Positions 1-64,000 of a stretch of 64,000 nt of DNA are shown one piece after another (within the stretch, counting starts at the first letter, position 1; each line of letters starts with the position of its first letter). This stretch comes from Alphaproteobacteria bacterium. Lineage in GTDB: Bacteria > Pseudomonadota > Alphaproteobacteria > Rickettsiales > SXRF01. The notes under the pieces were generated by a model. That model made no database searches. It was not told where the DNA came from and saw only the letters and a list, made by a program, of their open reading frames with translations. The stretch is from NCBI GenBank assembly GCA_033763575.1, contig JANRKF010000010.1, positions 13,376 through 77,375 on the forward strand, written 5' to 3'. Both the position numbers and the translations under genes were made by a program.

Positions 1-161
1 AATTGTTCCAGGCCCGGCTCGTAAATCGGCATGATCTGCTGCTGCAAATGCGCGATCTTGTTCGCGTCTTTATCCACGCAGGTCACACGGAAGCCGTATT
101 CGGCAAAACACACGCCCGACACCAGCCCGACATAGCCTGTACCAATCACCGCGATCTGCAT
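1..161 (-). CDS. ugd: UDP-glucose 6-dehydrogenase, N-terminal part (runs off window start)
   Basis: Manual translation [32 protein letters not shown]...[10 protein letters not shown]; Rossmann GxGYVG and PIYEPGL motifs; adjacent to galU. Confidence 0.93.
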
Positions 162-162
162 C

Positions 163-1110
163 TTATTTTTTCACTCCCATACGTGCGAATACGGCATTCA
201 GCTCAGCCAGCACATCGCCGCGAATATCTTTCCTGCCCAGCGCATAGGCCACGTTGGCGGCGACATATCCCACCAACCCGCCGCAATCATAGCGCGTGCC
301 GTCGAACCTATAGCCATGGACATCCCAAAAATTTCGCGCAGGGTTGGCGTGGCGGCTGCGCGAATTTTTGGCGCTTATTAAGCTTGCAATCGCGTCGGTG
401 AGCTGGATTTCCCCGCCCGCACCGGGCTTCTGCTTCTCCAGTATATTGAAAATTTCCGGCTGGAGGATATAGCGGCCAATGATGGAAAGGGTCGAGGGCG
501 CCTCGACGGGCTGTGGTTTTTCCACCAGCCCTTTCGCCTTGACCAGCGCGGCTTTGCTTTGTTTTTTATCGGCGATATCAAGGATGCCGTAGCTCGCGGT
601 ATGCTCGCGAGGAATATCCATCACCCCGAGGATATTGCCGCCCGCCTTGCCATAGGCCTCCACCATCTGCTGCATGCAGGGCTTTTTGGCGTGCACCATG
701 TCATCCGCCAGAATGACCGCAAACGGCTCATCACCGACCAGATGGCGGGCGCACCACACGGCGTGGCCCAGCCCCAGCGGCTCCTGCTGCCGCACGAACA
801 CCAGGTTCCCCGGCTTCGGCAACCAATCGCTGGTAAGCTCCAGCTCACGGTGCTTTTCACGCTTGGAAAGCGTGCTTTGCAGCTCATGCACATGGTCGAA
901 ATGATCTTCAATCGCATGTTTGTTGCGGCCCGTAACGAAGATAAACTGCTCGATACCCGCCGCCCGCGCCTCTTCAAACGCGTAGTGAATCAGCGGTTTA
1001 TCAACGACCGGCAGCATCTCCTTGGGCATGGATTTGGTGGCCGGCAGGAAGCGCGTGCCAAGGCCTCCCACGGGGAATACGGCCTTGCGGATCTTGGGTG
1101 GTTTGCTCAT
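163..1110 (-). CDS. galU: UTP-glucose-1-phosphate uridylyltransferase
   Basis: [43 protein letters not shown] motifs; ATG at 1110 preferred over the upstream TTG. Confidence 0.96.
325..371. repeat. 47-bp near-perfect inverted repeat inside galU
   Basis: ccaaaaatttcgcgcag...ctgcgcgaatttttgg (16/17-bp arms) encoding [16 protein letters not shown] between DAIASLIS and DVHGYRF. Confidence 0.75.
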
Positions 1111-1226
1111 AAGAAGGGCAGAGATGCCGCAAATAACGCCAAAAGTCAAAATATTACTGATACCCCTTGACAGATGGTTGGTTATGGCTATGTTTCCTGC
1201 CTCGAATTAATAAGGATACCCTCGCT

Positions 1227-1394
1227 ATGGCAAAGAAAAATATTGTGTTGATTAAACTGGTAAGCTCCGCCGACACCGGTTTTTATTATGTGGCAAAAAA
1301 GAATCCGAAAACCAAAACGGAAAAGCTCAATTTCCGCAAGTATGACCCGGTCGTGCGCAAGCATGTCGTGTTCAACGAAGCGAAAATTAAATAG
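1227..1394 (+). CDS. rpmG: 50S ribosomal protein L33
   Basis: [21 protein letters not shown]...[18 protein letters not shown]. Confidence 0.97.
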
Positions 1395-1400
1395 CGCGCC

Positions 1401-1772
1401 ATGACGCAGCCCACCGGGACGACCTCCGAAATAAGCGCGCCGATTGCGGTCACGCCCGACCAGCTCACTGCCAATAAGATGGTGACGGACAACGTGCTCA
1501 TGCTCGCGATGCTGTTCGCGATCTTTTATTTCATCCTGATCCGCCCGCAGCAAAAACGCATCAGAATCCATAAAGACATGATCGGCGCGCTGGCCAAAGG
1601 CAACCGCGTTATCACCAGCGGCGGGCTGATCGGCACCATCACCAAATTTGAGGGCGATAACGTGGTGGTGATTGAAGTGGCGCAGGGCGTGAAGGTACGC
1701 ATCGCCAAGAGCGCCATCAGCGAAGTGACGGACGAAAAAATAAGCGCATCCGACAGTGCGAATGATAACTAG
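1401..1772 (+). CDS. yajC: preprotein translocase subunit YajC
   Basis: FYFILIRPQQKR, GNRVITSGGLIG motifs; upstream of secD. Confidence 0.95.
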   Translation: MTQPTGTTSEISAPIAVTPDQLTANKMVTDNVLMLAMLFAIFYFILIRPQQKRIRIHKDMIGALAKGNRVITSGGLIGTITKFEGDNVVVIEVAQGVKVRIAKSAISEVTDEKISASDSANDN

Positions 1773-1856
1773 GTTTCAGGTGACAGGAACAAGGTGACAG
1801 AGTATAAGTCACTACGTTCTTACCTGACACCTTCAACCGGACATCTGACACCTGCC
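1771..1856. repeat. heptamer-arm palindromic element, (AGGTGWC)n...(TGACACC)n family
   Basis: aggtttc aggtgac aggaaca aggtgac ... cctgaca ccttcaa ccggaca tctgaca cctgcc fills the yajC-secD spacer. Confidence 0.8.
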
Positions 1857-1858
1857 TT

Positions 1859-3421
1859 ATGCTCCACTTCCCCACCTGGAAAATTGCGCTCATCAGCCTC
1901 ACCTGCTTCATTTTCGTATGGCTGGCGATTCCGAGCCTGATGAGTGAATCGACACGCAACCGGCTCCCGTCATGGATGCCGCATCAGGCCGTGAATCTGG
2001 GGCTGGACCTGCAGGGTGGCTCGCACCTGCTGCTGGAGGTGGATTTCGATACCTATGTGCGCGAGCAGGTAAACAGCCTGACCGAGGAAGTACGCGGCAT
2101 ATTGCGCGAGGAGAAAATCGGCTACCGGGCGTTGTCGGCCAGCAACGGCAAGGTGAGTTTCGCCCTGCGCGAAGCGCCCACACAGGATATTGCAGAGTTG
2201 TTGCAAAATAAAAACCCCGATCTTGAAGTCGCGCAGGACGGCGTGGCCTATGTCGTGAGCTTCAACGAGTCATGGTATAAAAACAGCCGCCAGCGGGTGA
2301 TTGAGCAATCACTTGAAATCGTCCAGCGCCGCATTGATGAAACCGGCACCAAAGAACCCATTATTCAGCGCCAGGGCGAGGAGCGCATCGTGGTGCAGGT
2401 TCCCGGCGAGGCCGACCCTGCGCATGTGAAGTCCCTGCTCGGTAAAACCGCAAAGATGACGTTCCACCTGCTGGATGAGAGCGTCACCCCTGAAGAGATG
2501 GAAAGCGGCGTGGCCCCGATTGGCGTGCGTATTATCCAGGGCGATGGCGCCGATATGCAGAAATACCCGGTGCGTGTGCGCGTGGAGCTCTCCGGCGATT
2601 TGCTGGTCGATGCCCATACCACCTACGATCAGCAAAGCGGAGAGCCGGTGGTGGCGTTCCGTTTCAACAATGCCGGGGCGCGCAGGTTCGGCGAGATCAC
2701 GTCTGAGAATGTCGGAAAACCGTTTGCCATTGTGCTTGATAACAAGGTGATTACCGCCCCCGTCATCCGCTCGCCGATCATCGGCGGCAGCGGAATTATT
2801 TCCGGTAATTTTACCACCGAGTCGGCGAACGACCTCTCGCTGCTGCTGCGCGCCGGCGCCCTGCCCGCGCCGCTTAGAATCATCGAGGAACGCTCGGTCG
2901 GCCCAAGCCTCGGCCAGGATTCGATTGAAGCCGGAACGCTTGCCTCCATTATTGCCATTGGGCTCGTGGTAATTTTCATGGTGCTGTTTTATGGGCTGTT
3001 TGGGTTGTTCGCAGACGTGGCGATGATCATCAACGCCTTCATGACGCTGACGCTGCTATCGTTGTTCGACGCGACGCTGACGCTTCCCGGCATCGCCGGC
3101 ATTGTGCTCACCGTCGGCATGGCGGTGGATGCGAACGTGCTGATCTATGAGCGCATGCGCGAAGAAATGCGGAATGGAAAATCGGCATTCGCCGCGGTGG
3201 AAGACGGTTTTCGGATGGCGTTCGGCACCATTTTCGATAGCCACGTCACCACCCTCTCCGCCGCGCTCATCCTCTATGCCTACGGCACCGGCACGGTCAA
3301 AGGCTTCGCGGTGACGCTCTCCATCGGCATCGTCTGCTCGCTGTTTACCGCGGTACTCGTCACCCGCATGATGGTGGCGCTTTATATGCTGAAACGCCGC
3401 CCCAAATTACTGCCGATTTAG
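1859..3421 (+). CDS. secD: protein translocase subunit SecD
   Basis: NLGLDLQGG, RRIDETGTKEP, LRAGALPA, VGMAVDANVLIYER motifs. Confidence 0.97.
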   Translation: MLHFPTWKIALISLTCFIFVWLAIPSLMSESTRNRLPSWMPHQAVNLGLDLQGGSHLLLEVDFDTYVREQVNSLTEEVRGILREEKIGYRALSASNGKVSFALREAPTQDIAELLQNKNPDLEVAQDGVAYVVSFNESWYKNSRQRVIEQSLEIVQRRIDETGTKEPIIQRQGEERIVVQVPGEADPAHVKSLLGKTAKMTFHLLDESVTPEEMESGVAPIGVRIIQGDGADMQKYPVRVRVELSGDLLVDAHTTYDQQSGEPVVAFRFNNAGARRFGEITSENVGKPFAIVLDNKVITAPVIRSPIIGGSGIISGNFTTESANDLSLLLRAGALPAPLRIIEERSVGPSLGQDSIEAGTLASIIAIGLVVIFMVLFYGLFGLFADVAMIINAFMTLTLLSLFDATLTLPGIAGIVLTVGMAVDANVLIYERMREEMRNGKSAFAAVEDGFRMAFGTIFDSHVTTLSAALILYAYGTGTVKGFAVTLSIGIVCSLFTAVLVTRMMVALYMLKRRPKLLPI

Positions 3422-3424
3422 AGC

Positions 3425-3799
3425 ATGGACATCACTCCCGTCATCCACAAAGGCAGGCAGAGCATCACCGGCTACGGCGACGGAAAATTCAGGATCGGCG
3501 GCGAGGATTATTTTACGTCGGTGCTGGTGTTTCCGGACCGCGTGGTGGAGTGGGTGATTGCGCCCGGCGCGCCGATTACGCTTGAAAACCTGCAGGTCGT
3601 GCTGGAGGAAGAAGGCGAGATCGATTTAGTGCTGATCGGCTGCGGCAAGCGCCAAGACATTCTCCCGCCGATTATCAGGAACGAGCTCAAAGAGGTGGGC
3701 ATCGCGATGGAAGTGATGGATACCGGCGCCGCCTGCCGCACCTATAACGTGTTGCTGTCGGAGGGCCGCCGGGTCGCCGCTGCGCTGATCGCGGTGTGA
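3425..3799 (+). CDS. Mth938-like (DUF498) protein
   Basis: ITGYGDG, LIGCG, EVMDTGAACRTYNVLLSEGRRVAAALI. Confidence 0.92.
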   Translation: MDITPVIHKGRQSITGYGDGKFRIGGEDYFTSVLVFPDRVVEWVIAPGAPITLENLQVVLEEEGEIDLVLIGCGKRQDILPPIIRNELKEVGIAMEVMDTGAACRTYNVLLSEGRRVAAALIAV

Positions 3800-4264
3800 T
3801 TAAGCGAATGGATTCGTGTTTGGACCACGCGCTTGCTGCTGCGCATTGTTCAACGCTTGTGATGGCAATTGGCCGAGCTGCGCTAATGCAGGTATACCGG
3901 CCACTTTCGATATTTCTCTGACTGTCAACTGCGTGACAATCGCCATATCGTTCACAGCCTTAGCCGCCCCATTGGCCGCAGCGATGGCGTGTTCAGCAAC
4001 CTCGGAAGTCAAACCCAATTTGTGCACAATCGTCTGCACCATCAACTCAATATTGCGTTGCACTTGCTCGGCAGCAAGCGCTGGGTTTTGTGCCCCTTCT
4101 GAAGATTTTTGTTCGCCGCCCAACGTGCGGTTCATACCCTGACCTTGACCCGCTCCGGAGGCGCTGCTCGCCGTAGAAGAGGCAGGTCTAGGCTCGCCAC
4201 CACTCGTCGTGGCGCTGTCCGAGTCTGTATTGTCTGATTTTTTGACGGAATCATTCATGCTCAC
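3800..4264 (-). CDS. orphan hypothetical protein with Ser/Gly/Ala-rich N-terminus
   Basis: 154-aa ORF exactly filling the gap, with its own upstream promoter-like region. Confidence 0.7.
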   Translation of the reverse strand: MSMNDSVKKSDNTDSDSATTSGGEPRPASSTASSASGAGQGQGMNRTLGGEQKSSEGAQNPALAAEQVQRNIELMVQTIVHKLGLTSEVAEHAIAAANGAAKAVNDMAIVTQLTVREISKVAGIPALAQLGQLPSQALNNAQQQARGPNTNPFA

Positions 4265-4292
4265 ATCCTACCATACTCCCAGCGCGGATTGT

Positions 4293-4310
4293 GTGAATAT
4301 TTGATGACAG
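4293..4310 (-). promoter_or_regulatory. Pho-box-like 11-bp direct repeat
   Basis: Minus strand CTGTCAT-caaa-TATTCAC, 17 nt above TATGGT. Confidence 0.45.
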
Positions 4311-4392
4311 TCGGATGAAGAGCGCCAGAATCACTCGATATATATATTATTTATCAATATATTATGCCCCCCATCCTATAACTTGTGTACCC

Positions 4393-4407
4393 ATAATATT
4401 TTCTTAA
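4393..4407 (+). promoter_or_regulatory. CtrA-like box upstream of the pilin gene
   Basis: ATAA-tattttc-TTAA, 11 nt above -10-like TAGACT. Confidence 0.5.
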
Positions 4408-4455
4408 GGTTGATGCTGTAGACTTAGTGGGCAGAGTGTTAAACAGGGACTGAAT

Positions 4456-5274
4456 ATGCGGCGACAGGGGTTTACACTGATAGAACTAAGCATCGTCCTC
4501 GTAATTATAGGATTGCTGGTGGGTGGTGTGATGGTCGGTCAAAGCCTGATACGCGCCTCGGAAATGCGTTCCGTTATTACCGAAATCAACCAGTATAAAT
4601 CTGTGTTTTACGCCTTCAGGGATAAATTCAACGCACTGCCGGGCGACATGAGAAACGCAGAGAATTTTTGGGGCGAAATCGACCCCGACCCTGAAACATG
4701 CCGCACAACACTCGGCACCGGAACCCAAACCTGCAACGGGGATGGCAACGGCAAAATCACCGGCTACCCCGGCGGCGGCACCGAGGTATTCCGGGTGTGG
4801 CAACACATATCCAATGCGCAGCTCCTGCCTGTCATTTACACTGGCGTCACCGGCCCTGATAGTGCCCATTATGACGGCGAGCTTGGTAAGAATATTCCTG
4901 CATCACGCATTAGCGGCACCGGTTACAGCATCTATTATTGGGGCATTCAGGGCGTAGATTTCCCGAACGGACAAAGCTGGGCAGTGGTCTATCCCGGAGT
5001 GCAAGTTATTTTTCCTGGGATTGATTACGGCAACGCCATCATTTTTGGCCAATACGTTAATAATAGCTTTACCACAGGTGCCACGCTGACCCCGAATGAA
5101 GCGCATAGTATCGATATCAAATTTGATGACGGCTTTGCAGGCAAAGGGAAAGTGACTCCGTTCACTAATGATTTTCGCGATACGAACTGCACAACCACTT
5201 CCGACAATTCCGCAGAATATGATGGAAGTTATGACGCGATAGGATGTTCATTGCTGTTCATCACCGGGTTCTAG
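4456..5274 (+). CDS. type IV prepilin-like protein (N-terminal cleavage/methylation motif)
   Basis: RRQG/FTLIELSIVLVIIGLLVGG class III signal; ALPGDM; C-terminal Cys pair. Confidence 0.88.
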   Translation: MRRQGFTLIELSIVLVIIGLLVGGVMVGQSLIRASEMRSVITEINQYKSVFYAFRDKFNALPGDMRNAENFWGEIDPDPETCRTTLGTGTQTCNGDGNGKITGYPGGGTEVFRVWQHISNAQLLPVIYTGVTGPDSAHYDGELGKNIPASRISGTGYSIYYWGIQGVDFPNGQSWAVVYPGVQVIFPGIDYGNAIIFGQYVNNSFTTGATLTPNEAHSIDIKFDDGFAGKGKVTPFTNDFRDTNCTTTSDNSAEYDGSYDAIGCSLLFITGF

Positions 5275-5597
5275 CCAGTAATTTTTGTAAAGAAGCAGGT
5301 CTTTTCGCCGGTATGGCAGGCCGGGCCTTGCTGTTTGACCGCAAGCAGGAGCGTATCGGCGTCGCAATCCACATAAAATTCCACCAGTTCCTGGGTGTGG
5401 CCGCTGATCTCGCCCTTGCGCCACAAGGCCTTGCGGGAACGCGACCAATAGGTGACCTGCCGGGTTGCAAGCGTCTTTTCCACGGCCTCGCGGTTCATCC
5501 ATGCGAGCATCAGCACGGCGCCGCTGCTGCTATCCACCGCAATGGCCGGAATCAGGCCATCCTGGTTAAACGTGAGGGTAGACGGGTCAAATTTCAT
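5271..5597 (-). CDS. hisI: phosphoribosyl-AMP cyclohydrolase
   Basis: YWSRSR..LWRKGEISG, DCDADTLL, ACHTG..TCF. Confidence 0.95.
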   Translation of the reverse strand: MKFDPSTLTFNQDGLIPAIAVDSSSGAVLMLAWMNREAVEKTLATRQVTYWSRSRKALWRKGEISGHTQELVEFYVDCDADTLLLAVKQQGPACHTGEKTCFFTKITG

Positions 5598-5617
5598 AGG
5601 CTACATCTTTCGTTCGC

Positions 5618-6340
5618 ATGAAAGACAGTCTAATCAAAGCCACCTCGCTTAGCAAATCATTCCACGGCCAACGGGTGGTGGAGAGCGTGAGCCTGTCGCT
5701 TAAGCCCGGCGAGATTATGACGATCATCGGCCCGAACGGCAGCGGCAAAACGACACTCATCAAATTACTGCTGGGATTGGAAACACCGGATACCGGCAGC
5801 GTGACCCGCAAGGAAAAATTGCGCGTTGGCTATGTGCCGCAGAAACTACAGCTCTCGCGTGTGCTGCCGGTCACTGCGGAGTGGTTTTTGCGACTTAGTT
5901 GTCATCCCGGCGAAGGCCGGGATGACACGTTAAAAGAAATCACCTCCGAACTCGGCATCGATAACTGCCTGCATAAATCCGTGCATACGCTCTCCGGCGG
6001 TGAGATGCAGCGGTTGTTGCTGGCACGCGCACTGCTTGCACAGCCGGAACTGCTGGTGCTGGATGAACCGGCGCAGGGGGTAGACGTCACCGGGCAGGCC
6101 GAGCTGTATGCGCTCATCGCCCGCGTCAGCCGCCAGCGCGGTTCCGCCGTGCTGATGGTGTCGCATGATCTGCACCTGGTCATGTCCGCCACCGATCATG
6201 TCATCTGCCTGAACCACCATATCTGCTGCGAAGGGCACCCGCATTCGGTGCAGGACGACCCGGCATTCACTGAGCTTTTCGGCAAGCGCGTCGCCAATGA
6301 ACTGGCCGTCTACACCCACCACCACGATCACAACCATTAG
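5618..6340 (+). CDS. znuC: zinc ABC transporter ATP-binding protein
   Basis: GPNGSGKT, LSGGE, LDEP, SHDL..V, CLNHHICCEG, His-rich tail. Confidence 0.92.
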   Translation: MKDSLIKATSLSKSFHGQRVVESVSLSLKPGEIMTIIGPNGSGKTTLIKLLLGLETPDTGSVTRKEKLRVGYVPQKLQLSRVLPVTAEWFLRLSCHPGEGRDDTLKEITSELGIDNCLHKSVHTLSGGEMQRLLLARALLAQPELLVLDEPAQGVDVTGQAELYALIARVSRQRGSAVLMVSHDLHLVMSATDHVICLNHHICCEGHPHSVQDDPAFTELFGKRVANELAVYTHHHDHNH

Positions 6341-6437
6341 TGGTTTCTAGGTTGCTTAGTTGCTAGGTTGCTTGGTAAGAAAGACGAGTAACTCCAAAGC
6401 TGACCTAGAAACCTAGAAACCCAGAAACTCAGAGACC
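6341..6437. repeat. octamer-arm palindromic element (TAGGTTKC)n...(ACCTAGAA)n
   Basis: tggtttct aggttgct tagttgct aggttgct ... acctagaa acctagaa acccagaa actcagag fills the znuC-znuB spacer. Confidence 0.78.
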
Positions 6438-6442
6438 ATCTT

Positions 6443-7225
6443 ATGGACCCTTTCATCCTCCACGCCTGGCTCGCAGGGCTGGGCATTGCGCTGGCGAGCG
6501 CGCCGGTGGGCTGTTTTATCGCCTGGCAGCGGCTGGTTTATTTCGGCGATACGGTGGCGCACGCGGCGCTGCTCGGCGTCGTGTTGGGGCTGGTTTTTGG
6601 CGCTTCTCCTGCCATCGGCATCATTTTTATGGCCGTGATGATTGCGCTGCTGGTCGCTTCGCTTTCGGATGATTTCCTGCTGCCGTCCGACACGCTGCTG
6701 GGCATTCTTGCCCACGCGTCACTGGCGCTGGGCCTGGTGATTTTATCGCAATCGCCGTCGATCACGCTGGATGTGAACGGCCTGCTCTTCGGTGATATTC
6801 TTGCGGCAAACCAGCAGGATTTAAGGATGATTTTCGCGCTGGCGGCGAGCGTGACACTGCTTCTCGGAGCGTGCTGGAAGCCGCTGATGCGTTTCGTGCT
6901 GCATGCCGATATCGCGCAGGTGGAGGGTGTGAATACGCGCCGGATCCGCCTGATGCTGATGCTGCTCATCGCGCTGGTGGTCGCCGTATCGATCAAGCTG
7001 GTGGGCATTCTTCTCATCACCTCGCTGCTGATCTTACCGGCAGCGGCGGCGCGTTTGCTCGCCCGGTCGCCCGGACAGATGGCAATCATCGCCACCCTCC
7101 TCAGCATGGGGGCGGTGACGTTGGGGCTTGCCGCCTCGCTGCATTTCGATACGCCGACCGGGCCAAGCATCATCCTTTCGGCGCTCGCCATATTGATGAT
7201 GCTGGCATTGGTGAGACGGTCGTAA
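6443..7225 (+). CDS. znuB: zinc ABC transporter permease
   Basis: YFGDTVAHAALLG, LLFGDIL, IKLVGILLITSLLILPA. Confidence 0.92.
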   Translation: MDPFILHAWLAGLGIALASAPVGCFIAWQRLVYFGDTVAHAALLGVVLGLVFGASPAIGIIFMAVMIALLVASLSDDFLLPSDTLLGILAHASLALGLVILSQSPSITLDVNGLLFGDILAANQQDLRMIFALAASVTLLLGACWKPLMRFVLHADIAQVEGVNTRRIRLMLMLLIALVVAVSIKLVGILLITSLLILPAAAARLLARSPGQMAIIATLLSMGAVTLGLAASLHFDTPTGPSIILSALAILMMLALVRRS

Positions 7226-7267
7226 GTTATTATGATTTTATTTACCAAGCTGGTATAGTTAAGGCCT

Positions 7268-8602
7268 ATGACAAAAAAATTATTCGGAACCGATGGTATT
7301 CGTGGCCGCGCCGGGGAATTCCCGATGACGCCGGAAATGGCGCTCAAAGTGGGTATGGCGGCGGGCCTGCAATTCATGCGCGGGGCGCACCGCCACCGCG
7401 TGGTGATTGCCAAGGATACCCGCCTTTCCGGGTATATGATCGAAACGGCGATGACCAGCGGCTTTATCGCGGTGGGGATGGATGTGGTGCTGGTCGGGCC
7501 GATGCCGACGCCGGCGGTGGCCATGCTGGTGAAATCCCTGCGCGCCGATATGGGGGTGATGATTTCCGCCTCGCATAATCCTTACTACGATAACGGCATC
7601 AAACTCTTCGGGCCCGATGGCTATAAGCTTTCCGACAAAACCGAGGCCGCCATCGAAAAAGCGATTGAGCAGGACAGCCTCAAAACCGCCAGCGCCAAGA
7701 AACTTGGCCGCGCACGCAGGCTGGATGACGCGCAGGGCCGCTATATCGAATTCGCCAAGGCCACCTTCCCGAAAGAATTGACGCTGGATGGCCTGAAAAT
7801 CGTCGTCGATTGCGCCCACGGCGCGGCCTATCAGGTGGCACCGCTTATTTTCCGCGAGCTGGGGGCGGAAGTGATGCCCATCGGCGTGCAGCCGAACGGC
7901 ACGAATATCAATGAGGAATGCGGCTCCACCTCCACCGACATGATGTGCGAGATGGTGCGGCGCGCAGGGGCCGACATCGGCATCGCGCTGGATGGCGACG
8001 CCGACCGCGTCATCATTTGCGATGAAGACGGGCAGGTCCTCGACGGCGACCAGGTGATGGCGGTGATTGCCACGCTGTGCAAGAAAAACGGCACGCTGAA
8101 AGGCGCGGGCATTGTCGCCACCCAGATGTCGAATATGGCGCTGGAGCTTTATTTGCAGAAGATCGGGCTGACATTTGTGCGCACCAAAGTCGGCGACCGC
8201 TATGTGGTCGAGGGAATGCGCGAGGGCGGCTATAATATCGGCGGCGAGCAATCCGGCCACATCATCATGAGCGATTATACCACCACCGGCGATGGCATCA
8301 TCGCCGCGCTTCAAGTGCTCGCCTATATGCGTGCAAGCAAAAAACCTCTGAGCGTGTGCGGCAATCTATTCACCCCGATGCCGCAATTGCTGCGTAACGT
8401 ATCGTACAAAGGCAAATCGCCGCTTGATAAACCGGAGGTCAAAAAAGCCGTGGCCGCCGCCGAGAAAACGCTGGCGGGCAAGGGCCGCGTTTTCATCCGC
8501 GCATCGGGCACCGAGCCGCTTATCCGCGTGATGGCTGAGGGCGAAGATGCGGCGCTGGTGGGGGAGATGGTGGAAAAGATTTGTAAGGTGCTCCGTGCCT
8601 GA
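7268..8602 (+). CDS. glmM: phosphoglucosamine mutase
   Basis: [38 protein letters not shown]. Confidence 0.97.
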
Positions 8603-9419
8603 GACCATTGGCAGGGTGCTGATTATTGCCGGCTCTGATTCCGGCGGCGGCGCGGGCATACAGGGCGACATTAAAACCGTAACCTGCCTCGGCGGCTATG
8701 CAAGCACCGCGATCACAGCGCTCACCGCGCAAAACACAATGGGCGTCTTCGGTATTCACGAGGTGCCGGATGCGTTTATCGCACAGCAGATCGAGCTGGT
8801 GCTTTCCGATATCGGCGCCGACTGCATCAAGATCGGCATGCTGCACAAGACAAGTGTGATAGAGACGATTTATAATACGCTTTACCGAGTACCGAGTACC
8901 GAGTACCGAGTACCGTTAGTGCTGGATACGGTGATGTTTGCCAAGGGCGGAGCGCCGCTTCTGCAGCCGGATGCGGTGGATGCGCTAAAAAAATTACTCA
9001 TCCCGCGCGCGCTAGTTATCACGCCGAACATTCCGGAGGCGGAACATTTGACCGGCCTGAAAATCGCGACAGTGGATGACATGAAAAATGCCGCGCAGCA
9101 ATTACTGTCGCTTGGCGCGAACGCGGTGCTGCTCAAGGGCGGGCACGCGACAGGTGATGTCGTCACCGATATCCTGCTCTGCGATGGCGAGGCCGTTTTA
9201 CTCACTTCACCGCGCATCGATACGCCGCACACCCATGGCACCGGCTGCACCTACGCCTCGGCGATTGCCACCGGCATCGCGCAGGGATTGGCGCTCAAGG
9301 AAGCCGTTCTGCGGGCGCATGATTATGTCATGGAGGCGATAAGGAACGCCCCGGGCCTCGGCCATGGCCACGGTCCGCTGGGACACAACCACCTGTTATC
9401 TGTTAGGAGAGGCGAGTAG
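8595..9419 (+). CDS. thiD: hydroxymethylpyrimidine/phosphomethylpyrimidine kinase
   Basis: [40 protein letters not shown]; GTG start overlapping the glmM end. Confidence 0.95.
8883..8915 (+). repeat. perfect tandem heptamer (TACCGAG)x4 + TACCG inside thiD
   Basis: Read directly from the sequence; encodes [11 protein letters not shown]. Confidence 0.9.
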
Positions 9420-9485
9420 CGCCGAACCAGCCCTGAGCCAGCCTCATGGGACGCGCAGTAGCGCGTACCGGAGGCAACTATAAAA

Positions 9486-10667
9486 TCATTGCAACGCGCT
9501 GCTGCCCGGCATCATGATCGGTTGTTGCGCGCCGCGCTCGGCAAGGCGTTCGACGTGGCCCTTGCCTGCTTCGTGTGGTGCGCGGCCAAGACGCTCGACG
9601 AAGCTTGGGCCGTTATTCATCTCGACGACGGGCGATTGCGACTCCTGCGATTGCTGGCTCTGATTAATGGCGCTGATGGTTGAGATGATCTCCGCTTCCT
9701 CGGCGCTAAACATATTGCCTACCGACTGCACCACCTGCTGGCAACGCCTCACGCATCTCTCAAGGAACGTGGCTTCTTTGGGGCGATCCGGCATTTTTGG
9801 CAAGGCCCCGGATACATCCCCCTGCACGGTGAAGGCAAGCTCGGAGGCGCGGGCCGTATTGAGGTTGATGTTATGCACAATTTTATCGATAGGCAGGACA
9901 TTCGCCAGCTCAGCCGACAGGCGCACTTTGTCGGCAAGCGGCAGCTCCTCATAGCCCTTGCCGAAGCTGCGTTCGACATAGTCGGATATCTGCTTGTTGC
10001 CGGAGATAAAAACCTCGACCACCTGTTCGCGGGTGATGGCCTTGCCCTGCTCGCGGTCACGGGTGATGCCGGCGATCAGGTCATGGGTGGTTTCTTTTTC
10101 CATTCCGAAAAAGACTTTGCCTATTTTTACCAGCGGCGATTTGATGGAGAGATAGGTCAGCACACTCATCGCCACTTTGGCAGCGAATGGCAGGCTCAAC
10201 TCCATCGGAATATGGATGCCGATCGTCTCCACCAGCGCATAGACCGCAATCGACGCGACAAACGAGGCGGCGATGCCAAGATTACGCAAATGGCGCTCGC
10301 GGCTCACCGCCTTGCGGATGACATTGTTGGTTTTTTCGCCTTTGCTCAGGTCGTCGTCGCCCACCTTCTTTTTATCCGTATGATTTTTGGCGGCCAGTTC
10401 CTCTCGGTAAAAATCGGTGAGTTCGGCGCGCTCGGAGAGATATTCGATCTGGTTGGTCACCGCGCTCAGCGTACCGAACCCGCCGAAGAGAACGATACTC
10501 AAGACGGATTGCCCGAATGCCGCCGAAGCCGGGGCGGCCACTTCTATCAGCGGTCTCATCATGTCCGGGGCGGTTTCCACGCCGGGTTTGCCCACAGCCG
10601 TCACCAGCATGGCTTTAATCCTGCCAAGCTTGAATAAATTCCAGAAACTCTCTTTATCGTCTGCCAT
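9486..10667 (-). CDS. orphan membrane-associated hypothetical protein
   Basis: 393-aa ORF, three hydrophobic stretches, C-terminal SFVERL...HVERLAER repeat motif. Confidence 0.8.
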   Translation of the reverse strand: MADDKESFWNLFKLGRIKAMLVTAVGKPGVETAPDMMRPLIEVAAPASAAFGQSVLSIVLFGGFGTLSAVTNQIEYLSERAELTDFYREELAAKNHTDKKKVGDDDLSKGEKTNNVIRKAVSRERHLRNLGIAASFVASIAVYALVETIGIHIPMELSLPFAAKVAMSVLTYLSIKSPLVKIGKVFFGMEKETTHDLIAGITRDREQGKAITREQVVEVFISGNKQISDYVERSFGKGYEELPLADKVRLSAELANVLPIDKIVHNINLNTARASELAFTVQGDVSGALPKMPDRPKEATFLERCVRRCQQVVQSVGNMFSAEEAEIISTISAINQSQQSQESQSPVVEMNNGPSFVERLGRAPHEAGKGHVERLAERGAQQPIMMPGSSALQ

Positions 10668-10714
10668 AGGCCCTTTCCTACTCTTTCATCATACCTGAAA
10701 ACAGGCCAAGAAAT

Positions 10715-10732
10715 GTGACAGATTTGTGAAAT
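10715..10732 (-). promoter_or_regulatory. Pho-box-like 11-bp direct repeat
   Basis: Minus strand ATTTCAC-aaat-CTGTCAC, 21 nt above TATGAT. Confidence 0.5.
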
Positions 10733-10750
10733 CTTATGGGGCAGAAAATG

Positions 10751-10853
10751 TAAGCTCAAACAAGCTTAAATAAGCTGAAATAAGCTGAAATAAGTCAAAA
10801 CCAGCAGGAACCAGTAGGAACCCAGTCAAAAACCAGCTCGAATTAAGCTTAAA
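10751..10853. repeat. degenerate ~10-bp tandem array (about 10 units)
   Basis: taagctcaaa caagcttaaa taagctgaaa taagctgaaa taagtcaaaa ccagcaggaa ccagtaggaa ... ttaagcttaaa. Confidence 0.8.
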
Positions 10854-10857
10854 TCGC

Positions 10858-10886
10858 TTGCAAACGCCCCCCAAAAAGCGTAGGTT
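10858..10886 (+). promoter_or_regulatory. sigma70-like promoter for rpsA
   Basis: TTGCAA-17 nt-TAGGTT, followed by a leader of about 130 nt. Confidence 0.5.
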
Positions 10887-11024
10887 CACCGTCCCTTAAA
10901 CATCCAAACAACGGAAATCGTGGAGTTTCCGCATAGTGTTTTTGGTCAACCCGGGCGATTGTCCACGCAATGTACCCACAACCCATCGATGGCGCAAGTC
11001 ATTGAATAAATTAGGAATTTAATT

Positions 11025-12740
11025 ATGGCACAAGCTGCACAGGCCTACGAAGACTCCATTGAAGATTTCGCAAAACTGTTTGAAGAATCCCTCAAAAGCT
11101 CCAAAACGCAAGAAGGCTCCGTCGTCAGCGGCATCGTCATCGGTGTCGAAAAAGACGTTGTAATTGTGGATGTTGGCCTCAAATCGGAAGGCCGCATTCC
11201 GCTGAAAGAGTTCATTGTTGGTGGCGTTACCCCCGAACTGAAAGCGGGCGACGAAGTTGAAGTATACCTTGAAAAGATTGAGAATAAACACGGAGATACC
11301 GTACTTTCCCGCGAAAAGGCCGTGCGCGAAGATGCATGGATCAAGCTGGAAAAAGCCTGTGAAAATGCCGAGCGTGTCGAAGGCGTGATCTTTGGCCGCG
11401 TTAAAGGCGGCTTCACAGTGGACATCCAGGGCGCCGTGGCGTTCCTGCCCGGCTCGCAGGTGGATATCCGCCCGATCCGCGATGTCACGCCGCTCATGCA
11501 TGTGCCGCAACCCTTCATGATCCTGAAAATGGACCGCAAACGTGGCAACATCGTGGTTTCCCGCCGCGCCGTGCTGGAAGAGTCGCGCATTGAATCGCGC
11601 AACGAGCTGCTCGGCAAGATCAGCGAAGGCCAGGTGCTCGATGGCATCGTGAAAAACATCACCGATTACGGCGCGTTTATCGATATGGGCGGCATTGACG
11701 GCCTGCTCCACGTCACCGATATTTCGTGGAAACGCATCAGCCACCCGTCGGAAGTCCTCGCTCTCGGCCAGACCGTACAGGTCATCGTCACCAAGTTCGA
11801 TGCAGCCACCAAGCGCGTATCGCTCGGCATGAAGCAGCTGGAAAGCAACCCATGGAAAGACGCCGACATCAAATATACGGCGGGCAGCAAATGGGCAGGC
11901 AAGATCACCAACATCACCGATTACGGTGCGTTTGTGGAGCTGGAGCCGGGCATCGAGGGCCTCGTGCACGTGTCGGAAATTTCGTGGGTGAAGAAAAACG
12001 CGCATCCGTCGAAACTGGTTTCCGTATCGCAGGAAGTCAACGTGGTGGTGCTCGATATCGACGTATCCAAACACCGCATCAGCCTCGGCATGAAGCAATG
12101 CGAAGAAAACCCATGGGCGAATTATGCCGCTAAAGTCAAAGAAAACGACGTCATCGAAGGTGAAATCCGCAACATCACCGATTTCGGCCTGTTCATGGCG
12201 CTGGAAGGCGATCTTGACGGCCTCATCCACCATTCCGACATCAGCTGGTCGGAACCGGGCGATGTCGCTATCAAGAACTACAAAAAAGGCGATATGGTGA
12301 AAGCGAAGATCCTCGCGATTGACGTCGATAAAGAGCGCATCAGCCTCGGCATCAAGCAGCTTGAGAACGATCCGTTCGAAGGCGAGTTCGAGGGCCTGAA
12401 AAAAGGCGCGACCATCACCGTGACCGTGGCTGATATCAAGGATGACGGCATCGACGTGAAAGTCACCGACAACATCATCACCTTCATCAAGAAGGTGGAG
12501 CTCGCACGCGAGCGCCAGGACCAGCGTCCGGACCGTTTTGCCAAAGGCGACCGTATCGACGTGAAAGTGACCAACCTAGATAAAGCCACCCGCAAGGTCG
12601 GCGTTTCCATCAAGGCGCTCGAAGTGGACGACCACAAGAAAGCGATCAGCGATTACGGTTCGACCGATTCAGGCGCAAGCCTCGGCGATATCTTAGGCGC
12701 TGCGCTTGATGAAGCCGCCCAGAAGAAGAAAAAAGGCTAA
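11025..12740 (+). CDS. rpsA: 30S ribosomal protein S1
   Basis: Six S1 repeats (VDVGLKSEG, FLPGSQVD, NITDYGAF, GLxHxSxISW). Confidence 0.98.
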   Translation: MAQAAQAYEDSIEDFAKLFEESLKSSKTQEGSVVSGIVIGVEKDVVIVDVGLKSEGRIPLKEFIVGGVTPELKAGDEVEVYLEKIENKHGDTVLSREKAVREDAWIKLEKACENAERVEGVIFGRVKGGFTVDIQGAVAFLPGSQVDIRPIRDVTPLMHVPQPFMILKMDRKRGNIVVSRRAVLEESRIESRNELLGKISEGQVLDGIVKNITDYGAFIDMGGIDGLLHVTDISWKRISHPSEVLALGQTVQVIVTKFDAATKRVSLGMKQLESNPWKDADIKYTAGSKWAGKITNITDYGAFVELEPGIEGLVHVSEISWVKKNAHPSKLVSVSQEVNVVVLDIDVSKHRISLGMKQCEENPWANYAAKVKENDVIEGEIRNITDFGLFMALEGDLDGLIHHSDISWSEPGDVAIKNYKKGDMVKAKILAIDVDKERISLGIKQLENDPFEGEFEGLKKGATITVTVADIKDDGIDVKVTDNIITFIKKVELARERQDQRPDRFAKGDRIDVKVTNLDKATRKVGVSIKALEVDDHKKAISDYGSTDSGASLGDILGAALDEAAQKKKKG

Positions 12741-12743
12741 AAA

Positions 12744-12828
12744 AGGCTGCAGGTGTCAGGTGACAGGGGCAAGAAAGCATGTTAGCTTTCACCCTCTTCA
12801 TCCTGACATCTGACACCTGACACCTGAT
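12744..12828. repeat. heptamer-arm palindromic element, AGGTGWC family
   Basis: aggctgc aggtgtc aggtgac aggggca ... tcctgac atctgac acctgac acctgat fills the rpsA-sppA spacer. Confidence 0.82.
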
Positions 12829-12829
12829 T

Positions 12830-13750
12830 ATGCCCATTTCCGCCGACACCCTCCTCGATAGAATGTATTTGAAAAGCCAGGTTATGCGCTGGCGTACGGC
12901 GGCCATTGTGCTGGCTGTGCTGGCGGTTGCCGCGCTTTTCCATACCGGCAATGTGCCTTCCAAACTTGGCAATGATTATATCGCCCGGGTCACGCTCGAT
13001 TCCATCATCATGGACGATCCGGACGTGTATGAGCTGCTGGAAGATCTTGCCGGGAACAAGCATGTGCGCGCCGTGATTGTGCAGCTCGACACGCCCGGTG
13101 GCAGCGCGGTAGGCGGTGAAGAAACCTATATACGACTGAGGGAACTCTCCACGAAAAAGCCTGTGGTGGCGGTGATGCGCTCGGTGGCAGCCTCGGCGGG
13201 CTATATGGTGGCGCTCGGCGCCGACCGGATTTTTGCCCGCGAAGGCACCATCACCGGCTCCATCGGCGTCATCATCGAAGCGGCGGAAGTGACCGATCTC
13301 GCTGAAAGAATCGGCGTCAAACCGATCATTATCAAATCCAGCGCGCTGAAAAGCACCCTCTCCCCGTTTGAAAAAGCCAGCCCGGAATCGCTCAAGGTCG
13401 TGCAGACGCTGATCGACGATTTCTATGGCCGTTTTGTCGATATCGTGACCAGCGAGCGTAAATTACCGCGTGATGAGGTATTAAAGCTCGCCGATGGGCG
13501 GGTATATGGCGGGAAACGGGCGGTGGACCTCAAGCTGGTGGATGCCATCGGCGGCGAGCAGGAAGCCGTCGCCTGGCTGGAGGAAAGCCGCAAGCTCCCT
13601 AAAGACCTCGATATATTGGATGAGGACATCAAACCCCCGCTGGGCGTGCTGGAGCAGCTCACCCAATCGACTTTTTTAGGAAAGTTTTTTCAAAACAGTA
13701 GGATAAAGCTTGACGGACTGGTTGCGATATGGCATCCTAGCATGAGTTAA
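12830..13750 (+). CDS. sppA: signal peptide peptidase SppA (S49)
   Basis: LDTPGG, AASAGY, TGSIGV, DGRVY; typical rpsA-sppA-ihfB order. Confidence 0.93.
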   Translation: MPISADTLLDRMYLKSQVMRWRTAAIVLAVLAVAALFHTGNVPSKLGNDYIARVTLDSIIMDDPDVYELLEDLAGNKHVRAVIVQLDTPGGSAVGGEETYIRLRELSTKKPVVAVMRSVAASAGYMVALGADRIFAREGTITGSIGVIIEAAEVTDLAERIGVKPIIIKSSALKSTLSPFEKASPESLKVVQTLIDDFYGRFVDIVTSERKLPRDEVLKLADGRVYGGKRAVDLKLVDAIGGEQEAVAWLEESRKLPKDLDILDEDIKPPLGVLEQLTQSTFLGKFFQNSRIKLDGLVAIWHPSMS

Positions 13751-13775
13751 GTTTCTGTAATGCAATGAGGTTGTC

Positions 13776-14072
13776 ATGACCAAATCTGAGCTTGTGCTGC
13801 GTCTTTCCAAAAAATACCCGCATTTATACCAGCGCGATATTGAAACGCTGGTCGCCACGATATTTGACGATATCTCCTCCACGCTGGTGGATGGCGGGCG
13901 GGTGGAACTTCGCGGCTTCGGCGCCTTCTCCATTCGCAAGCGCGAAGCACGCAAGGCACGCAATCCTAAAAACGGCCAGGAAGTCTTTATCGGCGAGCGT
14001 TATGCGATTTATTTCCGCACCGGCAAAGAGCTGCGCGAGCGCATCAACAAGCCTTCGGTGATTCAAGGGTAA
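13776..14072 (+). CDS. ihfB: integration host factor subunit beta
   Basis: MTKSELV, RVELRGFGAFS, ARNPKNG, FRTGKELRERIN. Confidence 0.95.
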   Translation: MTKSELVLRLSKKYPHLYQRDIETLVATIFDDISSTLVDGGRVELRGFGAFSIRKREARKARNPKNGQEVFIGERYAIYFRTGKELRERINKPSVIQG

Positions 14073-14107
14073 TACGTCACTCCTGCGAGGGCGGTAGCGA
14101 GGCTTAA

Positions 14108-14422
14108 GTGTTTTTTTCCCGGTTATTCCATGCGATCAAATTCTGGTTTGCGATGTTGCTCACCGGCTGCATGCTGCTTTTCGTTGTCGTCAACCACGAA
14201 ACGGTGGCAATCAGCCTATTCCCGCTTCCCTACACTATTGAAATGCCAAAATTCCTGCTGGCGCTTGTGTGTTTCGGCGCGGGTATCCTCGTCGGCGGCA
14301 TCATGATGGGGCGCAAGCTCACCCGGGCGCTCCGTGTCAGCCATAAATCGCACCAGCGTGCGATTGCACTGGAAAACGAGATGAAGTCGCGGCAGAATGA
14401 AGAGCATGCCCTCCCTCAATAA
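14108..14422 (+). CDS. lapA: LapA-family (DUF1049) membrane protein
   Basis: Two hydrophobic helices, F..VN..VxISLFP, coiled tail; follows ihfB. Confidence 0.75.
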   Translation: MFFSRLFHAIKFWFAMLLTGCMLLFVVVNHETVAISLFPLPYTIEMPKFLLALVCFGAGILVGGIMMGRKLTRALRVSHKSHQRAIALENEMKSRQNEEHALPQ

Positions 14423-15035
14423 AAACAAAGTCAAAATTTGCGGCCTGTCGGAAGAATCCACCCTGCGCGCTGCCATTGATGCCGGTGCCGATATGGTCGG
14501 CTTTGTGCATTTCCCCAAATCGCCCCGGCATGTAAGCCTCGCCCGCGCCGCAGAATTAAAAAAACTCCTGCCTCCGAATGTGAAATCCGTCATTGTCACT
14601 GTAAATCCGAGCGATGATCTGGTGAATGAAATCCTCGGCATTGTAAACCCCGACTACATCCAGCTGCACGGTAATGAAACACTCGACCAGATAGCTCAAA
14701 TCCATGCAAAAACCGGGATCATAAAAGCCATTCCTGTTTCTACCCCCGATGACATAGTTGAGATGGCCTGCGATATGCTGATGTTCGACGCCAAACCACC
14801 GAAAGAGGCGTCCCTCCCCGGCGGCAACGGCATCGCTTTTGATTGGAAAATCCTCAAAGGTTTCCAGACCATGCGCCCATGGATGCTCTCGGGTGGCCTT
14901 ACGCCGGAGAATGTGCAGCAAGCCATCCGCGAAAGCGGCGCAACATTCGTCGATGTCTCCTCTGGTGTCGAGAACAAACCCGGTGTAAAAGACGCTGGAA
15001 AAATAAAAGCATTTATAGAGACCGCCAAGGCATGA
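14406..15035 (+). CDS. trpF: phosphoribosylanthranilate isomerase
   Basis: [31 protein letters not shown]. Confidence 0.95.
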
Positions 15036-16237
15036 CCAAACCCAACCTCACCGGCCCCGACGACCACGGGCATTTCGGCATTTTCGGCGGGCGTTACGTT
15101 GCCGAAACGCTGATGCCACTCATCCTCGAAGTGGAGCAGGTCTGGAACAAGGCAAAAGCCGAAAAAGCCTTCTGGGATGAATTCAGCTATTACATGACCC
15201 ATTATGTCGGCCGCGAAAGCCCACTCTACTTCGCCTCGCGGCTCACTGAGCATCTGGGCGGCGCCAAAATTTATTTCAAGCGCGATGAGCTGAACCATAC
15301 CGGCGCGCATAAAATCAACAACTGCATCGGCCAGGCGCTACTTGCGAAAAGGCTGGGCCGCAAGCGCATCATCGCCGAAACGGGGGCGGGGCAGCATGGG
15401 GTGGCCACCGCCACCGTCTGCGCCCTCTTCGGCCTGAAATGCGTCGTCTATATGGGCGCGAAGGATATTGAGCGGCAAGCGCCGAACGTATTCCGCATGA
15501 AGCTTTTGGGCGCCGAAGTCATCCCCGTGCAAAGCGGCACGAAAACCCTGAAAGACGCGATGAACGAGGCGCTCCGCGATTGGGTGACGAACGTGCATGA
15601 TACGTTTTATTTGATCGGCACTGCCGCCGGGCCGCACCCCTACCCCGAAATGGTGCGGGATTTTCAAAGCATCATCGGCAAGGAAGTCCGCACGCAGATG
15701 ACCAAGGCGGAGGGAAGATTGCCGGATTCGCTGGTGGCGGCGATTGGCGGCGGCTCAAACGCCATCGGCCTGTTCCACCCCTTCATAAATGATGCCACCG
15801 TGCGCCTCATCGGTGTGGAGGCCGCAGGAAAAGGTCTGAACACGAATGAGCACGCCGCCTCGCTGGCCCAGGGCAAACCCGGCGTGCTGCACGGTTCGCG
15901 CACCTATTTGCTGCAAAATGATGATGGGCAAATCTTGGACGCCCACTCCATCTCCGCAGGCCTCGATTACCCCGGCATCGGCCCGGAGCACAGCTTTCTG
16001 CATGAGGCAGGCCGGGCGGAATATGTTTCAGCAACCGACGACGAGGCGCTGGCCGCCTTCCAAACCGTTTCAAAACTAGAAGGTATCATCCCCGCGCTGG
16101 AACCGGCGCACGCGCTGGCCTACGTCACCAAACTCGCCCCCACCTTGCCGAAAAACCATCTGATGGTGGTGAATATCTGTGGCCGGGGGGATAAGGATAT
16201 TTTCACGGTGGCGGCTGCACTCGGGGTGAAGATATGA
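15032..16237 (+). CDS. trpB: tryptophan synthase beta chain
   Basis: Gx[36 protein letters not shown]; ATGA overlap with trpF sets the start. Confidence 0.98.
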
Positions 16238-16617
16238 GTAAAGACTTCGAGTCATGGCACAACCTCAAAATTAAAATAGATACCCGCATAAATCCACCTT
16301 CTTTCCAACAACAGCAAATATGGTGGTGCAACGTAGGTACAAATATTGGACATGAAGAGGATGGCAAAGCTCCTCAGTTCGTTAGGCCCGTACTAATAGT
16401 GCGCAAATTCAACGCGCATATTTTTCTCGGCGTGCCCCTGACTACGCAAGTAAAAACCAATCCTTATTATCATAAGATTATCTTCAAAGAAAAAGAGCAA
16501 TGCGCGATGTTATCGCAAATTCGTGTATGGGATAGTAAGCGCATGATTAATGAAATGGGAAAACTATCAGACAGTCAATTTAAAGAGCTGATAAATGCAA
16601 TTAAAAATATGCTCTAA
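16234..16617 (+). CDS. orphan PemK/MazF-like toxin
   Basis: [45 protein letters not shown]; AT-rich; ATGA overlap with trpB. Confidence 0.82.
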
Positions 16618-16622
16618 ATTAC

Positions 16623-16644
16623 TCAGCCCCCTTGCGGGGGCTGA
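16623..16644 (+). other. GC-rich hairpin downstream of the pemK-like gene
   Basis: tcagccccc-ttgc-gggggctga 9-bp stem, no U-tract. Confidence 0.6.
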
Positions 16645-16745
16645 CTTGTGCCTAACGGCAATTTGTAGCTTAAGTATATCACATAAGAAGATAGATTGTA
16701 TAACAAATATTGAAAATTGTTTTTAATAATAGATAATATATTGGA

Positions 16746-17519
16746 ATGAAAAGAATAAATAACGTTTTTACTAAAACCAAAGCCGAAAAACGCCCGGCGC
16801 TCATCCCCTTCATCATGGGCGGGGACGGCGATACGAAGGGCATGCTCGCAGCACTCGCAGAAAACGGGGCGGACATTATTGAAATCGGCATTCCCTTTTC
16901 TGACCCCATGGCCGATGGGCCGGTGATTCAGGCGGCGGGCCTGCGCGCGCTTAAAAGCGGGGCAAGCCTTGCGAAAATCCTGGCGATGGTGGTGGAGTTC
17001 CGCAAAACCAACACCACCACCCCGATCATTTTGATGGGATATTACAACCCTATTTACCGCTACGGGCCAGAGGCCTTCTGCGCCGACGCGGCCAAAGCCG
17101 GGGTGGACGGCGTGATCGTGGTGGACCTGCCGCCGGAAGAGGAAGCCGAGCTCACCCCGCATTTGGCCAAACACGGCATTGATTTTATCCGCCTCATCGC
17201 CCCCACCAGCGTTGGTGATCGCCTGAAAAAACTCTGCGCCAGTGCCAGCGGGTTTATTTATTATATCGCGGTGGCGGGCATCACCGGTGGCAAATCCGCC
17301 AGCAAAGAGGAGTTGCAAACCCGCCTCAGTGAAATTCGCACCCACACGAAACTGCCTATCGCCGTCGGCTTCGGCATCAAAACCCCGGAGCAAGCTAGCG
17401 CATTAAAAGACATCGCCGATGCGGTGGTGGTGGGTTCAGCGCTGGTGGAAAAAGCACAAGATGGCGTGGCGGCCGCCACCCAATTCATCCGGGAAATAAG
17501 CGTGGCAATGCGTACATAG
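16746..17519 (+). CDS. trpA: tryptophan synthase alpha chain
   Basis: IGIPFSDPMADGPVIQ, DLPPEE, GITG, VGFGI, VVVGSA. Confidence 0.97.
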   Translation: MKRINNVFTKTKAEKRPALIPFIMGGDGDTKGMLAALAENGADIIEIGIPFSDPMADGPVIQAAGLRALKSGASLAKILAMVVEFRKTNTTTPIILMGYYNPIYRYGPEAFCADAAKAGVDGVIVVDLPPEEEAELTPHLAKHGIDFIRLIAPTSVGDRLKKLCASASGFIYYIAVAGITGGKSASKEELQTRLSEIRTHTKLPIAVGFGIKTPEQASALKDIADAVVVGSALVEKAQDGVAAATQFIREISVAMRT

Positions 17520-18210
17520 CCAGACTCGCATCGCCATAGACCTGCGGCGGCGGCGTGAGTTTATTTTCTATTCCGTATTCAATACCTGCAAGAATCGCCG
17601 CCACCACTGCGCCCACCTCCGCATCCGCGCCCGCCACGCGGTGCTCAATGTGTTTCTGATCCCAGGGCTTATCCGGCAGGCGGAGGGCGGTTGTGCGGTT
17701 GTTTGCTCCCCAGCTTATCGTCGTCGGCGCATTGCTGCCCGCGACGAAACGTTTTTTGCTTTCTTCACTCGGCACAAAAACCGGCATGTTTTCCGGCAAA
17801 GTGGCCAGCAACCCGGCGATGCTGTGGGCAAGGGCATCGCTCATTTCTTCATCTTTTTTCCAGTAGAGGTTCTTGCCGTTCGCATCTTCTAAATGCACAT
17901 GCACATGCAACCCATTGCCATAATCATCGGCCAATGGCTTGGCGCTAAAGCTTGCCACCATATCATGCGTGCGGGCCATTTCCGTGACAATGTTTTTAAG
18001 GCGCTCCGTATCCGAAATGATTTTCTGGATATCGTGCGAAGGCTTAAGCGACACTTCATGCTGCTCGCGCCCGCGTTCTTTTTCGATATTGAAAATGGCA
18101 ATGCCCGCCGCCTCAGAGGCATGGCGGAGTTCCGCCCATAACGGGGCCATCTCCCGCCCGCCGGAGCCATGCAGGTAAAACTCAATTTCCGTGGCAACGA
18201 CGGGGATCAT
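17485..18210 (-). CDS. glutamine synthetase catalytic-domain-only protein
   Basis: EIEFYL, KP...GNGLHVH, WGANNRT.ALRLP, IEHRVAGADA; no N-terminal beta-grasp domain; in-frame TGA 5 codons upstream. Confidence 0.82.
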   Translation of the reverse strand: MIPVVATEIEFYLHGSGGREMAPLWAELRHASEAAGIAIFNIEKERGREQHEVSLKPSHDIQKIISDTERLKNIVTEMARTHDMVASFSAKPLADDYGNGLHVHVHLEDANGKNLYWKKDEEMSDALAHSIAGLLATLPENMPVFVPSEESKKRFVAGSNAPTTISWGANNRTTALRLPDKPWDQKHIEHRVAGADAEVGAVVAAILAGIEYGIENKLTPPPQVYGDASLAMYALPRLFPG

Positions 18211-18225
18211 GCTGTGGCTCCATCA

Positions 18226-18349
18226 TAAATTCGCTAGGCCGATGGCAAAAAGCAATGTTTTTCGAGAACTGCGAGGGAGTGTACGGCTTTGTACATGACC
18301 GAGCAGCAGCGCAGAAAAACGAAGCGTTTGCCCGGCCTAGTAGAATTTA
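18226..18349. repeat. RPE-like palindromic element, copy 1
   Basis: Arms taaattcgctaggccg / cggcctagtagaattta; core gagaactgcga..gtgtac..gtacatga..gagc..agcgcagaaaa; overlaps trxA TAA. Confidence 0.8.
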
Positions 18350-18667
18350 AGCGGCGGAATCAATCCACTCGATAAGTTTCGATTTCGGCAGCGAACCGAC
18401 CTTGGTCGACACGGCCTGGCCGCCCTTGAACAGGATGAGCGTTGGGATGCCGCGCACGCCGTATTTTTGCGGGGTACCGGGGTTCTTATCGATATTGACC
18501 TTAGCGACGATGAGTTTGCCTTCCTTCTCCTTGGCTATTTCTTCCAGCACGGGGCCAATCTGGCGGCACGGACCGCACCATTCCGCCCAGAAATCCACCA
18601 GCACCAGCGTGTCGGATTTCAGCACTTTGGCTTCGAATTCGTTGTCGTCAACTTGCAAACAAGACAT
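18347..18667 (-). CDS. trxA: thioredoxin
   Basis: [18 protein letters not shown]. Confidence 0.97.
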
Positions 18668-18692
18668 AATTTTTTCCTTTATCAGTTATACG

Positions 18693-21600
18693 TTATATGT
18701 AGGCACTTGGGAGCGTTTCGTCAAGTAGGTCAAGGCGGGCTTTTGTCGTCCAGAGCAGCGCGGTGCGGATGCGGCGGGATGGGTAAATTTTAGCCAGCAC
18801 GGCGGCGTAAAGCGCCATCTGCTGGGCATAAGCGAGCGGCGGCGCGGCGGGCGGGGCGGCGCTGGACTTATAATCGACTACCCACACCTCTTTTTCCATG
18901 ACGACGAGGCGGTCGACCTGGCCGAGCACGGCGACCGGCGCGCCCTGCCACTCCACCACGCCGGAAATGGGCACTTCCGCCATGGAACCCGGCCCGAAAA
19001 GCGGTGCAAATTCTGTTGTGTCCATCACCCGCAGCACCTCGTCCGCCAACGCTTCGGCATCTAATTCCGGGGCATGGTTCTGGGCAATGGTGATGGCGAC
19101 TTCGCGACGTTTTTCCGCCTCAACCGACGGCAGGTATTGCAGCATACGGTGAATGGCTATGCCACGCGTAACCAGTCGTGGATCGGCCAGTGGCGAGGAA
19201 GCGGCGGGCGATACCAGTGTCAAATGCGAAGGCGAAATCGGTTTTTGCGGCGCTTCTTCCGGTACGGTATGGCCTAATAATACAAGCGGCAACGGCGTGG
19301 CGGCAGGCGTTTCTTCTGTTTTCGCAATCGCCGGAAACTGGCCGAATGCAAGGCGTTCATTCGATGATTTTGTGCCGAGAGCTGTGAAAGCCCTCTCCGC
19401 TAATTGGTACCACGAACCGTCCTGCACGCCGGTTTTTTTGTTTTTCCCATTGAAGGCGCCGCAAACGACGAGCACGTCCTCCGCCCGGGTGAGCGCGACA
19501 TAGAGCAGGCGGTGCGATTCCTCCACCTGCAATTCTTTTTCGCGGGCTTTCGCCTCCTGCACCGCCGCACTCGCCTGATCGGCAGCGATGGTGGCAAGCG
19601 GCACCCCCTCCTGCCATTGCAGCCGCTCCGATGTGTTTGGCAGCGAGGTGCTGTCGGCAACAATGACGATTTTGGCCTGCAGGCCTTTGGCGGCGTGCAC
19701 CGTAATGATGCGCAGGCGGCCGGAAGCATGCTCCATATCGCGCTTGATCTCGCTTTCACCCGCCTGCACCCAGGCGAGAAACCCCTGCATCGACGGCGCG
19801 CCGGACTGCTCGTAAAGCAACGTTTGCTCTAAAAATACGTCGAGCACTTCGTGCGTTTCTTCGCCCATGCGCCCGGCAAACGCCCGCCGGAACCCACGGG
19901 CATCGAGCAGCTCGGCAAAGAGCGCATAGGGCGGAATAAAATCCACCTTCGCCCGGAATTCAGCGAGCAGCGCATGCGCGGGGCTACCGGAAATCGCCTG
20001 CCACAGCGAGGTTTTTCGATCATGGCAGAGCGTGAACAATTCGTCTTCGCCGATATTAAACAGCGGTGATTTGAGCAACCCGGCGAGCGTGAGGTCATCT
20101 TCGGGAAACAACAATATCTGCGCGAAGGCAAGCAAATCCTGCACCGCGATGTTATCGAGCAGGTTCATGCGGTCAACGCCTGCCACCGGGATATTCCGGC
20201 GCTTGAGCGCCCGTGATAATTGCGGCACGAAGCGGGTGCGGCGGCGCACCAGCACCATGATATCGCCGGGCGAAACGCCCTGCTTCATCCACTCCTCCAC
20301 CTGTACTGCAATCTGCCGCGCCAGCACATTTTCAGCACTTAAATGGCGCTCTTCATCGGCAAGCGCCAGCGGCCACAACTCGCAATAGCCCTTCGCCTCA
20401 CTGCGTTTGGCCTGATGCGAAACCGTGGCATCCCTTGCGCTTAGGCCTTTTCGTGCCACCTCATTCGCAAACACCGCATCCACCAGCTGCAATATTTCGG
20501 GTGCGGAACGATAGGAATGGGTGAGCGCCACCACCTCGCCTGCCATATGCGCGTCCTGCAATTTACGCATGAAATAATCGCGGTTGGTGGCAAGCCCCGC
20601 CGGGTCGGCGCCCTGGAAACGGAAGATCGATTGCTTCTCGTCGCCGACCACGAACAGCGAGCGGTCGGCTTCGCTGCGGCCAATGCCTGCAAAGAATTCA
20701 CCGGTGATGGCGCGCACGATATCCCATTGTTCGGGGCTGGTATCCTGCGCTTCGTCGACCAGCACATGGTCGATGCCGCCATCGAGCTTATACATCACCC
20801 ACGCACCGACATCGCTCTGCGACAACAGGCGGAGCGCCGCCAGAATCTGGTCATCGAAATCCATCAGGCTGTGGCGTTCCTTGAGCGCGTCATAATGCGC
20901 GATCAGGGTCGCGCCGATGGTGAGTAGCCGGTCGGTGAGCCTTGCATCCGCCAGGGCATTCAGCGCTGCGGCCATGCGTTCGGCGCAGGCCTGCTCCTCC
21001 GAGAGTAGTTCCTCCTCGGCGCTGGAAAGCGTGTTTTTGGTGAATAGCTGCTTGCGCGGGCGATGATCCACCAGCATCCATGCCGCATAGCTTTCCCACG
21101 CCGCCTCATCCCCGCCGGCGGCCCAGCCGCTCAACGCCCCGGCGGTGGCGGTATTGGTTTTTCCACCAGCGGCGGCAAGTGTTTCCGCTATTTTCCTGAG
21201 CGCGGCGATATGCGCGTCGCCACGCCGCACATGCTTTTCCGCCAGCGCTGCGAACGACTCGTCCTCACCCACACCGAGCGTCTTGTAAATGGCTTTGATG
21301 GCGAGCGCTGTGCCATGATGCGCGTCGATAAAACGCGATAATTTTCGTTTCTGCGCCACCATTTCCGCAAGCAAATCGAGCAGCGAATATTCGCCGAGTT
21401 GCTGCACCAGGTCATGCAGCGCATCTCCATAGTCGCTGCCTTTGGCTCCGGCAAAAAGCTGCATCCGCGCCTCTTTAAGCAGCGCGTGGCGGGTGGCGTC
21501 ATCCATCACCGACAAATGCATCCCCACCCCTGCCTCCAGCGGGAACCGTGCAAGCAGCGACTGGCAAAACCCGTGAATCGTTTGCAGCCGGAGCCCCACC

Positions 21601-21941
21601 GGATGATCGAGCACCTGCGCGAACAAGCTCCGCGCCCGCGCCACCATCTGCGTGCTGACCGGCCCGGGGATGAGCGCAAGGAGCTTCTGTTTCAGCTCCT
21701 CTTCTTCCATCATCACCCAGCTTCCGAGCGTCGAGGTGATGCGTTCCGTCATCTCGGCGGCGGCGCCGTTCGTAAAGGTGAGGCACAGTATTTTGGAGGG
21801 CGCCACCCCATGCATCAGCAGGGCCAGCACCCGCCCGGCGAGCAGGCTGGTTTTGCCCGATCCGGCATTGGCAGCCACAAACACCGAACGGGCCGGATCC
21901 ATGGGGCTATTATATTTTTCTTGTTTATGAAGTGCTTGCAT
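18693..21941 (-). CDS. addA: double-strand break repair helicase/nuclease AddA
   Basis: ANAGSGKT, TIHGFCQ, VDEAQDT, VGDEKQSIFRFQGA, TVHAAKGLQ, LYVALTRA, C-terminal GQVDRL..VDYKS nuclease. Confidence 0.93.
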   Translation of the reverse strand: MQALHKQEKYNSPMDPARSVFVAANAGSGKTSLLAGRVLALLMHGVAPSKILCLTFTNGAAAEMTERITSTLGSWVMMEEEELKQKLLALIPGPVSTQMVARARSLFAQVLDHPVGLRLQTIHGFCQSLLARFPLEAGVGMHLSVMDDATRHALLKEARMQLFAGAKGSDYGDALHDLVQQLGEYSLLDLLAEMVAQKRKLSRFIDAHHGTALAIKAIYKTLGVGEDESFAALAEKHVRRGDAHIAALRKIAETLAAAGGKTNTATAGALSGWAAGGDEAAWESYAAWMLVDHRPRKQLFTKNTLSSAEEELLSEEQACAERMAAALNALADARLTDRLLTIGATLIAHYDALKERHSLMDFDDQILAALRLLSQSDVGAWVMYKLDGGIDHVLVDEAQDTSPEQWDIVRAITGEFFAGIGRSEADRSLFVVGDEKQSIFRFQGADPAGLATNRDYFMRKLQDAHMAGEVVALTHSYRSAPEILQLVDAVFANEVARKGLSARDATVSHQAKRSEAKGYCELWPLALADEERHLSAENVLARQIAVQVEEWMKQGVSPGDIMVLVRRRTRFVPQLSRALKRRNIPVAGVDRMNLLDNIAVQDLLAFAQILLFPEDDLTLAGLLKSPLFNIGEDELFTLCHDRKTSLWQAISGSPAHALLAEFRAKVDFIPPYALFAELLDARGFRRAFAGRMGEETHEVLDVFLEQTLLYEQSGAPSMQGFLAWVQAGESEIKRDMEHASGRLRIITVHAAKGLQAKIVIVADSTSLPNTSERLQWQEGVPLATIAADQASAAVQEAKAREKELQVEESHRLLYVALTRAEDVLVVCGAFNGKNKKTGVQDGSWYQLAERAFTALGTKSSNERLAFGQFPAIAKTEETPAATPLPLVLLGHTVPEEAPQKPISPSHLTLVSPAASSPLADPRLVTRGIAIHRMLQYLPSVEAEKRREVAITIAQNHAPELDAEALADEVLRVMDTTEFAPLFGPGSMAEVPISGVVEWQGAPVAVLGQVDRLVVMEKEVWVVDYKSSAAPPAAPPLAYAQQMALYAAVLAKIYPSRRIRTALLWTTKARLDLLDETLPSAYI

Positions 21942-21961
21942 GGCCGTTGAACATCACTTAA

Positions 21962-21979
21962 TCGTCACAAAACCTTAAC
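21962..21979 (+). promoter_or_regulatory. 11-bp-periodic box upstream of the DUF1465 gene
   Basis: TCGTCAC-aaaa-CCTTAAC, 22 nt above TATAAT. Confidence 0.45.
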
Positions 21980-22034
21980 ATTTATAGAAGTAATTGTGGG
22001 GTATAATGGACCTATATAACAGGAGGATCGCCTA

Positions 22035-22457
22035 ATGCATAGTTCATTGAAGCAGGAAGAAGCGCCGCAGATATTTTTCATGCCGGGTGTATTTAATGAA
22101 ACCATGAGCCTGCTCACCGACGCCCGCGATTATTTTTCGCAGTATGGCGACGAGGATCAAAACGGCATCAACGAGTTCCTGCGGGCGATTTATGCCAGCG
22201 AAATGTCGCGCATTACGCTGCGGCTATCAACGATCATGGCATGGACGATGGCGCAGCGCGCCGTGCTCGCCGGTAAAATGTCGCAGGCCGACGCCGCCCA
22301 GCACCACCCGCTTTCCTATCAGGATGTCTGCCGCGTCGATAGCTCAGTGCTGCACGGCGTGCTGCCGGGCTATGTCTGCCAGCTGCTCGACCGCAGCCAC
22401 GAGCTGTATGAGCGCGTCGCCCGCCTCGACGAGCAGTTCCGCCGAACGGTGAATTAA
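22035..22457 (+). CDS. DUF1465 family protein (RcdA-like)
   Basis: F.E.M.LL..AR.Y, EMSRITLRLSTIMAW...QRAV..G. Confidence 0.8.
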   Translation: MHSSLKQEEAPQIFFMPGVFNETMSLLTDARDYFSQYGDEDQNGINEFLRAIYASEMSRITLRLSTIMAWTMAQRAVLAGKMSQADAAQHHPLSYQDVCRVDSSVLHGVLPGYVCQLLDRSHELYERVARLDEQFRRTVN

Positions 22458-22481
22458 CCCCTTATTGTTCTATAGCTATAT

Positions 22482-22606
22482 TAAACTCGCTGCCGCAAAA
22501 AAGCGCGAAGCGATGGAGAGAGAGGCGAGTGAGTGTACGCGAATAGTACATGATCGAGCCGAGCGAGACTCCATCGCAAGCAGGTTTGCAGCGGCAGTAG
22601 AGTTTA
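22482..22606. repeat. RPE-like palindromic element, copy 2
   Basis: Arms taaactcgctgccgcaaa / tttgcagcggcagtagagttta; core gtgagtgtac..gtacatgatcgagc; overlaps SDR TAA. Confidence 0.8.
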
Positions 22607-23362
22607 CTTCCGTGCCACCGCAAAGGGCGAGAACGCCTGCATCACCGGCATCACCTCCAGCCGGTTTACATTCACATGCGCGGGCTGGGTGATGCACCAG
22701 AAAATCGTATTGGCGATATCGTCGGAGGAGAGCGGCTGCATGCCATCATACACAGCATCGGCTTTGCTTTTGTCCCCGGCGAAACGCACCAGCGAGAATT
22801 CGGTATCGCACATGCCCGGCTCAATGCTGGTGACGCGGATGTTTCTGCCCAGCAAATCCGCCCGCAGGTTCAATGAAAACTGGGTGACGAAGGCCTTGGT
22901 CGCGCCATAGACATTGCCGCCGGGATAGGGATAGCTCCCCGCAATCGAGCTTATATTCACGATATGCCCACGGTCGCGGGCGATCATGCCCGGCAGCAGC
23001 GCGTGGGTGGCGTGGAGCAGGCCGCTGATATTGGTATCCACCATCTGCTGGTTGCCCTCGGGCGATTGTTTTTCAAAGCTATCGAACCCCATGGCGAGGC
23101 CTGCATTATTCACCAGCACATCCACGTTCGCATAGTCGGCGGGCAGGCTCGCCACCGCCTTTTCCACCGCCGTCTTATCGCGCACATCGAGCGCGATGGT
23201 GTGGATGTGGTGCGAGTGGGATTTGAGTTCGGCGAGCCGGTCTTCGCGCCGCCCGGTGGCCACCACCTGCGCCCCGCGTGAGGCGGCGAGCATCGCCAGC
23301 GACCGCCCGAAACCCGACGTCGCCCCGGTAATAAAAATGGTTTTGTTGGTGAGTTCGAGCAT
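22604..23362 (-). CDS. SDR oxidoreductase (YdfG-like)
   Basis: TGATSGFG, LVNNAGLA, YGATK, IEPG..DTEF. Confidence 0.93.
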   Translation of the reverse strand: MLELTNKTIFITGATSGFGRSLAMLAASRGAQVVATGRREDRLAELKSHSHHIHTIALDVRDKTAVEKAVASLPADYANVDVLVNNAGLAMGFDSFEKQSPEGNQQMVDTNISGLLHATHALLPGMIARDRGHIVNISSIAGSYPYPGGNVYGATKAFVTQFSLNLRADLLGRNIRVTSIEPGMCDTEFSLVRFAGDKSKADAVYDGMQPLSSDDIANTIFWCITQPAHVNVNRLEVMPVMQAFSPFAVARK

Positions 23363-23393
23363 AGGAATAATTCTAGAAAATGGGCCCGGAGAA

Positions 23394-23511
23394 CCAATTC
23401 GTTAGGCTGTGGCAATAAGCGATGTTTTTGAGAACCGTAGCGCAGCGTACATTAAGTACGCGAGCAACGGAAGCGCAGAAAAGGAAGCGCTTGCCCAGCC
23501 AAACAAATTGG
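23394..23511. repeat. RPE-like palindromic element, copy 3
   Basis: Arms ccaattcgttaggctg / cagccaaacaaattgg; core gagaaccgtagcgcagcgtacattaagtacgcgagcaacggaagcgca. Confidence 0.82.
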
Positions 23512-23730
23512 CTATTTTTTCATTAAGCGCATGCCGAGATAGGTGCACGACCAGCAGGTGAGCACGAACACCACGAGCTGACCGATATTCTTGTCGGGGA
23601 TCACCATCGCGAAAATGAAACCGATGGAGGGAACGGCGAGCACCGCCACGACCAGGAACGTCCACCAATAGATAGCTGCCCATAACGACCCGGGGCGGTT
23701 GGACTCGTATTGCTTATCGTCTTCTACCAT
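23512..23730 (-). CDS. small two-helix membrane protein
   Basis: 72 aa from ATG at 23730; two hydrophobic segments. Confidence 0.7.
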   Translation of the reverse strand: MVEDDKQYESNRPGSLWAAIYWWTFLVVAVLAVPSIGFIFAMVIPDKNIGQLVVFVLTCWSCTYLGMRLMKK

Positions 23731-23782
23731 CTGCAAACCTCCATACTGCTTCCAGCCTAGCACAGAATTAAGCCGAAATCCA

Positions 23783-23797
23783 TTAATTTAGCCTTAA
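23783..23797. promoter_or_regulatory. perfect CtrA consensus box
   Basis: TTAA-tttagcc-TTAA. Confidence 0.6.
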
Positions 23798-23808
23798 GAA
23801 AGGCGGTT

Positions 23809-25239
23809 TTATGCAGAAATTTCGGTTTCTTTCGGCGCGACATCCTCATAAAGCGGCAGGAAAATGCTGAAAATACTGCCTTCGCCGGGGGTGCTTTCGA
23901 TCTGCATGACCCCGTGGTGGCGGTTCAGCACATGCTTGACGATGGCAAGACCGAGGCCGGTGCCGCCGACCTTGCGGGTGCGGGCGGAATCGACGCGATA
24001 GAAGCGCTCGGTCAGGCGCGGTATATGCTCGGCGGGAATCCCCTCGCCCTGGTCCTGCACTGAAAACTGGATGGCGCGGGCGAGCGAACGGAACATCGGA
24101 TCTTCCGGCAATTGCTGCGTCACCTTGACCGAGATCAGCACATCCGTATCCGGCATGGTATATTTGATGGCATTGCCCAGCAGGTTGCGCACCACCTGCG
24201 CCAGCTCCTCATCCTCACCGCGCGCGGCCGGCAGAGTGTCGATGAGCTTCATGCGGATATTGACGTTCTTCTGTTTGCAGGCCCATTCGAAATGCTGTTT
24301 TTCGCTGCGGATAATACGCAGCAGATCGACCTTACCGACCGGCACGTTATGCGCGTTCATCTCGATTTTGGAGAGCGACAGCAAATCGTTCAGCAGCTTG
24401 CTCATGCGCTCGGCCTGCTCGGCGATCACTTTCAGGAATTCGTCGCGGGCGCGCTCATCGTCCTTGGCCGGGCCGCGCAGCGTTTCGACAAACCCGATGA
24501 TGGAGGCGAGCGGTGTGCGGATTTCATGGCTGGCATTGGCGACGAAATCGGCACGCATGCGCTGGATGCGTTTTTGCGCGGTGATGTCGGTCATGGTGAT
24601 GACGATGGAAATTCCCCCGGCAGAGGGAATCGGGAAGCGCTCGATGATCGCCTGGAAATCGCGTGGCTGGGGTTCCGGCAGGTGGAATTCGATTTCCTGC
24701 CCCTGGATATCCTCGACCACCGCTGTAATGGTGTTGATGAGCTTATCGTTGGGAATGATGTCGCGCAGATGCCGCCCCGACAAATTCTGGCCAAAAATAT
24801 TACGGGCGGCGCGGTTGGTACGCACGATGACCTTGTCGTCATTGGTCATGATGAGGATGTCGGGCAGCGTATCCACGAGGATTTCGCGCTCGGTAATCAC
24901 CGTTTCCATCTCCTGCCGTTTAGCTTCCCAGCTCGATTGCAGGCGGGCAAGGGCACCGGAAAGCTCACCGACATTGGAGAGGAAGGAAAGGCGCGGCGCT
25001 TGCACCCGTTTGTCCTGCGCCAGATCGTTCACGTAATGGGTGATGGCGGTGATGTTGGATAAAAACGGCATCACCACCAGCAGCGACAGCGCTAGCACCG
25101 TCACATAGCCATAAATAAAATGGTTGAAATCCAGCGAGCCGAAAATGGAAAGCAGCAGCAGCACCAGCAGCATCGGCAACGAAAAAACAATCATCGTGCT
25201 AAGCAGGGTGCGGAAGGGAATGGCGTGTTTGGACTGCAT
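23809..25239 (-). CDS. phoR: PhoR-like sensor histidine kinase
   Basis: TM-PAS-HisKA (DFVANASHEIRTPL)-HATPase (FYRVDSAR...GGTGLGLAIVKH). Confidence 0.85.
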   Translation of the reverse strand: MQSKHAIPFRTLLSTMIVFSLPMLLVLLLLSIFGSLDFNHFIYGYVTVLALSLLVVMPFLSNITAITHYVNDLAQDKRVQAPRLSFLSNVGELSGALARLQSSWEAKRQEMETVITEREILVDTLPDILIMTNDDKVIVRTNRAARNIFGQNLSGRHLRDIIPNDKLINTITAVVEDIQGQEIEFHLPEPQPRDFQAIIERFPIPSAGGISIVITMTDITAQKRIQRMRADFVANASHEIRTPLASIIGFVETLRGPAKDDERARDEFLKVIAEQAERMSKLLNDLLSLSKIEMNAHNVPVGKVDLLRIIRSEKQHFEWACKQKNVNIRMKLIDTLPAARGEDEELAQVVRNLLGNAIKYTMPDTDVLISVKVTQQLPEDPMFRSLARAIQFSVQDQGEGIPAEHIPRLTERFYRVDSARTRKVGGTGLGLAIVKHVLNRHHGVMQIESTPGEGSIFSIFLPLYEDVAPKETEISA

Positions 25240-25295
25240 GGAAGCGAGCCTACCACAACTATAACGATAATTCAATAAGTTATAGCCGGAAAAAC

Positions 25296-26324
25296 CTAAA
25301 ACGTCAGGAAGCCCACCGTGTCTTTGACTTCGCGCATGGTGGCGTCGGAGATCGTGCGGGCCTTGTCGGTGCCGCGCTTCAGTATGGCGTCCAGATGCGC
25401 CTGGTCGGCCATCAGTTCGCGCATCTTCGCGGTAATCGGCGAGAGGTGGGCCACTGCCGCCTCGGTCAATTTCTGTTTGAAGGCGGAGAAATTCAGCGCA
25501 TCCACTTCCGAGGCCGCCTGCTCGACCGACTGAGCGGTGAAGGCGGCATACATCGTCAATAAATTCTGAGCTTCCGGGCGGCTCTCATCATTGTAGCTTT
25601 TGCCCTCGACCATGTCCGATTTTGCTTTCCTGAATTTCTGCGCGATGGTGTCGGCATCGTCGGTGAGGCTGATGCGTGAATAATCGGACTCATCGGATTT
25701 GCTCATTTTTTTAGTGCCGTCGCGGAGCGACATGATCCTCGCCGCCGATTTCATAATCACCGGCTCCGGCAGGGGGAAAAATTCCTTCCCGTAATGGCGG
25801 TTGAACGCCCCGGCAATATCGCGTGATAATTCCAGATGCTGTTTCTGGTCTTCGCCCACCGGCACATGGGTGGCTTTGTAGAGAAGGATATCCGCCGCCA
25901 TCAGCACCGGGTAGCCATACAGCCCCAGCACTGCTTTTTCCTTGTCCTTCCCAGCTTTCTCCTTGAACTGCGTCATGCGGTTCAGCCAGCCGAGCGGCGT
26001 TTCGCAGGAGAGAATCCAGTTCAGCTCGGCATGGCCCGAAACCGCCGATTGCGGGAAGATCGCGCATTTTTCGGCGTCGATACCGCAGGCGATATAGGCC
26101 GCCGCCGTTTCGCGCACGGCTTTGCGTAAAGCCGCCGGCTCCTGCGGCAGGGTGATCGCATGCAGGTCGGCCAACATGAAATAGCACTCATACTGGTTTT
26201 GCAGCCCGACCCAATTGCGGATGGCACCCAGATAATTACCCAGATGCAGGTTGCCGGTAGGCTGGACGCCGGAGAGGATTCTCAAGGGCGCAGGAGGCAG
26301 GTGACAGGTGTCGGGTGACATCAT
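25296..26324 (-). CDS. trpS: tryptophan-tRNA ligase
   Basis: SGVQPTGNLHLGNYLGA, YPVLMAADILLY, VPVGEDQ, KMSKS; start may be at 26324, 26321 or a downstream TTG. Confidence 0.96.
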   Translation of the reverse strand: MMSPDTCHLPPAPLRILSGVQPTGNLHLGNYLGAIRNWVGLQNQYECYFMLADLHAITLPQEPAALRKAVRETAAAYIACGIDAEKCAIFPQSAVSGHAELNWILSCETPLGWLNRMTQFKEKAGKDKEKAVLGLYGYPVLMAADILLYKATHVPVGEDQKQHLELSRDIAGAFNRHYGKEFFPLPEPVIMKSAARIMSLRDGTKKMSKSDESDYSRISLTDDADTIAQKFRKAKSDMVEGKSYNDESRPEAQNLLTMYAAFTAQSVEQAASEVDALNFSAFKQKLTEAAVAHLSPITAKMRELMADQAHLDAILKRGTDKARTISDATMREVKDTVGFLTF

Positions 26325-26419
26325 AAAAAAACAATGGTACGGATTAAAGACGGATTTTTATAACGTTTGAAATTGAATAAAGCAATGTCTGTCACCTGCC
26401 ACCTGCCTCCTGCGCCCTT
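26284..26419. repeat. heptamer-arm inverted repeat bracketing the trpS/hemB divergent spacer
   Basis: Arms 26284-26321 and 26385-26419 share 27/28 nt (cacctg[t/c]cacctgcctcctgcgccctt). Confidence 0.88.
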
Positions 26420-27392
26420 CCCTTTGACCCGGCTGCGCCGCCTGCGCCAGGCGCCATGGATCCGTGAGCTTGCCGCCGAAACGCGCCTGCACCCGTCGGA
26501 TCTCATTTTGCCCATTTTTGTGACCGAGGGTGAGAATCGCACCGACCCGGTGGCGAGCATGCCCGGCGTGGCGCGCCTGTCGCTCGATTTACTGGCGGCG
26601 CGGGCGAAGGAAGCGCAGTCACTCGGCATCCCGGCCATCGCGCTGTTCCCCCATGTCGAGGCGGGCAAGAAAACCCCGCTGGGCGAGGAGGCGCTGAACC
26701 CCGATAATCTCGTCTGCCGCGCCATCAAGACCCTGAAAAACGCCGTGCCGGAAATCGGCGTGATTGCCGATGTCGCGCTCGACCCCTACACCTCCCACGG
26801 CCATGACGGCATCATCGAAAATGGTGATGTGGCGAACGACGCCACCGCCGAAATCCTCTGCCAGCAAGCCTTGCTCCACGCCGAAGCCGGGTGCGACATC
26901 ATCGCCCCCAGCGATATGATGGACGGGCGCATCGGCGCCATCCGCACGGCGCTTGAGGTGAGCGGCTATACCGGCACCATGATCCTCTCCTACGCCGCGA
27001 AATATGCCTCGGCGATGTACGGCCCGTTCCGCGACGGGGTGGGCAGCAGCAGCGCGCTCGGCAAGGCCGATAAACGCACCTACCAAATGAACCCGGCAAA
27101 TGCGGATGAGGCGATGCGCGAGATCGCCATGGATATTGCCGAGGGCGCCGACATGGTGATGGTGAAGCCCGGCCTGCCCTATCTGGATGTGATCCGGCGG
27201 GCGGCGGGCGCGTTCGATGTGCCGGTGCTGGCCTATCAGGTGAGCGGGGAATATGCGATGATACAGGCCGCAGCAGCAAATGGCTGGGTCGATGGCCCGG
27301 CGGTCATGCACGAGCAGCTCCTTGCCCTCAAACGCGCCGGCGCCCGCGCCATCCTCACCTACGCCGCGGTGGAGGTGGCGAAAACAATCTGA
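26385..27392 (+). CDS. hemB: porphobilinogen synthase
   Basis: RLRRLR, ALDPYTSHGHDG, APSDMMDGR, SY.AKYAS..YGPFR, MVKP, YQVSGEY. Confidence 0.97.
   Translation: MSVTCHLPPAPFPLTRLRRLRQAPWIRELAAETRLHPSDLILPIFVTEGENRTDPVASMPGVARLSLDLLAARAKEAQSLGIPAIALFPHVEAGKKTPLGEEALNPDNLVCRAIKTLKNAVPEIGVIADVALDPYTSHGHDGIIENGDVANDATAEILCQQALLHAEAGCDIIAPSDMMDGRIGAIRTALEVSGYTGTMILSYAAKYASAMYGPFRDGVGSSSALGKADKRTYQMNPANADEAMREIAMDIAEGADMVMVKPGLPYLDVIRRAAGAFDVPVLAYQVSGEYAMIQAAAANGWVDGPAVMHEQLLALKRAGARAILTYAAVEVAKTI
27334..27383 (+). repeat. 50-bp direct repeat, left copy (hemB 3' end)
   Basis: 48/50 identical to 28011-28060. Confidence 0.92.
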
Positions 27393-27406
27393 TTGCAATT
27401 TCTAAT

Positions 27407-27422
27407 TATTGTAGCTACAATA
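27407..27422. promoter_or_regulatory. palindromic operator upstream of brnT
   Basis: tattgtagctacaata, perfect 16-bp palindrome 1 nt before the ATG. Confidence 0.65.
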
Positions 27423-27423
27423 T

Positions 27424-27702
27424 ATGGACATAGAAATTATTTTTGACCCCAATAAAGATCGCCGCAATATCGATAAGCACGGCATCAGCCTGTCCAGTAT
27501 CGTTGATATTGATTGGCCGCTTGCGGTAACGCGGGAAGATGACAGAGTGGATTATGGTGAACACCGCTACCGTATATTTGCACCGCTGGATGGAATTTTG
27601 CATACGGCTGTCGTCGTATGGAGGAAAGGGACGATGCGAGGCATAAGTTTGCGGCAAGCGAATAAAAAAGAAAGAAAATGGTATGAAGAAGAAATCGGCT
27701 AA
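27424..27702 (+). CDS. BrnT-family toxin
   Basis: FDPNKDRRNIDKHGISL, DDRVDYGEHR, R.ISLRQANKKERKWY. Confidence 0.9.
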   Translation: MDIEIIFDPNKDRRNIDKHGISLSSIVDIDWPLAVTREDDRVDYGEHRYRIFAPLDGILHTAVVVWRKGTMRGISLRQANKKERKWYEEEIG

Positions 27703-27985
27703 AAAACGTATTGCGCCCACCCGGCCAGACAAGGAAAATCCTGAATGGACACGCGAGGATTTTCGCCGCGCCCGCCCGGCGGTCGAGGTGTTCACCGAGC
27801 TGATGGGACGCGAGGCGGCAGAAGCCTTCGTCTATAAAAAACGTGGACGCCCACCGAAGCCGCAAACCAAAAAACTGGTCTCCATGCGGCTTGACAGCGA
27901 AGTGATCGACGCCTTCCGTGCGCGTGGTGCTGGCTGGCAGACGCAGATCAATGACGTGCTGCGCGAATGGGTCGAGACACATTGA
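27683..27985 (+). CDS. BrnA-family antitoxin
   Basis: ENPEWT, RGRPP...K..VSMRLDSEVIDAFRA.G.GWQTQINDVLR. Confidence 0.92.
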   Translation: MKKKSAKKRIAPTRPDKENPEWTREDFRRARPAVEVFTELMGREAAEAFVYKKRGRPPKPQTKKLVSMRLDSEVIDAFRARGAGWQTQINDVLREWVETH

Positions 27986-28010
27986 CAATCCTTTCCCATC
28001 AGTGCGTGGA

Positions 28011-28072
28011 GCGCCGGCGCCCTCGCCATCCTCACCTACGCGGCGGTGGAGGTGGCGAAATCACTAACTTGA
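28011..28072 (+). pseudogene. orphan duplicate of the hemB C-terminus (right copy of the direct repeat)
   Basis: Reads AGALAILTYAAVEVAKSLT* versus hemB AGARAILTYAAVEVAKTI*. Confidence 0.85.
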
Positions 28073-28079
28073 CAAAATA

Positions 28080-28094
28080 TTAAACATTTTTTAA
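28080..28094 (+). promoter_or_regulatory. perfect CtrA consensus box
   Basis: TTAA-acatttt-TTAA, 10 nt above TATAGT. Confidence 0.62.
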
Positions 28095-28126
28095 TATTTT
28101 GACCTATAGTGAAAGGAGTGGGCACA

Positions 28127-29200
28127 ATGACTCTTAGGGATAAGCCGCTAAACCGCAGGGAAGCACTACGGCTTGCAGTATTTGGCGCCAACACGCTCAA
28201 TACGGCAGCCAATGCGTTGAACGCACCCGGCGCACCGCCAGCTGCGGTTATTCCTCCTGAAATACTTGAGAACGCAAGAATTGGCCTGCTGCACCGGCTC
28301 GGCGCGGCGTTCCTGCCGTTTAGCAAAGCTGCTTCCTGGTATCAACTCAACACTGTTGAGCCGATAACGACCTTTACCCGTCTCCTCAGTTATTCATTTC
28401 ACTTCGATAATACACAAACCCCTACCTATGTTCAAAGACCGTATAGAGACAGTCTCGAAGCCTCATATCAAACGGTTGGGGGGAAAGGTGCGGCGGTAGA
28501 AGAGCTGCTGGCGGAATATCACCGCTTGTTCCACGAATACCCCACGTGGGGTGAGCTGGTCGAATATATACCGAAGGGTGATGGTGTATCGCGCATCGGG
28601 AGCCATGTAGACCGCAAAAGCCGAATGCAGCCGGGTGAGCTGGTGCAAGCGGTTATCGATGAAAACCTGCCCCCGGATAAATTCAACGACAGGTATCTTA
28701 CACCCTCCAGGCACGCGGAGAATTTACTTTATGCAGAATCACTCGATAATATTATTGAGAAATTAACCGCGATCATCTCGAACAAAAACCTCGCGCTTAC
28801 GACCAGCGAGCGCCTCGCCATACTGAAAGCAGAGATGCTGCATCTTATTAAAGAATGTGCAAATGAGTTGGGGCTTGTCGGCCATGAGGATCATCCCCGC
28901 GTAGCCGAACGGGTGAACGAAAGGCTGCTGCCCCATCTGCACGCAACCCATCCGGAAATCCTGCCCGCCACTTTATCTCCCATTACGCTCGCCGCCGCGG
29001 GGACAGCCGCTATCGTCGCAGCCGCCGGGGTGGAAACAACGCCCGCAGACGCCGCACCAAGCGATACCCCTGCCGCCCTCCCCGCAGCACCCAAAGCGAT
29101 CGAACACACCCCCACAGAAACGGTCGCGAATGTATTAGGCACAGCACCGGCAGTAGAACCAGTGCCCGTGGTGATTGCCAAACAACAAAATAGGCGATAA
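28127..29200 (+). CDS. orphan hypothetical protein, possible twin-arginine leader, Ala/Pro-rich tail
   Basis: RBS aaggag 8 nt before ATG 28127; LNRREALRLAVFG. Confidence 0.75.
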   Translation: MTLRDKPLNRREALRLAVFGANTLNTAANALNAPGAPPAAVIPPEILENARIGLLHRLGAAFLPFSKAASWYQLNTVEPITTFTRLLSYSFHFDNTQTPTYVQRPYRDSLEASYQTVGGKGAAVEELLAEYHRLFHEYPTWGELVEYIPKGDGVSRIGSHVDRKSRMQPGELVQAVIDENLPPDKFNDRYLTPSRHAENLLYAESLDNIIEKLTAIISNKNLALTTSERLAILKAEMLHLIKECANELGLVGHEDHPRVAERVNERLLPHLHATHPEILPATLSPITLAAAGTAAIVAAAGVETTPADAAPSDTPAALPAAPKAIEHTPTETVANVLGTAPAVEPVPVVIAKQQNRR

Positions 29201-29220
29201 ACACGTTCTGGCGTATGGTG

Positions 29221-29340
29221 AAACTCGCTCTGTTGAGATTAAGAGCGAAGTTTTTGAGAACCGTAGCGCAGCGTACATTAGGGTACGTGAGCAACGGAAG
29301 CGCAAAAAACAAAGCGGCTTAATCCAACAGAGTAGAGTTT
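29221..29340. repeat. RPE-like palindromic element, copy 4
   Basis: Arms aaactcgctctgttgagattaag / cttaatccaacagagtagagttt; core nearly identical to copy 3; abuts the ubiX ATG. Confidence 0.85.
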
Positions 29341-29913
29341 ATGAGCATCATCATCGGCATTTCCGGCGCGAGCGGCGCGATTTACGGCGTGGAGCTTTTG
29401 AAAGCGCTCCGCGCCCTCAAAGTCGAAACCCACCTGATCGTGAGCAAAACCGCGCAGATCACGCTGGCGCATGAAACGCCCTATTCCCTCGCCGAGGTGC
29501 AGAAACTCGCCACCCATTTCCACAAAAACGATGACCTCGCCGCCTGCACCTCCAGCGGCTCGCACAAAACGGCGGGGATGATTATCGCGCCTTGTTCCAT
29601 GCGTTCATTGGCGGAAATTGCCACCGGCGTGACCAGCAACCTCCTCACCCGCAGCGCCGACGTGTGCCTGAAAGAACGCCGCAAGCTGGTGCTGATGGTG
29701 CGCGAAACGCCGCTGCACAGCATCCATTTGCGCAACATGCTCACGCTATCGGACATGGGGGCGGTGATCGCGCCGCCGGTGCCGGCCTTTTACAGCAAAC
29801 CCAAGAATATTGACGAGATGGTGAAATATACCGTGGCGAGGATTTTGGATAATTTTGACCTCGACGCCGGGAAGATTGCCCGCTGGCAGGGCCTCTCCGT
29901 AAAAAATCGGTGA
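29341..29913 (+). CDS. ubiX: flavin prenyltransferase
   Basis: GISGASG, SSGS, IAPCSMRSLA, RSADVCLKERRKLVLMVRETP. Confidence 0.96.
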   Translation: MSIIIGISGASGAIYGVELLKALRALKVETHLIVSKTAQITLAHETPYSLAEVQKLATHFHKNDDLAACTSSGSHKTAGMIIAPCSMRSLAEIATGVTSNLLTRSADVCLKERRKLVLMVRETPLHSIHLRNMLTLSDMGAVIAPPVPAFYSKPKNIDEMVKYTVARILDNFDLDAGKIARWQGLSVKNR

Positions 29914-30049
29914 ATTGAAGCATCCCACTCTTAATTTTGTATGAATCTAGTGGAAATGGTCGACATTTTTTGCTATAATGGCTTCGTTTGCACTGCAACA
30001 AAAGTGTAATATCAAACACTTAGCCACTTAAATTCGCGGATCCGCCCCT

Positions 30050-30235
30050 ATGAACGAAGATTTAATGTTAGAGAAGCGCCTCGATTACCTGCGCAGCCTG
30101 CATGCCGAGCTTGAGAGTCAGCTATCTGCCACGCTCGACGAATTCACCAAGATGCGCCTGAAGAAAGAGAAGCTCAGCCTCCGCGACAAGATGATGCAGA
30201 TCGAGAACGTGCTCTATCCCGACGTGATCGCATAA
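30050..30235 (+). CDS. DUF465/YdcH-family protein
   Basis: L...HAELE, RLKKEKL.LRD, terminal PD.IA. Confidence 0.8.
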   Translation: MNEDLMLEKRLDYLRSLHAELESQLSATLDEFTKMRLKKEKLSLRDKMMQIENVLYPDVIA

Positions 30236-30247
30236 CCAGATATTTCT

Positions 30248-32824
30248 CTACTTGCGGCGGCCTGCGCCCTGAGGCGCACTCGGCGTCGGCGGCGGTGTTT
30301 CGGGCTGCTGGTCGGTATTTTCGGAAGGGAGTGGTGTTTTCATGCTCGCCGTATTTAAAATATTGGCCAATTTGGCGGCGTCTAGTTTTCCTTCAAGCCC
30401 GGCGAGCTTTGCCGCGTTATTTAATTCTTCGGCGGACACTTTCCCGTCGCGCACTCCGTCCATATTGCCGTCCAGCGCGCCTATCATTCTCTCTCTACGC
30501 GCCGTGCGCTGATCTCGCAATGCCTCGATGACCTGCCCATTTTCATCAACGTCAGCGATCGCATATTTGATTCCGCCAAACATCGAAAGCTGGTTAAGCT
30601 CCTTAGCAATTTCTGCCGCTGCATCCAGCTTTGCCTTATCAGGCGTAATTGCTGCCGAAGCCGCCACTTCCGATTTAGCCTCAACCGGCGCGGCGTCTGC
30701 GGGTCTCATTTCGACTGTTATTGGCTTGGGTTCAGGTTTCGGGCGTGGCGCACTGGCTGCCGCTTCGGGGGCGGGCATTTCCACAGGCGTTACTGCCGGT
30801 TTAGGTGCTAGCCCCAAAAGCGTGCCCACATCTTTTTTACGAGATGTGATGCCCTCACCAGGCTTCAATTTATTCAATTCATCACCCACCTCTGCTATGA
30901 ATTTCTTACCCTCATCGGTTTTAAGAAACTTGGCGCCATCCCCGGCGGAAAAATAAGTCACGGTGGCTTGATAATCCTCTTCCTTGCCAAACCACTGCCC
31001 TTTCATGCCATCAACCAGCACCTTTTTCTGTTTTCTGAGAATTTCATCTGCCGCTGCGGCGGGTTTTTCGACGGCGGGCGCTTGCTGTGGCTTGGCTGTA
31101 GAGGTTGTTTGGCTCTGCTGCATAGTCGCGGCAGGGGCGGCTTGCGCAGGTATCAGCGTATAATACGATTCGGGATCTTTCTTGATAAAATGTTCATATT
31201 CCCATTTCGCATGAGCCGAGACAAGCGGCCCGTTGCCATAGGAAAATTTCTTGGCCTCTTCGCTATGATGACTCCTAAAAGAGTCGCGAATATTAGCTTC
31301 CAGAGTGGCACGGTCTTTATCACTTAATTGAATGCCTTTTGTATCTTGCAGGAATTGGGCGCCGAGCGCCGCATAAGCATTAACCGCTGCATTCATGGCG
31401 CCAACCGGATCTGCACCTTGATATGTGCGCCTCATATGCTCTGTTTCCGCTCTTTTTAACAACACTTCCGCCGCAGCTTCCTGTCGCGCAAATTGCTCTT
31501 TGGGCGTGGGCGGCGCGGCTGGTTCCTGCTTCGGCGCGGCTGTGGCCTTCGGAGCTTGTTTATTACGGAAATCCAGCGCGCTGACCGGAGGCACAGGCGG
31601 CTCTGGCAATTTTTCCGGAGCCACTGCGGACTCTATATGCTGGGGATTACGGATACCATCGCGACTGATAATCTCATCCACCGCGTCATTGACCAGTTGC
31701 TCCTCAGTCCGCAGGACTTGCGGGTGGCGTAAGATTCGATTATGGTTTTGTTCCCCCCTGCCATATTCCAAACTCATTTGCTCATACGCTGGAATCAGAT
31801 CTGAAATCTGCCCGCTGGCCGCACTCTCATGAAAATCGCCATAGGCTTTGCGGAGATTGGCAGCTTTTTCCTCATCACCGGCTTTCAGCGCATCATTAAG
31901 ACGGGTTATCATCTCGTCCTTGATGAGACGGTTGAAATCCCTCTCAGATTGACTAAGCCTATTCATCCGAAGGGCGGCAGGCAGGGAAAGGCCACCAGCT
32001 CCATCAGGCTGCTTGCCATTGTTGTCATATTCGTAAAATTTCGATGCCAAATTTTCCGGAGTGGCAAGCGCTGTCGCTTCCTGCACCCCAATCGCCGCCA
32101 CCGAGTCCCGAATCGCTTTAGAACCGCTCTGTTGCGCCCCAAGAAGCGCTTTCAAGGAAGCGTCATAAGCTTCTTTTTGCGCGGCTTCCTGTTCCAGTGC
32201 TTTGGGAAGCGCGACCGATGCCTCTTCGGCTGCGGTTCTTACAGCCTTCCATCTATCAGCTTCTCTACCAGCGGTGATGTATTGCAGCATAATGTCGCGC
32301 TCGGCGATTTGGTGCCGGTCCAATTGCGCGTCCCATGAACCAGGTGTTGCTTTCGCCGCTCTTTGAAGTCGCCAATCGTATATTCCCGACGTGGTTTCAA
32401 TATTGGCCAAGCCAGGATCCCCTAGCTTTTTCTTCAGCGGTGCATATTTAGGATCCATCATAATTTGCCGTCCGATCTCAGTCTGTCTGGCAACGGCGTC
32501 ATAATACAGTTTGCTTGCTTCTTCGGCGCTTGTGGAAGTCTTGTTTTCCACTTTTAGGCGCTGCTCTGTGGCGGTCGTTAAGGCCTCGCCTGCTTGCTTG
32601 AAAGCAGCACTCGGCCCGGCAACCGATTCCGCATAGGATTTTAAAGCAGCACGCACATCACCCAGTCGTTCGAGTTGATCCGAACTCTCAGCATTGGTGG
32701 CGACAGCATTTTCCAATTCATCAAAAAAATTACTGCCAAGACGAGACAATCGCGCTTGCTCAAAAGCCTCTATTTCAGCTTGCTCGTGTTTGGGATTCGT
32801 TAATTCGGCCATCTCATCCTCCAA
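30248..32824 (-). CDS. large orphan coiled-coil, Ala/Pro-rich protein with EF-hand-like motif
   Basis: 858-aa ORF, RBS ggagg; DGNMDGVRDGKVSAEEL; basic tail GAGRRK. Confidence 0.82.
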   Translation of the reverse strand: MEDEMAELTNPKHEQAEIEAFEQARLSRLGSNFFDELENAVATNAESSDQLERLGDVRAALKSYAESVAGPSAAFKQAGEALTTATEQRLKVENKTSTSAEEASKLYYDAVARQTEIGRQIMMDPKYAPLKKKLGDPGLANIETTSGIYDWRLQRAAKATPGSWDAQLDRHQIAERDIMLQYITAGREADRWKAVRTAAEEASVALPKALEQEAAQKEAYDASLKALLGAQQSGSKAIRDSVAAIGVQEATALATPENLASKFYEYDNNGKQPDGAGGLSLPAALRMNRLSQSERDFNRLIKDEMITRLNDALKAGDEEKAANLRKAYGDFHESAASGQISDLIPAYEQMSLEYGRGEQNHNRILRHPQVLRTEEQLVNDAVDEIISRDGIRNPQHIESAVAPEKLPEPPVPPVSALDFRNKQAPKATAAPKQEPAAPPTPKEQFARQEAAAEVLLKRAETEHMRRTYQGADPVGAMNAAVNAYAALGAQFLQDTKGIQLSDKDRATLEANIRDSFRSHHSEEAKKFSYGNGPLVSAHAKWEYEHFIKKDPESYYTLIPAQAAPAATMQQSQTTSTAKPQQAPAVEKPAAAADEILRKQKKVLVDGMKGQWFGKEEDYQATVTYFSAGDGAKFLKTDEGKKFIAEVGDELNKLKPGEGITSRKKDVGTLLGLAPKPAVTPVEMPAPEAAASAPRPKPEPKPITVEMRPADAAPVEAKSEVAASAAITPDKAKLDAAAEIAKELNQLSMFGGIKYAIADVDENGQVIEALRDQRTARRERMIGALDGNMDGVRDGKVSAEELNNAAKLAGLEGKLDAAKLANILNTASMKTPLPSENTDQQPETPPPTPSAPQGAGRRK

Positions 32825-32860
32825 CTGATATTTCTTGTCATCGATACTACCACCAACTTA

Positions 32861-32886
32861 TTAACAACGATCTTACGAATCATTAA
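32861..32886 (-). promoter_or_regulatory. triple CtrA-like half-site array
   Basis: Minus strand TTAA-N7-TAAG-N7-TTAA, 11 nt above TAGTAT. Confidence 0.55.
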
Positions 32887-33039
32887 TAAAGCTATAATCT
32901 TGCGCCTATCGCCAGTTTGCAGAGATTATGCGCAAGTCTTTGACCCTTCGCGAAAAGAAGGCTATGAATCCGCATCCGCTGCGATACCCTTAATCATTTA
33001 TTCGCAGTTATTTCACCCTCGGTTACCAGAAAGCGTATT

Positions 33040-34257
33040 TTGACTTCATTCACCCTCACGATTGACCGCCTGGGCGGCTTGGGCGACGGCTCCGGAAAAC
33101 ATGACGGAACGCCTGTGTTCGTCTCGAAATCCTGTGTCGGCGATGTGCTGAAGGTCAAAGAAACCAGCCGCACCAAAGAGGCCATCCGCGCCGAGATTGT
33201 CGAAATCCTCACCCCCGGCCCCGATCGCACCCCCGCCCCCTGCCCGCATTATGACGCCTGCGGTGGCTGCAGCCTGCAGCATATCTCCGGCGAATCCTAC
33301 CAGGAGTTCAAACGCGCTGTGGTCACCTCCGCGCTGGGCTATGCCGGGTTTCCGGAGGTGGTGCCGGAGTTTCATTTCCTCCCCGCCGCCACCCGCCGCC
33401 GCGCCGATTTCAAGGTGGAAGGCGGCAAGCTCGCCTATGTTTCCAGCAAATCGCACGACCGGGTGGCGATTGCCTCCTGCCTCATTTTGCTGCCGGAGCT
33501 GGATGCGTTGATTACGCCGCTCAACAAACGTTTGCCGGATTTTCCGCATGTGACGGGCCTGTCCATGACCCGCGCCGATAGCGGCATCGACCTGCTATTG
33601 CAGGTCACATCCTCCGAGGGCGGGCTGGAGGCCTATCAGGATCTGGCCGAGGCGCTGCCGATTGCAAGGCTTAGCGTGCAGTGGCCCAGCAAATCCATCA
33701 CCTCGCTCGCGCAGACCGATATGGTGCTCATGAATCTGTCGGGGCACGACGTGCCGATCCCGGCGGATGCGTTTTTGCAGGCCAGCGCCGAGGCGCAGGC
33801 GCTCATCACCGAGCGGGTGGTGAAAGCGACAAACAGCGTGTCGCCGGTGGTGGATTTGTTCGCGGGCATCGGCACCTACAGCTTCCCGATGAGTGCGCGG
33901 GCACGGGTGCATGCGGTGGATAATAACGGCCCGATGATCGATCATATCCGCAGCATTTCGCCCAAGGTGAGCGTGGATAAGCGCGATCTGTTCCTGCATC
34001 CGATGACCGCCTTCGAGCTGGCGAAATACAAAGCCGCCGTCATCAACCCGCCGCGCATGGGTGCGGCCGCCCAGGTGAAGCAGCTCTGCACCAGCGGCAT
34101 CCCTAAAATCGTGATGGTATCGTGCAATCACGCCACCTGGAGCCGCGACGCGAAAACCCTGAAAGCCGTAGGCTATGTGCTGCAATCGCTTGCCGCCATC
34201 GACCAGTTCGTCTATAGCCCACATGTGGAACTGGTGAGTATATTTTCGAGGGCATGA
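33040..34257 (+). CDS. TrmA/RlmD-family RNA (uracil-5)-methyltransferase
   Basis: TRAM domain, CPHYDACGGCSLQH, AFLQ, VDLFAGIG, INPPR.G, VSCN. Confidence 0.9.
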   Translation: MTSFTLTIDRLGGLGDGSGKHDGTPVFVSKSCVGDVLKVKETSRTKEAIRAEIVEILTPGPDRTPAPCPHYDACGGCSLQHISGESYQEFKRAVVTSALGYAGFPEVVPEFHFLPAATRRRADFKVEGGKLAYVSSKSHDRVAIASCLILLPELDALITPLNKRLPDFPHVTGLSMTRADSGIDLLLQVTSSEGGLEAYQDLAEALPIARLSVQWPSKSITSLAQTDMVLMNLSGHDVPIPADAFLQASAEAQALITERVVKATNSVSPVVDLFAGIGTYSFPMSARARVHAVDNNGPMIDHIRSISPKVSVDKRDLFLHPMTAFELAKYKAAVINPPRMGAAAQVKQLCTSGIPKIVMVSCNHATWSRDAKTLKAVGYVLQSLAAIDQFVYSPHVELVSIFSRA

Positions 34258-35498
34258 TGGCGACACTTTCGCTGGCAATGATCGTAAAAAATGAGGGCGC
34301 TACGATTGAGCGCGTGCTCAAATGCGCGAAAAATTTCTGCGATGAAATGATCGTGGTCGATACCGGATCGACCGACGACACCGTTGAAAAAGCCAAGGCC
34401 AGCGGGGCTATCGTCCATCATTTCGCATGGATTGACGATTTTGCCGCCGCGCGGAATTTTTCTTTTTCCAAATGCAGCTGCGACTGGATCATCTGGCTGG
34501 ATGGCGACGATATTGTGACGCCCGAAAACCAGAAAATGATTGCCGACCTTAAAACCACCACGCTCGATAACGAGCTCGAAGGTGTCTATCTGCGTTATAT
34601 TTACCCGCCTTTCGTGCAGTGGCGCGAGCGCATGATCCGCCGGAATCTTTTCGGCAGTAAAATCGAGTGGCGCGAACCGATTCACGAATGCATCCACGGC
34701 ATCGACGCGGCGAAGCAGAAATTCTTCGATACTATTTTCATTAAACATGATCCGCCGCCGGAGCGCGCCGCCACCAAGAAGGATCGCAACATCACCATCC
34801 TCCGCAAGCATATCGAGAATGGCGCGAACGATGAGCGCACGCTCTTTATGTATGCGATTGAATGCCTGCACAGCCGCTATCTGGAAGAAGCCGAGCGCAT
34901 GCTGGAGACCTTTTTCGCGCAGGTGCACCATCCTCACTACCGCTATGAAGTCTACTATAAAATGTATGATTTATACATGTCGTTCAATATGCCGGAAAAG
35001 GCGCTCGCCGCGCTTCCCAAGGGTATTGCCGAAGACCCGGCGCGAGCCGAGGCCTATTACCGGATGGGCAAATATTTCATGGAGAAGGTCGATAATTTAC
35101 AAGGCGCCCGCGCGCTGCTGACGACGGCGAGTCATCTCCCAATACCGGCCTATAGTGTGCCGGAAACGGAATCTTACACCTACGGCCCGTGGCACATGCT
35201 CTCCCGCGTGCATTTCCGTCTGGGCGCGTGGGAAGCCGCCAAATATGCGGCAAAAAAAGCCCTCAACCTCAACCCGCCGCCGATCGAATGGCTGGAGCAA
35301 ATCATCGCCTGCGACCCGGCGGGTGGCAAGCCTGAGCCGCTTCCGCCGGAGTGGCAGGAATGGCTGGCGCACAATCTCCAAAGAGGCGTTCCAAAACATT
35401 CGCTAATCCGCACATTAGAGGAAAAACATTTCACTCCGGCCCATATCATCACCGGCCTGCGCGAGGCGGATGGGAAAAAGGCCGGGGAAATCATATAA
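34254..35498 (+). CDS. GT2 glycosyltransferase with TPR region
   Basis: MIVKNE, VDTGSTD, DDFAAARN, WLDGDD, IHE followed by helical repeats. Confidence 0.88.
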   Translation: MMATLSLAMIVKNEGATIERVLKCAKNFCDEMIVVDTGSTDDTVEKAKASGAIVHHFAWIDDFAAARNFSFSKCSCDWIIWLDGDDIVTPENQKMIADLKTTTLDNELEGVYLRYIYPPFVQWRERMIRRNLFGSKIEWREPIHECIHGIDAAKQKFFDTIFIKHDPPPERAATKKDRNITILRKHIENGANDERTLFMYAIECLHSRYLEEAERMLETFFAQVHHPHYRYEVYYKMYDLYMSFNMPEKALAALPKGIAEDPARAEAYYRMGKYFMEKVDNLQGARALLTTASHLPIPAYSVPETESYTYGPWHMLSRVHFRLGAWEAAKYAAKKALNLNPPPIEWLEQIIACDPAGGKPEPLPPEWQEWLAHNLQRGVPKHSLIRTLEEKHFTPAHIITGLREADGKKAGEII

Positions 35499-35539
35499 AA
35501 TCGTTGTGCATAGCCCCGCAGATGCTGTATTGAGCTGCC

Positions 35540-37342
35540 ATGACTGACCTCAAACATATCCGTAACTTCTCCATCATCGCCCATATCGACCATGGCAAAT
35601 CGACGCTGGCCGACCGCCTGATCCAGGTATGCGGCGGGCTGGAACTGCGCGAAATGACGGCGCAGGTGCTCGATTCCATGGATATTGAGAAAGAGCGTGG
35701 CATCACCATCAAGGCGCAGACCGTGCGCCTCAAATACAAAGCCAAGGACGGCGAAACCTATATCCTGAACCTCATGGACACGCCCGGCCACGTTGATTTC
35801 GGCTATGAAGTGTCGCGCTGCCTCGCCGCCTGCGAAGGCTCGCTGCTGGTGGTGGATGCCTCGCAGGGCGTGGAAGCGCAGACGCTGGCGAATGTTTATA
35901 AGGCGATGGATGCCGGGCATGAAATGGTCCCGGTGCTCAATAAAATCGACCTTCCGGCCGCAGACGTGGAAAAAGCTAAAGCGCAAATCGAAGAGGTGAT
36001 CGGCATTGATGCGTCCGATTCCGTGCCAATTTCCGCCAAGAGCGGCCTCGGTATCGATGAGGTGCTCGAAGCCATCGTCACCCGCCTGCCCGCGCCTGTC
36101 GGCGACGCATCGGCCCCGCTGAAAGCCATGCTGGTCGATAGCTGGTACGATACCTATCTCGGCGTCATCATCCTCGTGCGTATCAAAGACGGCATGCTCA
36201 CCAAGGGCATGAAAATCCGCATGATGAGCAACGGCCAGAACCAGAATGTCGACCAGCTCGGCGTTTTCACCCCGAAGAAAATCCCGGTGGACAGCCTCAC
36301 CCCCGGCGAGGTCGGCTACATCATCACCGGCATCAAACAGGTCGCCGATTGCAATGTCGGCGACACCATTACCGAGGAACGCCGCCCCTGTGCGGAAGCC
36401 CTGCCCGGCTTCAAACCGTCGCAATCGGTGGTGTTCTGCGGGCTGTATCCAAGCGATTCCGGCGAGTTCGAGCATTTGAAAGATTCGCTCGGAAAGCTGC
36501 GCCTGAACGATGCGAGCTTCGAGTTTGAAACCGAAAGCTCCACCGCGCTCGGCTTTGGTTTCCGCTGCGGATTTTTGGGCATGCTGCACCTTGAAATCAT
36601 TCAGGAACGGCTGGAGCGCGAGTTCGACCTCGACCTCATCACCACCGCGCCCAGCGTGGTTTATCGCATCACCATGACCGACGGCAGCAAGATCGAGCTG
36701 CACAATCCGAACGACATGCCGGACGTCACCAAGATCGAGTTCATCGAGGAGCCGTGGATCCGCGCCACCATCATGACGCCGGACGATTATCTCGGCAACG
36801 TGCTGGCGCTCTGCACCGAAAAGCGCGGCGTGCAGGAGAACCTCACCTATGTCGGCAGCCGCGCCATGGCGGTGTATAAACTGCCACTCAACGAAGTGGT
36901 GTTCGATTTTTACGACCGCCTGAAAAGCTGCTCGAAAGGCTATGCCAGCTTCGATTACGAGATCACCGATTATTCCGAATCCGACCTCGTGAAAATGAAT
37001 ATACTGGTCAACGGCGAGCCGGTCGATGCGCTGGCGCTCATCGTCCACCGCAGCCAGGCCGATGCGCGTGGCCGCAAGCTCTGCGAACGCCTGAAAGACT
37101 TGATCCCGAAACACCTGTTCGCGATTCCTATCCAGGCGGCGATTGGCGGCAAGATCATTGCGCGGGAAACCATCTCGGCGATGCGGAAAGACGTGCTGGC
37201 CAAATGCTACGGCGGCGATATTTCGCGCAAACGCAAGCTGCTCGACAAGCAGAAAAAAGGTAAGAAGAAAATGCGCGAGATCGGCAACGTCAACATCCCG
37301 CAATCGGCGTTTTTATCCGCGCTCAAGATGGGCGATGAGTAA
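35540..37342 (+). CDS. lepA: elongation factor 4
   Basis: [41 protein letters not shown]. Confidence 0.98.
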
Positions 37343-37360
37343 ATTATACTTGCGTAAGAC

Positions 37361-37375
37361 GTAAGAATATCTTAC
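37361..37375. promoter_or_regulatory. inverted-repeat operator of the TA pair
   Basis: gtaag-aatat-cttac with extra gtaag/cttac half-sites either side. Confidence 0.55.
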
Positions 37376-37385
37376 AATAACTTAC

Positions 37386-37619
37386 ATGTTACAAGATCAT
37401 TTTATCACTTCAAAAGTAACCAGCAAAAGCCAAACGGTGATTCCGATGGCTGTGCGCAACAAGCTTGGGCTGAAGCCGGGCGATATGGTGCGTTATCGCT
37501 TTCGTGAGGATCATGTAGAAATCGAAAAACTGGCGGCGGAGGGCGATGGTTTTGATCCGTTCATGGCATTCCACGAATGGGCCTCTGCCGAAGACGAAGA
37601 AGCCTTTAAGGATTTATGA
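37386..37619 (+). CDS. AbrB/MazE (PrlF-like) antitoxin
   Basis: SKVTSKSQTVIP..VR..LGLKPGD; F.EW.S.EDE.AF.DL. Confidence 0.9.
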   Translation: MLQDHFITSKVTSKSQTVIPMAVRNKLGLKPGDMVRYRFREDHVEIEKLAAEGDGFDPFMAFHEWASAEDEEAFKDL

Positions 37620-37975
37620 GCGATACCGTAAAAGCTTTGGCGATTAAACGCTGGGATATTGTAGTCGTGCCCTTCCCTTACATCGATAGCGCGAAAGAAA
37701 GTAAGCGACCCGCTCTTATCATCTCCGATGCGGCGATGCATGAGGAGTTCGACACCTGCTGGGCGATGATGATTACCAGCGCCAAAAAATCCCGCTGGGA
37801 GTGTGATATCGCCATAAACAATCTCACCAAGGCAGGATTGCCCGTTCCTTGCGTCATTCGCCCCGTGAAGCTCGCCGCTATCGACCTTTCGCGCATTTTG
37901 CGTAAGACTGGCAGCCTAGACACCTCCGAACGCCGCAAAATCAGCAAATTTTTACAACATCAATTCTTAAAATGA
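37616..37975 (+). CDS. PemK/MazF-family toxin
   Basis: DIVVVPFPY.D...SKRPALIIS, MITS, GLP.PC.IR; ATGA coupling to the antitoxin. Confidence 0.9.
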   Translation: MSDTVKALAIKRWDIVVVPFPYIDSAKESKRPALIISDAAMHEEFDTCWAMMITSAKKSRWECDIAINNLTKAGLPVPCVIRPVKLAAIDLSRILRKTGSLDTSERRKISKFLQHQFLK

Positions 37976-37988
37976 GCATGAGCATACC

Positions 37989-38231
37989 ATGACCAACCCC
38001 GCACTCAGCCAGGCTCTGGAAGACATCTACGCCTCGCTCAAAAACGACAACGAAGATCTGGATCAGCGCATCATCGCGCTGAAGATAGTTTTACATGCCG
38101 AGAAGCTAAAATCGGTGGAGGTGGACCCCGCGAAGATTCCCCAGCCCAACCGGCAGGGCCGCAAAATGATGCAGTCTTATTTCAAGAAACGCGGCGTCAC
38201 CGTCACCTTCCCCGTATCGGATGCGGCATAA
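37989..38231 (+). CDS. small hypothetical protein
   Basis: 80-aa ORF with host-like codon use. Confidence 0.7.
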   Translation: MTNPALSQALEDIYASLKNDNEDLDQRIIALKIVLHAEKLKSVEVDPAKIPQPNRQGRKMMQSYFKKRGVTVTFPVSDAA

Positions 38232-38246
38232 CGGCGCGAGGATGAT

Positions 38247-38435
38247 ATGACCGAGATCATCAACCTGAACCAGCAGCGCAAAGCCAAAGCCCGCACGGAT
38301 AAAGAAAAGCAGGCCACGGAAAACCGCCGCAAATTTGGCCGCAGCAAAGAGGAAAAGCAAAAAGAAAAACTGGAAAACGACAAGCTAAAACGCCATCTCG
38401 ATGCCCATAAGCGCGAGGATGACGAAGAAGAATAA
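38247..38435 (+). CDS. DUF4169-family protein
   Basis: EIINLNQQRKAKAR..KEKQA.ENRRKFGRSK.EK. Confidence 0.88.
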   Translation: MTEIINLNQQRKAKARTDKEKQATENRRKFGRSKEEKQKEKLENDKLKRHLDAHKREDDEEE

Positions 38436-38459
38436 TTCGCCTGAAGGGGCTTCGGCGCA

Positions 38460-39395
38460 CTACGGGCGACGCCGCGCATAGCACCATGCGCCGGGCAGGC
38501 TCGCGATAATCGACAGCAAACCGAACTGCACCGAGATGGTGAGCGCCGCCGCCGACGGCACGCCGGCAAGCGCCAGCAACCCGACCATGCTCACCTCGCG
38601 CACGCCCCAGCCGCCGACCGACACCGGCAACATCATCAGCAGCAGCACCGGCGGCACCAGGATCAGACAATCCATGAGCGTAAACGCCACGCCAATACTT
38701 GTACCGAGCAGGTAAACACCGAGGCAAAAACAGCCATGCGACGCTATTGCCTGCACCAGCATCACCGTCGCATCACCCGGCGAAAACATCACCCGGCGGA
38801 GGCTTTCCAGCAGCGCCCAGCTATGGCGGACCAGAGTGGTCGAGGGCAGCCGCACGAATAATTGCGGCAGTTTTGCGAGCAGCACCATGCCGATGATAAA
38901 TCCTGCAAAGCTCGCGCCCATCAGCAGCCACACCGGCAGCGCGGGCAGCCTTTCCCCCAGCCACGGCAAGGATGCCACCACCATCGCCACCACTCCGAAC
39001 ACCGCGAACAGCCGATCGATGATAACGCTGTGTATGCATAACGAAAGCGGCAGCTTTTCGCTTTTCAGCAGCATCGCCCGCACCACGTCGCCGCCGATGG
39101 TGCCGGGCAGGCAGCTATTAAAAAATATATTGATGAAATTGAGGTTGAACAGCGTGCCATACCCCATCGGTTTTTCAGGCGAGAGCAGGCCAAGTAATCG
39201 CTGCCAGCGGAACGTCGAAATCGCCATCTGCGCGATTATCAGCGCGATGACCGCAACCGGCACCAGCGGGTTCTGGCGGGCGAGCATATCGGCGACCTGC
39301 CGCACATCGATGGCATGCAGCGCATAGGCCAGCATGCCGCCGGATAATATCCATTTAATCAACGTGAAAACGATGCGGGAGGAGATGATTTGCAT
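38460..39395 (-). CDS. lysylphosphatidylglycerol-synthase TM-domain (UPF0104) flippase-like protein
   Basis: FRW..LL, FFNSCLPGTIGGDVVR, DRL, LPVSVGGWGVRE. Confidence 0.88.
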   Translation of the reverse strand: MQIISSRIVFTLIKWILSGGMLAYALHAIDVRQVADMLARQNPLVPVAVIALIIAQMAISTFRWQRLLGLLSPEKPMGYGTLFNLNFINIFFNSCLPGTIGGDVVRAMLLKSEKLPLSLCIHSVIIDRLFAVFGVVAMVVASLPWLGERLPALPVWLLMGASFAGFIIGMVLLAKLPQLFVRLPSTTLVRHSWALLESLRRVMFSPGDATVMLVQAIASHGCFCLGVYLLGTSIGVAFTLMDCLILVPPVLLLMMLPVSVGGWGVREVSMVGLLALAGVPSAAALTISVQFGLLSIIASLPGAWCYARRRP

Positions 39396-39486
39396 GCGGC
39401 ATCATCGCTGAAACCTATTTTTTTGTCCAGTTTTTTCACAGAGTTAATATAAAAGTGATGAAGTGCTGTATAATCTCTATTGACTT

Positions 39487-39506
39487 AATATAGTATATAC
39501 TATATT
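39487..39506. promoter_or_regulatory. 20-bp perfect palindrome upstream of the Rrf2 gene
   Basis: aatatagtatatactatatt. Confidence 0.6.
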
Positions 39507-39542
39507 TATTAAGTATAGTATCAATCAAGGGAGAGGCAACAC

Positions 39543-39959
39543 ATGCTATCCATGAAAGCAAAATATGCGATTAGGGCGCTGATGGTCATGGCAAAACAGG
39601 AAAATAAAATGCTCAGCAGCAAGACGATTGCGAAAGAGGCCGACGTGCCGCAAAAATTCCTCGATACGATTTTGCAGGAGCTGCGGCATGAGAAAATCGT
39701 CGATAGCAAGCGCGGCATTTTTGGCGGCTATTTTCTTATTAAACAAGCCGCCAAAATCATGGTGGGCGATGTAATCCGCATCATGGACGGGCCGCTTGCG
39801 CCCATCCGCTGCGCGAGTGTGACGGCCTACCAGAAGTGCGACGATTGCGTGGACGAGGCCACCTGCCAGATCCGCAAGGTGATGGTTGATGTGCGAAATT
39901 CGATTGCCGGGGTGCTCGATAAAAAATCCATCGGGGACATGGTCGAGAAGACGTTATAA
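39543..39959 (+). CDS. Rrf2-family transcriptional regulator (four-Cys type)
   Basis: KYAIRAL, S.RGIFGGYFL, RIMDGPLAPIRCASVTAYQKCDDC.DEATC. Confidence 0.92.
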   Translation: MLSMKAKYAIRALMVMAKQENKMLSSKTIAKEADVPQKFLDTILQELRHEKIVDSKRGIFGGYFLIKQAAKIMVGDVIRIMDGPLAPIRCASVTAYQKCDDCVDEATCQIRKVMVDVRNSIAGVLDKKSIGDMVEKTL

Positions 39960-39975
39960 CAACAGGGAGGATATT

Positions 39976-40128
39976 ATGAACGACATAATCTCTAATGATG
40001 TGGAAAAACATATACTTGATGCGATACAGGGGATTAAGTACGGCGCGGTGGAAGTGCTGATTCACGATTCGCGGGTCGTGCAAATCGAACGTAGCGAAAA
40101 AACGCGGTTTGACCAGAAAGGCAAGTGA
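39976..40128 (+). CDS. YezD/DUF2292-family small protein
   Basis: RBS ggagg; IQGIKYGAVEVLIHDSRVVQIERSEKTR; typical of sulfate clusters. Confidence 0.85.
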   Translation: MNDIISNDVEKHILDAIQGIKYGAVEVLIHDSRVVQIERSEKTRFDQKGK

Positions 40129-40231
40129 ACCTGTGTTTTTTACTTCATCGGGTCACTCTTTTATGATAGCATCCACGCAAGATGCGTATGCCAGACCTGT
40201 CCACGGGATGGCCGCGAACAGCGGTGTATTT

Positions 40232-40846
40232 ATGGACAGTCGGAATACTCAAGGCAACGACAATGCCGAGAAGCAAAAACAGGGATGGTTCGCCGCCTTC
40301 GAGCGTTGGCTCGAACGCCTGGAAGAAAAGCGTATCGGCGAATACATCGAAAAATATGCGCGGCAGGAAGACGGCTCGCTGGATGAAAAACTTGCCCGAC
40401 GCATTCGCTGGGAAGTGGGTCGTCGCGCCGAGACCGGAAAACAGCTGGATATTTATGAGCCGCTGCACTGGACGGGTGTTCGCGCTGTGCTGGGCGTGCT
40501 TGGAGCAGCGGGTGCAAAATTTGCAGAAGCGCGCTGGAACAACCAGCATGATAAAAAATATTTCCATTTTATCGAAGTCGGGCTCATTGCCGGCACGGCC
40601 ATATCCAGCGCGATTGACCTGCTGCGGCTTGTGCCGCGCTGGCTATACGGACTGGAAGGCGGCAAGAACACCGCATTAAAACTACATCGCCACTTTCAAT
40701 CTCCCCCCAACGACCAGCTGGTCTACGAGCCACCACCGAAACTTGCGGAGATAGAACCGCGCCCAGACGCCGCCAAAAACATTAAACCCATGTCACTATT
40801 GGAACGTGCTCAGCAGGACAAGGATAGTTCTTTCCTTTCACGCTAA
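40232..40846 (+). CDS. orphan two-TM hypothetical protein (start uncertain: 40208 or 40232)
   Basis: ORF 40109-40846 with two hydrophobic segments and tail SLLERAQQDKDSSFLSR. Confidence 0.68.
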   Translation: MDSRNTQGNDNAEKQKQGWFAAFERWLERLEEKRIGEYIEKYARQEDGSLDEKLARRIRWEVGRRAETGKQLDIYEPLHWTGVRAVLGVLGAAGAKFAEARWNNQHDKKYFHFIEVGLIAGTAISSAIDLLRLVPRWLYGLEGGKNTALKLHRHFQSPPNDQLVYEPPPKLAEIEPRPDAAKNIKPMSLLERAQQDKDSSFLSR

Positions 40847-40869
40847 CATTCAACCTTAAAGGAGTCCCC

Positions 40870-42216
40870 ATGAAAAAATCCCTATTAGCTCCGTCTGTGC
40901 TTGTCACAAGCTTGTTAATATCTCCGTTGTCGGCTCTGGCTGACGATCCTAATGTCAATGCCCGTATACAAAAACTGGAGCAGGAGCTGGCTTTGCTCAA
41001 GCGGCAGGTTGAAGTAAAAGATGAAAAAGATCAGGCGGCGGCAGAAAAAATTGCGGGCGTTGAATTGGGCAGGAAGGGGCTTAAAATTACCTCGCCGGAT
41101 AAAAACTATGAGCTTTCCCTGCGCGGCAATTTCCAGATTGATAATCGCCAGTTTCTGAAGGACAAAAACAGCACGGGTAAAAATGAATTTTTAGCCCGCA
41201 GATTGCGTCCGGTTCTCGAAGCCAGGGCGGGGGATGCGTCTTTCCGCCTGATGCCGGATTTTGCGGGTTCCAGCACCCGCGTGTTTGATGCCCATGCGGA
41301 TTATAAACTTTATGACGAGCTGCAATTCCGCATCGGTAAATTCAAAACGCCGGTGAGCCTGGAGCGGTTGCAATCTCCCGTGGATATGTTGTTCATTGAG
41401 CGTGGTCATCCGAGCAACTTGGCTCCCAGCCGTGATTTTGGGGTTATGGCCTATGGCAACCTGATTCCCGATCAACTTGAATATCAAATAGGCGTATTCA
41501 ACGGCAACCAAGATTTGGGCAATACCGATAGCGATGATGACGACAAAAAAGATTATGTGGCGCGTATTTTTGCGCATCCTTTCCGCAATGCGGATACCGT
41601 GGCGCTGCAAGGTCTTGGCGTTGGCGTGGCGGGCAGTGTGGGCGAGCGTGAGGGCGGCAACGGGAAATCCATCCTCGGCACTTACAAAACACCCGGCCAG
41701 CAGGATTTTTTCCGCTATCGCTCTGATACCTATGCCGATGGCACGCACTGGCGGCTTTATCCGCAGGCATATTGGTATTATGGCAATCTTGGGGTCCTTG
41801 CTGAGTATGCGATTTCCAACCAGAGCGTCACTCGCGGATCCAATCATGGTGAATTACAACACACCGCATGGCAGGTGGAAGGCTCCTATGCGCCCACGGG
41901 GGAGGATATCAACTTCAAGGGCGGCATTAAACCCGCGCAGGATTTTAACCTCAGCAAAGGCGGCATTGGCGCGTGGGAACTGGTGGCGCGGGCGGGCGGT
42001 ACGGATGTGGATAATGGCGCATTCACAAGCTTTGCCGACCGTGCCATTGCTGCAAGCAGCGCGCAAAGCTATGGCGGTGGCATAAACTGGTATTTGAATG
42101 AAAATTTCAAACTGGCTCTTAATTACGAATTCACGACGTTCACAGGCGGCAATGTGGCCGGAACGGATCGTGCGGATGAGCATTTTCTCGTCACCCGTTC
42201 ACAATTTAGATTTTAA
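40870..42216 (+). CDS. OprO/OprP-family anion-selective porin
   Basis: Signal peptide, coiled N-terminus, F..RR.RP, GKFK.PVSLERLQ, WELVAR, GINWYLN, terminal F. Confidence 0.87.
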   Translation: MKKSLLAPSVLVTSLLISPLSALADDPNVNARIQKLEQELALLKRQVEVKDEKDQAAAEKIAGVELGRKGLKITSPDKNYELSLRGNFQIDNRQFLKDKNSTGKNEFLARRLRPVLEARAGDASFRLMPDFAGSSTRVFDAHADYKLYDELQFRIGKFKTPVSLERLQSPVDMLFIERGHPSNLAPSRDFGVMAYGNLIPDQLEYQIGVFNGNQDLGNTDSDDDDKKDYVARIFAHPFRNADTVALQGLGVGVAGSVGEREGGNGKSILGTYKTPGQQDFFRYRSDTYADGTHWRLYPQAYWYYGNLGVLAEYAISNQSVTRGSNHGELQHTAWQVEGSYAPTGEDINFKGGIKPAQDFNLSKGGIGAWELVARAGGTDVDNGAFTSFADRAIAASSAQSYGGGINWYLNENFKLALNYEFTTFTGGNVAGTDRADEHFLVTRSQFRF

Positions 42217-42246
42217 TGCTATAACGATTACCCCAAAGGAGATTTT

Positions 42247-43317
42247 ATGAAATTATTTGATACCGTCATTGCGAGTGTAAGCGAAGCAATCCATCTAACT
42301 ACACCATCCAAAGCCGGATTGCCGCGGAGGCTTTGCCTCCTCGCAATGACAGGATTTTCTTTATTCGCCTTCTCTGCACAAGCGGAGCCACTCGAATTGC
42401 TCAACGTGTCCTATGACCCGACGCGGGAATTCTATCAGGAATATAACACGATGTTCGCCAAACACTGGAAAGAAAAATCCGGGCAAGATATTGTCGTGAA
42501 GCAATCGCATGGCGGCTCCGGCAAGCAGGCGCGTGGCGTGATCGACGGGCTGCAGGCAGATGTAGTCACCCTTGCTCTGGCCTACGACATCGACGCCATT
42601 GCGGAAAGGGCGAAGCTGCTGACGACGGATTGGCAAAGCAAATACCCGAACAACAGCGCGCCCTACACCTCCACCATTGTGTTCCTGGTGAAAAAGGGAA
42701 ATCCGAAGCAGATCAAGGATTGGGATGATTTAGTAAAACCCGGTGTGCAGGTGATTACCCCGAACCCGAAAACCTCCGGCGGCGCACGCTGGAACTACCT
42801 AGCAGCCTATGGCTATGCGCTGAAGAAAAACGGCAATGATGCGGCGAAGGCAGAGGAATTTGTGAAGGAGCTATTTGCCAACGTGCCGGTGCTCGATACC
42901 GGCGCGCGGGGTGCTACCACCACCTTCGTCCAGCGCGGCATCGGCGATGTGCTGCTCGCGTGGGAGAACGAGGCTTTCCTTGCCAAGCAGGAGCTGGGCA
43001 AGGATAAAATCGAGATTGTAGTTCCGTCGCTTTCTATTCTGGCCGAACCGCCAGTCGCCGTGGTGGACAAGGTGGCCGAGAAAAAAGGCACGCTCGCGGC
43101 CGCCCGCGAATATCTGCATTATCTCTACGGCAAAGAGGCGCAGGCATTGGCGGCGAAGCATTATTACCGCCCGTACGATACGGAAGTAGCAACAAAATAT
43201 GCGTCAAAATTCCCGAAGCTGGAACTGCTCACCATCAACGATTTCGGCGGCTGGAAAGAGGCACAGAAAAAACATTTCGACGATGGCGGCATCTTCGACA
43301 AGATCATGCGGAGGTAG
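42247..43317 (+). CDS. sbp: sulfate ABC transporter substrate-binding protein
   Basis: [43 protein letters not shown]. Confidence 0.95.
42265..42350. repeat. 86-bp REP/RPE-like element inside the sbp signal-peptide coding region
   Basis: Perfect 11-bp termini gtcattgcgag / ctcgcaatgac; inner gcaatcc / ggattgc; hairpin ggaggctttgcctcc. Confidence 0.88.
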
Positions 43318-43319
43318 GT

Positions 43320-44870
43320 TGGTGGAGGCTAACGGACAAACTTCGAACTATTTAGACCGATTTCGGGAGTCGTTTGACGAGCTGGAACGCTGGTGGAACC
43401 AGACTTACAGCGATAGTGTGATGTTCGGAAGGAGGAGTTCTAGCAAGTCCAGTAGGGTTGCGGCCTAAGTGTATTGAAGCTGTAGTCGATTCTGCTAATG
43501 TTTCACTCTTATTGGAGATGGTCATGGCATTCGATGGATTAGATATATCTGAAATCACTGAGGCTCACATTACGGCGTTAATTGGAACGCTAGAGAGCCG
43601 TGACCTAGATTTTAAACAGCAAGAATATGGTCGTGCTGACCAAGATAAAAAAGAGTTTGCGGCAGATGTGTCTGCCTTTGCTAATACCATTGGCGGCCAT
43701 TTGCTGATTGGCGTGGCGGAGGAGAATGGCGCTGCTTCAACTACTCCGGGCATCACTGGTGATATAGATACTGAAATTCAGCGGCTAGAAAGCATTGCAC
43801 TTACGGGTATCCAGCCCAGAATTATAGGTTTGCAAATGCGTGCCGTACCAATGGCGGCTGGCAATTCAGTATTGGTAATTCGTATTCCGAAAAGTTGGAA
43901 TTCTCCACACCGAGTAACCCTACAAGGGGTGAATCGTTTTTATTTACGTGCAGGTTCAAGAAGATATGAGCCTGACGTGGATGAGTTGCGCCAATTATTT
44001 GAAGGCGGGAGGACACTATCGCAGCGAATTAGAGATTTTCACAATGAAAGAATTGCGAAGATTGTTGGACACGATACGCCTGTGCCTACCGACAATTCCT
44101 CTGCGCTTGTAATGCATGTCATTCCCTACGCTGCCTTTCTTGGAGGCACTATGCTTGACACGCCAACCTTATCAGGCGCGGCAAACCGCTTTTATCCAAT
44201 GGCTGCAACTGGAATGAACCGACGTGTCAATCTAGAAGGAATAGTTACTTATACTGGAACAGCCGCTCCCCATCCTGCTTACACTCAGGTCTGGAGAAAT
44301 GGGTGTATAGAAGCTGTGCGCGGCTTACTGGTGGTCGAAGGTAGAACTAACGGTGTTAAGGCTGTAGTTCTCAATGAGCTAACGAGAAAATTACTCGGCG
44401 GCATTGACCAATACCTTAAAGGCTTGGCTCATTTAGGCTTTCAGCCGCCTTTTGCAGTACTTGTTACACTTATTGGAGCAAAAGGAGCTATTCTTCACGT
44501 GGGCAATACTTACTTCGATGAACAAGAGCAGTTTGATCGGGATATACTAACACCCAGCGAAATTATTATAGACAAAATTCCTACCACCGATGCTGAAATG
44601 CAGGACATACTAGATCCTATACTGCACCAAATTGCTAATGCAGCAGGGTATGACGCAGCACCTGGAATTTAATACCCAACCGGACTTCTTAGAACTTTTG
44701 TTCGAACTGCCAAAAAGCACCAGCAGCTCTAACGTTGCGCGATTTTAGTGTTGTTACACTCTTCACGCTGACGGAATAATTTAGAACTATCGGAATGTGG
44801 CGCTGAGGCGCAGATTTTCTGGAGTTTTTTGGGGTCTAAAAGAAGTGGTGGAGCATAACGGAGTCGAACC
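43320..44870. mobile_element. integrase-less mini-island at the tRNA-Ala 3' end
   Basis: tggtggag..taacgga....tcgaac at 43320-43348 is a degenerate copy of the tRNA 3' end at 44846-44870; interior is visibly AT-richer. Confidence 0.65.
43524..44672 (+). CDS. Schlafen/AlbA_2-domain protein
   Basis: ESRDLDFK, DVSAFANTIGGHLLIGV, IPKS...PH, FYLRAGS; unrecognised C-terminal domain. Confidence 0.85.
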   Translation: MAFDGLDISEITEAHITALIGTLESRDLDFKQQEYGRADQDKKEFAADVSAFANTIGGHLLIGVAEENGAASTTPGITGDIDTEIQRLESIALTGIQPRIIGLQMRAVPMAAGNSVLVIRIPKSWNSPHRVTLQGVNRFYLRAGSRRYEPDVDELRQLFEGGRTLSQRIRDFHNERIAKIVGHDTPVPTDNSSALVMHVIPYAAFLGGTMLDTPTLSGAANRFYPMAATGMNRRVNLEGIVTYTGTAAPHPAYTQVWRNGCIEAVRGLLVVEGRTNGVKAVVLNELTRKLLGGIDQYLKGLAHLGFQPPFAVLVTLIGAKGAILHVGNTYFDEQEQFDRDILTPSEIIIDKIPTTDAEMQDILDPILHQIANAAGYDAAPGI

Positions 44871-44921
44871 GTTGACCTCTTCCATGCCATGGAAGCGCTC
44901 TACCAGCTGAGCTAATGCCCC
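44846..44921 (-). tRNA. tRNA-Ala(GGC)
   Basis: 76-nt cloverleaf, anticodon stem cttcc/ggaag with loop atGGCat, encoded CCA. Confidence 0.97.
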
Positions 44922-44949
44922 GAAATATCGGCGATCTTTTCTTCCGCGA

Positions 44950-45026
44950 TGGCGCACCCGGAGCGATTCGAACGCCCGGCCTTCTGATTCGTAGTCAGAT
45001 GCTCTATCCAGCTGAGCTACGGGTGC
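44950..45026 (-). tRNA. tRNA-Arg(ACG)
   Basis: 77-nt cloverleaf, acceptor GCACCCG/CGGGTGC, loop ctACGaa, encoded CCA. Confidence 0.97.
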
Positions 45027-45166
45027 ACAGAACGCGAAAGGAAGGGGAACCTAGCAAATTTTTTTGATAAAACAAGGATAAAATAGTCCGGATTCTGTTA
45101 TAGGCCATTGACGATTCATTTACGATGTCCTAGGGTCGCTGCCATTCATTTACCGGAGGAACTTTC

Positions 45167-45796
45167 ATGATCCACACTCGTTTTTCGCGTATTCTCAGCA
45201 CCACCGCATTTCTGGCTGCGCTCGTCACACTCTCGGCCTGCAGCACCATGGAAAGCGCTTATAACGACACGTACGACAATGTCAGCAGCGTCTTCGATGG
45301 CGATGGCGACGATCTGGACGCCGCCCCCAAAGTGAGCGTGAAATCGCCTGCGGCAGCGCCTGTGCAGGATGTGAACGCCAACGAGATCAACAATGACGGC
45401 GAACAGCCCGTTGAGCTCGGCTCGATGAGCGACAAGGCGGTGCCGACGGCGGCGATTGCCCCTGCGCCCGCCCCCGCTCCTGCGGCCAGCGATTCGGTCG
45501 CCCTGCTCACCCTTCGCTTCAACCAGCCGCACGTTCATTATGAGGATGCGCTGTCCCAGGCGGTGAATGCGGCGGAGCAAGTAAAACAGGGTGTGCAATA
45601 TGAGGTGCTCTCCACGGTGCCGGACCTTTCCTCGCTGCCGCCGGAGCAGCAGGAGAAGCTCGCCGCCCGCGCCAAGGACAATCTCCGCAATGTGGTGATG
45701 AAAATGCAGCAGCAAGGCGTGGCGCCGGACCGCATCCGCATCGCCGAGCAGACGCTGCGCATCCGCAGCCAGGAAATCCGAGTGTTTGTTCGCTAA
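45167..45796 (+). CDS. putative lipoprotein
   Basis: Lipobox LSAC; Ala/Pro linker; C-terminal alpha/beta domain (IRFNQ...YE). Confidence 0.8.
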   Translation: MIHTRFSRILSTTAFLAALVTLSACSTMESAYNDTYDNVSSVFDGDGDDLDAAPKVSVKSPAAAPVQDVNANEINNDGEQPVELGSMSDKAVPTAAIAPAPAPAPAASDSVALLTLRFNQPHVHYEDALSQAVNAAEQVKQGVQYEVLSTVPDLSSLPPEQQEKLAARAKDNLRNVVMKMQQQGVAPDRIRIAEQTLRIRSQEIRVFVR

Positions 45797-45817
45797 GAGC
45801 CTCTTCCCGCGCTCATT

Positions 45818-45832
45818 TTAGCTTATTTTTAA
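45818..45832 (+). promoter_or_regulatory. CtrA-like box
   Basis: TTAG-cttattt-TTAA, 11 nt above TAGGCT. Confidence 0.45.
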
Positions 45833-45855
45833 GGCTTGTTTGCTAGGCTTTGTCC

Positions 45856-46392
45856 ATGGATTCAGGACAGGCAGCCACCGAAGAACTCTCGACCTTTGAA
45901 CAGGCAAAAGTCGATGCCGTTTCAACTTTCCCTGCGCTCGACAAGCAATTTTATGGCAACGCCCACAATTTTGAATGGCCGGATGGATTGCAAAATATCC
46001 CGGAAAGATTCCAGACGTTGCTACAAAATTTAGAGGAATATGTTGCCCAATTAAAGGCAGGCTATGGTGACGACCCCATGCAATCCGCTGCGCTTAAGGC
46101 CACCGCCAAAGGCCGCACCAGGGAAGTTATTGAATTGGAACGCAGGCGAGATGAAGCGCGAAATGAATACGCCTATTTATACAAAATTGAAACCGGGCTA
46201 TTCAGGAAGCTTTTTACCGATGCCGACCACGCAAAACTATTGTTCTTGAGGGCAGGAAAGGAGGGACGGGATCCTGCATCAGATGCAGCTTGCGGTGTTC
46301 TAGGCGACAACGTGATCAAATGCCTCATCAAGGGTTGTCTGGAAAAACACGGGATAACGCCCCCCACTAACGGCCAGTGCGCAGGCATGTAG
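45856..46392 (+). CDS. orphan hypothetical protein
   Basis: AT-richer ORF filling the gap before the glmS end. Confidence 0.7.
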   Translation: MDSGQAATEELSTFEQAKVDAVSTFPALDKQFYGNAHNFEWPDGLQNIPERFQTLLQNLEEYVAQLKAGYGDDPMQSAALKATAKGRTREVIELERRRDEARNEYAYLYKIETGLFRKLFTDADHAKLLFLRAGKEGRDPASDAACGVLGDNVIKCLIKGCLEKHGITPPTNGQCAGM

Positions 46393-46397
46393 CGGCG

Positions 46398-48218
46398 CTA
46401 CTCGACAGTGACCGACTTGGCGAGGTTGCGCGGCTGGTCGACATCGGTGCCTTTCAGCACGGCGGTGTGATAGGCGAGCAGCTGAATCGGAATCGTATAG
46501 AGCAGCGGCGAAATGAACGGGTCGGATTCCGGCAGCGCGATGCTGGCCGAGACGATACCGCCCGCTTTGGCCACGCCCTTTTCATCGCTCAGTAAAATAA
46601 TTTTTCCACCGCGGGCCGCCGCTTCCTGCAGGTTGGAAATGGTTTTGTCGAACAGCCGGTCGGAGGGCGCGATCACCACCACCGGCACCTGCTCGTCGAT
46701 CAGCGCGATCGGCCCGTGTTTCAGCTCGCCCGCCGCATAGGCCTCGGCGTGGATATAGGAAATTTCTTTCATCTTCAGCGCGCCTTCCATGGCCACCGCG
46801 AAGCTCGTTCCACGGCCGATGTAGAGCATATCACGCGCATGCTGGATATTGTGGGCGAGCGCTTCGATATGCCCGTCGAGCGAGAGGATATGGGTGATGA
46901 GCGCGGGCGCTTCCAGCAGCGCGTGACACAGCTTTTCGCGGCGTTCGGCATCGATGGTGCCGCGTGCCTCGGCCAGCGCGATGGTAAGGCTTGCCAGCAC
47001 CGCAAGCTGCGTGGTGAAGGCTTTGGTCGAGGCGACGCCGATTTCCGGCCCGGCATAGGTGTAAAACACGCCACCGGCTTCACGTGCGATGCTCGATTGC
47101 GGCACATTCACAATGGCCAGCACCGGCGATACCGGCTTCACATGCCGCAGCACCGCGAGCGTATCGGCGGTTTCGCCCGATTGCGAAATGAGGATGGTGA
47201 GCGTGTTCTTATCAAGGATAGGAGCGCGGTAGCGATATTCCGAGGCGATATCGACTTCGGTGGGGATGCGCGCAATTTCCTCCAGCCAGTATTTGGCGAT
47301 TTGCGCGGCGTAAGACGAAGTTCCGCACGCCACCAGCTGTACCCGCGCAATATTTTCCAGCGAAAAATCCAGCGGCGGCAGGCTGGTTTTCATGGTGAGC
47401 GGGTCGCAATACATTTTCACTGTCTCCGCCACCACCGCCGGCTGCTCGAAGATTTCCTTCTGCATGTAATGATTGAAATGCCCGCGCTCGGCGGCTGCCA
47501 GCCCATGCACGGGCGCGGCGATCTCGCGGGTGACGACGGCATCTTTCATATCGCGGATAATAATTTTTTCCGCTGTGATCTCGGCCCAGTCACCGTCTTC
47601 GAGATAGCTCACGCGGTCACTGAGCGAGGACAGCGCCACCGCGTCGGAGCCGACATAATGTTCGCCGTCGCCATAACCCACGGCCAGCGGCGGCCCGAAG
47701 CGGGCGGCGAATAAGGTGTCGGGCAGGTCGGTAAAAATAATGGCGAGCGCATAAGCGCCATGCAGACGTGCAAGCGCCGCCGCCACCGACTCACGCGGGG
47801 TTTTCCCCTGCGCCAGCAGGTCGGTAATCAGCACCGGCACCACCTCCGTATCGGTCTGGCTCTGGAAATGGTAGCCTTTGCTTTGCAGCTCGTGACGCAG
47901 TTCGCTGAAATTCTCGATGATGCCGTTATGCACGACGGCGACTTTGTCGGTGGCGTGCGGGTGGGCGTTGTCGGTGTTCGGCACGCCATGCGTCGCCCAG
48001 CGCGTGTGGCCGATGCCGATATGGCCGGCAAGCGGCGTTTTATCCAGCACGGCGGCGAGTTTGGCGAGTTTTCCTTCGGCCCTCACCCGTGCTATTTTGC
48101 CATCGACAATGGTCGCGATGCCTGCCGAGTCATAGCCGCGATATTCGAGATGTTTCAGCCCTTCCAGGATGGAAGGCGCCACGTCACGCCGCGCTGCGAT
48201 TGCGATAATACCACACAT
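46398..48218 (-). CDS. glmS: glutamine-fructose-6-phosphate transaminase
   Basis: MCGI, EYRGYDSAG, GHTRWATHG, SQSGETADT, DQPRNLAKSVTVE. Confidence 0.98.
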   Translation of the reverse strand: MCGIIAIAARRDVAPSILEGLKHLEYRGYDSAGIATIVDGKIARVRAEGKLAKLAAVLDKTPLAGHIGIGHTRWATHGVPNTDNAHPHATDKVAVVHNGIIENFSELRHELQSKGYHFQSQTDTEVVPVLITDLLAQGKTPRESVAAALARLHGAYALAIIFTDLPDTLFAARFGPPLAVGYGDGEHYVGSDAVALSSLSDRVSYLEDGDWAEITAEKIIIRDMKDAVVTREIAAPVHGLAAAERGHFNHYMQKEIFEQPAVVAETVKMYCDPLTMKTSLPPLDFSLENIARVQLVACGTSSYAAQIAKYWLEEIARIPTEVDIASEYRYRAPILDKNTLTILISQSGETADTLAVLRHVKPVSPVLAIVNVPQSSIAREAGGVFYTYAGPEIGVASTKAFTTQLAVLASLTIALAEARGTIDAERREKLCHALLEAPALITHILSLDGHIEALAHNIQHARDMLYIGRGTSFAVAMEGALKMKEISYIHAEAYAAGELKHGPIALIDEQVPVVVIAPSDRLFDKTISNLQEAAARGGKIILLSDEKGVAKAGGIVSASIALPESDPFISPLLYTIPIQLLAYHTAVLKGTDVDQPRNLAKSVTVE

Positions 48219-48318
48219 AGGCGCACAAGCTATAATCCGGCCCGCAACTTTGCAATAGTAATAGTATTCATAAAGAATTGAGGTTTTTTAGCTACGCTGG
48301 GTGAAAATGGAGTAAAAC

Positions 48319-57817: not shown

Positions 57818-57904
57818 TTTGGTTTTTAGTCTTTAGTCGTTAGTCTTTGGTCTTTGTCGCTAGAAACTAACGACCAAGGACCGAAGCCCCATGACCAAGG
57901 ACCC
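57818..57904. repeat. heptamer-arm element (TTWGTCT family) at the rplS-leuC junction
   Basis: tttagtc tttagtc gttagtc tttggtc ... actaacg accaagg accgaag ... accaagg. Confidence 0.8.
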
Positions 57905-59312
57905 TATGAAAACCCTCTACGATAAAATCTTTGAATCGCACCTTGTGCATCAGGCCGATGACGGCACCTGCCTCCTTTATATCGACCGACACCTCATCCA
58001 TGAAGTGACCAGCCCGCAGGCGTTTGAAGGCCTTCGCACCAGTGGCCGCACCGTGCGCCGCCCGGATGCAACGCTCGCCGTTCCCGACCACAACGTGCCG
58101 ACCACGCCGGAGCGGAAACAAGGCATCATCAAGGACGAAACCTCACGCATCCAGGTGCAGACGCTCGCGAATAATGCGAAAGAATTCGGCATCACCCATT
58201 ATGCGATGGACGATAAGCGCCAGGGCATCGTGCATATCGTGGGGCCTGAGCAGGGCTTCACCCAGCCGGGCATGACGATTGTGTGCGGCGACTCGCACAC
58301 CAGCACCCACGGCGCGTTCGGCGCGCTGGCTTTCGGCATTGGCACCTCGGAAGTGGAGCATGTGCTGGCCACCCAGACCCTCATCCAGCGCCACGCAAAA
58401 AACATGCTCGTGCGCGTGGACGGCACGCTCGGCAAAGGCGTCACCGCCAAAGACATCGTGCTCGCCATCATCGGCAAACTCGGCACGGCGGGCGGCACCG
58501 GCTATGTCATCGAATATGCGGGCGACGCCATTCGCGGACTTTCGATGGAAGGCCGCATGACGGTGTGCAACATGACCATCGAGGCGGGCGCACGCGCAGG
58601 CCTCATCGCGCCGGATGAAGTCACCTTCGAATATATCAAAGGCCGCAACCTCGCCCCGAAAGGCGCGGACTGGGACAAAGCGGTGGAATATTGGAAAACG
58701 CTGCCAAGCGACGCGGGCGCGAAATACGACGCGGAAATTATTTTAAACGCCGCCGATATCGCCCCGCAAGTGACGTGGGGAACCAGCCCGGAAGATGTGC
58801 TGCCGATCACGGCCAACGTGCCTTTCCTCAAGGATATCAAGGACGAGGCGAAGCGCTCGGCGGTCGCCCGTTCGCTGGAATATATGGGCCTGAAAGAAGG
58901 CGAAAAACTGACCGACATCGCGATCGATAAAGTGTTCATCGGCTCCTGCACCAATGGCCGCATCGAAGATCTGCGCGCCGCCGCCAAACTCGCCGAGGGC
59001 AAGAAAATCGCAGGCAACATCAAGCTCGCCATGGTCGTGCCCGGCTCCGGCTTAGTCAAAGAACAGGCGGAAAAAGAAGGCCTCGATAAAATTTTCCTCG
59101 CCGCCGGATTCGAGTGGCGCGAGCCAGGCTGTTCCATGTGCCTAGCCATGAACGCCGACCAGCTTGCGCCGGGCGAGCGTTGCGCCTCCACCTCCAACCG
59201 CAACTTTGAAGGCCGTCAGGGCCGTGGCGGACGCACCCACCTCGTCTCTCCGGAAATGGCAGTGGCGGCAGCGGTCACCGGAAAGCTCGCGGATGTAAGG
59301 GAGATCAAATAA
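57891..59312 (+). CDS. leuC: 3-isopropylmalate dehydratase large subunit (start 57891 or 57906)
   Basis: [42 protein letters not shown]. Confidence 0.98.
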
Positions 59313-59455
59313 TGTCATTCTTCAGTAGGCTTTTCTCAATTTTCAACCGCAAGAAAAAACGCGAAGACGAGTGGGCGAAAAATTTTGCCCATATTCCGCC
59401 TGCAAAACCGGATAACCTGTTGCCGCTTGACCCGAACGACCCATGGAAAACCTGA
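59312..59455 (+). CDS. 47-aa small ORF (below ORF-track cut-off)
   Basis: TAATG coupling to leuC; [47 protein letters not shown]. Confidence 0.55.
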   Translation: MSFFSRLFSIFNRKKKREDEWAKNFAHIPPAKPDNLLPLDPNDPWKT

Positions 59456-59468
59456 GGAGAAGAGTTGT

Positions 59469-59786
59469 ATGACGATAGCTGTTGGTAGTAAAGTAATGCA
59501 TAAAAATAAGAGCGCATCGTTTGGCAAAGGTACGGTGATGCATATTAATTATGATGCTCAGCCTGCTTCCGTTTTGGTTGAATGGGATGCACATTCCCGC
59601 AAGGTTGGCGACAGCAAATATTCTGATCGCCAGACACATGTCAAAATCACCAGCCTCGCTCCCACTTCTCTACGCGTATTTTCGGGTGCCGCAGCGTCGA
59701 AGCACCCCTTCCGGGGCTGGCTTACATTTATTATTGCCGTGCTTAAGAATATTTTTAATTTCAAAGATATTACCCTCAAAAAATAA
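59469..59786 (+). CDS. small hypothetical protein, KOW/SH3-like N-terminus
   Basis: RBS gaggag; VGSKVMHK...FGKGTV. Confidence 0.6.
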
Positions 59787-59797
59787 GAGTCAGAGAT

Positions 59798-60400
59798 ATG
59801 CAACCTTTTAATACACTCACCGCCGTTGCGGCACCGCTCATGATCGAAAATATCGACACCGACATGATCATCCCGAAACAATTTTTGAAAACCATCAAGC
59901 GCACGGGCCTGAAGGAAGGCCTGTTTTACGAAATGCGTTTTCGCGTCGATGGCAGCCGGGTCGATGATTTCGTGCTGCACAACGCGCCGTACGACCACGC
60001 GCAAATCCTGGTCGCGGGCGGCAATTTCGGCTGCGGGTCGAGCCGCGAGCATGCGCCGTGGGCGCTGCTGGATTTCGGCATTGCTTGCGTGATCGCGCCC
60101 TCCTTTGCCGATATTTTTTATAATAACTGCTTCAAAAACGGCATCCTCCCCGTGGTGCTGCCGAAGGACCAGGTGGATACCCTGGCGGGGTATACCAAAA
60201 GCGGCGGCACACTCACCATCGACCTGAACGCGCAAAAAATCACCGCCGGGAATCACCAGTTCGGCTTTGATGTGGAACCCTTCCGCAAGCATTGCCTGAT
60301 GAATGGGTTGGATGACATCGGCCTCACGCTTGAAAAACTGCCGCAAATTGCCGCCTACGAGCAAACACAGAAAGCGCAGACGCCGTGGCTGGCTGCGTGA
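59798..60400 (+). CDS. leuD: 3-isopropylmalate dehydratase small subunit
   Basis: [38 protein letters not shown]. Confidence 0.98.
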
Positions 60401-60990
60401 GCGGCGACCACCATCACGATCACCATCATCACGACCGCAAAATCCTGTGGATTGCGTTTGCGCTGAATTTTCCGCTGTTCGTGCTGGAGGTGTGGCAGGG
60501 CATGGAGGCGAATTCGACCTCGCTGCTCGCCGATTCCATGGATTTTCTGAGCGATAGTTTCAGCTACCTGATTACGCTTTATGTCATCGCCAGGCCGCTG
60601 CATGTGCGGGCGAAGGCCTCCATCTTCAAAGCGGCGCTGATGCTTTTGCTGGCGGCAGGCGCGTTTTCGCAGGGCATCCATAACATCATGAACAACCATA
60701 CCCCGGAATATTTGACGATGGGCTGGGTCGGGACCTTGGCGCTCATCGCCAATCTTGCAACGGCGGCGCTACTATATAAAACCCGCAACCGCGACAGCAA
60801 CATGAGCTCCATCTGGCTCTGCAGCCGCAATGATGCGCTGGCCAATATTTTTATCCTGATCGCCGCCGGGCTGGTATTCGCCACCGGCACATTATGGCCG
60901 GATCTGGCGGTGGCGTTGATTATCACTTGGCTTGAGGGCAGCTCTGCGCTAAAGATCATCGCCCAAGCGAAAGAGGAATTGAAGAAATGA
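60397..60990 (+). CDS. short cation diffusion facilitator (CzcD-like)
   Basis: GTGA overlap with leuD; His-rich N-terminus, [16 protein letters not shown]. Confidence 0.88.
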
Positions 60991-62069
60991 CAAAACATAT
61001 TTTATTGCTCCCCGGCGATGGTATTGGCCCGGAAGTTGTTGGCGAAACAAAGAAAATCATCGATTGGTTCAGCAAAAACGGCCCGGTGGAATTCACCACC
61101 AGCGAGGCGCTGCTCGGCGGCGCGGCCTATGACGCGGTGGGCACCCCCTTCCCCGATGAAACAGTGGTGGAAGCCAAAAAATCCGATGCCGTGCTGCTGG
61201 GCGCGGTCGGTGGCCCCAAATGGGAGTCGCTGCCCATTGCCTCGCGCCCGGAAAAAGGCCTGCTCGGCATTCGCAAAGCCCTCGGCTTGTTTGCCAACCT
61301 CCGCCCGGCGCAATGTTTCCCGGCGCTTGCCGATGCATCCACACTCAAAACCGAAGTGATCTCCGGCCTCGACATCATGATCGTGCGCGAACTCACCGGT
61401 GGCATCTATTTTGGCCAGCCACGCGGCGTGGAAACGCTCGCCGACGGCACCCGTCGCGGCTTCAACACCGAAGTCTACACCTCCCCGGAAGTGCACCGCA
61501 TCGCCCGCGTGGCGTTTGACCTTGCGGCGAAACGCGGCGGCAAGCTCTGCTCAGTGGATAAGGCCAATGTGCTGGAATGCACGGAGATGTGGCGCGAGGA
61601 AGTCATCAAAATCCATCAGGCGGAATATAAAAATATCGAGCTTTCCCACATGTATGTCGATAATGCGGCGATGCAACTCGTGCGGAACCCCAAGCAGTTC
61701 GACGTGATGGTTACCACCAACATGTTCGGCGATATTCTGTCGGACGTAGCGAGCATGCTCACCGGCTCGCTCGGCATGCTGCCTTCGGCATCGCTTGGCG
61801 CGCCGGGCACCCCCGGCGTCTATGAGCCTGTGCACGGCTCCGCGCCGGATATTGCGGGCAAGCAACTGGCCAACCCGATTGCGACCGTCCTCTCTTTTGC
61901 CATGATGCTGCGCTATTCGTTTGATCTGGGCGCTGAGGCCGACAAGCTGGAGCGTGCCGTGCAGGCCGTGCTGGATCAGGGGCTTCGCACCGCCGACATC
62001 ATGCAGCCGGGCAAGCAGAAAGTGGGCACGTCGGAGATGGGTGATGCCATTGTGAAGGCATTGGGCTAA
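60987..62069 (+). CDS. leuB: 3-isopropylmalate dehydrogenase
   Basis: [41 protein letters not shown]. Confidence 0.98.
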
Positions 62070-63334
62070 TGGAAAGCAAAAAGGCGCGATGCCGAGGCAA
62101 CAAGGGTATGCAGCGCACTGCTAATGCTCGCAGTATGTTCACCCAATTTAGGCGCTGGTGAAAGCAATCCTTGGTTTGGAAACATATTGGAATTTATTCC
62201 TGTTGCCATGTATTTTCCACCAGACGGTAACGTCACAAGGCCAGGAGATTTTTTGATCGCCTCTTCAAACGTAACCACCGGTGCAGAAGCAAAAGGTTGA
62301 TCTTGCAATGAATACACCCATTCGGCGGTGCTGTGCAACCTAGTGCGCTCTTGTATCGTACTCTCAACAATTTCCTGATTCTGCCTTCTAATTTCGTTGG
62401 TTGGGTATTGCTCAGCAAGTTTGGGAACCCCGATAATTTCGCAAAACAACTTAAACTGTGCATCAGTTCCAATAGCAATCGCAACACGTCCATCTTGGGT
62501 ATCAAAATAGCCGTAAGGGACAATTGAAGAATTTTTAGTGCCATTATCCTCATGCGTCATCACTTGGTTCATTGCTGAGAACATAGCAACATTGATCATC
62601 GGTAAATCACAAACCACTATATTGTGGTGTTGAGATAATTTATCTTTTTCTGCTGGTGAAAGATTACCAGACAACCATGACCAATGCGATAAAATTTCTA
62701 CCGCCGCCATGCTGCCAACCATCATATCCGTTGGAGAGTTAGGAATTGCTTTGCCACCATTCAAATCCACATAGCCTGCCGCTGCCTGGATGGATCGATC
62801 ATAGGCAATGCGAGGGTCGTCTTTTCCGTATCCGCTGATGACGGTATAGATTTTAGGTTTTGTATGATTTACTGTGAAGAAATCCCGCAACACCTTATCA
62901 TGGGTTCTCGCATTATGCGAACGATTGTCGATCACAACGTCTGCGGCGTGCAACATATATGACTTCAATTGCTCGCTTTGCGGATCGCGCCCAAGTGTAA
63001 TGCTTTTCTTCCCTACATTGAACGTGCCAAAAGTATTGGGGCTACTGTTATGGCGTTTTGAATCGCCCACTTCAGGCTCAGCTTTAATAACTAACGCCCC
63101 CCTGCCCGCCAACAACCTAGAGGCAAACGGTCCGCAAATTTGCTGTTCCAATGAAAATACCACCATGCCGTTCAATGGGCCTGGTACGATTTCATCCTTA
63201 AACATTTCCAGCAATTGGTCATGTGCTGCTTTGGAAAACTCAGCATATTGTCCATTGGAAAGCTGAGCAGACGCTGGCATCCCTGCAACCTGAATATTAT
63301 CGTTAACTGGAACTTCTTGCGACTCTAGCGGCAT
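62066..63334 (-). CDS. divergent CaiB/BaiF-family CoA-transferase
   Basis: [41 protein letters not shown]; AT-rich. Confidence 0.85.
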
Positions 63335-63525
63335 GCGTCTTTGCCTTTTTCCGGTCTAATACAAGTCGTTAGTATATTATTAAAATATGTTATTGAAAAG
63401 AGATTTTTTGTATTATTTGCATAATAATTAGTGCAACCGGATGAAAATGCTAGCATTTACTTGTATTTCTTACTATTCTTTCGTCCCCTTTCAATACTTT
63501 TATACTTAAACAGAAGATTTAACAT

Positions 63526-64000
<475 letters not shown>

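Follow-up and report, generated by a model that had tools for sequence, protein, structure and literature searches.

Along the window (the whole stretch of 64,000 nucleotides that was analyzed), TTAA-N7-TTAA boxes or close variants of them lie upstream of a type-IV-pilin-like gene, of orphan genes and of a gene for a small membrane protein. The features are the following.

4393..4407, plus strand: CtrA-type box ATAAtattttcTTAA, one mismatch, in the promoter-distal half
4419..4424, plus strand: -10 hexamer TAGACT, 11 nt past the box at 4393
4456..5274, plus strand: type-IV-pilin-like gene, 272 aa, starting MRRQ-G/FTLIELS
23512..23730, minus strand: small gene, 72 aa, two predicted membrane helices, ATG after GGAGG
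23783..23797, minus strand: perfect box TTAAtttagccTTAA (minus-strand reading TTAAggctaaaTTAA), TTAA-N7-TTAA without mismatch
28069..28094, plus strand: three half-sites in 11-nt phase (TTGA, TTAA, TTAA); read in the shifted register from 28069, the score is 18.6 bits
28069..28097, plus strand: sigma-70-like promoter TTGACA-N17-TAATAT
28080-28094, plus strand: perfect box TTAAacattttTTAA, TTAA-N7-TTAA without mismatch
28105..28110, plus strand: -10 hexamer TATAGT, 10 nt past the perfect box, then an AAAGGAG ribosome-binding site and ATG 28127
28127..29200, plus strand: species-specific orphan gene, 357 aa
30248..32812, minus strand: orphan gene, 854 aa, rich in Ala, Glu, Lys and Pro
32844..32849, minus strand: -10 hexamer TAGTAT, 11 nt past the proximal half-site of the next feature, then GGAGGA and ATG 32812
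32861..32875, minus strand: candidate box TAAGatcgttgTTAA, two mismatches, perfect proximal half-site
45818..45832, plus strand: CtrA-type box TTAGcttatttTTAA, one mismatch
45844..45849, plus strand: -10 hexamer TAGGCT, 11 nt past the box at 45818 and 6 nt before ATG 45856
45856..46392, plus strand: orphan gene, 178 aa, with very atypical codon usage (codon score at the 1st percentile)
53244-53870, minus strand: PlsC-like acyltransferase gene (NCBIfam match)
53877..53909, minus strand: site ATAAcaactccTTAA, then 12 nt and TATAAT, 6 nt from the ATG; absent from the list of the earlier note

The earlier note, made from the sequence of this window, had listed boxes at five places. The sequence is as described at all five, but the site at 32861 has more than one mismatch and the box at 23783 lacks the spacing of the class. 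Both boxes that had been called perfect, at 28080 and 23783, do read as TTAA-N7-TTAA, and the reported distance of 10-11 nt to a -10 element is found at 4393 and 45818 (11 nt) and at 28080 (10 nt).

Whether such boxes exceed the background of AT-rich spacers depends on what is counted. Counted alone in the 64-kb window, the box does not rise above background, an outcome that the earlier note had named as a possible refutation: there are two perfect boxes against 0.48 expected (10 of 100 shuffles reach 2) and 20 boxes with at most one mismatch against 13.65 +/- 3.64 (5 of 100 shuffles reach 20). The N7 spacing, the offset of 11 nt and the full composite are nevertheless enriched. Four composites of a box with at most one mismatch, 11 nt and TAnnnT occur in the window where 0.31 are expected, a count that none of 100 shuffles reaches, and the composite is thus above chance.

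The genome-wide matrix scan with spacing statistics that had been proposed as a check shows strong enrichment of the N7 spacing and of the 11-nt offset over internal controls. The composite searched was TTAA-N7-TTAA, 11 nt, TAnnnT, and intergenic counts rest on a mask from a rough home-made gene caller. TTAA-N7-TTAA occurs 37 times in the genome, against 2-19 times for the other spacings between N0 and N20, and 33-35 of these boxes are intergenic, against 2-9. The intergenic enrichment of perfect boxes is about 5-fold and restricted to N7; with 33 boxes where about 6.6 would fall by chance, some 80% are in excess. A repeated element was rejected as the source of this enrichment, the 37 perfect sites having no shared flanks, and the promoter regions are not repeated save for a 50-nt duplication adjoining 28069. 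Intergenic boxes with one mismatch number 190 against a background of about 152, so that only about 20% are beyond chance (about 25% above other spacings). A TAnnnT hexamer follows such boxes 30 times at an offset of 11 nt and 22 times at 12 nt, the latter being the class of the site at 53877-53909, against about 9.5 at other offsets or spacings. The 10-nt offset seen at 28080 falls within the range observed for perfect boxes. Sites with two mismatches, both in the distal half, number 20 against a background of about 11.5. No second class of spacing, one helical turn further from the box and suited to the site at 23783, was seen in this genome, offsets 21-24 showing no TAnnnT excess. With a scoring matrix trained without the sites of the window and 62 decoy geometries as controls, 27 matches of at least 19.5 bits are found in the genome, compared with about 0.9 for the decoys.

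The genes behind these promoters form a coherent set. Three flagellin genes, fliF, motB, a chemoreceptor gene and ctrA stand behind promoters of this type, as do the Tad-pilus genes cpaB and tadE and virB2/virB8; further targets encode an SLT lytic transglycosylase and a DUF2497 protein. Flagellar, chemotaxis and pilus genes together with ctrA itself are the typical content of a CtrA regulon, and are among the known CtrA targets (PMC2877005). The codon scores of 44 targets lie at the median of the genome (Mann-Whitney p = 0.73), and the idea that CtrA-type promoters favor atypical or accessory genes was rejected. In 14 of 76 sites of the class the open reading frame starts 5-8 nt past the -10, a layout seen 0-1 times in control geometries. 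Leaderless mRNAs apparently arise from about a fifth of the class.

The genome encodes a clear CtrA orthologue at G000:C6:83101-83820. It matches NCBIfam NF045991 over residues 1-224 with 412.5 bits (cut-off 350), its receiver domain aligns with Brucella CtrA 4qpj (E = 1.5e-46), and it carries D51, T168 and T170. The two threonines of the DNA-binding domain are those of Caulobacter CtrA (discussed in PMC6847485). The gene itself is preceded by a perfect TTAA-N7-TTAA box 60 nt upstream, and a perfect box stands upstream of ctrA in 22 of 29 relatives. The proposal that this genome has a CtrA-type promoter class is therefore borne out by the presence of the orthologue, the N7-only enrichment, the fixed distance of 11-12 nt to the -10 and the typical targets.

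Within the window, the composite at 4393 scores 19.5 bits (rank 27 of the intergenic matches, at the threshold where decoys give about 0.9 matches per genome), and the 11 nt between its box and its -10 coincide with the genome-wide peak. We regard it as a strong putative member of the class, with a predicted start site of the pilin-like gene near 4431. The pilin-like protein matches PF07963 (28.9 bits) and TIGR02532 (29 bits) and hence has the N-terminal cleavage/methylation motif; its AlphaFold model (pLDDT 90.7) has a 51-residue N-terminal helix spanning residues 8-58. Among 81 homologues, C245, C264 and C93 are invariant and C82 nearly so, and a disulfide probably forms in the C-terminal part. 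No sequence match was found in the PDB, nor a significant Foldseek match there for the head, for which the best hit was C. difficile PilA1 (E = 0.18, probability 0.54). Pfam and NCBIfam profiles gave no Flp family match. The predicted product resembles type IV prepilins and differs from Caulobacter PilA, which belongs to the short pilins of the Flp/Tad type. Flp prepilins have about 60 aa, whereas here a 272-aa prepilin with a G/FTLIE N-methylation motif is found in a genome that encodes PilB- and PilT-like ATPases. Judged by size, the five ATPases of the T2SSE family in this genome would be PilB (593 aa), two of PilT type (370 and 398 aa), CpaF and VirB11.

The pilin family has 11 paralogues in this genome and is present in 38 of 41 related genomes. 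The composite occurs at 4 of about 8 independent promoters of the family here, and at 13 of 43 pilin promoters of relatives, compared with 0-3 for decoy geometries. In public data the family exceeds 5000 members, with 3-34 copies per genome; none is more than 47% identical to this copy, and no close relative was found in named genomes.

The composite at 45818 scores 23.7 bits (rank 6 genome-wide, with the matrix trained without window sites) and is likewise a strong predicted member of the class. Its -10 lies so close to ATG 45856 that a leaderless mRNA is implied, with transcription predicted to start at the A of this codon. The orphan behind it has no homologue in 40 relatives or among 5.8 billion proteins, and both same-genus genomes lack the entire 600-nt unit (45797-46397). 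The orphan at 28127 also lacks homologues in the 40 relatives and the 5.8 billion proteins, and is absent from genome G002, in which ubiX comes 143 nt behind hemB. A DNA comparison found the pilin-like gene missing from its slot in the same-genus genomes compared. The sites at 4393, 28080 and 45818 are untraceable in same-genus genomes, since these lack the genes concerned.

The remaining sites fit less well. The earlier note had ascribed three half-sites to the orphan at 32812, given there as 858 aa. The half-sites are present, but the box has two mismatches and the spacings are 12 and 10 nt rather than 11. At 14.5 bits (rank 70), it is a weak case, only a candidate CtrA-type site, with a start predicted near 32837 on the minus strand. 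The 854-aa orphan has no homologue in 40 relatives, only faint partial matches, and in G002 its slot holds a different 1028-aa open reading frame whose strand lacks a composite site. The perfect box at 23783 follows the stop codon of a PhoR-like kinase gene by 12 nt and precedes the small membrane-protein gene, for which no Pfam family was found. No TAnnnT stands 10-12 nt from this box on the strand of the gene (TTAATT is at +11); the nearest is TAGGCT at 23759-23754, 23 nt away, and this is probably a CtrA site with a different geometry. The mRNA of the PlsC-like acyltransferase, behind the additional site at 53877-53909, would be leaderless.

We think it likely that these promoters depend on the response regulator CtrA. 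In the proposed mechanism, a dimer of phosphorylated CtrA would bind the two TTAA half-sites, one helical turn apart in TTAA-N7-TTAA. The box would substitute for the -35 element and end about 24 nt before the start of transcription, and the housekeeping sigma factor would read the TAnnnT hexamer 11 nt downstream. The same promoter type would drive flagellar, chemotaxis, Tad-pilus and type IV secretion genes and ctrA; its members in the window would be the pilin-like gene at 4456, the leaderless orphan at 45856 and probably the orphan at 28127. Binding, activation rather than repression, and timing (the dispersal or pre-divisional stage) are what we infer from sequence, and the earlier description of the orphans as "life-stage-specific" is likewise best read as a prediction.

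The site at 28080 admits a different reading, which we consider possible though not probable: the sigma-70-like TTGACA-N17-TAATAT in 28069-28110 would be the working promoter, and the overlapping CtrA box a repressor site or unused. In this promoter 10 of 12 positions match and the spacer is 17 nt long; the CtrA box covers its spacer and its -10. Transcription is predicted to start near 28104 on this reading, and near 28117 if CtrA acts as an activator. Since the site lies inside a good sigma-70-like promoter, CtrA could repress there, and CtrA repressor sites have been reported to overlap the -10 (PMC6180460). Base 5 of the box is moreover an A, rare in the class (3 of 38). Against this, the three half-sites stand in 11-nt phase with TATAGT 10 nt beyond the perfect box, the promoter at C13:65700, a perfect-box member of the class, has a closely similar downstream segment (TTGACCTAATGT), and about four fifths of perfect intergenic boxes are non-random. 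The TGA within TTGACA at 28069 is a former stop codon, left over from a duplicated 3' end of hemB. We retain the orphan at 28127 as a probable member of the CtrA-type class.

Alternatively, the composite could be read by a factor other than CtrA, either another regulator of the OmpR family, of which the genome encodes eight, or an alternative sigma factor with a TTAA-like upstream element. This is very unlikely: the motif is the published CtrA consensus (PMC6180460; PMC2877005), the box before ctrA is kept in most of the relatives, the flagellar, chemotaxis and pilus targets agree with known CtrA regulons, and T168 and T170 of the orthologue are the Caulobacter residues. That chance alone placed the boxes in AT-rich spacers, with the genes transcribed from ordinary promoters, is very unlikely for the class, since the unremarkable bare-box counts in the window, the small excess of one-mismatch boxes and the two mismatches needed at 32861 are set against a 5-fold, N7-only enrichment, a -10 peak exactly at 11-12 nt, the near-absence of decoy matches, the composites in the window and functionally coherent targets with the same arrangement; it stays plausible for 32861 alone, and to some extent for 23783 and 53895.

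Dependence on CtrA would place these promoters among known systems. In mapped CtrA-activated promoters the box ends 23-24 nt from the start site and an A stands at -11 (PMC6180460); the geometry here is the same, with start sites predicted from sequence. The full-motif promoters of Caulobacter crescentus (fliQ, fliL, ctrA P2, pilA) and Rhodobacter sphaeroides (fla2) carry the same TTAA-N7-TTAA at -35. Unlike these organisms, the lineage studied here is uncultured, has a 1.9-Mb genome and is known from sequence alone, and its targets include a large type-IV-pilin-like family, virB2/virB8 and species-specific orphans, part of the class apparently giving leaderless mRNAs. As with the CtrA-dependent, G1-phase PpilA of Caulobacter, a pilin gene stands behind a CtrA box, which would imply stage-specific piliation (PMC6847485; PMC2877005), whereas here the Tad genes cpaB and tadE have boxes of their own. 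In the dense-cored stage of Ehrlichia chaffeensis, CtrA has been proposed to turn on dispersal-stage genes (as summarized in PMC6847485). The organism here, labeled Rickettsiales-like in public records, is similarly an alphaproteobacterium of host-associated type. However, rickettsial CtrA has a valine where T168 is found here, as in free-living species, and this genome also keeps flagella, chemotaxis and pili.

Compact units of a CtrA promoter and an open reading frame appear as species-specific insertions between housekeeping genes. One could speculate, and we do so tentatively, that CtrA controls a fast-turnover, stage-specific repertoire for surface and interaction functions, made of the hypervariable pilin-like family and of these compact, often leaderless units. 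If this were true, new genes would be expressed at the dispersal stage once they had gained a 32-nt promoter. The finding is otherwise an ordinary extension of the well-known CtrA regulon, of a known kind with new members, and leaves existing knowledge of CtrA unchanged. It provides a testable regulon map for a never-cultured lineage and shows which genes, including otherwise unannotated orphans, are probably activated along with the flagellum and pili. Across 40 relatives, the composite is at least 1.5-fold more frequent than a reversed pattern, an imperfect control, in many genomes of moderate GC content; some relatives, several of them with very high counts, show no excess over that control. 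The pattern TTAA-N7-TTAA, 11 nt, TAnnnT is a sharper search pattern than the bare box.

The window (C10:13376-77375) belongs to an assembly of 1.94 Mb, 55% GC and 92% completeness that LepA and CtrA place among uncultured Alphaproteobacteria; among named records, those closest to it are MAGs that carry the label 'Rickettsiales bacterium' or 'Alphaproteobacteria bacterium'. Its candidate CtrA boxes (TTAA-N7-TTAA) are arranged as follows.

4393: ATAAtattttcTTAA, 11 nt, TAGACT, then the ATG of a pilin-like gene at 4456
23783: TTAAtttagccTTAA, perfect box, with a -10 element 23 nt from the box
28080: TTAAacattttTTAA, perfect box, 10 nt, TATAGT, then AAAGGAG and an orphan's ATG at 28127
32861, minus strand (that of the 858-aa orphan): TAAGatcgttgTTAA, 11 nt, TAGTAT, then GGAGGA and ATG at 32812
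45818: TTAGcttatttTTAA, 11 nt, TAGGCT, 6 nt, then an orphan's ATG at 45856
53895, minus strand: one-mismatch box at offset 12, before a PlsC-like gene

The earlier note listed all of these except 53895, and for all but 23783 placed a -10 element 10-11 nt from the box. This spacing is found at 4393 (11), 28080 (10), 32861 (11) and 45818 (11) but not at 23783, whose 23-nt offset shows no genome-wide excess of -10 hexamers. The boxes at 28080 and 23783 are perfect, as had been stated. Site 32861, described as three half-sites of a box with at most one mismatch, has more than one and is no box at that threshold; its third TTAA, at 32883, is spaced 10 rather than 11 nt from the middle element.

Background frequency accounts for the box alone in the window, where at most one mismatch gives 20 matches against 13.65 +/- 3.64 expected, and perfect boxes number 2 against 0.48 (10 of 100 shuffles reach 2). 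It does not account for the whole arrangement of box and -10 element, which exceeds chance: allowing one mismatch, TTAA-N7-TTAA-N11-TAnnnT occurs 4 times against 0.31 expected, a count reached in none of 100 shuffles. The genome-wide spacing statistics proposed in the earlier note give a stronger result: there are 37 TTAA-Nk-TTAA sites at k = 7, where the range k = 0-20 otherwise yields 2-19, and 33-35 of the 37 are intergenic against 2-9 for other spacings. The intergenic mask comes from a rough home-made gene caller, on which neither the spacing count (37 vs 2-19) nor the shuffles depend. The 37 perfect sites share no common flanking sequence and are therefore not copies of a repeat. Intergenic one-mismatch boxes are only mildly in excess genome-wide (190 vs ~152), and counts of TAnnnT downstream of one-mismatch boxes reach 30 at offset 11 and 22 at offset 12, against a background of ~9.5 at all other offsets and after boxes of other spacings. 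With a perfect proximal half-site (nearer to the -10), 20 sites carry one distal mismatch (vs ~5.5) and 20 carry two (vs ~11.5); three or four distal mismatches give no genome-wide excess.

A genome-wide scan, also proposed earlier, used a 32-column matrix trained without the window sites and 62 decoy geometries with blocks slid by 1-4 nt. With a threshold of 19.5 bits the true geometry gave 27 hits and the decoys ~0.9; with one of 14 bits the figures were 73 (35 of them training sites) and ~13. In this class the base following the distal TTAA tends to be C or T and the stretch ahead of the proximal TTAA tends to be T-rich, preferences obeyed at both 4393 and 45818. Site 45818 (23.7 bits, genome rank 6) is very probably a CtrA site, and we hold 4393 (19.5 bits, rank 27) to be one with scarcely less confidence. 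CtrA probably binds at 28080, where reading in a register shifted to 28069 gives 18.6 bits; it may either activate or repress there, because TTGACA-N17-TAATAT overlaps the box. The balance leans modestly towards a CtrA site at 23783 and is even for 53895, while 32861 (14.5 bits, rank 70) is a tentative candidate, somewhat doubtful. The CtrA reading thus holds for three of the five sites first proposed, is open for one and weak for one.

Among the eight OmpR-type regulators, the one encoded at C6:83101-83820 is a CtrA equivalog (412.5 bits, cut-off 350) with D51, T168 and T170 present and a receiver domain matching Brucella CtrA. A perfect box lies 60 nt upstream of ctrA, as one does upstream of ctrA in 22 of 29 relatives, most of which conserve the block TTGTGGTTAACTAAAAATTAAAT.GTTAATG around it. 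In many relatives (upstream regions L180-L209) a second, one-mismatch box (ATAAAGATTGTTTAA) lies 30 nt farther upstream, and an extra TTAA often sits just downstream of the main box; this layout recalls the two promoters of Caulobacter ctrA.

In mapped CtrA-activated promoters the box ends 23-24 nt before the start site, with an invariant A at -11; activator sites lie near -35 and repressor sites over the -10 (PMC6180460). The composite of box, 11 nt and -10 hexamer found here has the geometry of those activated promoters. Its targets, most identified by Pfam, include three flagellins (one of 1667 aa), fliF, motB, a chemoreceptor, cpaB, tadE, virB2, virB8, genes for a DUF2497 protein and an SLT lytic transglycosylase, and clpX (by eye only). 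CtrA is an established regulator of flagellar and chemotaxis genes and of pilA (PMC2877005, PMC6847485), as the earlier note said of pilin and motile-stage genes. We read the set as a genuine CtrA regulon of an ordinary kind, some of whose members are new and specific to the lineage; 'life-stage-specific' expression is extrapolated from other CtrA systems. Two very large flagellin-like genes behind composites lie outside the window (C8:18595-23598 and C10:86618-88936; 1667 and 772 aa, Flagellin_N at the N-terminus).

At 14 of 76 class sites the start codon of an ORF with 60 codons or more lies 5-8 nt beyond the -10, against 0-1 in control geometries. Start codons so placed imply leaderless mRNAs, predicted for about a fifth of CtrA-class promoters. 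The arrangement fits the 45856 orphan (45844-45856), the PlsC-like gene (53870-53882) and many pilin genes of relatives (38-39 nt from box start to ATG).

The product of 4456-5274 is a 272-aa prepilin-type protein (PF07963, TIGR02532), not a Flp-type PilA like that of Caulobacter. Its predicted structure (pLDDT 90.7) combines an N-terminal helix of 51 residues with a head built of beta-sheet, and cysteine pairs are conserved in the protein; despite the confident model, no solved structure matches the head significantly. Pilus and secretion ATPases in the genome include proteins the size of PilB, PilT, CpaF and VirB11. The pilin family is very large and diverse, with 11 copies here, 3-34 in 38 of 41 related genomes, and more than 5000 public homologues, none above 47% identity to the window copy. 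Here the composite stands on 4 of ~8 independent pilin promoters, one divergent from fliF. Conservation is seen at family level: of 43 pilin promoters in relatives 13 carry the composite, where twenty decoy geometries give 0-3. The single sites at 4393, 28080 and 45818 lack counterparts in same-genus genomes, the genes being absent there.

None of the three orphans has a homologue in 40 relatives, and for two of them a search of 5.8 billion proteins also gave none. Same-genus genomes lack the 600-nt unit of promoter and ORF (45797-46397) between a lipoprotein-like gene and glmS, and the pilin gene between secD-side genes and hisI. In one, G002, no counterpart of the 28127 orphan stands between hemB and ubiX, and the slot of the 858-aa gene is occupied by another large ORF, which lacks the site. 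The 600-nt unit fills a gap between convergent genes that measures only 12 nt and ~55 nt in two same-genus genomes; its 178-codon ORF, with codon usage at the 1st percentile, reaches to within 5 nt of the glmS stop.

The 23783 box directly follows the gene of a histidine kinase (23809-25275, minus strand), which is PhoR/PnpS-like (300-310 bits, under both curated cut-offs) and may belong to a Pho-like system. A 50-nt direct repeat of the hemB 3' end (27334-27383 and 28011-28060, 96% identical) brackets a brnT/brnA toxin-antitoxin pair (27424-27985; PF04365, PF14384), an arrangement that suggests insertion accompanied by a long target duplication; the second copy retains a relic reading frame (...AKSLT*) whose stop codon falls within the TTGACA at 28069. 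A ~65-nt segment (29244-29309) that separates the 28127 orphan from ubiX has at least six other copies in the genome (86-92% identity; on C10, C11, C26, C27 and C35) and is probably a member of a miniature repeat family.

Follow-up and report, generated by a model that had tools for sequence, protein, structure and literature searches.

Why do two unrelated essential enzymes begin with the same eight residues? In the 64,000-nucleotide stretch of DNA analysed here (the window, in whose numbering positions are given), which belongs to a drinking-water MAG of 1.94 Mb and 55.6% G+C, the genes for tryptophanyl-tRNA synthetase and porphobilinogen synthase are divergent neighbours. The trpS gene occupies 25296–26324 on the minus strand, with ATG codons at 26322–26324 and 26319–26321, and hemB occupies 26385–27392 on the plus strand, with its ATG at 26385; the list of open reading frames had opened hemB further upstream, at TTG 26367. 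The N-terminus of TrpS is MMSPDTCHLPPAPLRILSG and that of HemB, counted from ATG 26385, is MSVTCHLPPAPFPLTRLRR. An earlier note, made from the letters alone, had proposed that the octapeptide TCHLPPAP common to both is encoded by one inverted repeat around a divergent spacer of about 60 nt. The translations confirm the common octapeptide, and 60 nt indeed lie between the two start codons.

The left arm of the repeat is found at 26284–26310 and the right arm at 26393–26419, with no strand assigned to either. They are 27 nt each, 26/27 (96%) complementary and 82 nt apart, so that the position proposed before holds, as does the outward reading in frame. On the plus strand the left arm is G-rich; on the minus strand it encodes residues T C H L P P A P L of TrpS, and an imperfect heptamer tract extends from it on to 26320. 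The right arm is composed of the units CACCTGC, CACCTGC, CTCCTGC and GCCCTT and supplies hemB codons 4–11 and part of codon 12, including TCHLPPAP. Both arms start a few bases past the start codon, and each can be read through without a stop in the frame of its gene. The sole mismatch between them sets TGT against TGC, both of which encode Cys, and thus TCHLPPAP is identical in the two proteins.

Such a repeat is not expected by chance. The 210-nt trpS/hemB region gives a top inverted-repeat score of 24, compared with a mean of 7.1 and a maximum of 12 in 1000 shuffles, and no other 210-nt segment of the 64 kb reaches a score of 16; a chance origin was rejected on both grounds. As single-stranded DNA the region is predicted to fold into a stem of about 26 bp (z = -6.8). 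The 18-nt core of the arms occurs only twice in the 1.94-Mb genome. Each arm is present in contigs from independent public runs, which excludes an assembly artefact. Each arm is a tandem array of the 7-nt unit CACCTGY; TRF assigns period 7 to the two of them (C10 39673–39695 and 39764–39788), and their period-7 self-identities are 0.75 and 0.80. The heptamer CACCTGC belongs to the commonest heptamer family of the genome and has 26 sites in the window, compared with 8.1 expected from shuffles.

Other readings of the arms were set aside. A G-quadruplex is ruled out for the window's arms by missing G-tracts, their G-rich strand having two GGG runs only where four G3 tracts are needed; relatives such as L012 (GGGGATT) would have enough of them. 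Sequestering of an SD sequence by the AGGAGG in the left arm was dropped because the relatives use unrelated heptamers. A search for known RNA families at the locus returned none, with only sub-threshold matches to plant miRNA hairpins.

The earlier note had treated the repeat as a single DNA palindrome. It is instead one copy of a class of heptamer-array inverted repeats that extends through the genome and the family. Period-7 arrays of at least three copies number 169 in the genome, compared with 40 of period 5 and 46 of period 8, and their density is 23 per 100 kb in the loci of the family but 0.9 in 78 loci of other Alphaproteobacteria, a difference of about 25 times. Many heptamers coexist in the one genome, CAGGTGA, TTTGGTC, GGGGATT and GTTGTTA among them. 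The inverted array pairs (n = 27) have a strict polarity, with a G-rich left and a C-rich right array in 26 and the reverse in none, and the trpS/hemB locus follows it with its G-rich arm 5' and its C-rich arm 3'. As a rule the C-rich arm borders on the start of the next gene or overlaps with it. In a seed-based catalogue of 19 heptamer inverted repeats the loops measure 13 to 82 nt, the one between trpS and hemB being the longest. Two further divergent pairs of this genome have N-termini in common, namely MTKD in NadB and NadC and MTK in PolA and an esterase, which tells against a shared peptide by design.

At both of these loci, which lie outside the window, the repeat itself can be seen. 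At C24:84437–84558 a heptamer inverted repeat encloses a 60-nt spacer, and its outermost unit CATGACCAAA gives MTK to polA and to the divergent carboxylesterase gene. The divergent nadB/nadC locus (C30:34142–34231) has an inverted repeat of GACCAAA type, with a conserved GTTATAC motif in the centre; the relatives L136–L165 have their own heptamers at the same spot (CAACTGC, CAACCAA, GACCAAC).

The family was surveyed in 44 species of 19 genera. Divergent trpS and hemB are neighbours in about 30 species and in none of the 78 other alphaproteobacterial loci. A heptamer inverted repeat directly after both ATG codons is found in 9 species genomes and 3 metagenome contigs, hence in at least 9 of the roughly 30 species. 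Four more species have heptamer tracts on both sides which are now mutually mismatched. About two thirds of the family are arm-less at this locus, and some of these have an SD sequence instead.

The heptamer unit varies between species while the two arms of one genome are nearly always alike. All positions of the arms match in L011 (unit CATCCGT, 26/26), L012 (CCCGAAT/CCCCAAT, 31/31) and L014 (CGTGCCT/CATGCCT, 28/28), the last with its ATG codons within the arms. The match is 27/29 in L125 (CCATCAA), 18/19 and 23/26 in L126 and L135 (both CACTAAG), 22/25 in L119 (CCTGACC), 17/18 in L004 (CACCAGT) and 22/24 in L132 (CCCTAAT/CCCGAAT). The unit CACCTGY of the window recurs in L013 and L131, and in L131 both proteins contain ATCHLPPAT. 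At their best register the arms stand in the same frame in 11 of 12 cases, as fits start codons that are part of the repeated unit. L126 and L135 are the closest arm-bearing pair, and there the orthologous hemB arms resemble each other more closely than the trpS and hemB arms of either genome do. Homogenisation of the arms is therefore not fast or continuous.

The DNA between the arms has its own history. This spacer (26311–26392, no strand assigned) is AT-rich, includes both start codons and is presumed to be a promoter/5'-UTR cassette; across loci it measures 60–90 nt and is orthologous across genera. All loci were oriented by their genes before the spacers were aligned, and scores were checked against 500 shuffles. 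L017 and L020 align as reverse complements with a score of 77 and directly with 17; the corresponding scores are 64 and 17 for L126 and L009, and 45 and 18 for L013 and L017. None of the 500 shuffles reached the reverse-complement scores, and the direct scores are at chance level. For G046 an independent DNA search of the whole genome gave a strand that is consistent with inversion. The spacer homology does not end at the start codons but extends into the codons that follow, by up to about 20 nt between L126 and L009, which places the breakpoints in the arm positions. Opposite orientations were found within one genus, g19, where L014 differs from L126 and L135, and also between sister genera. 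On the HemB tree, 3 changes are needed when orientations called from motifs are counted in, and at least 2 on alignment evidence alone. The spacer lies in opposite orientation in different lineages, and this implies at least two inversions.

The nadB/nadC locus, with its lineage-specific heptamer repeats, served as a control. There every strong match between spacers is direct, with no inversion found, so the signal at trpS/hemB is not an artefact of the method. By the same result, inversion is not shown to be a general property of the heptamer class. To be noted, L017 and L020, which provide the best-supported inversion, are arm-less today; we infer that the arms were present when it happened.

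In the relatives a motif series is common to several genera: CATTGACG, about 17 nt, TATAGC and then AATATTCAAG (alignments A1 and A2). The series is promoter-like, and its CATTGACG ... TATAGC part adjoins trpS in some lineages and hemB in others. The window's own spacer gives alignment scores of at most 23 with the relatives in either orientation, and its orientation was assigned by a promoter-like motif only, a weak motif reading. A candidate sigma-70-type promoter towards trpS was read by eye at 26357–26385 on the minus strand, with a -35 element TTGCTT (26385–26380) adjoining the hemB ATG, 17 nt, and a -10 element TATAAA (26362–26357); TATAAC and TATAAA, likewise read only by eye, overlap at 26357–26364 and were considered as a candidate symmetric -10 region of a bidirectional promoter, a type in which one such region serves two divergent transcription starts about 18 bp apart. 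A scan of the locus for sigma-70 promoters or terminators gave none at threshold. In another genome of the window's genus (L003 of G001) the trpS-hemB spacer is 465 nt long, AT-rich and without heptamer arms, and is filled with tandem repeats on the unit GATAGTAATTTAGC(A/G)A, broken by a run of N.

We consider it probable, with moderate confidence, that the heptamer arms recombine with each other, whereby the arms would stay alike and the promoter cassette would flip, the peptide being a tolerated by-product. The trpS/hemB element is a local copy of the lineage-wide class of inverted heptamer arrays, in which the 5' arm is G-rich and the 3' arm C-rich whichever strand is read. Its arms lie just inside two divergent reading frames, 1–14 nt past each ATG and running outward, and would thereby put the same C-rich sequence into both mRNAs and the same short extension, outside the catalytic domains, into both proteins. 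Non-reciprocal exchange, by gene conversion or template switching, would copy changes from one arm to the other and may in this way keep the arms of each genome near-identical even though the heptamer drifts from species to species. Where the exchange is reciprocal, it would invert the promoter/5'-UTR cassette of 60–90 nt. Since each arm carries the start of its reading frame in the same frame, a flip would leave both proteins unchanged and would only swap the promoter and leader facing each gene. Neither catalytic domain includes the octapeptide, whose sequence is free to vary from species to species, and it is thus most likely a tolerated passenger. We infer arm–arm recombination as the cause and an octapeptide without function of its own.

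Recombination or template switching between short inverted repeats, as in quasipalindrome correction (the Ripley model) and short-inverted-repeat inversion in E. coli, perfects the complementarity of the arms and can invert the intervening DNA. No dedicated enzyme is needed. The known cases are mutational hotspots or laboratory constructs, whereas here the result has persisted at a single orthologous site throughout the divergence of a family.

Recombination leaves the G-to-C polarity of the class unexplained, which suggests that a further constraint acts, either on the RNA or in the way the mutations arise. A C-rich leader that works independently of SD is plausible, as is a function in insulating or coupling transcripts, and both would agree with the main account. 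Such a leader could also be taken as the explanation itself. The C/A-rich, G-poor arrays would then keep the initiation region unstructured where SD is little used, and the inverted symmetry would merely follow from the same array standing in both genes. This leader can coexist with arm recombination; as an explanation of the locus it is possible but rather unlikely. Neither ATG of the window has an SD sequence, in keeping with it, and a core SD motif precedes only about 28% of the roughly called starts in the genome. Further arguments come from the genome-wide position of the C-rich arm at the start of the next gene, in tandem as well as divergent settings, from the polarity itself, without a single reversed pair, and from the same bias in Xanthomonas and Nostoc, where the G-rich repeat lies antisense within 50 bp upstream of ORFs (PMC4692102). 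Against it, about two thirds of the family are arm-less here, some of them with SD instead, and neither the identity of the arms despite the change of unit between species nor the inversions of the spacer is explained by it.

The nearest described relatives of the arrays are the heptameric SSR pairs of Xanthomonas (GGGAATC) and Nostoc (GGGGAYT) and the STRR heptamers of Calothrix (Rehm et al. 2015, PMC4692102, and works cited there). For Xanthomonas and Nostoc, convergent inverted pairs and a strand bias near ORF ends were reported (PMC4692102). As in the family studied here, those repeats consist of tandem 7-nt units, typically 3–4 per array, form hundreds of dispersed arrays with frequent opposite-strand "convergent" pairs able to form hairpins, place the G-rich strand antisense shortly before ORFs and sense immediately behind stop codons, and turn over rapidly between related species. 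Here, in contrast, one genome holds many different heptamers, and the window's arms lack a run of four G-tracts and are not G-quadruplex formers. The SSRs are non-coding and mostly between co-oriented ORFs. The trpS/hemB arms are found within two ORFs, and their genes are divergent; in Xanthomonas both settings are under-represented. The loop here is a conserved promoter region of 60–90 nt, and the site is kept across the family with its two arms changing in parallel.

The earlier note had also suggested that the repeat may extrude as a cruciform around both promoters. As a putative supercoiling sensor, it would have its AT-rich spacer melted by divergent transcription, the arms would pair within each strand, and the promoters would be taken out of the duplex, with negative feedback on trpS and hemB as the effect. 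The stem predicted in single-stranded DNA and the AT-rich spacer are what such a sensor would need, and the arms have kept their complementarity across species despite the change in sequence. Recombination between the arms, for which the inversions speak, accounts equally for this complementarity, though, and many members of the family are arm-less. In addition, a loop of 82 nt would make cruciform extrusion kinetically unfavourable. We regard the sensor as distinctly unlikely.

Are the arms translated at all? The Pfam domains, tRNA-synt_1b at residues 13–294 of TrpS and ALAD at residues 15–333 of HemB, begin after the arm-coded residues, which hence form an N-terminal extension in both proteins. 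Arm-bearing species have 7–10 more codons before the conserved cores than arm-less ones. In arm-bearing relatives, 9 hemB and 7 trpS genes offer no ATG, GTG or TTG from the upstream ATG as far as the conserved core; with no alternative start, the arms must be translated there. The trpS gene of L016, like that of the window, does have an in-frame TTG. The window has two such codons, as the earlier note had cautioned, one at 26283–26285 on the minus strand, just before the conserved RILSG core of TrpS, and one at 26424–26426 on the plus strand, in hemB. If both proteins started there, the arms would be shared 5'-UTR sequence only and untranslated in the window's genome, a reading that we judge quite improbable. 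The protein MRILSG made from the trpS TTG would be just one residue shorter than the shortest orthologue start, MSRILSG, which is in its favour. The hemB TTG, in contrast, follows the conserved F-P of the FPxTR motif and stands at its variable x position, and is thus an unlikely start; the collection's gene caller places the HemB start at the ATG. The arms are open in frame in both genes, and the arm-bearing relatives, apart from L016 trpS, argue against it as well. Neither TTG is preceded by an SD sequence, although SD is so infrequent in this genome that its absence argues neither way. Downstream initiation is therefore unlikely for HemB; for the window's own TrpS a start at TTG 26283–26285 is conceivable. 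Judged from reading frames and orthologues, the arms are probably translated in both genes of the window.

Exact-protein look-ups for further strains of the window's species found none on record, and the nearest HemB homologue is only 76% identical. As a separate observation on TrpS, its match is split near query residues 112–130 in G005, G009, G019, G025, G043, G046 and G051 by an in-frame insertion of about 100–350 nt, at the same position in several species and with the frame open; where both halves share a frame, the open frames are 394–431 aa long.

Inverted repeats around a segment with promoter motifs read by eye, and the occurrence of both orientations among species and even within one genus, bring to mind a programmed phase-variable promoter, in which a recombinase would flip the segment at high frequency and re-allocate a strong promoter between trpS and hemB. 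We hold this to be very improbable. The arm sequences differ between species and thus offer no conserved recombinase site, and no recombinase is encoded among the adjacent genes, which are a histidine kinase, a BrnT/BrnA type II toxin-antitoxin pair directly 3' of hemB (27424–27985; Pfam PF04365 and PF14384) and an unknown protein. Logan contigs assembled at about 5x depth from four runs for the window (X1–X4) and three for L012 (X7–X9) have one orientation only, and trpS and hemB are essential housekeeping genes. The known invertible promoter switches (E. coli fimS, Salmonella hin, the Bacteroides capsule promoters, C. difficile cwpV) likewise have inverted repeats on either side of a short segment with a promoter, and this segment occurs both ways round. 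They differ from the present locus in having a recombinase nearby and conserved arm sequences. Here the arms belong to the coding sequence of two genes and are probably translated in each, the two orientations were seen between species only, and the flanking genes are essential housekeeping genes.

To a whole 136-bp unit of MITE type, inserted independently in either orientation in different lineages, we give almost no chance: it has 27-nt terminal inverted repeats around an AT-rich core of about 80 nt, and small repeats are plentiful in the genome, but it was rejected because the window's genome and G023 each contain just one copy of the spacer, and against it also stand the significant spacer match of G046 at the trpS/hemB locus only, the flanks (ATTCTC before the left arm and CCCTTT after the right arm) with no direct repeat and hence no target-site duplication, and a spacer orthologous across genera with conserved promoter-like motifs. 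REP/BIME repeats and MITEs such as the Neisseria Correia elements are, like the present repeat, short dispersed intergenic palindromes, some with promoter activity. In contrast to them, the whole unit here is single-copy, only the heptamer style of its arms is dispersed, and there is neither a conserved consensus nor a target-site duplication.

Among coding repeats, the Rickettsia palindromic elements (RPE) are inserted in frame in protein-coding genes. They resemble the trpS/hemB arms in that palindromic repeat DNA is tolerated as an extra peptide in essential proteins of small alphaproteobacterial genomes. An RPE lies whole within one gene, whereas here each gene receives one arm and the loop is the intergenic control region; moreover, the arms are heptamer arrays with no consensus beyond the heptamer style. 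A possible RPE-like case was seen elsewhere in the material. A peptide module GGGPGWGH...APLPTSPLR... is inserted in the N-terminal region of PolA of this genome (C24) and in the HemB homologue P0015 of a relative. It is probably encoded by a palindromic repeat, CTCCCCC(T)TGAGGGGGAG, of which the genome has many copies, and if so would be an RPE-like coding insertion.

Inverted repeats made of heptamer arrays are abundant in several bacterial phyla and barely studied. The present locus adds evidence that the two arms change in parallel and that a promoter cassette between two essential genes has been inverted repeatedly. The trpS/hemB locus offers a rare orthologous series of about 30 species, in which arms translated inside essential ORFs, parallel change of the arms and repeated inversion of the DNA between them can be seen together. 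The series links the heptamer repeat class to intramolecular recombination and gives a simple, testable model of how short inverted microsatellites may reshape promoter regions. It also holds a warning for annotation, because identical low-complexity N-termini on unrelated proteins can be derived from repeats. A bolder reading, put forward tentatively and in our view unlikely, is that the trpS-hemB region would be a natural flip-flop cassette, whose recurring inversion would heritably re-allocate the stronger promoter between tRNA-Trp charging and haem synthesis. If this were true, inversion would be put to use by lineages or by cells within a population, and heptamer arrays would offer a general way, free of any enzyme of its own, to render short stretches of DNA invertible.

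Follow-up and report, generated by a model that had tools for sequence, protein, structure and literature searches.

The window studied here is a stretch of 64,000 nucleotides from a metagenome-assembled genome (1.94 Mb in 35 contigs, 92% complete), and the locus in question lies on its 106-kb contig C10, with all features on the forward strand. The gene hemB, coding for porphobilinogen synthase (26367-27392; PF00490, E=1.5e-135; NF006762, E=1.4e-147), is intact up to its terminal …AVEVAKTI and stop codon and likely starts with the ATG at 26385, the database protein P0001 beginning with MSVTCH. It is followed by a toxin-antitoxin cassette, brnTA, by a displaced second copy of the hemB 3' end, by a lineage-specific ORFan and by ubiX. 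As the initial annotation had described, the unit between the two hemB ends contains only an operator region, a toxin gene and an antitoxin gene, i.e., a promoter with palindrome, brnT and brnA, the operator function being predicted.

The cassette opens with a control region (27393-27423), in which the promoter-like sequence TTGCAA-17-TACAAT (27393-27421) overlaps the palindrome TTGTAGCTACAA (27409-27420). The toxin gene brnT (27424-27702) codes for a 92 aa member of the RelE-fold ribonuclease family (PF04365, E=1.4e-18), with residues 7-83 aligning to profile positions 1-77 of 77, hence over the full length, and with a match to PDB 7vd7_A 'toxin' (E=1.8e-6); the -10 box ends 2 nt before its ATG, and a Shine-Dalgarno sequence is lacking. 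The next gene, brnA (27683-27985), is co-oriented with brnT, shares 20 nt with it and codes for the 100 aa antitoxin (PF14384, BrnA_antitoxin, DUF4415; E=7.9e-26, full length), whose homologues are 74-81% identical. The palindrome and its surroundings are kept in the orthologous cassettes of L024 and L026; it is probably the operator through which BrnA would repress its own promoter. BrnTA is known as a type II toxin-antitoxin system of Brucella abortus. Like the BrnT/BrnA systems, the pair described here has both Pfam domains at full length, the toxin gene first, overlapping genes and a palindrome in the promoter region, whereas its BrnT is only 35-55% identical even to those encoded in the same slot of other genomes and its gene lacks a Shine-Dalgarno sequence. 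Judged by domains and gene order, the two genes form a type II toxin-antitoxin pair of the ordinary kind, with a corresponding predicted activity. Neither integron/attC nor terminator features were found at brnTA, nor any suitable inverted repeat, and with only 25 nt from the brnA stop to the right-hand repeat it is not an integron gene cassette.

The direct repeat that brackets the cassette consists of a left, gene-attached copy of the hemB 3' end (27334-27386) and a right, displaced copy (28011-28063), which continues with its own tail and stop to position 28072. The two copies are 53 nt long, are identical at 50/53 positions and lie 677 nt apart; genome-wide self-BLAST scores the pair as 48/50, and a match of 50/53 within 3.5 kb is far beyond chance, which confirms the near-identical repeats reported initially. 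The left copy is the true hemB end and reads …AGARAILTYAAVEVAKTI up to the stop. Read in the same frame, the right copy gives …AGALAILTYAAVEVAKSLT and runs open to a stop codon of its own at 28070-28072 (…AKSLT), also as first annotated. The tails of the two copies are unequal in both length and sequence (…ACAATCTGA vs …TCACTAACTTGA), and the codon comparison for the hemB repeat alone yields one synonymous and two non-synonymous differences plus this divergent tail, which by themselves are uninformative. An R>L exchange in the right copy was considered as decay of an invariant residue and rejected; it is not diagnostic, because relatives show R, S, A, T or Q at that position. A third copy of the hemB-end repeat was not found in the assembly.

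Between the brnA stop and the right copy lies a 25-nt spacer (27986-28010), which is possibly a decayed scrap of a donor ubiX 5' end or filler at an illegitimate joint. Local alignment of the spacer to ubiX 5' ends gave shuffle p=0.014-0.04 for six targets, uncorrected. The likeness of MGRDTLTI to the ubiX N-termini of L024 and L026 was discarded as a sign of such a scrap, since it is forced by the brnA reading frame.

Downstream of the displaced hemB end, the ORFan unit (28069-29200) comprises an ORF (28127-29200) and the promoter-like site TTGACA-17-TAATAT (28069-28097), whose -35 box overlaps the stop of the hemB remnant. The ORF has the ribosome-binding site GAAAGGAG, its product starts with a Tat-like RR N-terminus, and it is without a Pfam match; homologues were found neither in 44 family genomes nor in a collection of 5.8 billion proteins, and a hemB-ORFan-ubiX haplotype, sought via such homologues, was likewise not found. 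Further downstream, at the start of ubiX (flavin prenyltransferase, 29341-29913; PF02441, E=3.3e-47), a third and apparently oldest hemB vestige is preserved, AGAGTTTATGA (29334-29344), which represents the (K)SL and stop codons of an ancestral hemB overlapping the ubiX ATG. These 11 nt are identical to the hemB-stop/ubiX-start junction of L051, and relative to the remnant at 28011-28072 their codons for K, S and L are synonymously recoded (AAG AGT TTA vs AAA TCA CTA).

Relatives show what the hemB|ubiX junction looks like without insertions. The slot is empty in G002, G001, L050-L052, L009, L014 and L018, and in all of these but G001 ubiX was seen to follow hemB directly or to overlap it; going by this gene order, ubiX is the ancestral immediate downstream neighbour of hemB. 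Empty-site alleles, which the initial annotation had proposed to look for in relatives, thus exist: in G002, L050, L051 and L052 the hemB stop overlaps (ATGA) or abuts the ubiX start, and the hemB of L051 ends in …AKSL, its stop codon sharing bases with the ubiX ATG. G002 belongs to the same genus as the window genome (88% aa identity in trpS, 94% in ubiX). Judged by trpS and ubiX, G002, L050 and L051 are the nearest relatives, and all three are empty; the carriers of brnTA are more distant. In these carriers the gene order is hemB-brnT-brnA-ubiX (L024/G014 and L026-L028), with BrnA 74-78% identical and the same palindrome, and a hemB repeat is absent around the orthologous brnTA of L024 and L026-L028. 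In L024 and L026 brnA abuts or overlaps ubiX, and compared with G002 the cassette boundaries in L026 fall at the overlap of hemB stop and ubiX start. The content of the slot therefore differs by lineage, being empty, filled with brnTA (L024, L026) or filled with brnTA and the ORFan (window). Farther afield, none of 80 metagenomic BrnA loci adjoins hemB or ubiX (0/80). The BrnA, HemB and ORFan proteins of the window were each found on one contig only, the best hemB match outside the window genome is 76% identical, and database searches returned neither an empty nor a donor haplotype of the same species.

The genealogy of hemB conflicts with that of both flanking genes: hemB of G002 is sister to that of L026 and hemB of G001 is sister to that of L024 (support 100/99 each), and the window genome and G002 share 69% identity in hemB vs 94% in ubiX. 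A mosaic hemB with a donor-derived 3' part was considered and rejected, the trio with L050/L051 being star-like (114/100/100 sites), and no significant recombination breakpoint was detected inside hemB against L050/L051 (max-chi2 permutation p=0.27).

The arrangement at hemB recurs in this genome. Genome-wide self-comparison revealed at least five other loci at which a small cargo is bracketed by the duplicated end of a housekeeping gene, namely HigBA at the 3' end of a class-II DAHP synthase gene, a DUF4258/DUF2283 pair at the atpG 5' end, an ORF at the ETF-QO 3' end, and GIY-YIG genes at the start of lpdA and of one other gene. Including hemB, six loci on different contigs share one architecture, with repeats that differ in length and position at every locus (36-103 nt), some of them 100% identical, and with cargoes packed stop-to-start. 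For hemB and the four other loci with coding repeats, 20/26 of the codons that differ between copies are synonymous and 6/26 non-synonymous, including AGC/TCN serine switches, with no frameshift and no premature stop; the binomial P is 4e-8 vs neutral decay and 1.4e-4 vs a model with one copy constrained and one free. At atpG, the allele of the nearest relative fits the displaced copy at 5/6 discriminating codons, and on this comparison the displaced copy is assigned as the native allele and the gene-attached copy as foreign. The ETF-QO repeat compared with G002 gives the pattern LLL/RR, which is single-crossover-like but compatible with chance. The HigBA cargo was not found to be slot-bound in the 44 family genomes. 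From the synonymous bias together with the atpG match, the repeats therefore appear as donor and resident alleles of the same gene end, rather than as att sites or duplications of a target made by replication.

For hemB itself, the right copy is probably the resident end from before the arrival of brnTA, because the empty-site hemB of a close relative (L051) ends in …AKSL, and its GCG Ala codon and Leu tail fit the empty-site L050/L051 better than the left copy does. By analogy with atpG and from the comparison of tails with L050/L051, the left copy would be of donor type, a polarity that depends at hemB on two or three weakly informative sites. Of the initial proposal of an att-like gene-end replacement, the replacement stands, as the hemB end now in use adjoins the cassette and the older end has been pushed downstream; the att-like site finds no support, since the cassettes of L024 and L026 are without a hemB repeat and there is no room for recombination sites.

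Taken together, we consider it rather likely that the cassette arrived by homology-anchored import with terminal displacement, through a single crossover or homology-facilitated illegitimate recombination (HFIR). The repeatless orthologues, the lack of room for sites, the allele-like copies and the atpG case point to DNA taken passively from the homologous locus of a relative and built in by host recombination. We infer the following order of events. Ancestrally, the hemB stop and the ubiX start would have overlapped (ATGA). An earlier event of the same kind probably placed the ORFan at 28127-29200, leaving the 11-nt older hemB-end fossil fused to the ubiX start. The brnTA cassette, which has no mobility machinery of its own, most likely came from a relative already arranged as hemB-brnT-brnA-ubiX, and donor-type loci with the cargo adjoining the same anchor gene do exist (L024/G014, L026-L028). 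The incoming DNA would have paired with the resident chromosome via the conserved hemB 3' end, and its other end would have undergone illegitimate joining at 28010/28011, 62 nt ahead of the stop codon of the resident hemB. Either homology-facilitated illegitimate recombination or a circularised fragment with one homologous crossover in ~55 nt of hemB could produce this outcome. The donor hemB end would now complete the essential gene, and the resident end would persist downstream as an in-frame fossil. As to the route by which the DNA may have entered the cell, for which natural transformation is a candidate, a search of the 92%-complete assembly gave no match to the ComEC Pfam domain, and DprA is present. 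Excision by recombination between the repeats, as initially expected, is possible.

The reading that comes closest is the mirror polarity, in which brnTA would be the resident and the newcomer would consist of 62 nt of hemB, the ORFan and the 5' part of ubiX from a close relative, anchored by ubiX homology and joined illegitimately just after brnA. This yields an identical final structure, the 25 nt after brnA weakly resemble ubiX 5' ends, a brnTA slot is common to two other lineages, and the ORFan haplotype must once have been separate, because the 11-nt vestige shows entry into an empty-type junction. We nevertheless regard it as unlikely: the nearest relatives by trpS and ubiX are empty while brnTA carriers stand farther away, the repeat-bracketed unit is the cargo at the other loci of this genome, and at atpG it is the gene-attached copy that appears foreign.

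Somewhat less probable still is an insertion with long target duplication, in which the cassette alone would have entered the hemB 3' end, copying ~55-60 nt, and the copies would have diverged later. Insertions of this type, involving restriction-modification (RM) gene complexes, were reportedly described by Nobusato et al. in Gene in 2000. RM gene complexes inserted with a long target duplication have been catalogued by Furuta, Abe & Kobayashi 2010 (PMC2853133), whose H. influenzae cases include repeats that overlap the 3' end of a gene, and the present locus fits the measures used there with a repeat >30 bp, an insert <20 kb, a lack of mobility genes and a relative in which the site is empty. 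Both are small addiction-type units with locus-specific direct repeats that align once with the empty site of a relative, and the fully identical repeats at some of the analogous loci would also fit. However, the cargo here is a type II toxin-antitoxin pair rather than an RM system, and the copies at hemB and its sister loci look like diverged alleles. Copying in situ followed by decay does not predict a synonymous bias with both frames open, nor the differing hemB tails, nor a displaced atpG copy bearing the native allele.

Site-specific integration appears improbable. It would make brnTA a CIME-like, cis-mobilisable remnant with the hemB 3' end as att and an integrase acting in trans from a related element, in keeping with the geometry of integration at gene 3' ends with gene-end replacement, and the 92%-complete assembly does encode two non-Xer-sized integrases elsewhere. 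The absence of an integrase or IS from the neighbourhood, stated initially, is supported: no tyrosine recombinase (PF00589) was detected on the 106-kb contig C10 (four assembly matches lie on other contigs) by a profile search that covered tyrosine recombinases only, and nothing resembling an IS stood out among the ORFs listed for the region. Neither an attP-bearing element nor a cognate integrase in cis was found on contig C10 or in the assembly-wide repeat search, and the lack of a third hemB-end copy leaves no attP candidate. Against site-specific integration also stand the repeatless cassettes of L024 and L026, the variation of repeat lengths and positions across analogous loci and the stop-to-start packing of the cargoes, which gives arm sites no room. 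The same repeatless orthologues, and copies that differ like diverged functional alleles with a native displaced copy at atpG, speak against the idea of a self-mobile minimal toxin-antitoxin unit that targets a coding gene. Nor does the locus look like the remnant of a larger island, another suggestion made at first, as in two other lineages this slot is occupied by just the two genes of the cassette. Finally, an assembly artefact, i.e., a contig chimera of a brnTA-bearing and an ORFan-bearing haplotype from co-existing strains, comes to mind for a metagenome-assembled genome in 35 contigs but is hardly credible, as the junction of the brnA flank with the start of the right copy occurs in neither hypothetical haplotype so that no shared k-mer path creates it, the repeat is merely 53 nt with copies differing at three sites, and six independent loci on different contigs share the architecture.

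The homology-anchored import that we favour most likely belongs to known recombinase-free gene traffic, recurring at several sites in this genome. Homology-facilitated illegitimate recombination was reportedly characterised by de Vries and Wackernagel and by Prudhomme and colleagues, both in 2002. This pathway, as well as single-crossover integration that duplicates the homologous segment, is described in Amarir-Bouhram et al. 2011 (PMC3240628). The shared elements are one homologous anchor (here the hemB end), one illegitimate joint and no dedicated recombinase; in contrast, those events were experimental with selectable markers, whereas ours is deduced from a single natural product with a short anchor (~55 nt) in an assembly in which the ComEC domain went undetected.

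Terminal displacement at Rhs loci is said to have been reported by Jackson and colleagues in 2009. At T6SS effector-immunity loci, sequential displacement leaves 3' fossils (Kirchberger et al. 2017, PMC5361080). As in Rhs/CDI/T6SS C-terminal displacement, each import would bring its own gene end and turn older ends into a downstream string of fossils, at hemB two fossils, of 62 and 11 nt, behind one intact end. Unlike there, an essential metabolic gene and not a polymorphic toxin gene serves as anchor; its protein carries no variable fusion, and the cargo follows the stop codon.

A further parallel is offered by the minimal mobile elements of Neisseria, reportedly introduced by Saunders and Snyder in 2002. 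In work using this concept (PMC1797815), the exchange is ascribed to homologous recombination in flanking genes. Here as there, one syntenic slot holds varying small cassettes or none, without mobility genes, yet a clean double crossover leaves no duplication, whereas at hemB one side is imprecise.

A wider reading, to which as a whole we grant a modest chance, is that, within the uncultured alphaproteobacterial lineage studied here, small selfish or defence cassettes (toxin-antitoxin pairs, GIY-YIG genes, ORFans) may travel between relatives on the ends of essential genes. The gene end would then serve as recombination anchor and would select for products in which the gene is intact, and the addiction module might guard the new allele from repeat-mediated deletion. 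The cassettes might also drive allele replacement of their core neighbours, which would account for the conflicting hemB genealogy, and would leave gene-end fossils in datable strings, amounting to a recombinase-free 'mobilome' in core-gene termini.

Our findings bear on how such loci are read. The synonymous-difference test is a simple way to separate 'two alleles' from 'target duplication' for cargo between long direct repeats, of which many cases have been reported, and in-frame gene-end fragments behind toxin-antitoxin cassettes should not be annotated as att sites. Displaced gene ends are fossils that record the order of insertions, and the hemB|ubiX junction holds three such layers. Core genes beside these slots, here hemB, may mislead phylogenies. 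The locus also illustrates a way for toxin-antitoxin modules to disseminate and be maintained in a small genome that has few classical mobile elements: they would need no recombinase of their own, relying on recombination by the host and on the conserved terminus of a neighbouring essential gene.

The minus-strand trpS is followed in the window by hemB on the plus strand (26367/26385-27392), encoding a full-length porphobilinogen synthase (PF00490, E=1.5e-135; NF006762), and the 53 nt ahead of its final codons (27334-27386) recur 677 nt downstream at 28011-28063, with 50 of 53 positions identical (48/50 by BLAST). The gene-attached copy ends …AGARAILTYAAVEVAKTI*, and the right copy, also in the hemB frame, runs to its own stop at 28070-28072 (…AGALAILTYAAVEVAKSLT*). 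Between the two copies lie only a promoter with a palindrome, brnT and brnA: a promoter-like TTGCAA-17-TACAAT upstream of brnT that overlaps the palindrome TTGTAGCTACAA, the toxin gene brnT at 27424-27702 (PF04365, E=1.4e-18; PDB 7vd7_A, a toxin, E=1.8e-6), and the antitoxin gene brnA at 27683-27985 (PF14384, E=7.9e-26), which overlaps brnT by 20 nt. A spacer of 25 nt with weak resemblance to the ubiX 5' end separates the brnA stop from the right copy. In all these details, repeat, cargo and in-frame stop of the right copy, the initial annotation was accurate.

The assembly (GCA_033763575.1) is a 1.94-Mb, 35-contig MAG of an uncultured alphaproteobacterium, with relatives at the family level listed as Rickettsiales or Alphaproteobacteria bacterium. 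In the nearest of them (genome G002 and loci L050, L051 and L052), ubiX comes directly after hemB, with the hemB stop overlapping the ubiX start in G002, L050 and L051 (…TTATGA… or …CTATGA…) and 2 nt between the genes in L052. G002, of the same genus, shares 88% (trpS) and 94% (ubiX) amino acid identity with the window, and L050 and L051 share 85-86% and 88-91%, respectively. The initial annotation had proposed that its reading would fall if no empty-site hemB ending in KSLT occurred in relatives; empty sites are present, hemB of L051 ends …AKSL*, and the sequence of the L051 junction, AGAGTTTATGA, recurs exactly in the window at 29334-29344, an 11-nt stretch just before and across the ubiX ATG. 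The empty site thus exists, and in type the right-hand hemB copy resembles an older end that was resident here. The K-S-L codons are synonymously recoded between this 62-nt fossil (28011-28072; AAA TCA CTA) and the 11-nt vestige (AAG AGT TTA).

Close BrnA homologues are very few. In the same hemB|ubiX slot they occur at L024 (genome G014, record CAYOOP010000001; 77-78% identity) and at L026-L028 (74% identity), where the order is hemB-brnT-brnA-ubiX, the same palindrome lies upstream of brnT, and the hemB repeat is absent. The ubiX start at these loci is an ATG inside the brnA 3' end (L024:4288-4306 and L026:1651-1669, …GAATGGGT…), so that in L024 and L026 ubiX has acquired a new start codon and overlaps brnA by 19 nt; in the window, a reading frame begun at the same ATG passes through the hemB fossil and is just 38 codons long. 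Compared with the sister hemB allele of G002, the insertion point in L026 is exactly the stop/start overlap. As BrnT identity among the three slot-mates (35-55%) is lower than that of HemB (65-68%), the slot cassettes are old residents in diverged lineages rather than recent copies of one active element. None of 80 more distant metagenome BrnA loci adjoins hemB or ubiX. The closest homologue (81% identity) is a fourth close BrnA, L023:1800-2233, in another context beside relB/parE and hisH/hisA; its brnT is truncated to the 3' part, apparently leaving an orphan antitoxin.

The hemB gene itself appears to have been exchanged among lineages of this family. In the hemB tree, G002 (L016/L136) groups with L026, and the hemB of another relative, G001 (L135), with L024, each with 100/99 support, contradicting the trees of both flanking genes, trpS and ubiX, in which G002 is the closest relative of the window; identity between the window and G002 is 69% for HemB versus 94% for UbiX. 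This genealogy fits a recombination-prone locus. No significant breakpoint was detected inside the window's hemB. The assembly contains DprA; no match to the ComEC Pfam domain was found in it.

When the complete assembly was compared with itself to find local direct repeats, it revealed further small cargoes bracketed by a duplicated housekeeping-gene end with no recombinase between the repeats, five of which are detailed here. On the same contig, upstream of the window (JANRKF010000010.1, C10:450-1218), HigB (PF05015) and an HTH antitoxin are bracketed by the 3' end of a class-II DAHP synthase in a perfect 42-nt repeat whose copies reach their own stops (…LKKA* and …LKKH*), with synonymous recoding just upstream of it (AGC/TCG, CAA/CAG). 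Between atpA and atpG on contig C26 (40225-40859), the first 19 codons at the atpG 5' end are duplicated around a toxin-antitoxin-like pair (DUF4258 and DUF2283). At the 3' end of the ETF-ubiquinone oxidoreductase gene (ETF-QO; C30:3169-3860), a 103-nt repeat with TGA at the end of both copies encloses a 140-aa ORF without a Pfam match, and comparison of the copies with G002 gives an LLL/RR pattern, as from a single crossover, that is not significant. At two further loci the cargo is a small GIY-YIG gene (PF01541) between 36-45-nt repeats of the adjacent gene's 5' start, that of lpdA(-like) at C24:134758-135215 and that of another gene at C15:39200-39633; both loci have short GC hairpins on either side, with the pattern GTCAT(T/C)CC…GG(A/G)AT. 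Elsewhere on C24 (151019-152471), a 348-aa RelA_SpoT-domain protein (PF04607) lies inside a 67-nt repeat with 98.5% identity, about 900 nt from an integrase gene (C24:153348-153860), and may represent a classical integrase-made islet.

Copying of a target would be expected to leave a spare copy that decays neutrally. Pooling five coding repeats, we counted 20 synonymous and 6 non-synonymous codon differences between copies (hemB, 1 and 2, respectively; DAHP synthase, 2 and 3; ETF-QO, 8 and 1; lpdA, 3 and 0; atpG, 6 and 0), AGC/TCN serine switches among them, and neither a frameshift nor an internal stop in any copy of the five (binomial P=4e-8 versus 25% synonymous, and P=1.4e-4 versus the 40% expected if one copy were constrained and the other drifting). 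This excess of synonymous codons, together with open frames in all copies, indicates that both copies were shaped within working genes, as a resident allele and an imported one. The displaced copy at atpG agrees with G002, the nearest relative, at 5 of 6 discriminating codons; there it is the native copy, and the gene-attached one arrived with the cargo. At hemB, where discriminating sites are few, the right copy has a GCG Ala codon and the Leu tail in common with L050 and L051.

Behind the displaced hemB end lies a strong promoter-like TTGACA-17-TAATAT (28069-28097), its -35 box overlapping the stop codon of the fossil. Downstream comes an ORFan of 357 aa (28127-29200), which has a good ribosome-binding site; its N-terminus is Tat-like (…NRREALRLAVFGA…) and its C-terminus is rich in Ala and Pro. 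The ORFan is lineage-specific: it matches no Pfam family, and neither 44 genomes of the family nor a 5.8-billion-protein collection yielded a homologue. Between the ORFan and ubiX (29341-29913; PF02441) lies a 66-nt dispersed repeat (GTTTTTGAGAACCGTAGCGCAGCGTACATTA…; 29244-29309), of which the assembly has at least 8 copies, including one at 23418-23482.

The best reading of the locus is a toxin-antitoxin cassette brought in passively by recombination, with displacement of the resident hemB end. DNA from a relative with hemB-brnTA-ubiX would have entered the cell and paired via the conserved hemB 3' end, its far end being attached through an illegitimate joint 62 nt ahead of the resident hemB stop, either as a linear fragment by homology-facilitated illegitimate recombination or as a circularised fragment by a single homologous crossover, which would duplicate the shared segment; both processes are documented (PMC3240628). 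Starting from hemB(…KSL*) overlapping ubiX, the locus probably first received the ORFan together with a hemB end …KSLT*, and later brnTA together with one ending …KTI*. The mirror polarity, in which brnTA was resident and the ORFan segment was imported via a ubiX anchor, would yield an identical final structure and is a less probable alternative. The att-like, self-targeting mobile unit proposed in the initial annotation is not supported: all four tyrosine recombinases of the assembly lie off the 106-kb contig, no third hemB-end copy (a possible attP) was found in the assembly, the same cassette occurs in relatives' loci without repeats, and packing is too tight for recombination sites, the distance from the brnA stop to the repeat being 25 nt here and the equivalent spacing zero or negative in relatives.

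Excision by recombination between the 50/53 repeats would be possible in principle. It would rebuild hemB with a hybrid end, and such loss would be selected against if the toxin-antitoxin pair is functional. The flanking long repeats correspond operationally to the 'insertion with long target duplication' of RM genes (PMC2853133), the slot with its alternative contents is like the minimal mobile elements of Neisseria, and the string of fossils at hemB resembles T6SS effector-immunity arrays and Rhs loci, with their proposed 'sequential displacement' (PMC5361080). Taken this way, brnTA at hemB is a further case of an already known phenomenon, and what it adds is that the arrangement recurs at several core-gene ends within a single small genome and that the repeats bear an allele-like signature.

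Follow-up and report, generated by a model that had tools for sequence, protein, structure and literature searches.

Rickettsia genomes were shown 25 years ago to contain palindromic repeats inserted in frame, and what these do to the proteins that carry them is mostly unexplored. RPEs and intragenic REPs are already well documented (PMC3733652; PMC10969869). The superfamily of CGTC-tagged REPs takes in RPE-4 and RPE-6 of Rickettsia conorii and dRS3 of Neisseria (PMC3733652). N-terminal REPs were judged to be mostly extragenic, and signal peptides went unmentioned (Di Nocera et al. 2013, PMC3733652). Our literature search likewise found no link between REPs, RPEs or MITEs and signal peptides, including recurrent colonisation of signal peptides.

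We analysed a stretch of 64,000 nucleotides, hereafter the window (C10:13376-77375), from a draft genome of 1.94 Mb with 55.6% G+C in 35 contigs. Homologue names place its relatives among uncultured, Rickettsiales-like Alphaproteobacteria. It contains the gene of a sulfate/thiosulfate-binding protein (sbp) whose 5' end is interrupted by a palindromic element. We propose, with a probability of about 0.7, that a miniature mobile element inserted in frame (87 nt) into the signal-peptide sequence of sbp and is read through from the ATG at 42247, supplying an Arg pair and the beginning of the hydrophobic core. The features of the locus are as follows.

40870 to 42216, plus strand: porin O/P gene (Pfam Porin_O_P, 2.7e-32), directly 5' of sbp
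42235 to 42241, plus strand: Shine-Dalgarno sequence (SD) AAAGGAG, 5 nt before ATG 42247, with an anti-SD duplex of -8.7 kcal/mol; orthologues have an SD in the same place
42247 to 42264, plus strand: ancestral start and first six codons, MKLFDT, a native n-region remnant as judged from orthologue leaders
42265 to 42350, no strand assigned: palindromic element of 86 bp with tag bases at 42264 and 42351, defined by its ends, its fold, a 40-member family and a nuclease-bearing copy
42265 to 42296, plus strand: left A-type arm GTCATTGCGAGTGTAAGCGAAGCAATCCATCT (nhmmer arm match C10:55640-55669, E 1.5e-5)
42314 to 42350, minus strand: right B-type arm with a nested GGAGGC/GCCTCC mini-hairpin (nhmmer arm match C10:55725-55691, E 2.3e-5)
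42352 to 42384, plus strand: rest of the native leader, 11 residues, ending in the AQA signal-peptidase I site (compare AGFAFSAQA/AP in P0003 and ANAQA/EP in P0002)
42385 to 43317, plus strand: mature sulfate/thiosulfate-binding protein, intact, the only copy in the genome

The open reading frame 42247-43317 codes for 356 residues with a Pfam SBP_bac_11 domain (9.8e-38, sulfate/solute-binding protein). MKLFDT is followed by 29 element-encoded residues, the 11-residue leader remainder and the mature part. The gene is stop-free, and its product is 80% identical to the same-genus orthologue. In the protein database, relatives of Sbp do not exceed about 84% identity, and an empty-site allele was not recovered. 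The order of porin and sbp genes, with sbp starting shortly past the porin stop codon, is common to relatives: in L003, L009, L012, L017 and L020 the porin ends in AQFRF, followed by an SD and an ATG. As there is a single sbp match in this genome (G000), and cysT and cysW are present and intact on contig C11, the transporter is probably in use, with Sbp needed in the periplasm. The insertion might instead have disabled export and left sbp on its way to becoming a pseudogene, as could be imagined in a small (1.94 Mb), Rickettsiales-like genome in which cysTWA no longer follow sbp on its 3' side. The intact reading frame and its 80% identity to the nearest orthologue, the absence of a second sbp, the intact cysT and cysW genes elsewhere, and the presence of inserts of the same type in indispensable genes such as those of cytochrome c1 and CcmH make such decay very improbable.

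The 11-nt ends of the element, GTCATTGCGAG (42265-42275, plus strand) and CTCGCAATGAC (42340-42350), are exact reverse complements and the sole perfect matches to GTCATTGCGAG in the window. A match with one mismatch at window position 30514 was discarded as chance, since at least three matches occurred in 24 of 100 shuffled sequences. The RNA fold of the element reaches -38.2 kcal/mol (z = -5.3), a stability that none of 200 shuffled sequences equalled. The element begins 18 nt past the sbp ATG and is crossed in frame by 29 codons (42265-42351). With its extra terminal base, the unit reads YGTCATTGCGAG...CTCGCAATGACR and occupies 42264-42351 in sbp, where the tag bases are C at 42264 and A, in place of G, at 42351. 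Its removal must take 87 nt, i.e. the 29 codons 42265-42351, because the frame must stay. The insert is absent from both same-genus genomes. The preliminary description had called the element REP-like, and the CGTC/TGTC tag and the CCA tail of CGTC-type REPs are indeed present. We read the sbp copy as a putative miniature, nuclease-less derivative of an Ssn-type cassette and as a divergent branch of the CGTC-tagged repeats.

The element is a family member and no chance palindrome. Searching the whole genome for both ends recovered 38 paired copies of 67-119 bp, and an arm profile search found 82 arms, which form 40 paired elements and two solo arms. The extra terminal base, a C or T ahead of GTC and a G or A following GAC, is present in 74 of 76 ends; ahead of GTC, C accounts for 55 of the 76 and T for 19. 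Two arm types exist, A-type ...GAGCGnnGCGAAGCAATCCA and B-type ...GAGGAGGCnnAGCCGACGnGGCAATCCA, and the sbp copy has an A-type arm on its left and a B-type arm on its right. No target duplication was seen in 38 copies. AT makes up 62% of their flanks, and 70% where the site is a leader, compared with 44% in the genome as a whole, which fits a target preference for the Lys-rich codons of n-regions.

One long copy (C35:125877-126229, 353 bp) carries a gene for a 99-residue GIY-YIG nuclease between its two arms (C35:125915-126211; Pfam GIY-YIG, 2.4e-16), the GTG start codon of which lies inside an arm. A homologue with 59% identity is found between the same ends in L112, an unrelated Pseudomonadota MAG, and the genome codes for four more small GIY-YIG paralogues, each with its own flanking CGTC/TGTC hairpins. 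A sequence search of the PDB with the GIY-YIG protein gave no match. The link to a small, Ssn-type GIY-YIG nuclease suggests a route by which the repeat may spread.

The distribution of the family among relatives is patchy. Exact-ended copies occur in 20 of 41 relatives of the order, at 0 to 35 per genome, with no match in these 41 genomes for a reversed-pattern control, and the family is abundant in G013, G014, G024 and G031. Outside the order, the arm sequence is found in Bradyrhizobium and Sphingomonadales, where the family is again abundant, in Micavibrio, Bacteroidota, Melainabacteria and Parcubacteria, and it is also present in Rickettsiales, Legionellales and Coxiellaceae MAGs. Using the pattern ATGAAR-(3-24 nt)-GTCATTGCGAG, we surveyed leaders across 201 genomes of the order. 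Matches were most numerous in the genome analysed here (8). At one locus sampled per genome in the others, a convincing in-frame leader insertion was found in 1 of 29 loci (L038, in G074).

Analyses of the hosts of the 39 miniature copies revealed two classes of in-frame insertions. Ten of the copies are in-frame inserts in the N-terminal leaders or first transmembrane segments of exported or membrane proteins, namely Sbp, cytochrome c1, CcmH, FliP, a CpaC secretin, a periplasmic redoxin, an S33-hydrolase lipoprotein, two large membrane proteins and one secreted protein of no named family. Seven others are inside the cytoplasmic enzymes ThiC, TruB, AlaRS, NadC, a MiaB-like enzyme, agmatine deiminase and UDG, and one copy appears to donate the start codon of the cytoplasmic protein Aat. 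Leader targets occupy no more than a few percent of the genome, and finding 10 of about 40 copies in them has a p value of about 4e-8, on the generous, assumed value of 400 exported genes of 120 nt each.

The two classes also differ in frame. At the right end of the element, the frames ending in LAMT and RND are open and the third contains a stop codon. All 10 leader copies exit in the ...LAMT or ...LAVT frame, and 6 of the 7 cytoplasmic copies (ThiC, TruB, AlaRS, NadC, the MiaB-like enzyme and agmatine deiminase) in the hydrophilic ...RND frame (Fisher p = 5.7e-4). On its own, this bias is ambiguous between elements that are translated through and elements that donate a start, because the ...LAMT frame also puts the ATG of the element end in frame. 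We therefore looked for native upstream starts. An in-frame ATG is present 2 to 10 codons upstream in 9 of the 10 leader copies, as opposed to 2 of 42 non-coding orientation-instances (p = 1.4e-7). These upstream starts typically read MK.., MKK.. or MKY.., and in seven of the nine cases their SD is clearly better than that of the end ATG. This genome-wide pattern of frames and hosts is the strongest argument for our proposal.

In relatives that share the porin-sbp order, sbp starts 17-30 nt past the porin stop codon, with an SD, and the orthologue leaders begin with MKLFKT (L012), MKLLKT (L009) or MKLNKL (P0003 and P0016, 82-83% identical). The orthologous position here reads AAAGGAG-N5-ATG followed by MKLFDT. 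The preliminary description had placed the element in frame inside the Sbp leader, 6 residues past the start; the open reading frame 42247-43317 agrees with it exactly, and the element does lie downstream of the start codon used by the orthologues (MKLFKT, MKLLKT, MKLNKL). ATG 42247, with its -8.7 kcal/mol SD duplex and 5-nt spacing, is outside the hairpin. The 13 residues that the B-type arm encodes in the sbp frame bring with them two further candidate starts, TTG 42319 and ATG 42346. Both codons are 0% unpaired in the ensemble, and neither has an SD at a suitable distance. Because of orthology, initiation signals and the in-frame state, we favour initiation at ATG 42247 over ATG 42346. As this strong upstream start is in frame with Sbp, the long precursor would be made regardless of other starts.

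A start at ATG 42346 was what the preliminary description had named as counting against its reading. It is the start of the public gene call P0001 (323 residues), and it would give a 13-residue leader, with the rest of the element forming a 5' leader RNA that might be regulatory. The copy at Aat (C22:27502), which has no upstream in-frame start and the end ATG of which seems to serve as the start codon, lends this reading some weight, as does the warning by Di Nocera et al. (2013, PMC3733652) that many REPs assigned to N termini may in fact be extragenic. Nevertheless, ATG 42346 is fully paired in the outer stem, and the sole GGAGG near it is 15 nt upstream and itself paired in the nested mini-hairpin. 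The resulting leader would have no positive charge and an uncharged run of 10 residues, outside the orthologue range, and the ancestral SD and ATG are intact 99 nt upstream and in frame, so that the long form would be made anyway. In cytochrome c1, moreover, the end codon is GTG, and starting there would leave no core. We thus consider this start improbable. TTG 42319 would yield a 22-residue leader of ideal signal-peptide proportions (charge of +2, run of 15 residues), with the start, the n-region and half of the core all coming from the element. Yet its SD duplex amounts to -2.6 kcal/mol, which is to say no SD, the codon is 0% unpaired, TTG codons initiate weakly, and the strong in-frame start upstream would dominate; initiation there seems very unlikely indeed. 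More generally, automatic start-codon calls are biased, and the public call cuts Sbp to a leader that probably cannot work. With initiation at ATG 42247, a hairpin of -38 kcal/mol located 18 nt past the start codon could lower expression.

We assessed the possible leaders using simple measures of length, charge and hydropathy. In 10 orthologous Sbp leaders, an uncharged run of 12-20 residues is preceded by a net charge of +1 or +2 just upstream, and the cut follows AQA, AHA or a similar site. The three versions of the Sbp leader compare as follows.

Sbp leader with the element (15 residues after PRR): uncharged run of 15, net charge +2
Sbp leader after precise deletion of the element: uncharged run of 9, net charge 0, as Lys is cancelled by an Asp where orthologues have Lys
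Sbp leader starting from ATG 42346: uncharged run of 10, net charge 0

A Sec signal cleaved by signal peptidase I has a basic n-region, a core of some 7-15 or more hydrophobic residues and small residues at positions -3 and -1. Of the three versions, only the one with the element has these features, as RR, a 15-residue uncharged run and AQA, in a leader composed of RR, LCLLAMT, GFSLFAFS and AQA. The earlier statement that the element supplies the RR charges and part of the core is borne out, since the 3' arm encodes RR and 7 of the 15 uncharged residues before AQA. The comparison with orthologous leaders, which had been put forward as a check, gave the same outcome, the element-containing form alone matching them. 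At 46 residues, this Sec leader would be unusually long. The Tat context is S/T-R-R-x-F-L-K, and rerouting to Tat through the RR pair was set aside as LPRRLCLL lacks that context.

The element had further been described as exapted. Its in-frame role in the leader stands, but the implied adaptation was overstated: RRLCLLAMT is the default translation of the B-type arm, and the FliP copy translates to the same peptide. The element is, on the evidence of this predicted product, pre-adapted rather than adapted afterwards. The default translation, the lack of visible sequence adaptation, and the apparent youth of the insertion, with its perfect ends and its absence from both same-genus genomes, would also suit a passenger that is translated but neutral or slightly harmful, with export equal without it and nothing co-opted. 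The residual 17-residue leader resembles the short leader of P0003. That residual leader, however, has an uncharged run of only 9 residues and a single Lys cancelled by the Asp that replaces a Lys of the orthologues (MKLFKT), and little or no native core is left in cytochrome c1, the redoxin and the C21:38806 protein. We regard a mere passenger as rather unlikely, though it is the most serious of the competing explanations. Native parts may have decayed since the insertion, as the shortened core of Sbp, the lost core of cytochrome c1 and the replacement of Lys by Asp in MKLFDT suggest, and such decay would make the insert indispensable. Export of Sbp would then depend on it.

Cytochrome c1 provides a natural control. 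The leaders of 13 orthologues contain 20-24 residues, with MKK, a core of 12-15 residues and an AxA site. Here, the leader consists of MKKEMIT, the element-encoded SLRVKRSNPAKKIWIAASLALLAVT and TLEAHA. Without the element, only MKKEMITTLEAHA is left, with a maximum 8-residue hydropathy of 0.49 as compared with 2.6, and the end codon of the element, GTG, has no SD. As no other core remains and the haem domain must cross the membrane, the element-encoded IWIAASLALLAVT must, as far as the predicted leader tells, be its hydrophobic core. Like cytochrome c1, the redoxin and the C21:38806 protein retain little or no native core. Leader copies of the family appear to be translated in this genome, and in at least one leader the element would have taken over the core.

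We propose the following course of events. A nuclease-less miniature copy would have entered sbp at its AT-rich 5' end, separating the n-region from the h-region. The element would prefer AT-rich targets, which in a genome with 56% G+C include the Lys-rich first codons of signal peptides. Ribosomes would keep initiating at the ancestral SD and ATG 42247 and translate the hairpin. The product would be a 46-residue signal peptide in which the first arm and the loop form a long, harmless N-terminal extension, and the second arm would give the two arginines and the first seven residues (LCLLAMT) of the 15-residue core, completed by the native GFSLFAFS. The protein would be exported by Sec with its long n-region, and signal peptidase I would cut past AQA, leaving no element residue in mature Sbp. 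Leaders might thus be a safe harbour for the element because signal peptidase I removes every element-encoded residue, and only ...LAMT-frame copies would survive there because either arm type encodes basic and then hydrophobic residues in that frame. Initiation at 42247, Sec export and the dependence of export on the insert are what we infer for Sbp from these steps.

Beyond this gene, the repeat family might act as a portable signal-peptide module that extends, replaces or possibly creates export signals at AT-rich gene starts. In one open exit frame of the element, which also carries an ATG, either arm encodes basic residues and then a stretch of 8-12 hydrophobic residues up to a terminal LAMT. 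We put this generalization forward tentatively, as it is less likely to be right than wrong. If it is true, palindromic repeats associated with nucleases would repeatedly give rise to signal-peptide turnover in gene-dense genomes, also outside this organism. Repeat copies at N termini were earlier dismissed as probable annotation errors. The signal peptide, which is cleaved and tolerant in sequence, may be both a safe harbour for selfish DNA and a site of its functional takeover, and leader-reporter fusions with and without the repeat would make a simple, testable system.

Among known systems, the CGTC-tagged REPs (Di Nocera, De Gregorio and Rocco 2013, PMC3733652) share with the present family the unpaired terminal CGTC/TGTC tag, for which CCTC is a further variant in those REPs, the AT that opens the stem and the CCA tail, together with organization as inverted dimers with a spacer of 20-100 bp and predominance in Alphaproteobacteria. 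Intragenic copies coding for 20-30 residues are frequent in both, including in truB and tRNA synthetase genes, and a transposase is known for neither. The arms here end in GCAATCCA and TGGATTGC, and all 40 elements are inverted pairs, in line with the 3-bp tail and dimer organization of those REPs. Unlike CGTC-tagged REPs, which have a stem of 8-9 bp and a loop of 4-5 nt, the single arm here has a 5-bp stem and a 13-nt loop. The peptides encoded by the element (VIAS.., SLR.. and RHCE.. at one end, ..LAMT and ..RND at the other) are absent from Additional file 3 of PMC3733652. In DNA folds of single arms, the ATTGC/GCAAT stem yields -2.1 to -2.7 kcal/mol versus -9.0 for the Neisseria NTS, and arm-to-arm pairing is strong. 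A scan of positions 42100-42500 against Rfam returned nothing at E <= 1.

NCBIfam holds models of RPE domains. Five element-encoded peptides had no match in NCBIfam at E <= 10, and filing the element as an RPE was dropped on that basis. According to the RPE accounts of Ogata et al. (2000, 2002), as relayed in PMC10969869 and PMC3733652, RPEs are likewise in-frame palindromes that occur at high frequency in functional genes of a small alphaproteobacterial genome. In the present genome, in-frame intragenic copies make up 17 of the 39 miniature ones; Pfam domains span the inserts in ThiC, NadC and agmatine deiminase, and TruB, AlaRS, the MiaB-like enzyme and UDG are likewise intact. Unlike RPEs, the element is shorter (67-119 bp), and a quarter of its copies are in signal peptides, a location that our literature search did not find described for RPEs.

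Small single-domain GIY-YIG genes flanked by repeats are also the hallmark shared with the Ssn nucleases, which are of the cd10448 type, and their NTS/SRM hairpins (Chenal et al. 2025, PMC11893778). This arrangement is found in the family and not in the sbp copy itself. The arm begins with CGTCAT and ends with AATCC, like the NTS of Ssn systems (PMC11893778). The Ssn work (PMC11893778) concerns transformation, not insertions into coding sequences. Site-specific cleavage of the repeat in single-stranded form by its cognate nuclease, a defining trait of Ssn cassettes, is putative in the present family. None of 76 arms matches the published degenerate SRM pattern HGTCWYN(0-2)YYVSBRHN(0-5)WNVSBRGN(0-2)RNCYNB, to which 76 other sites of the genome conform, and assignment as a canonical SRM was abandoned for that reason. 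MITEs have terminal inverted repeats with a target-site duplication and derive from an element that bears a transposase; here, the inverted ends are perfect over 11 bp, no target duplication is visible in the 38 copies, and the gene in the long relative codes for a nuclease rather than a transposase. Extended Sec signal peptides, for example autotransporter leaders, have a long N-terminal extension ahead of an ordinary n-h-c signal. In Sbp, by comparison, a mobile repeat provides the extension and part of the core, and both are species-specific.

The sulfate-binding protein gene (sbp) carrying the 86-bp palindromic element is followed by this gene:

window 43458-44672, 404-aa protein with a Schlafen/AlbA_2 domain, next after sbp

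In at least one relative (locus L003), cysT and cysW occupy this place. The cysT and cysW genes of the source genome, G000, are on contig C11 (C11:85508-87063), 2.2 kb downstream of another element copy (C11:83169-83258).

The strongest inverted repeats of the window are inverted arrays of 7-base units, of the AGGTGAC/CAGGTGA and GTCTTTG/GTCATGG types:

window 12750-12826, 7-base-unit inverted array
window 26284-26419, 7-base-unit inverted array
window 56884-56954, 7-base-unit inverted array
window 57829-57881, 7-base-unit inverted array

The arrays belong to other repeat families, which have no relation to the element in sbp.

At locus L038 (G074:C30:1934-1955 region), from another family within the order, the sbp element family has independently entered a leader: a 127-aa ORF there reads MKFS/SLRASVEREAIHLYGSPRALWALAMT/ATCAVFFAFPLLAADL...

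The element also appears to have donated a start codon. The aat gene of G000, coding for leucyl/phenylalanyl-tRNA protein transferase, has no in-frame start 5' of its element (C22:27502-27593, outside the window), and the Aat Pfam domain starts 7 residues past the ATG inside the element end; the repeat thus seems to provide the start.

A second hairpin, CCCCGCACTTGTTGCGGGG, is nested inside some arms of G000 copies (C7:48880-48919, C30:6808, C33:129847 and C33:89420), which indicates that one repeat family was inserted into another. The AlaRS gene hosting the C30:6808-6899 copy harbours an additional in-frame insert, CHPGEGRDPRLSTSKPPDMDPGLRRDD, and the MiaB-like gene hosting the C33:129847-129938 copy an extra in-frame C-terminal one (...DSRLRGND), both from other CGTC families. 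The ThiC ORF has an odd, Gly- and Pro-rich C-terminal tail.

A 353-bp copy of the sbp element family in G000 (C35:125877-126229, outside the window) encloses a gene for a 99-aa GIY-YIG (Ssn-like) nuclease, whose GTG start falls within one arm. In a Pseudomonadota MAG, the same two ends enclose a homologue with 59% identity (L112:2144-2588). This nuclease-bearing copy is probably the parent form of the miniature copies.

Two further small GIY-YIG genes of G000 (C24:134839-135108 and C15:39286-39540, outside the window) are each flanked by their own CGTC/TGTC hairpins and, on both sides, by long direct duplications of the 5' end of the downstream host gene. The duplicated stretch is ~45 nt long and codes for MTEQNFDVVVIGGGP in one case, and in the other is 35 nt long, with a Shine-Dalgarno sequence and ATGAAAAAAGAAACATTGCT. 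As these insertions are bracketed by copies of the host gene 5' end, the gene start is regenerated by insertion.
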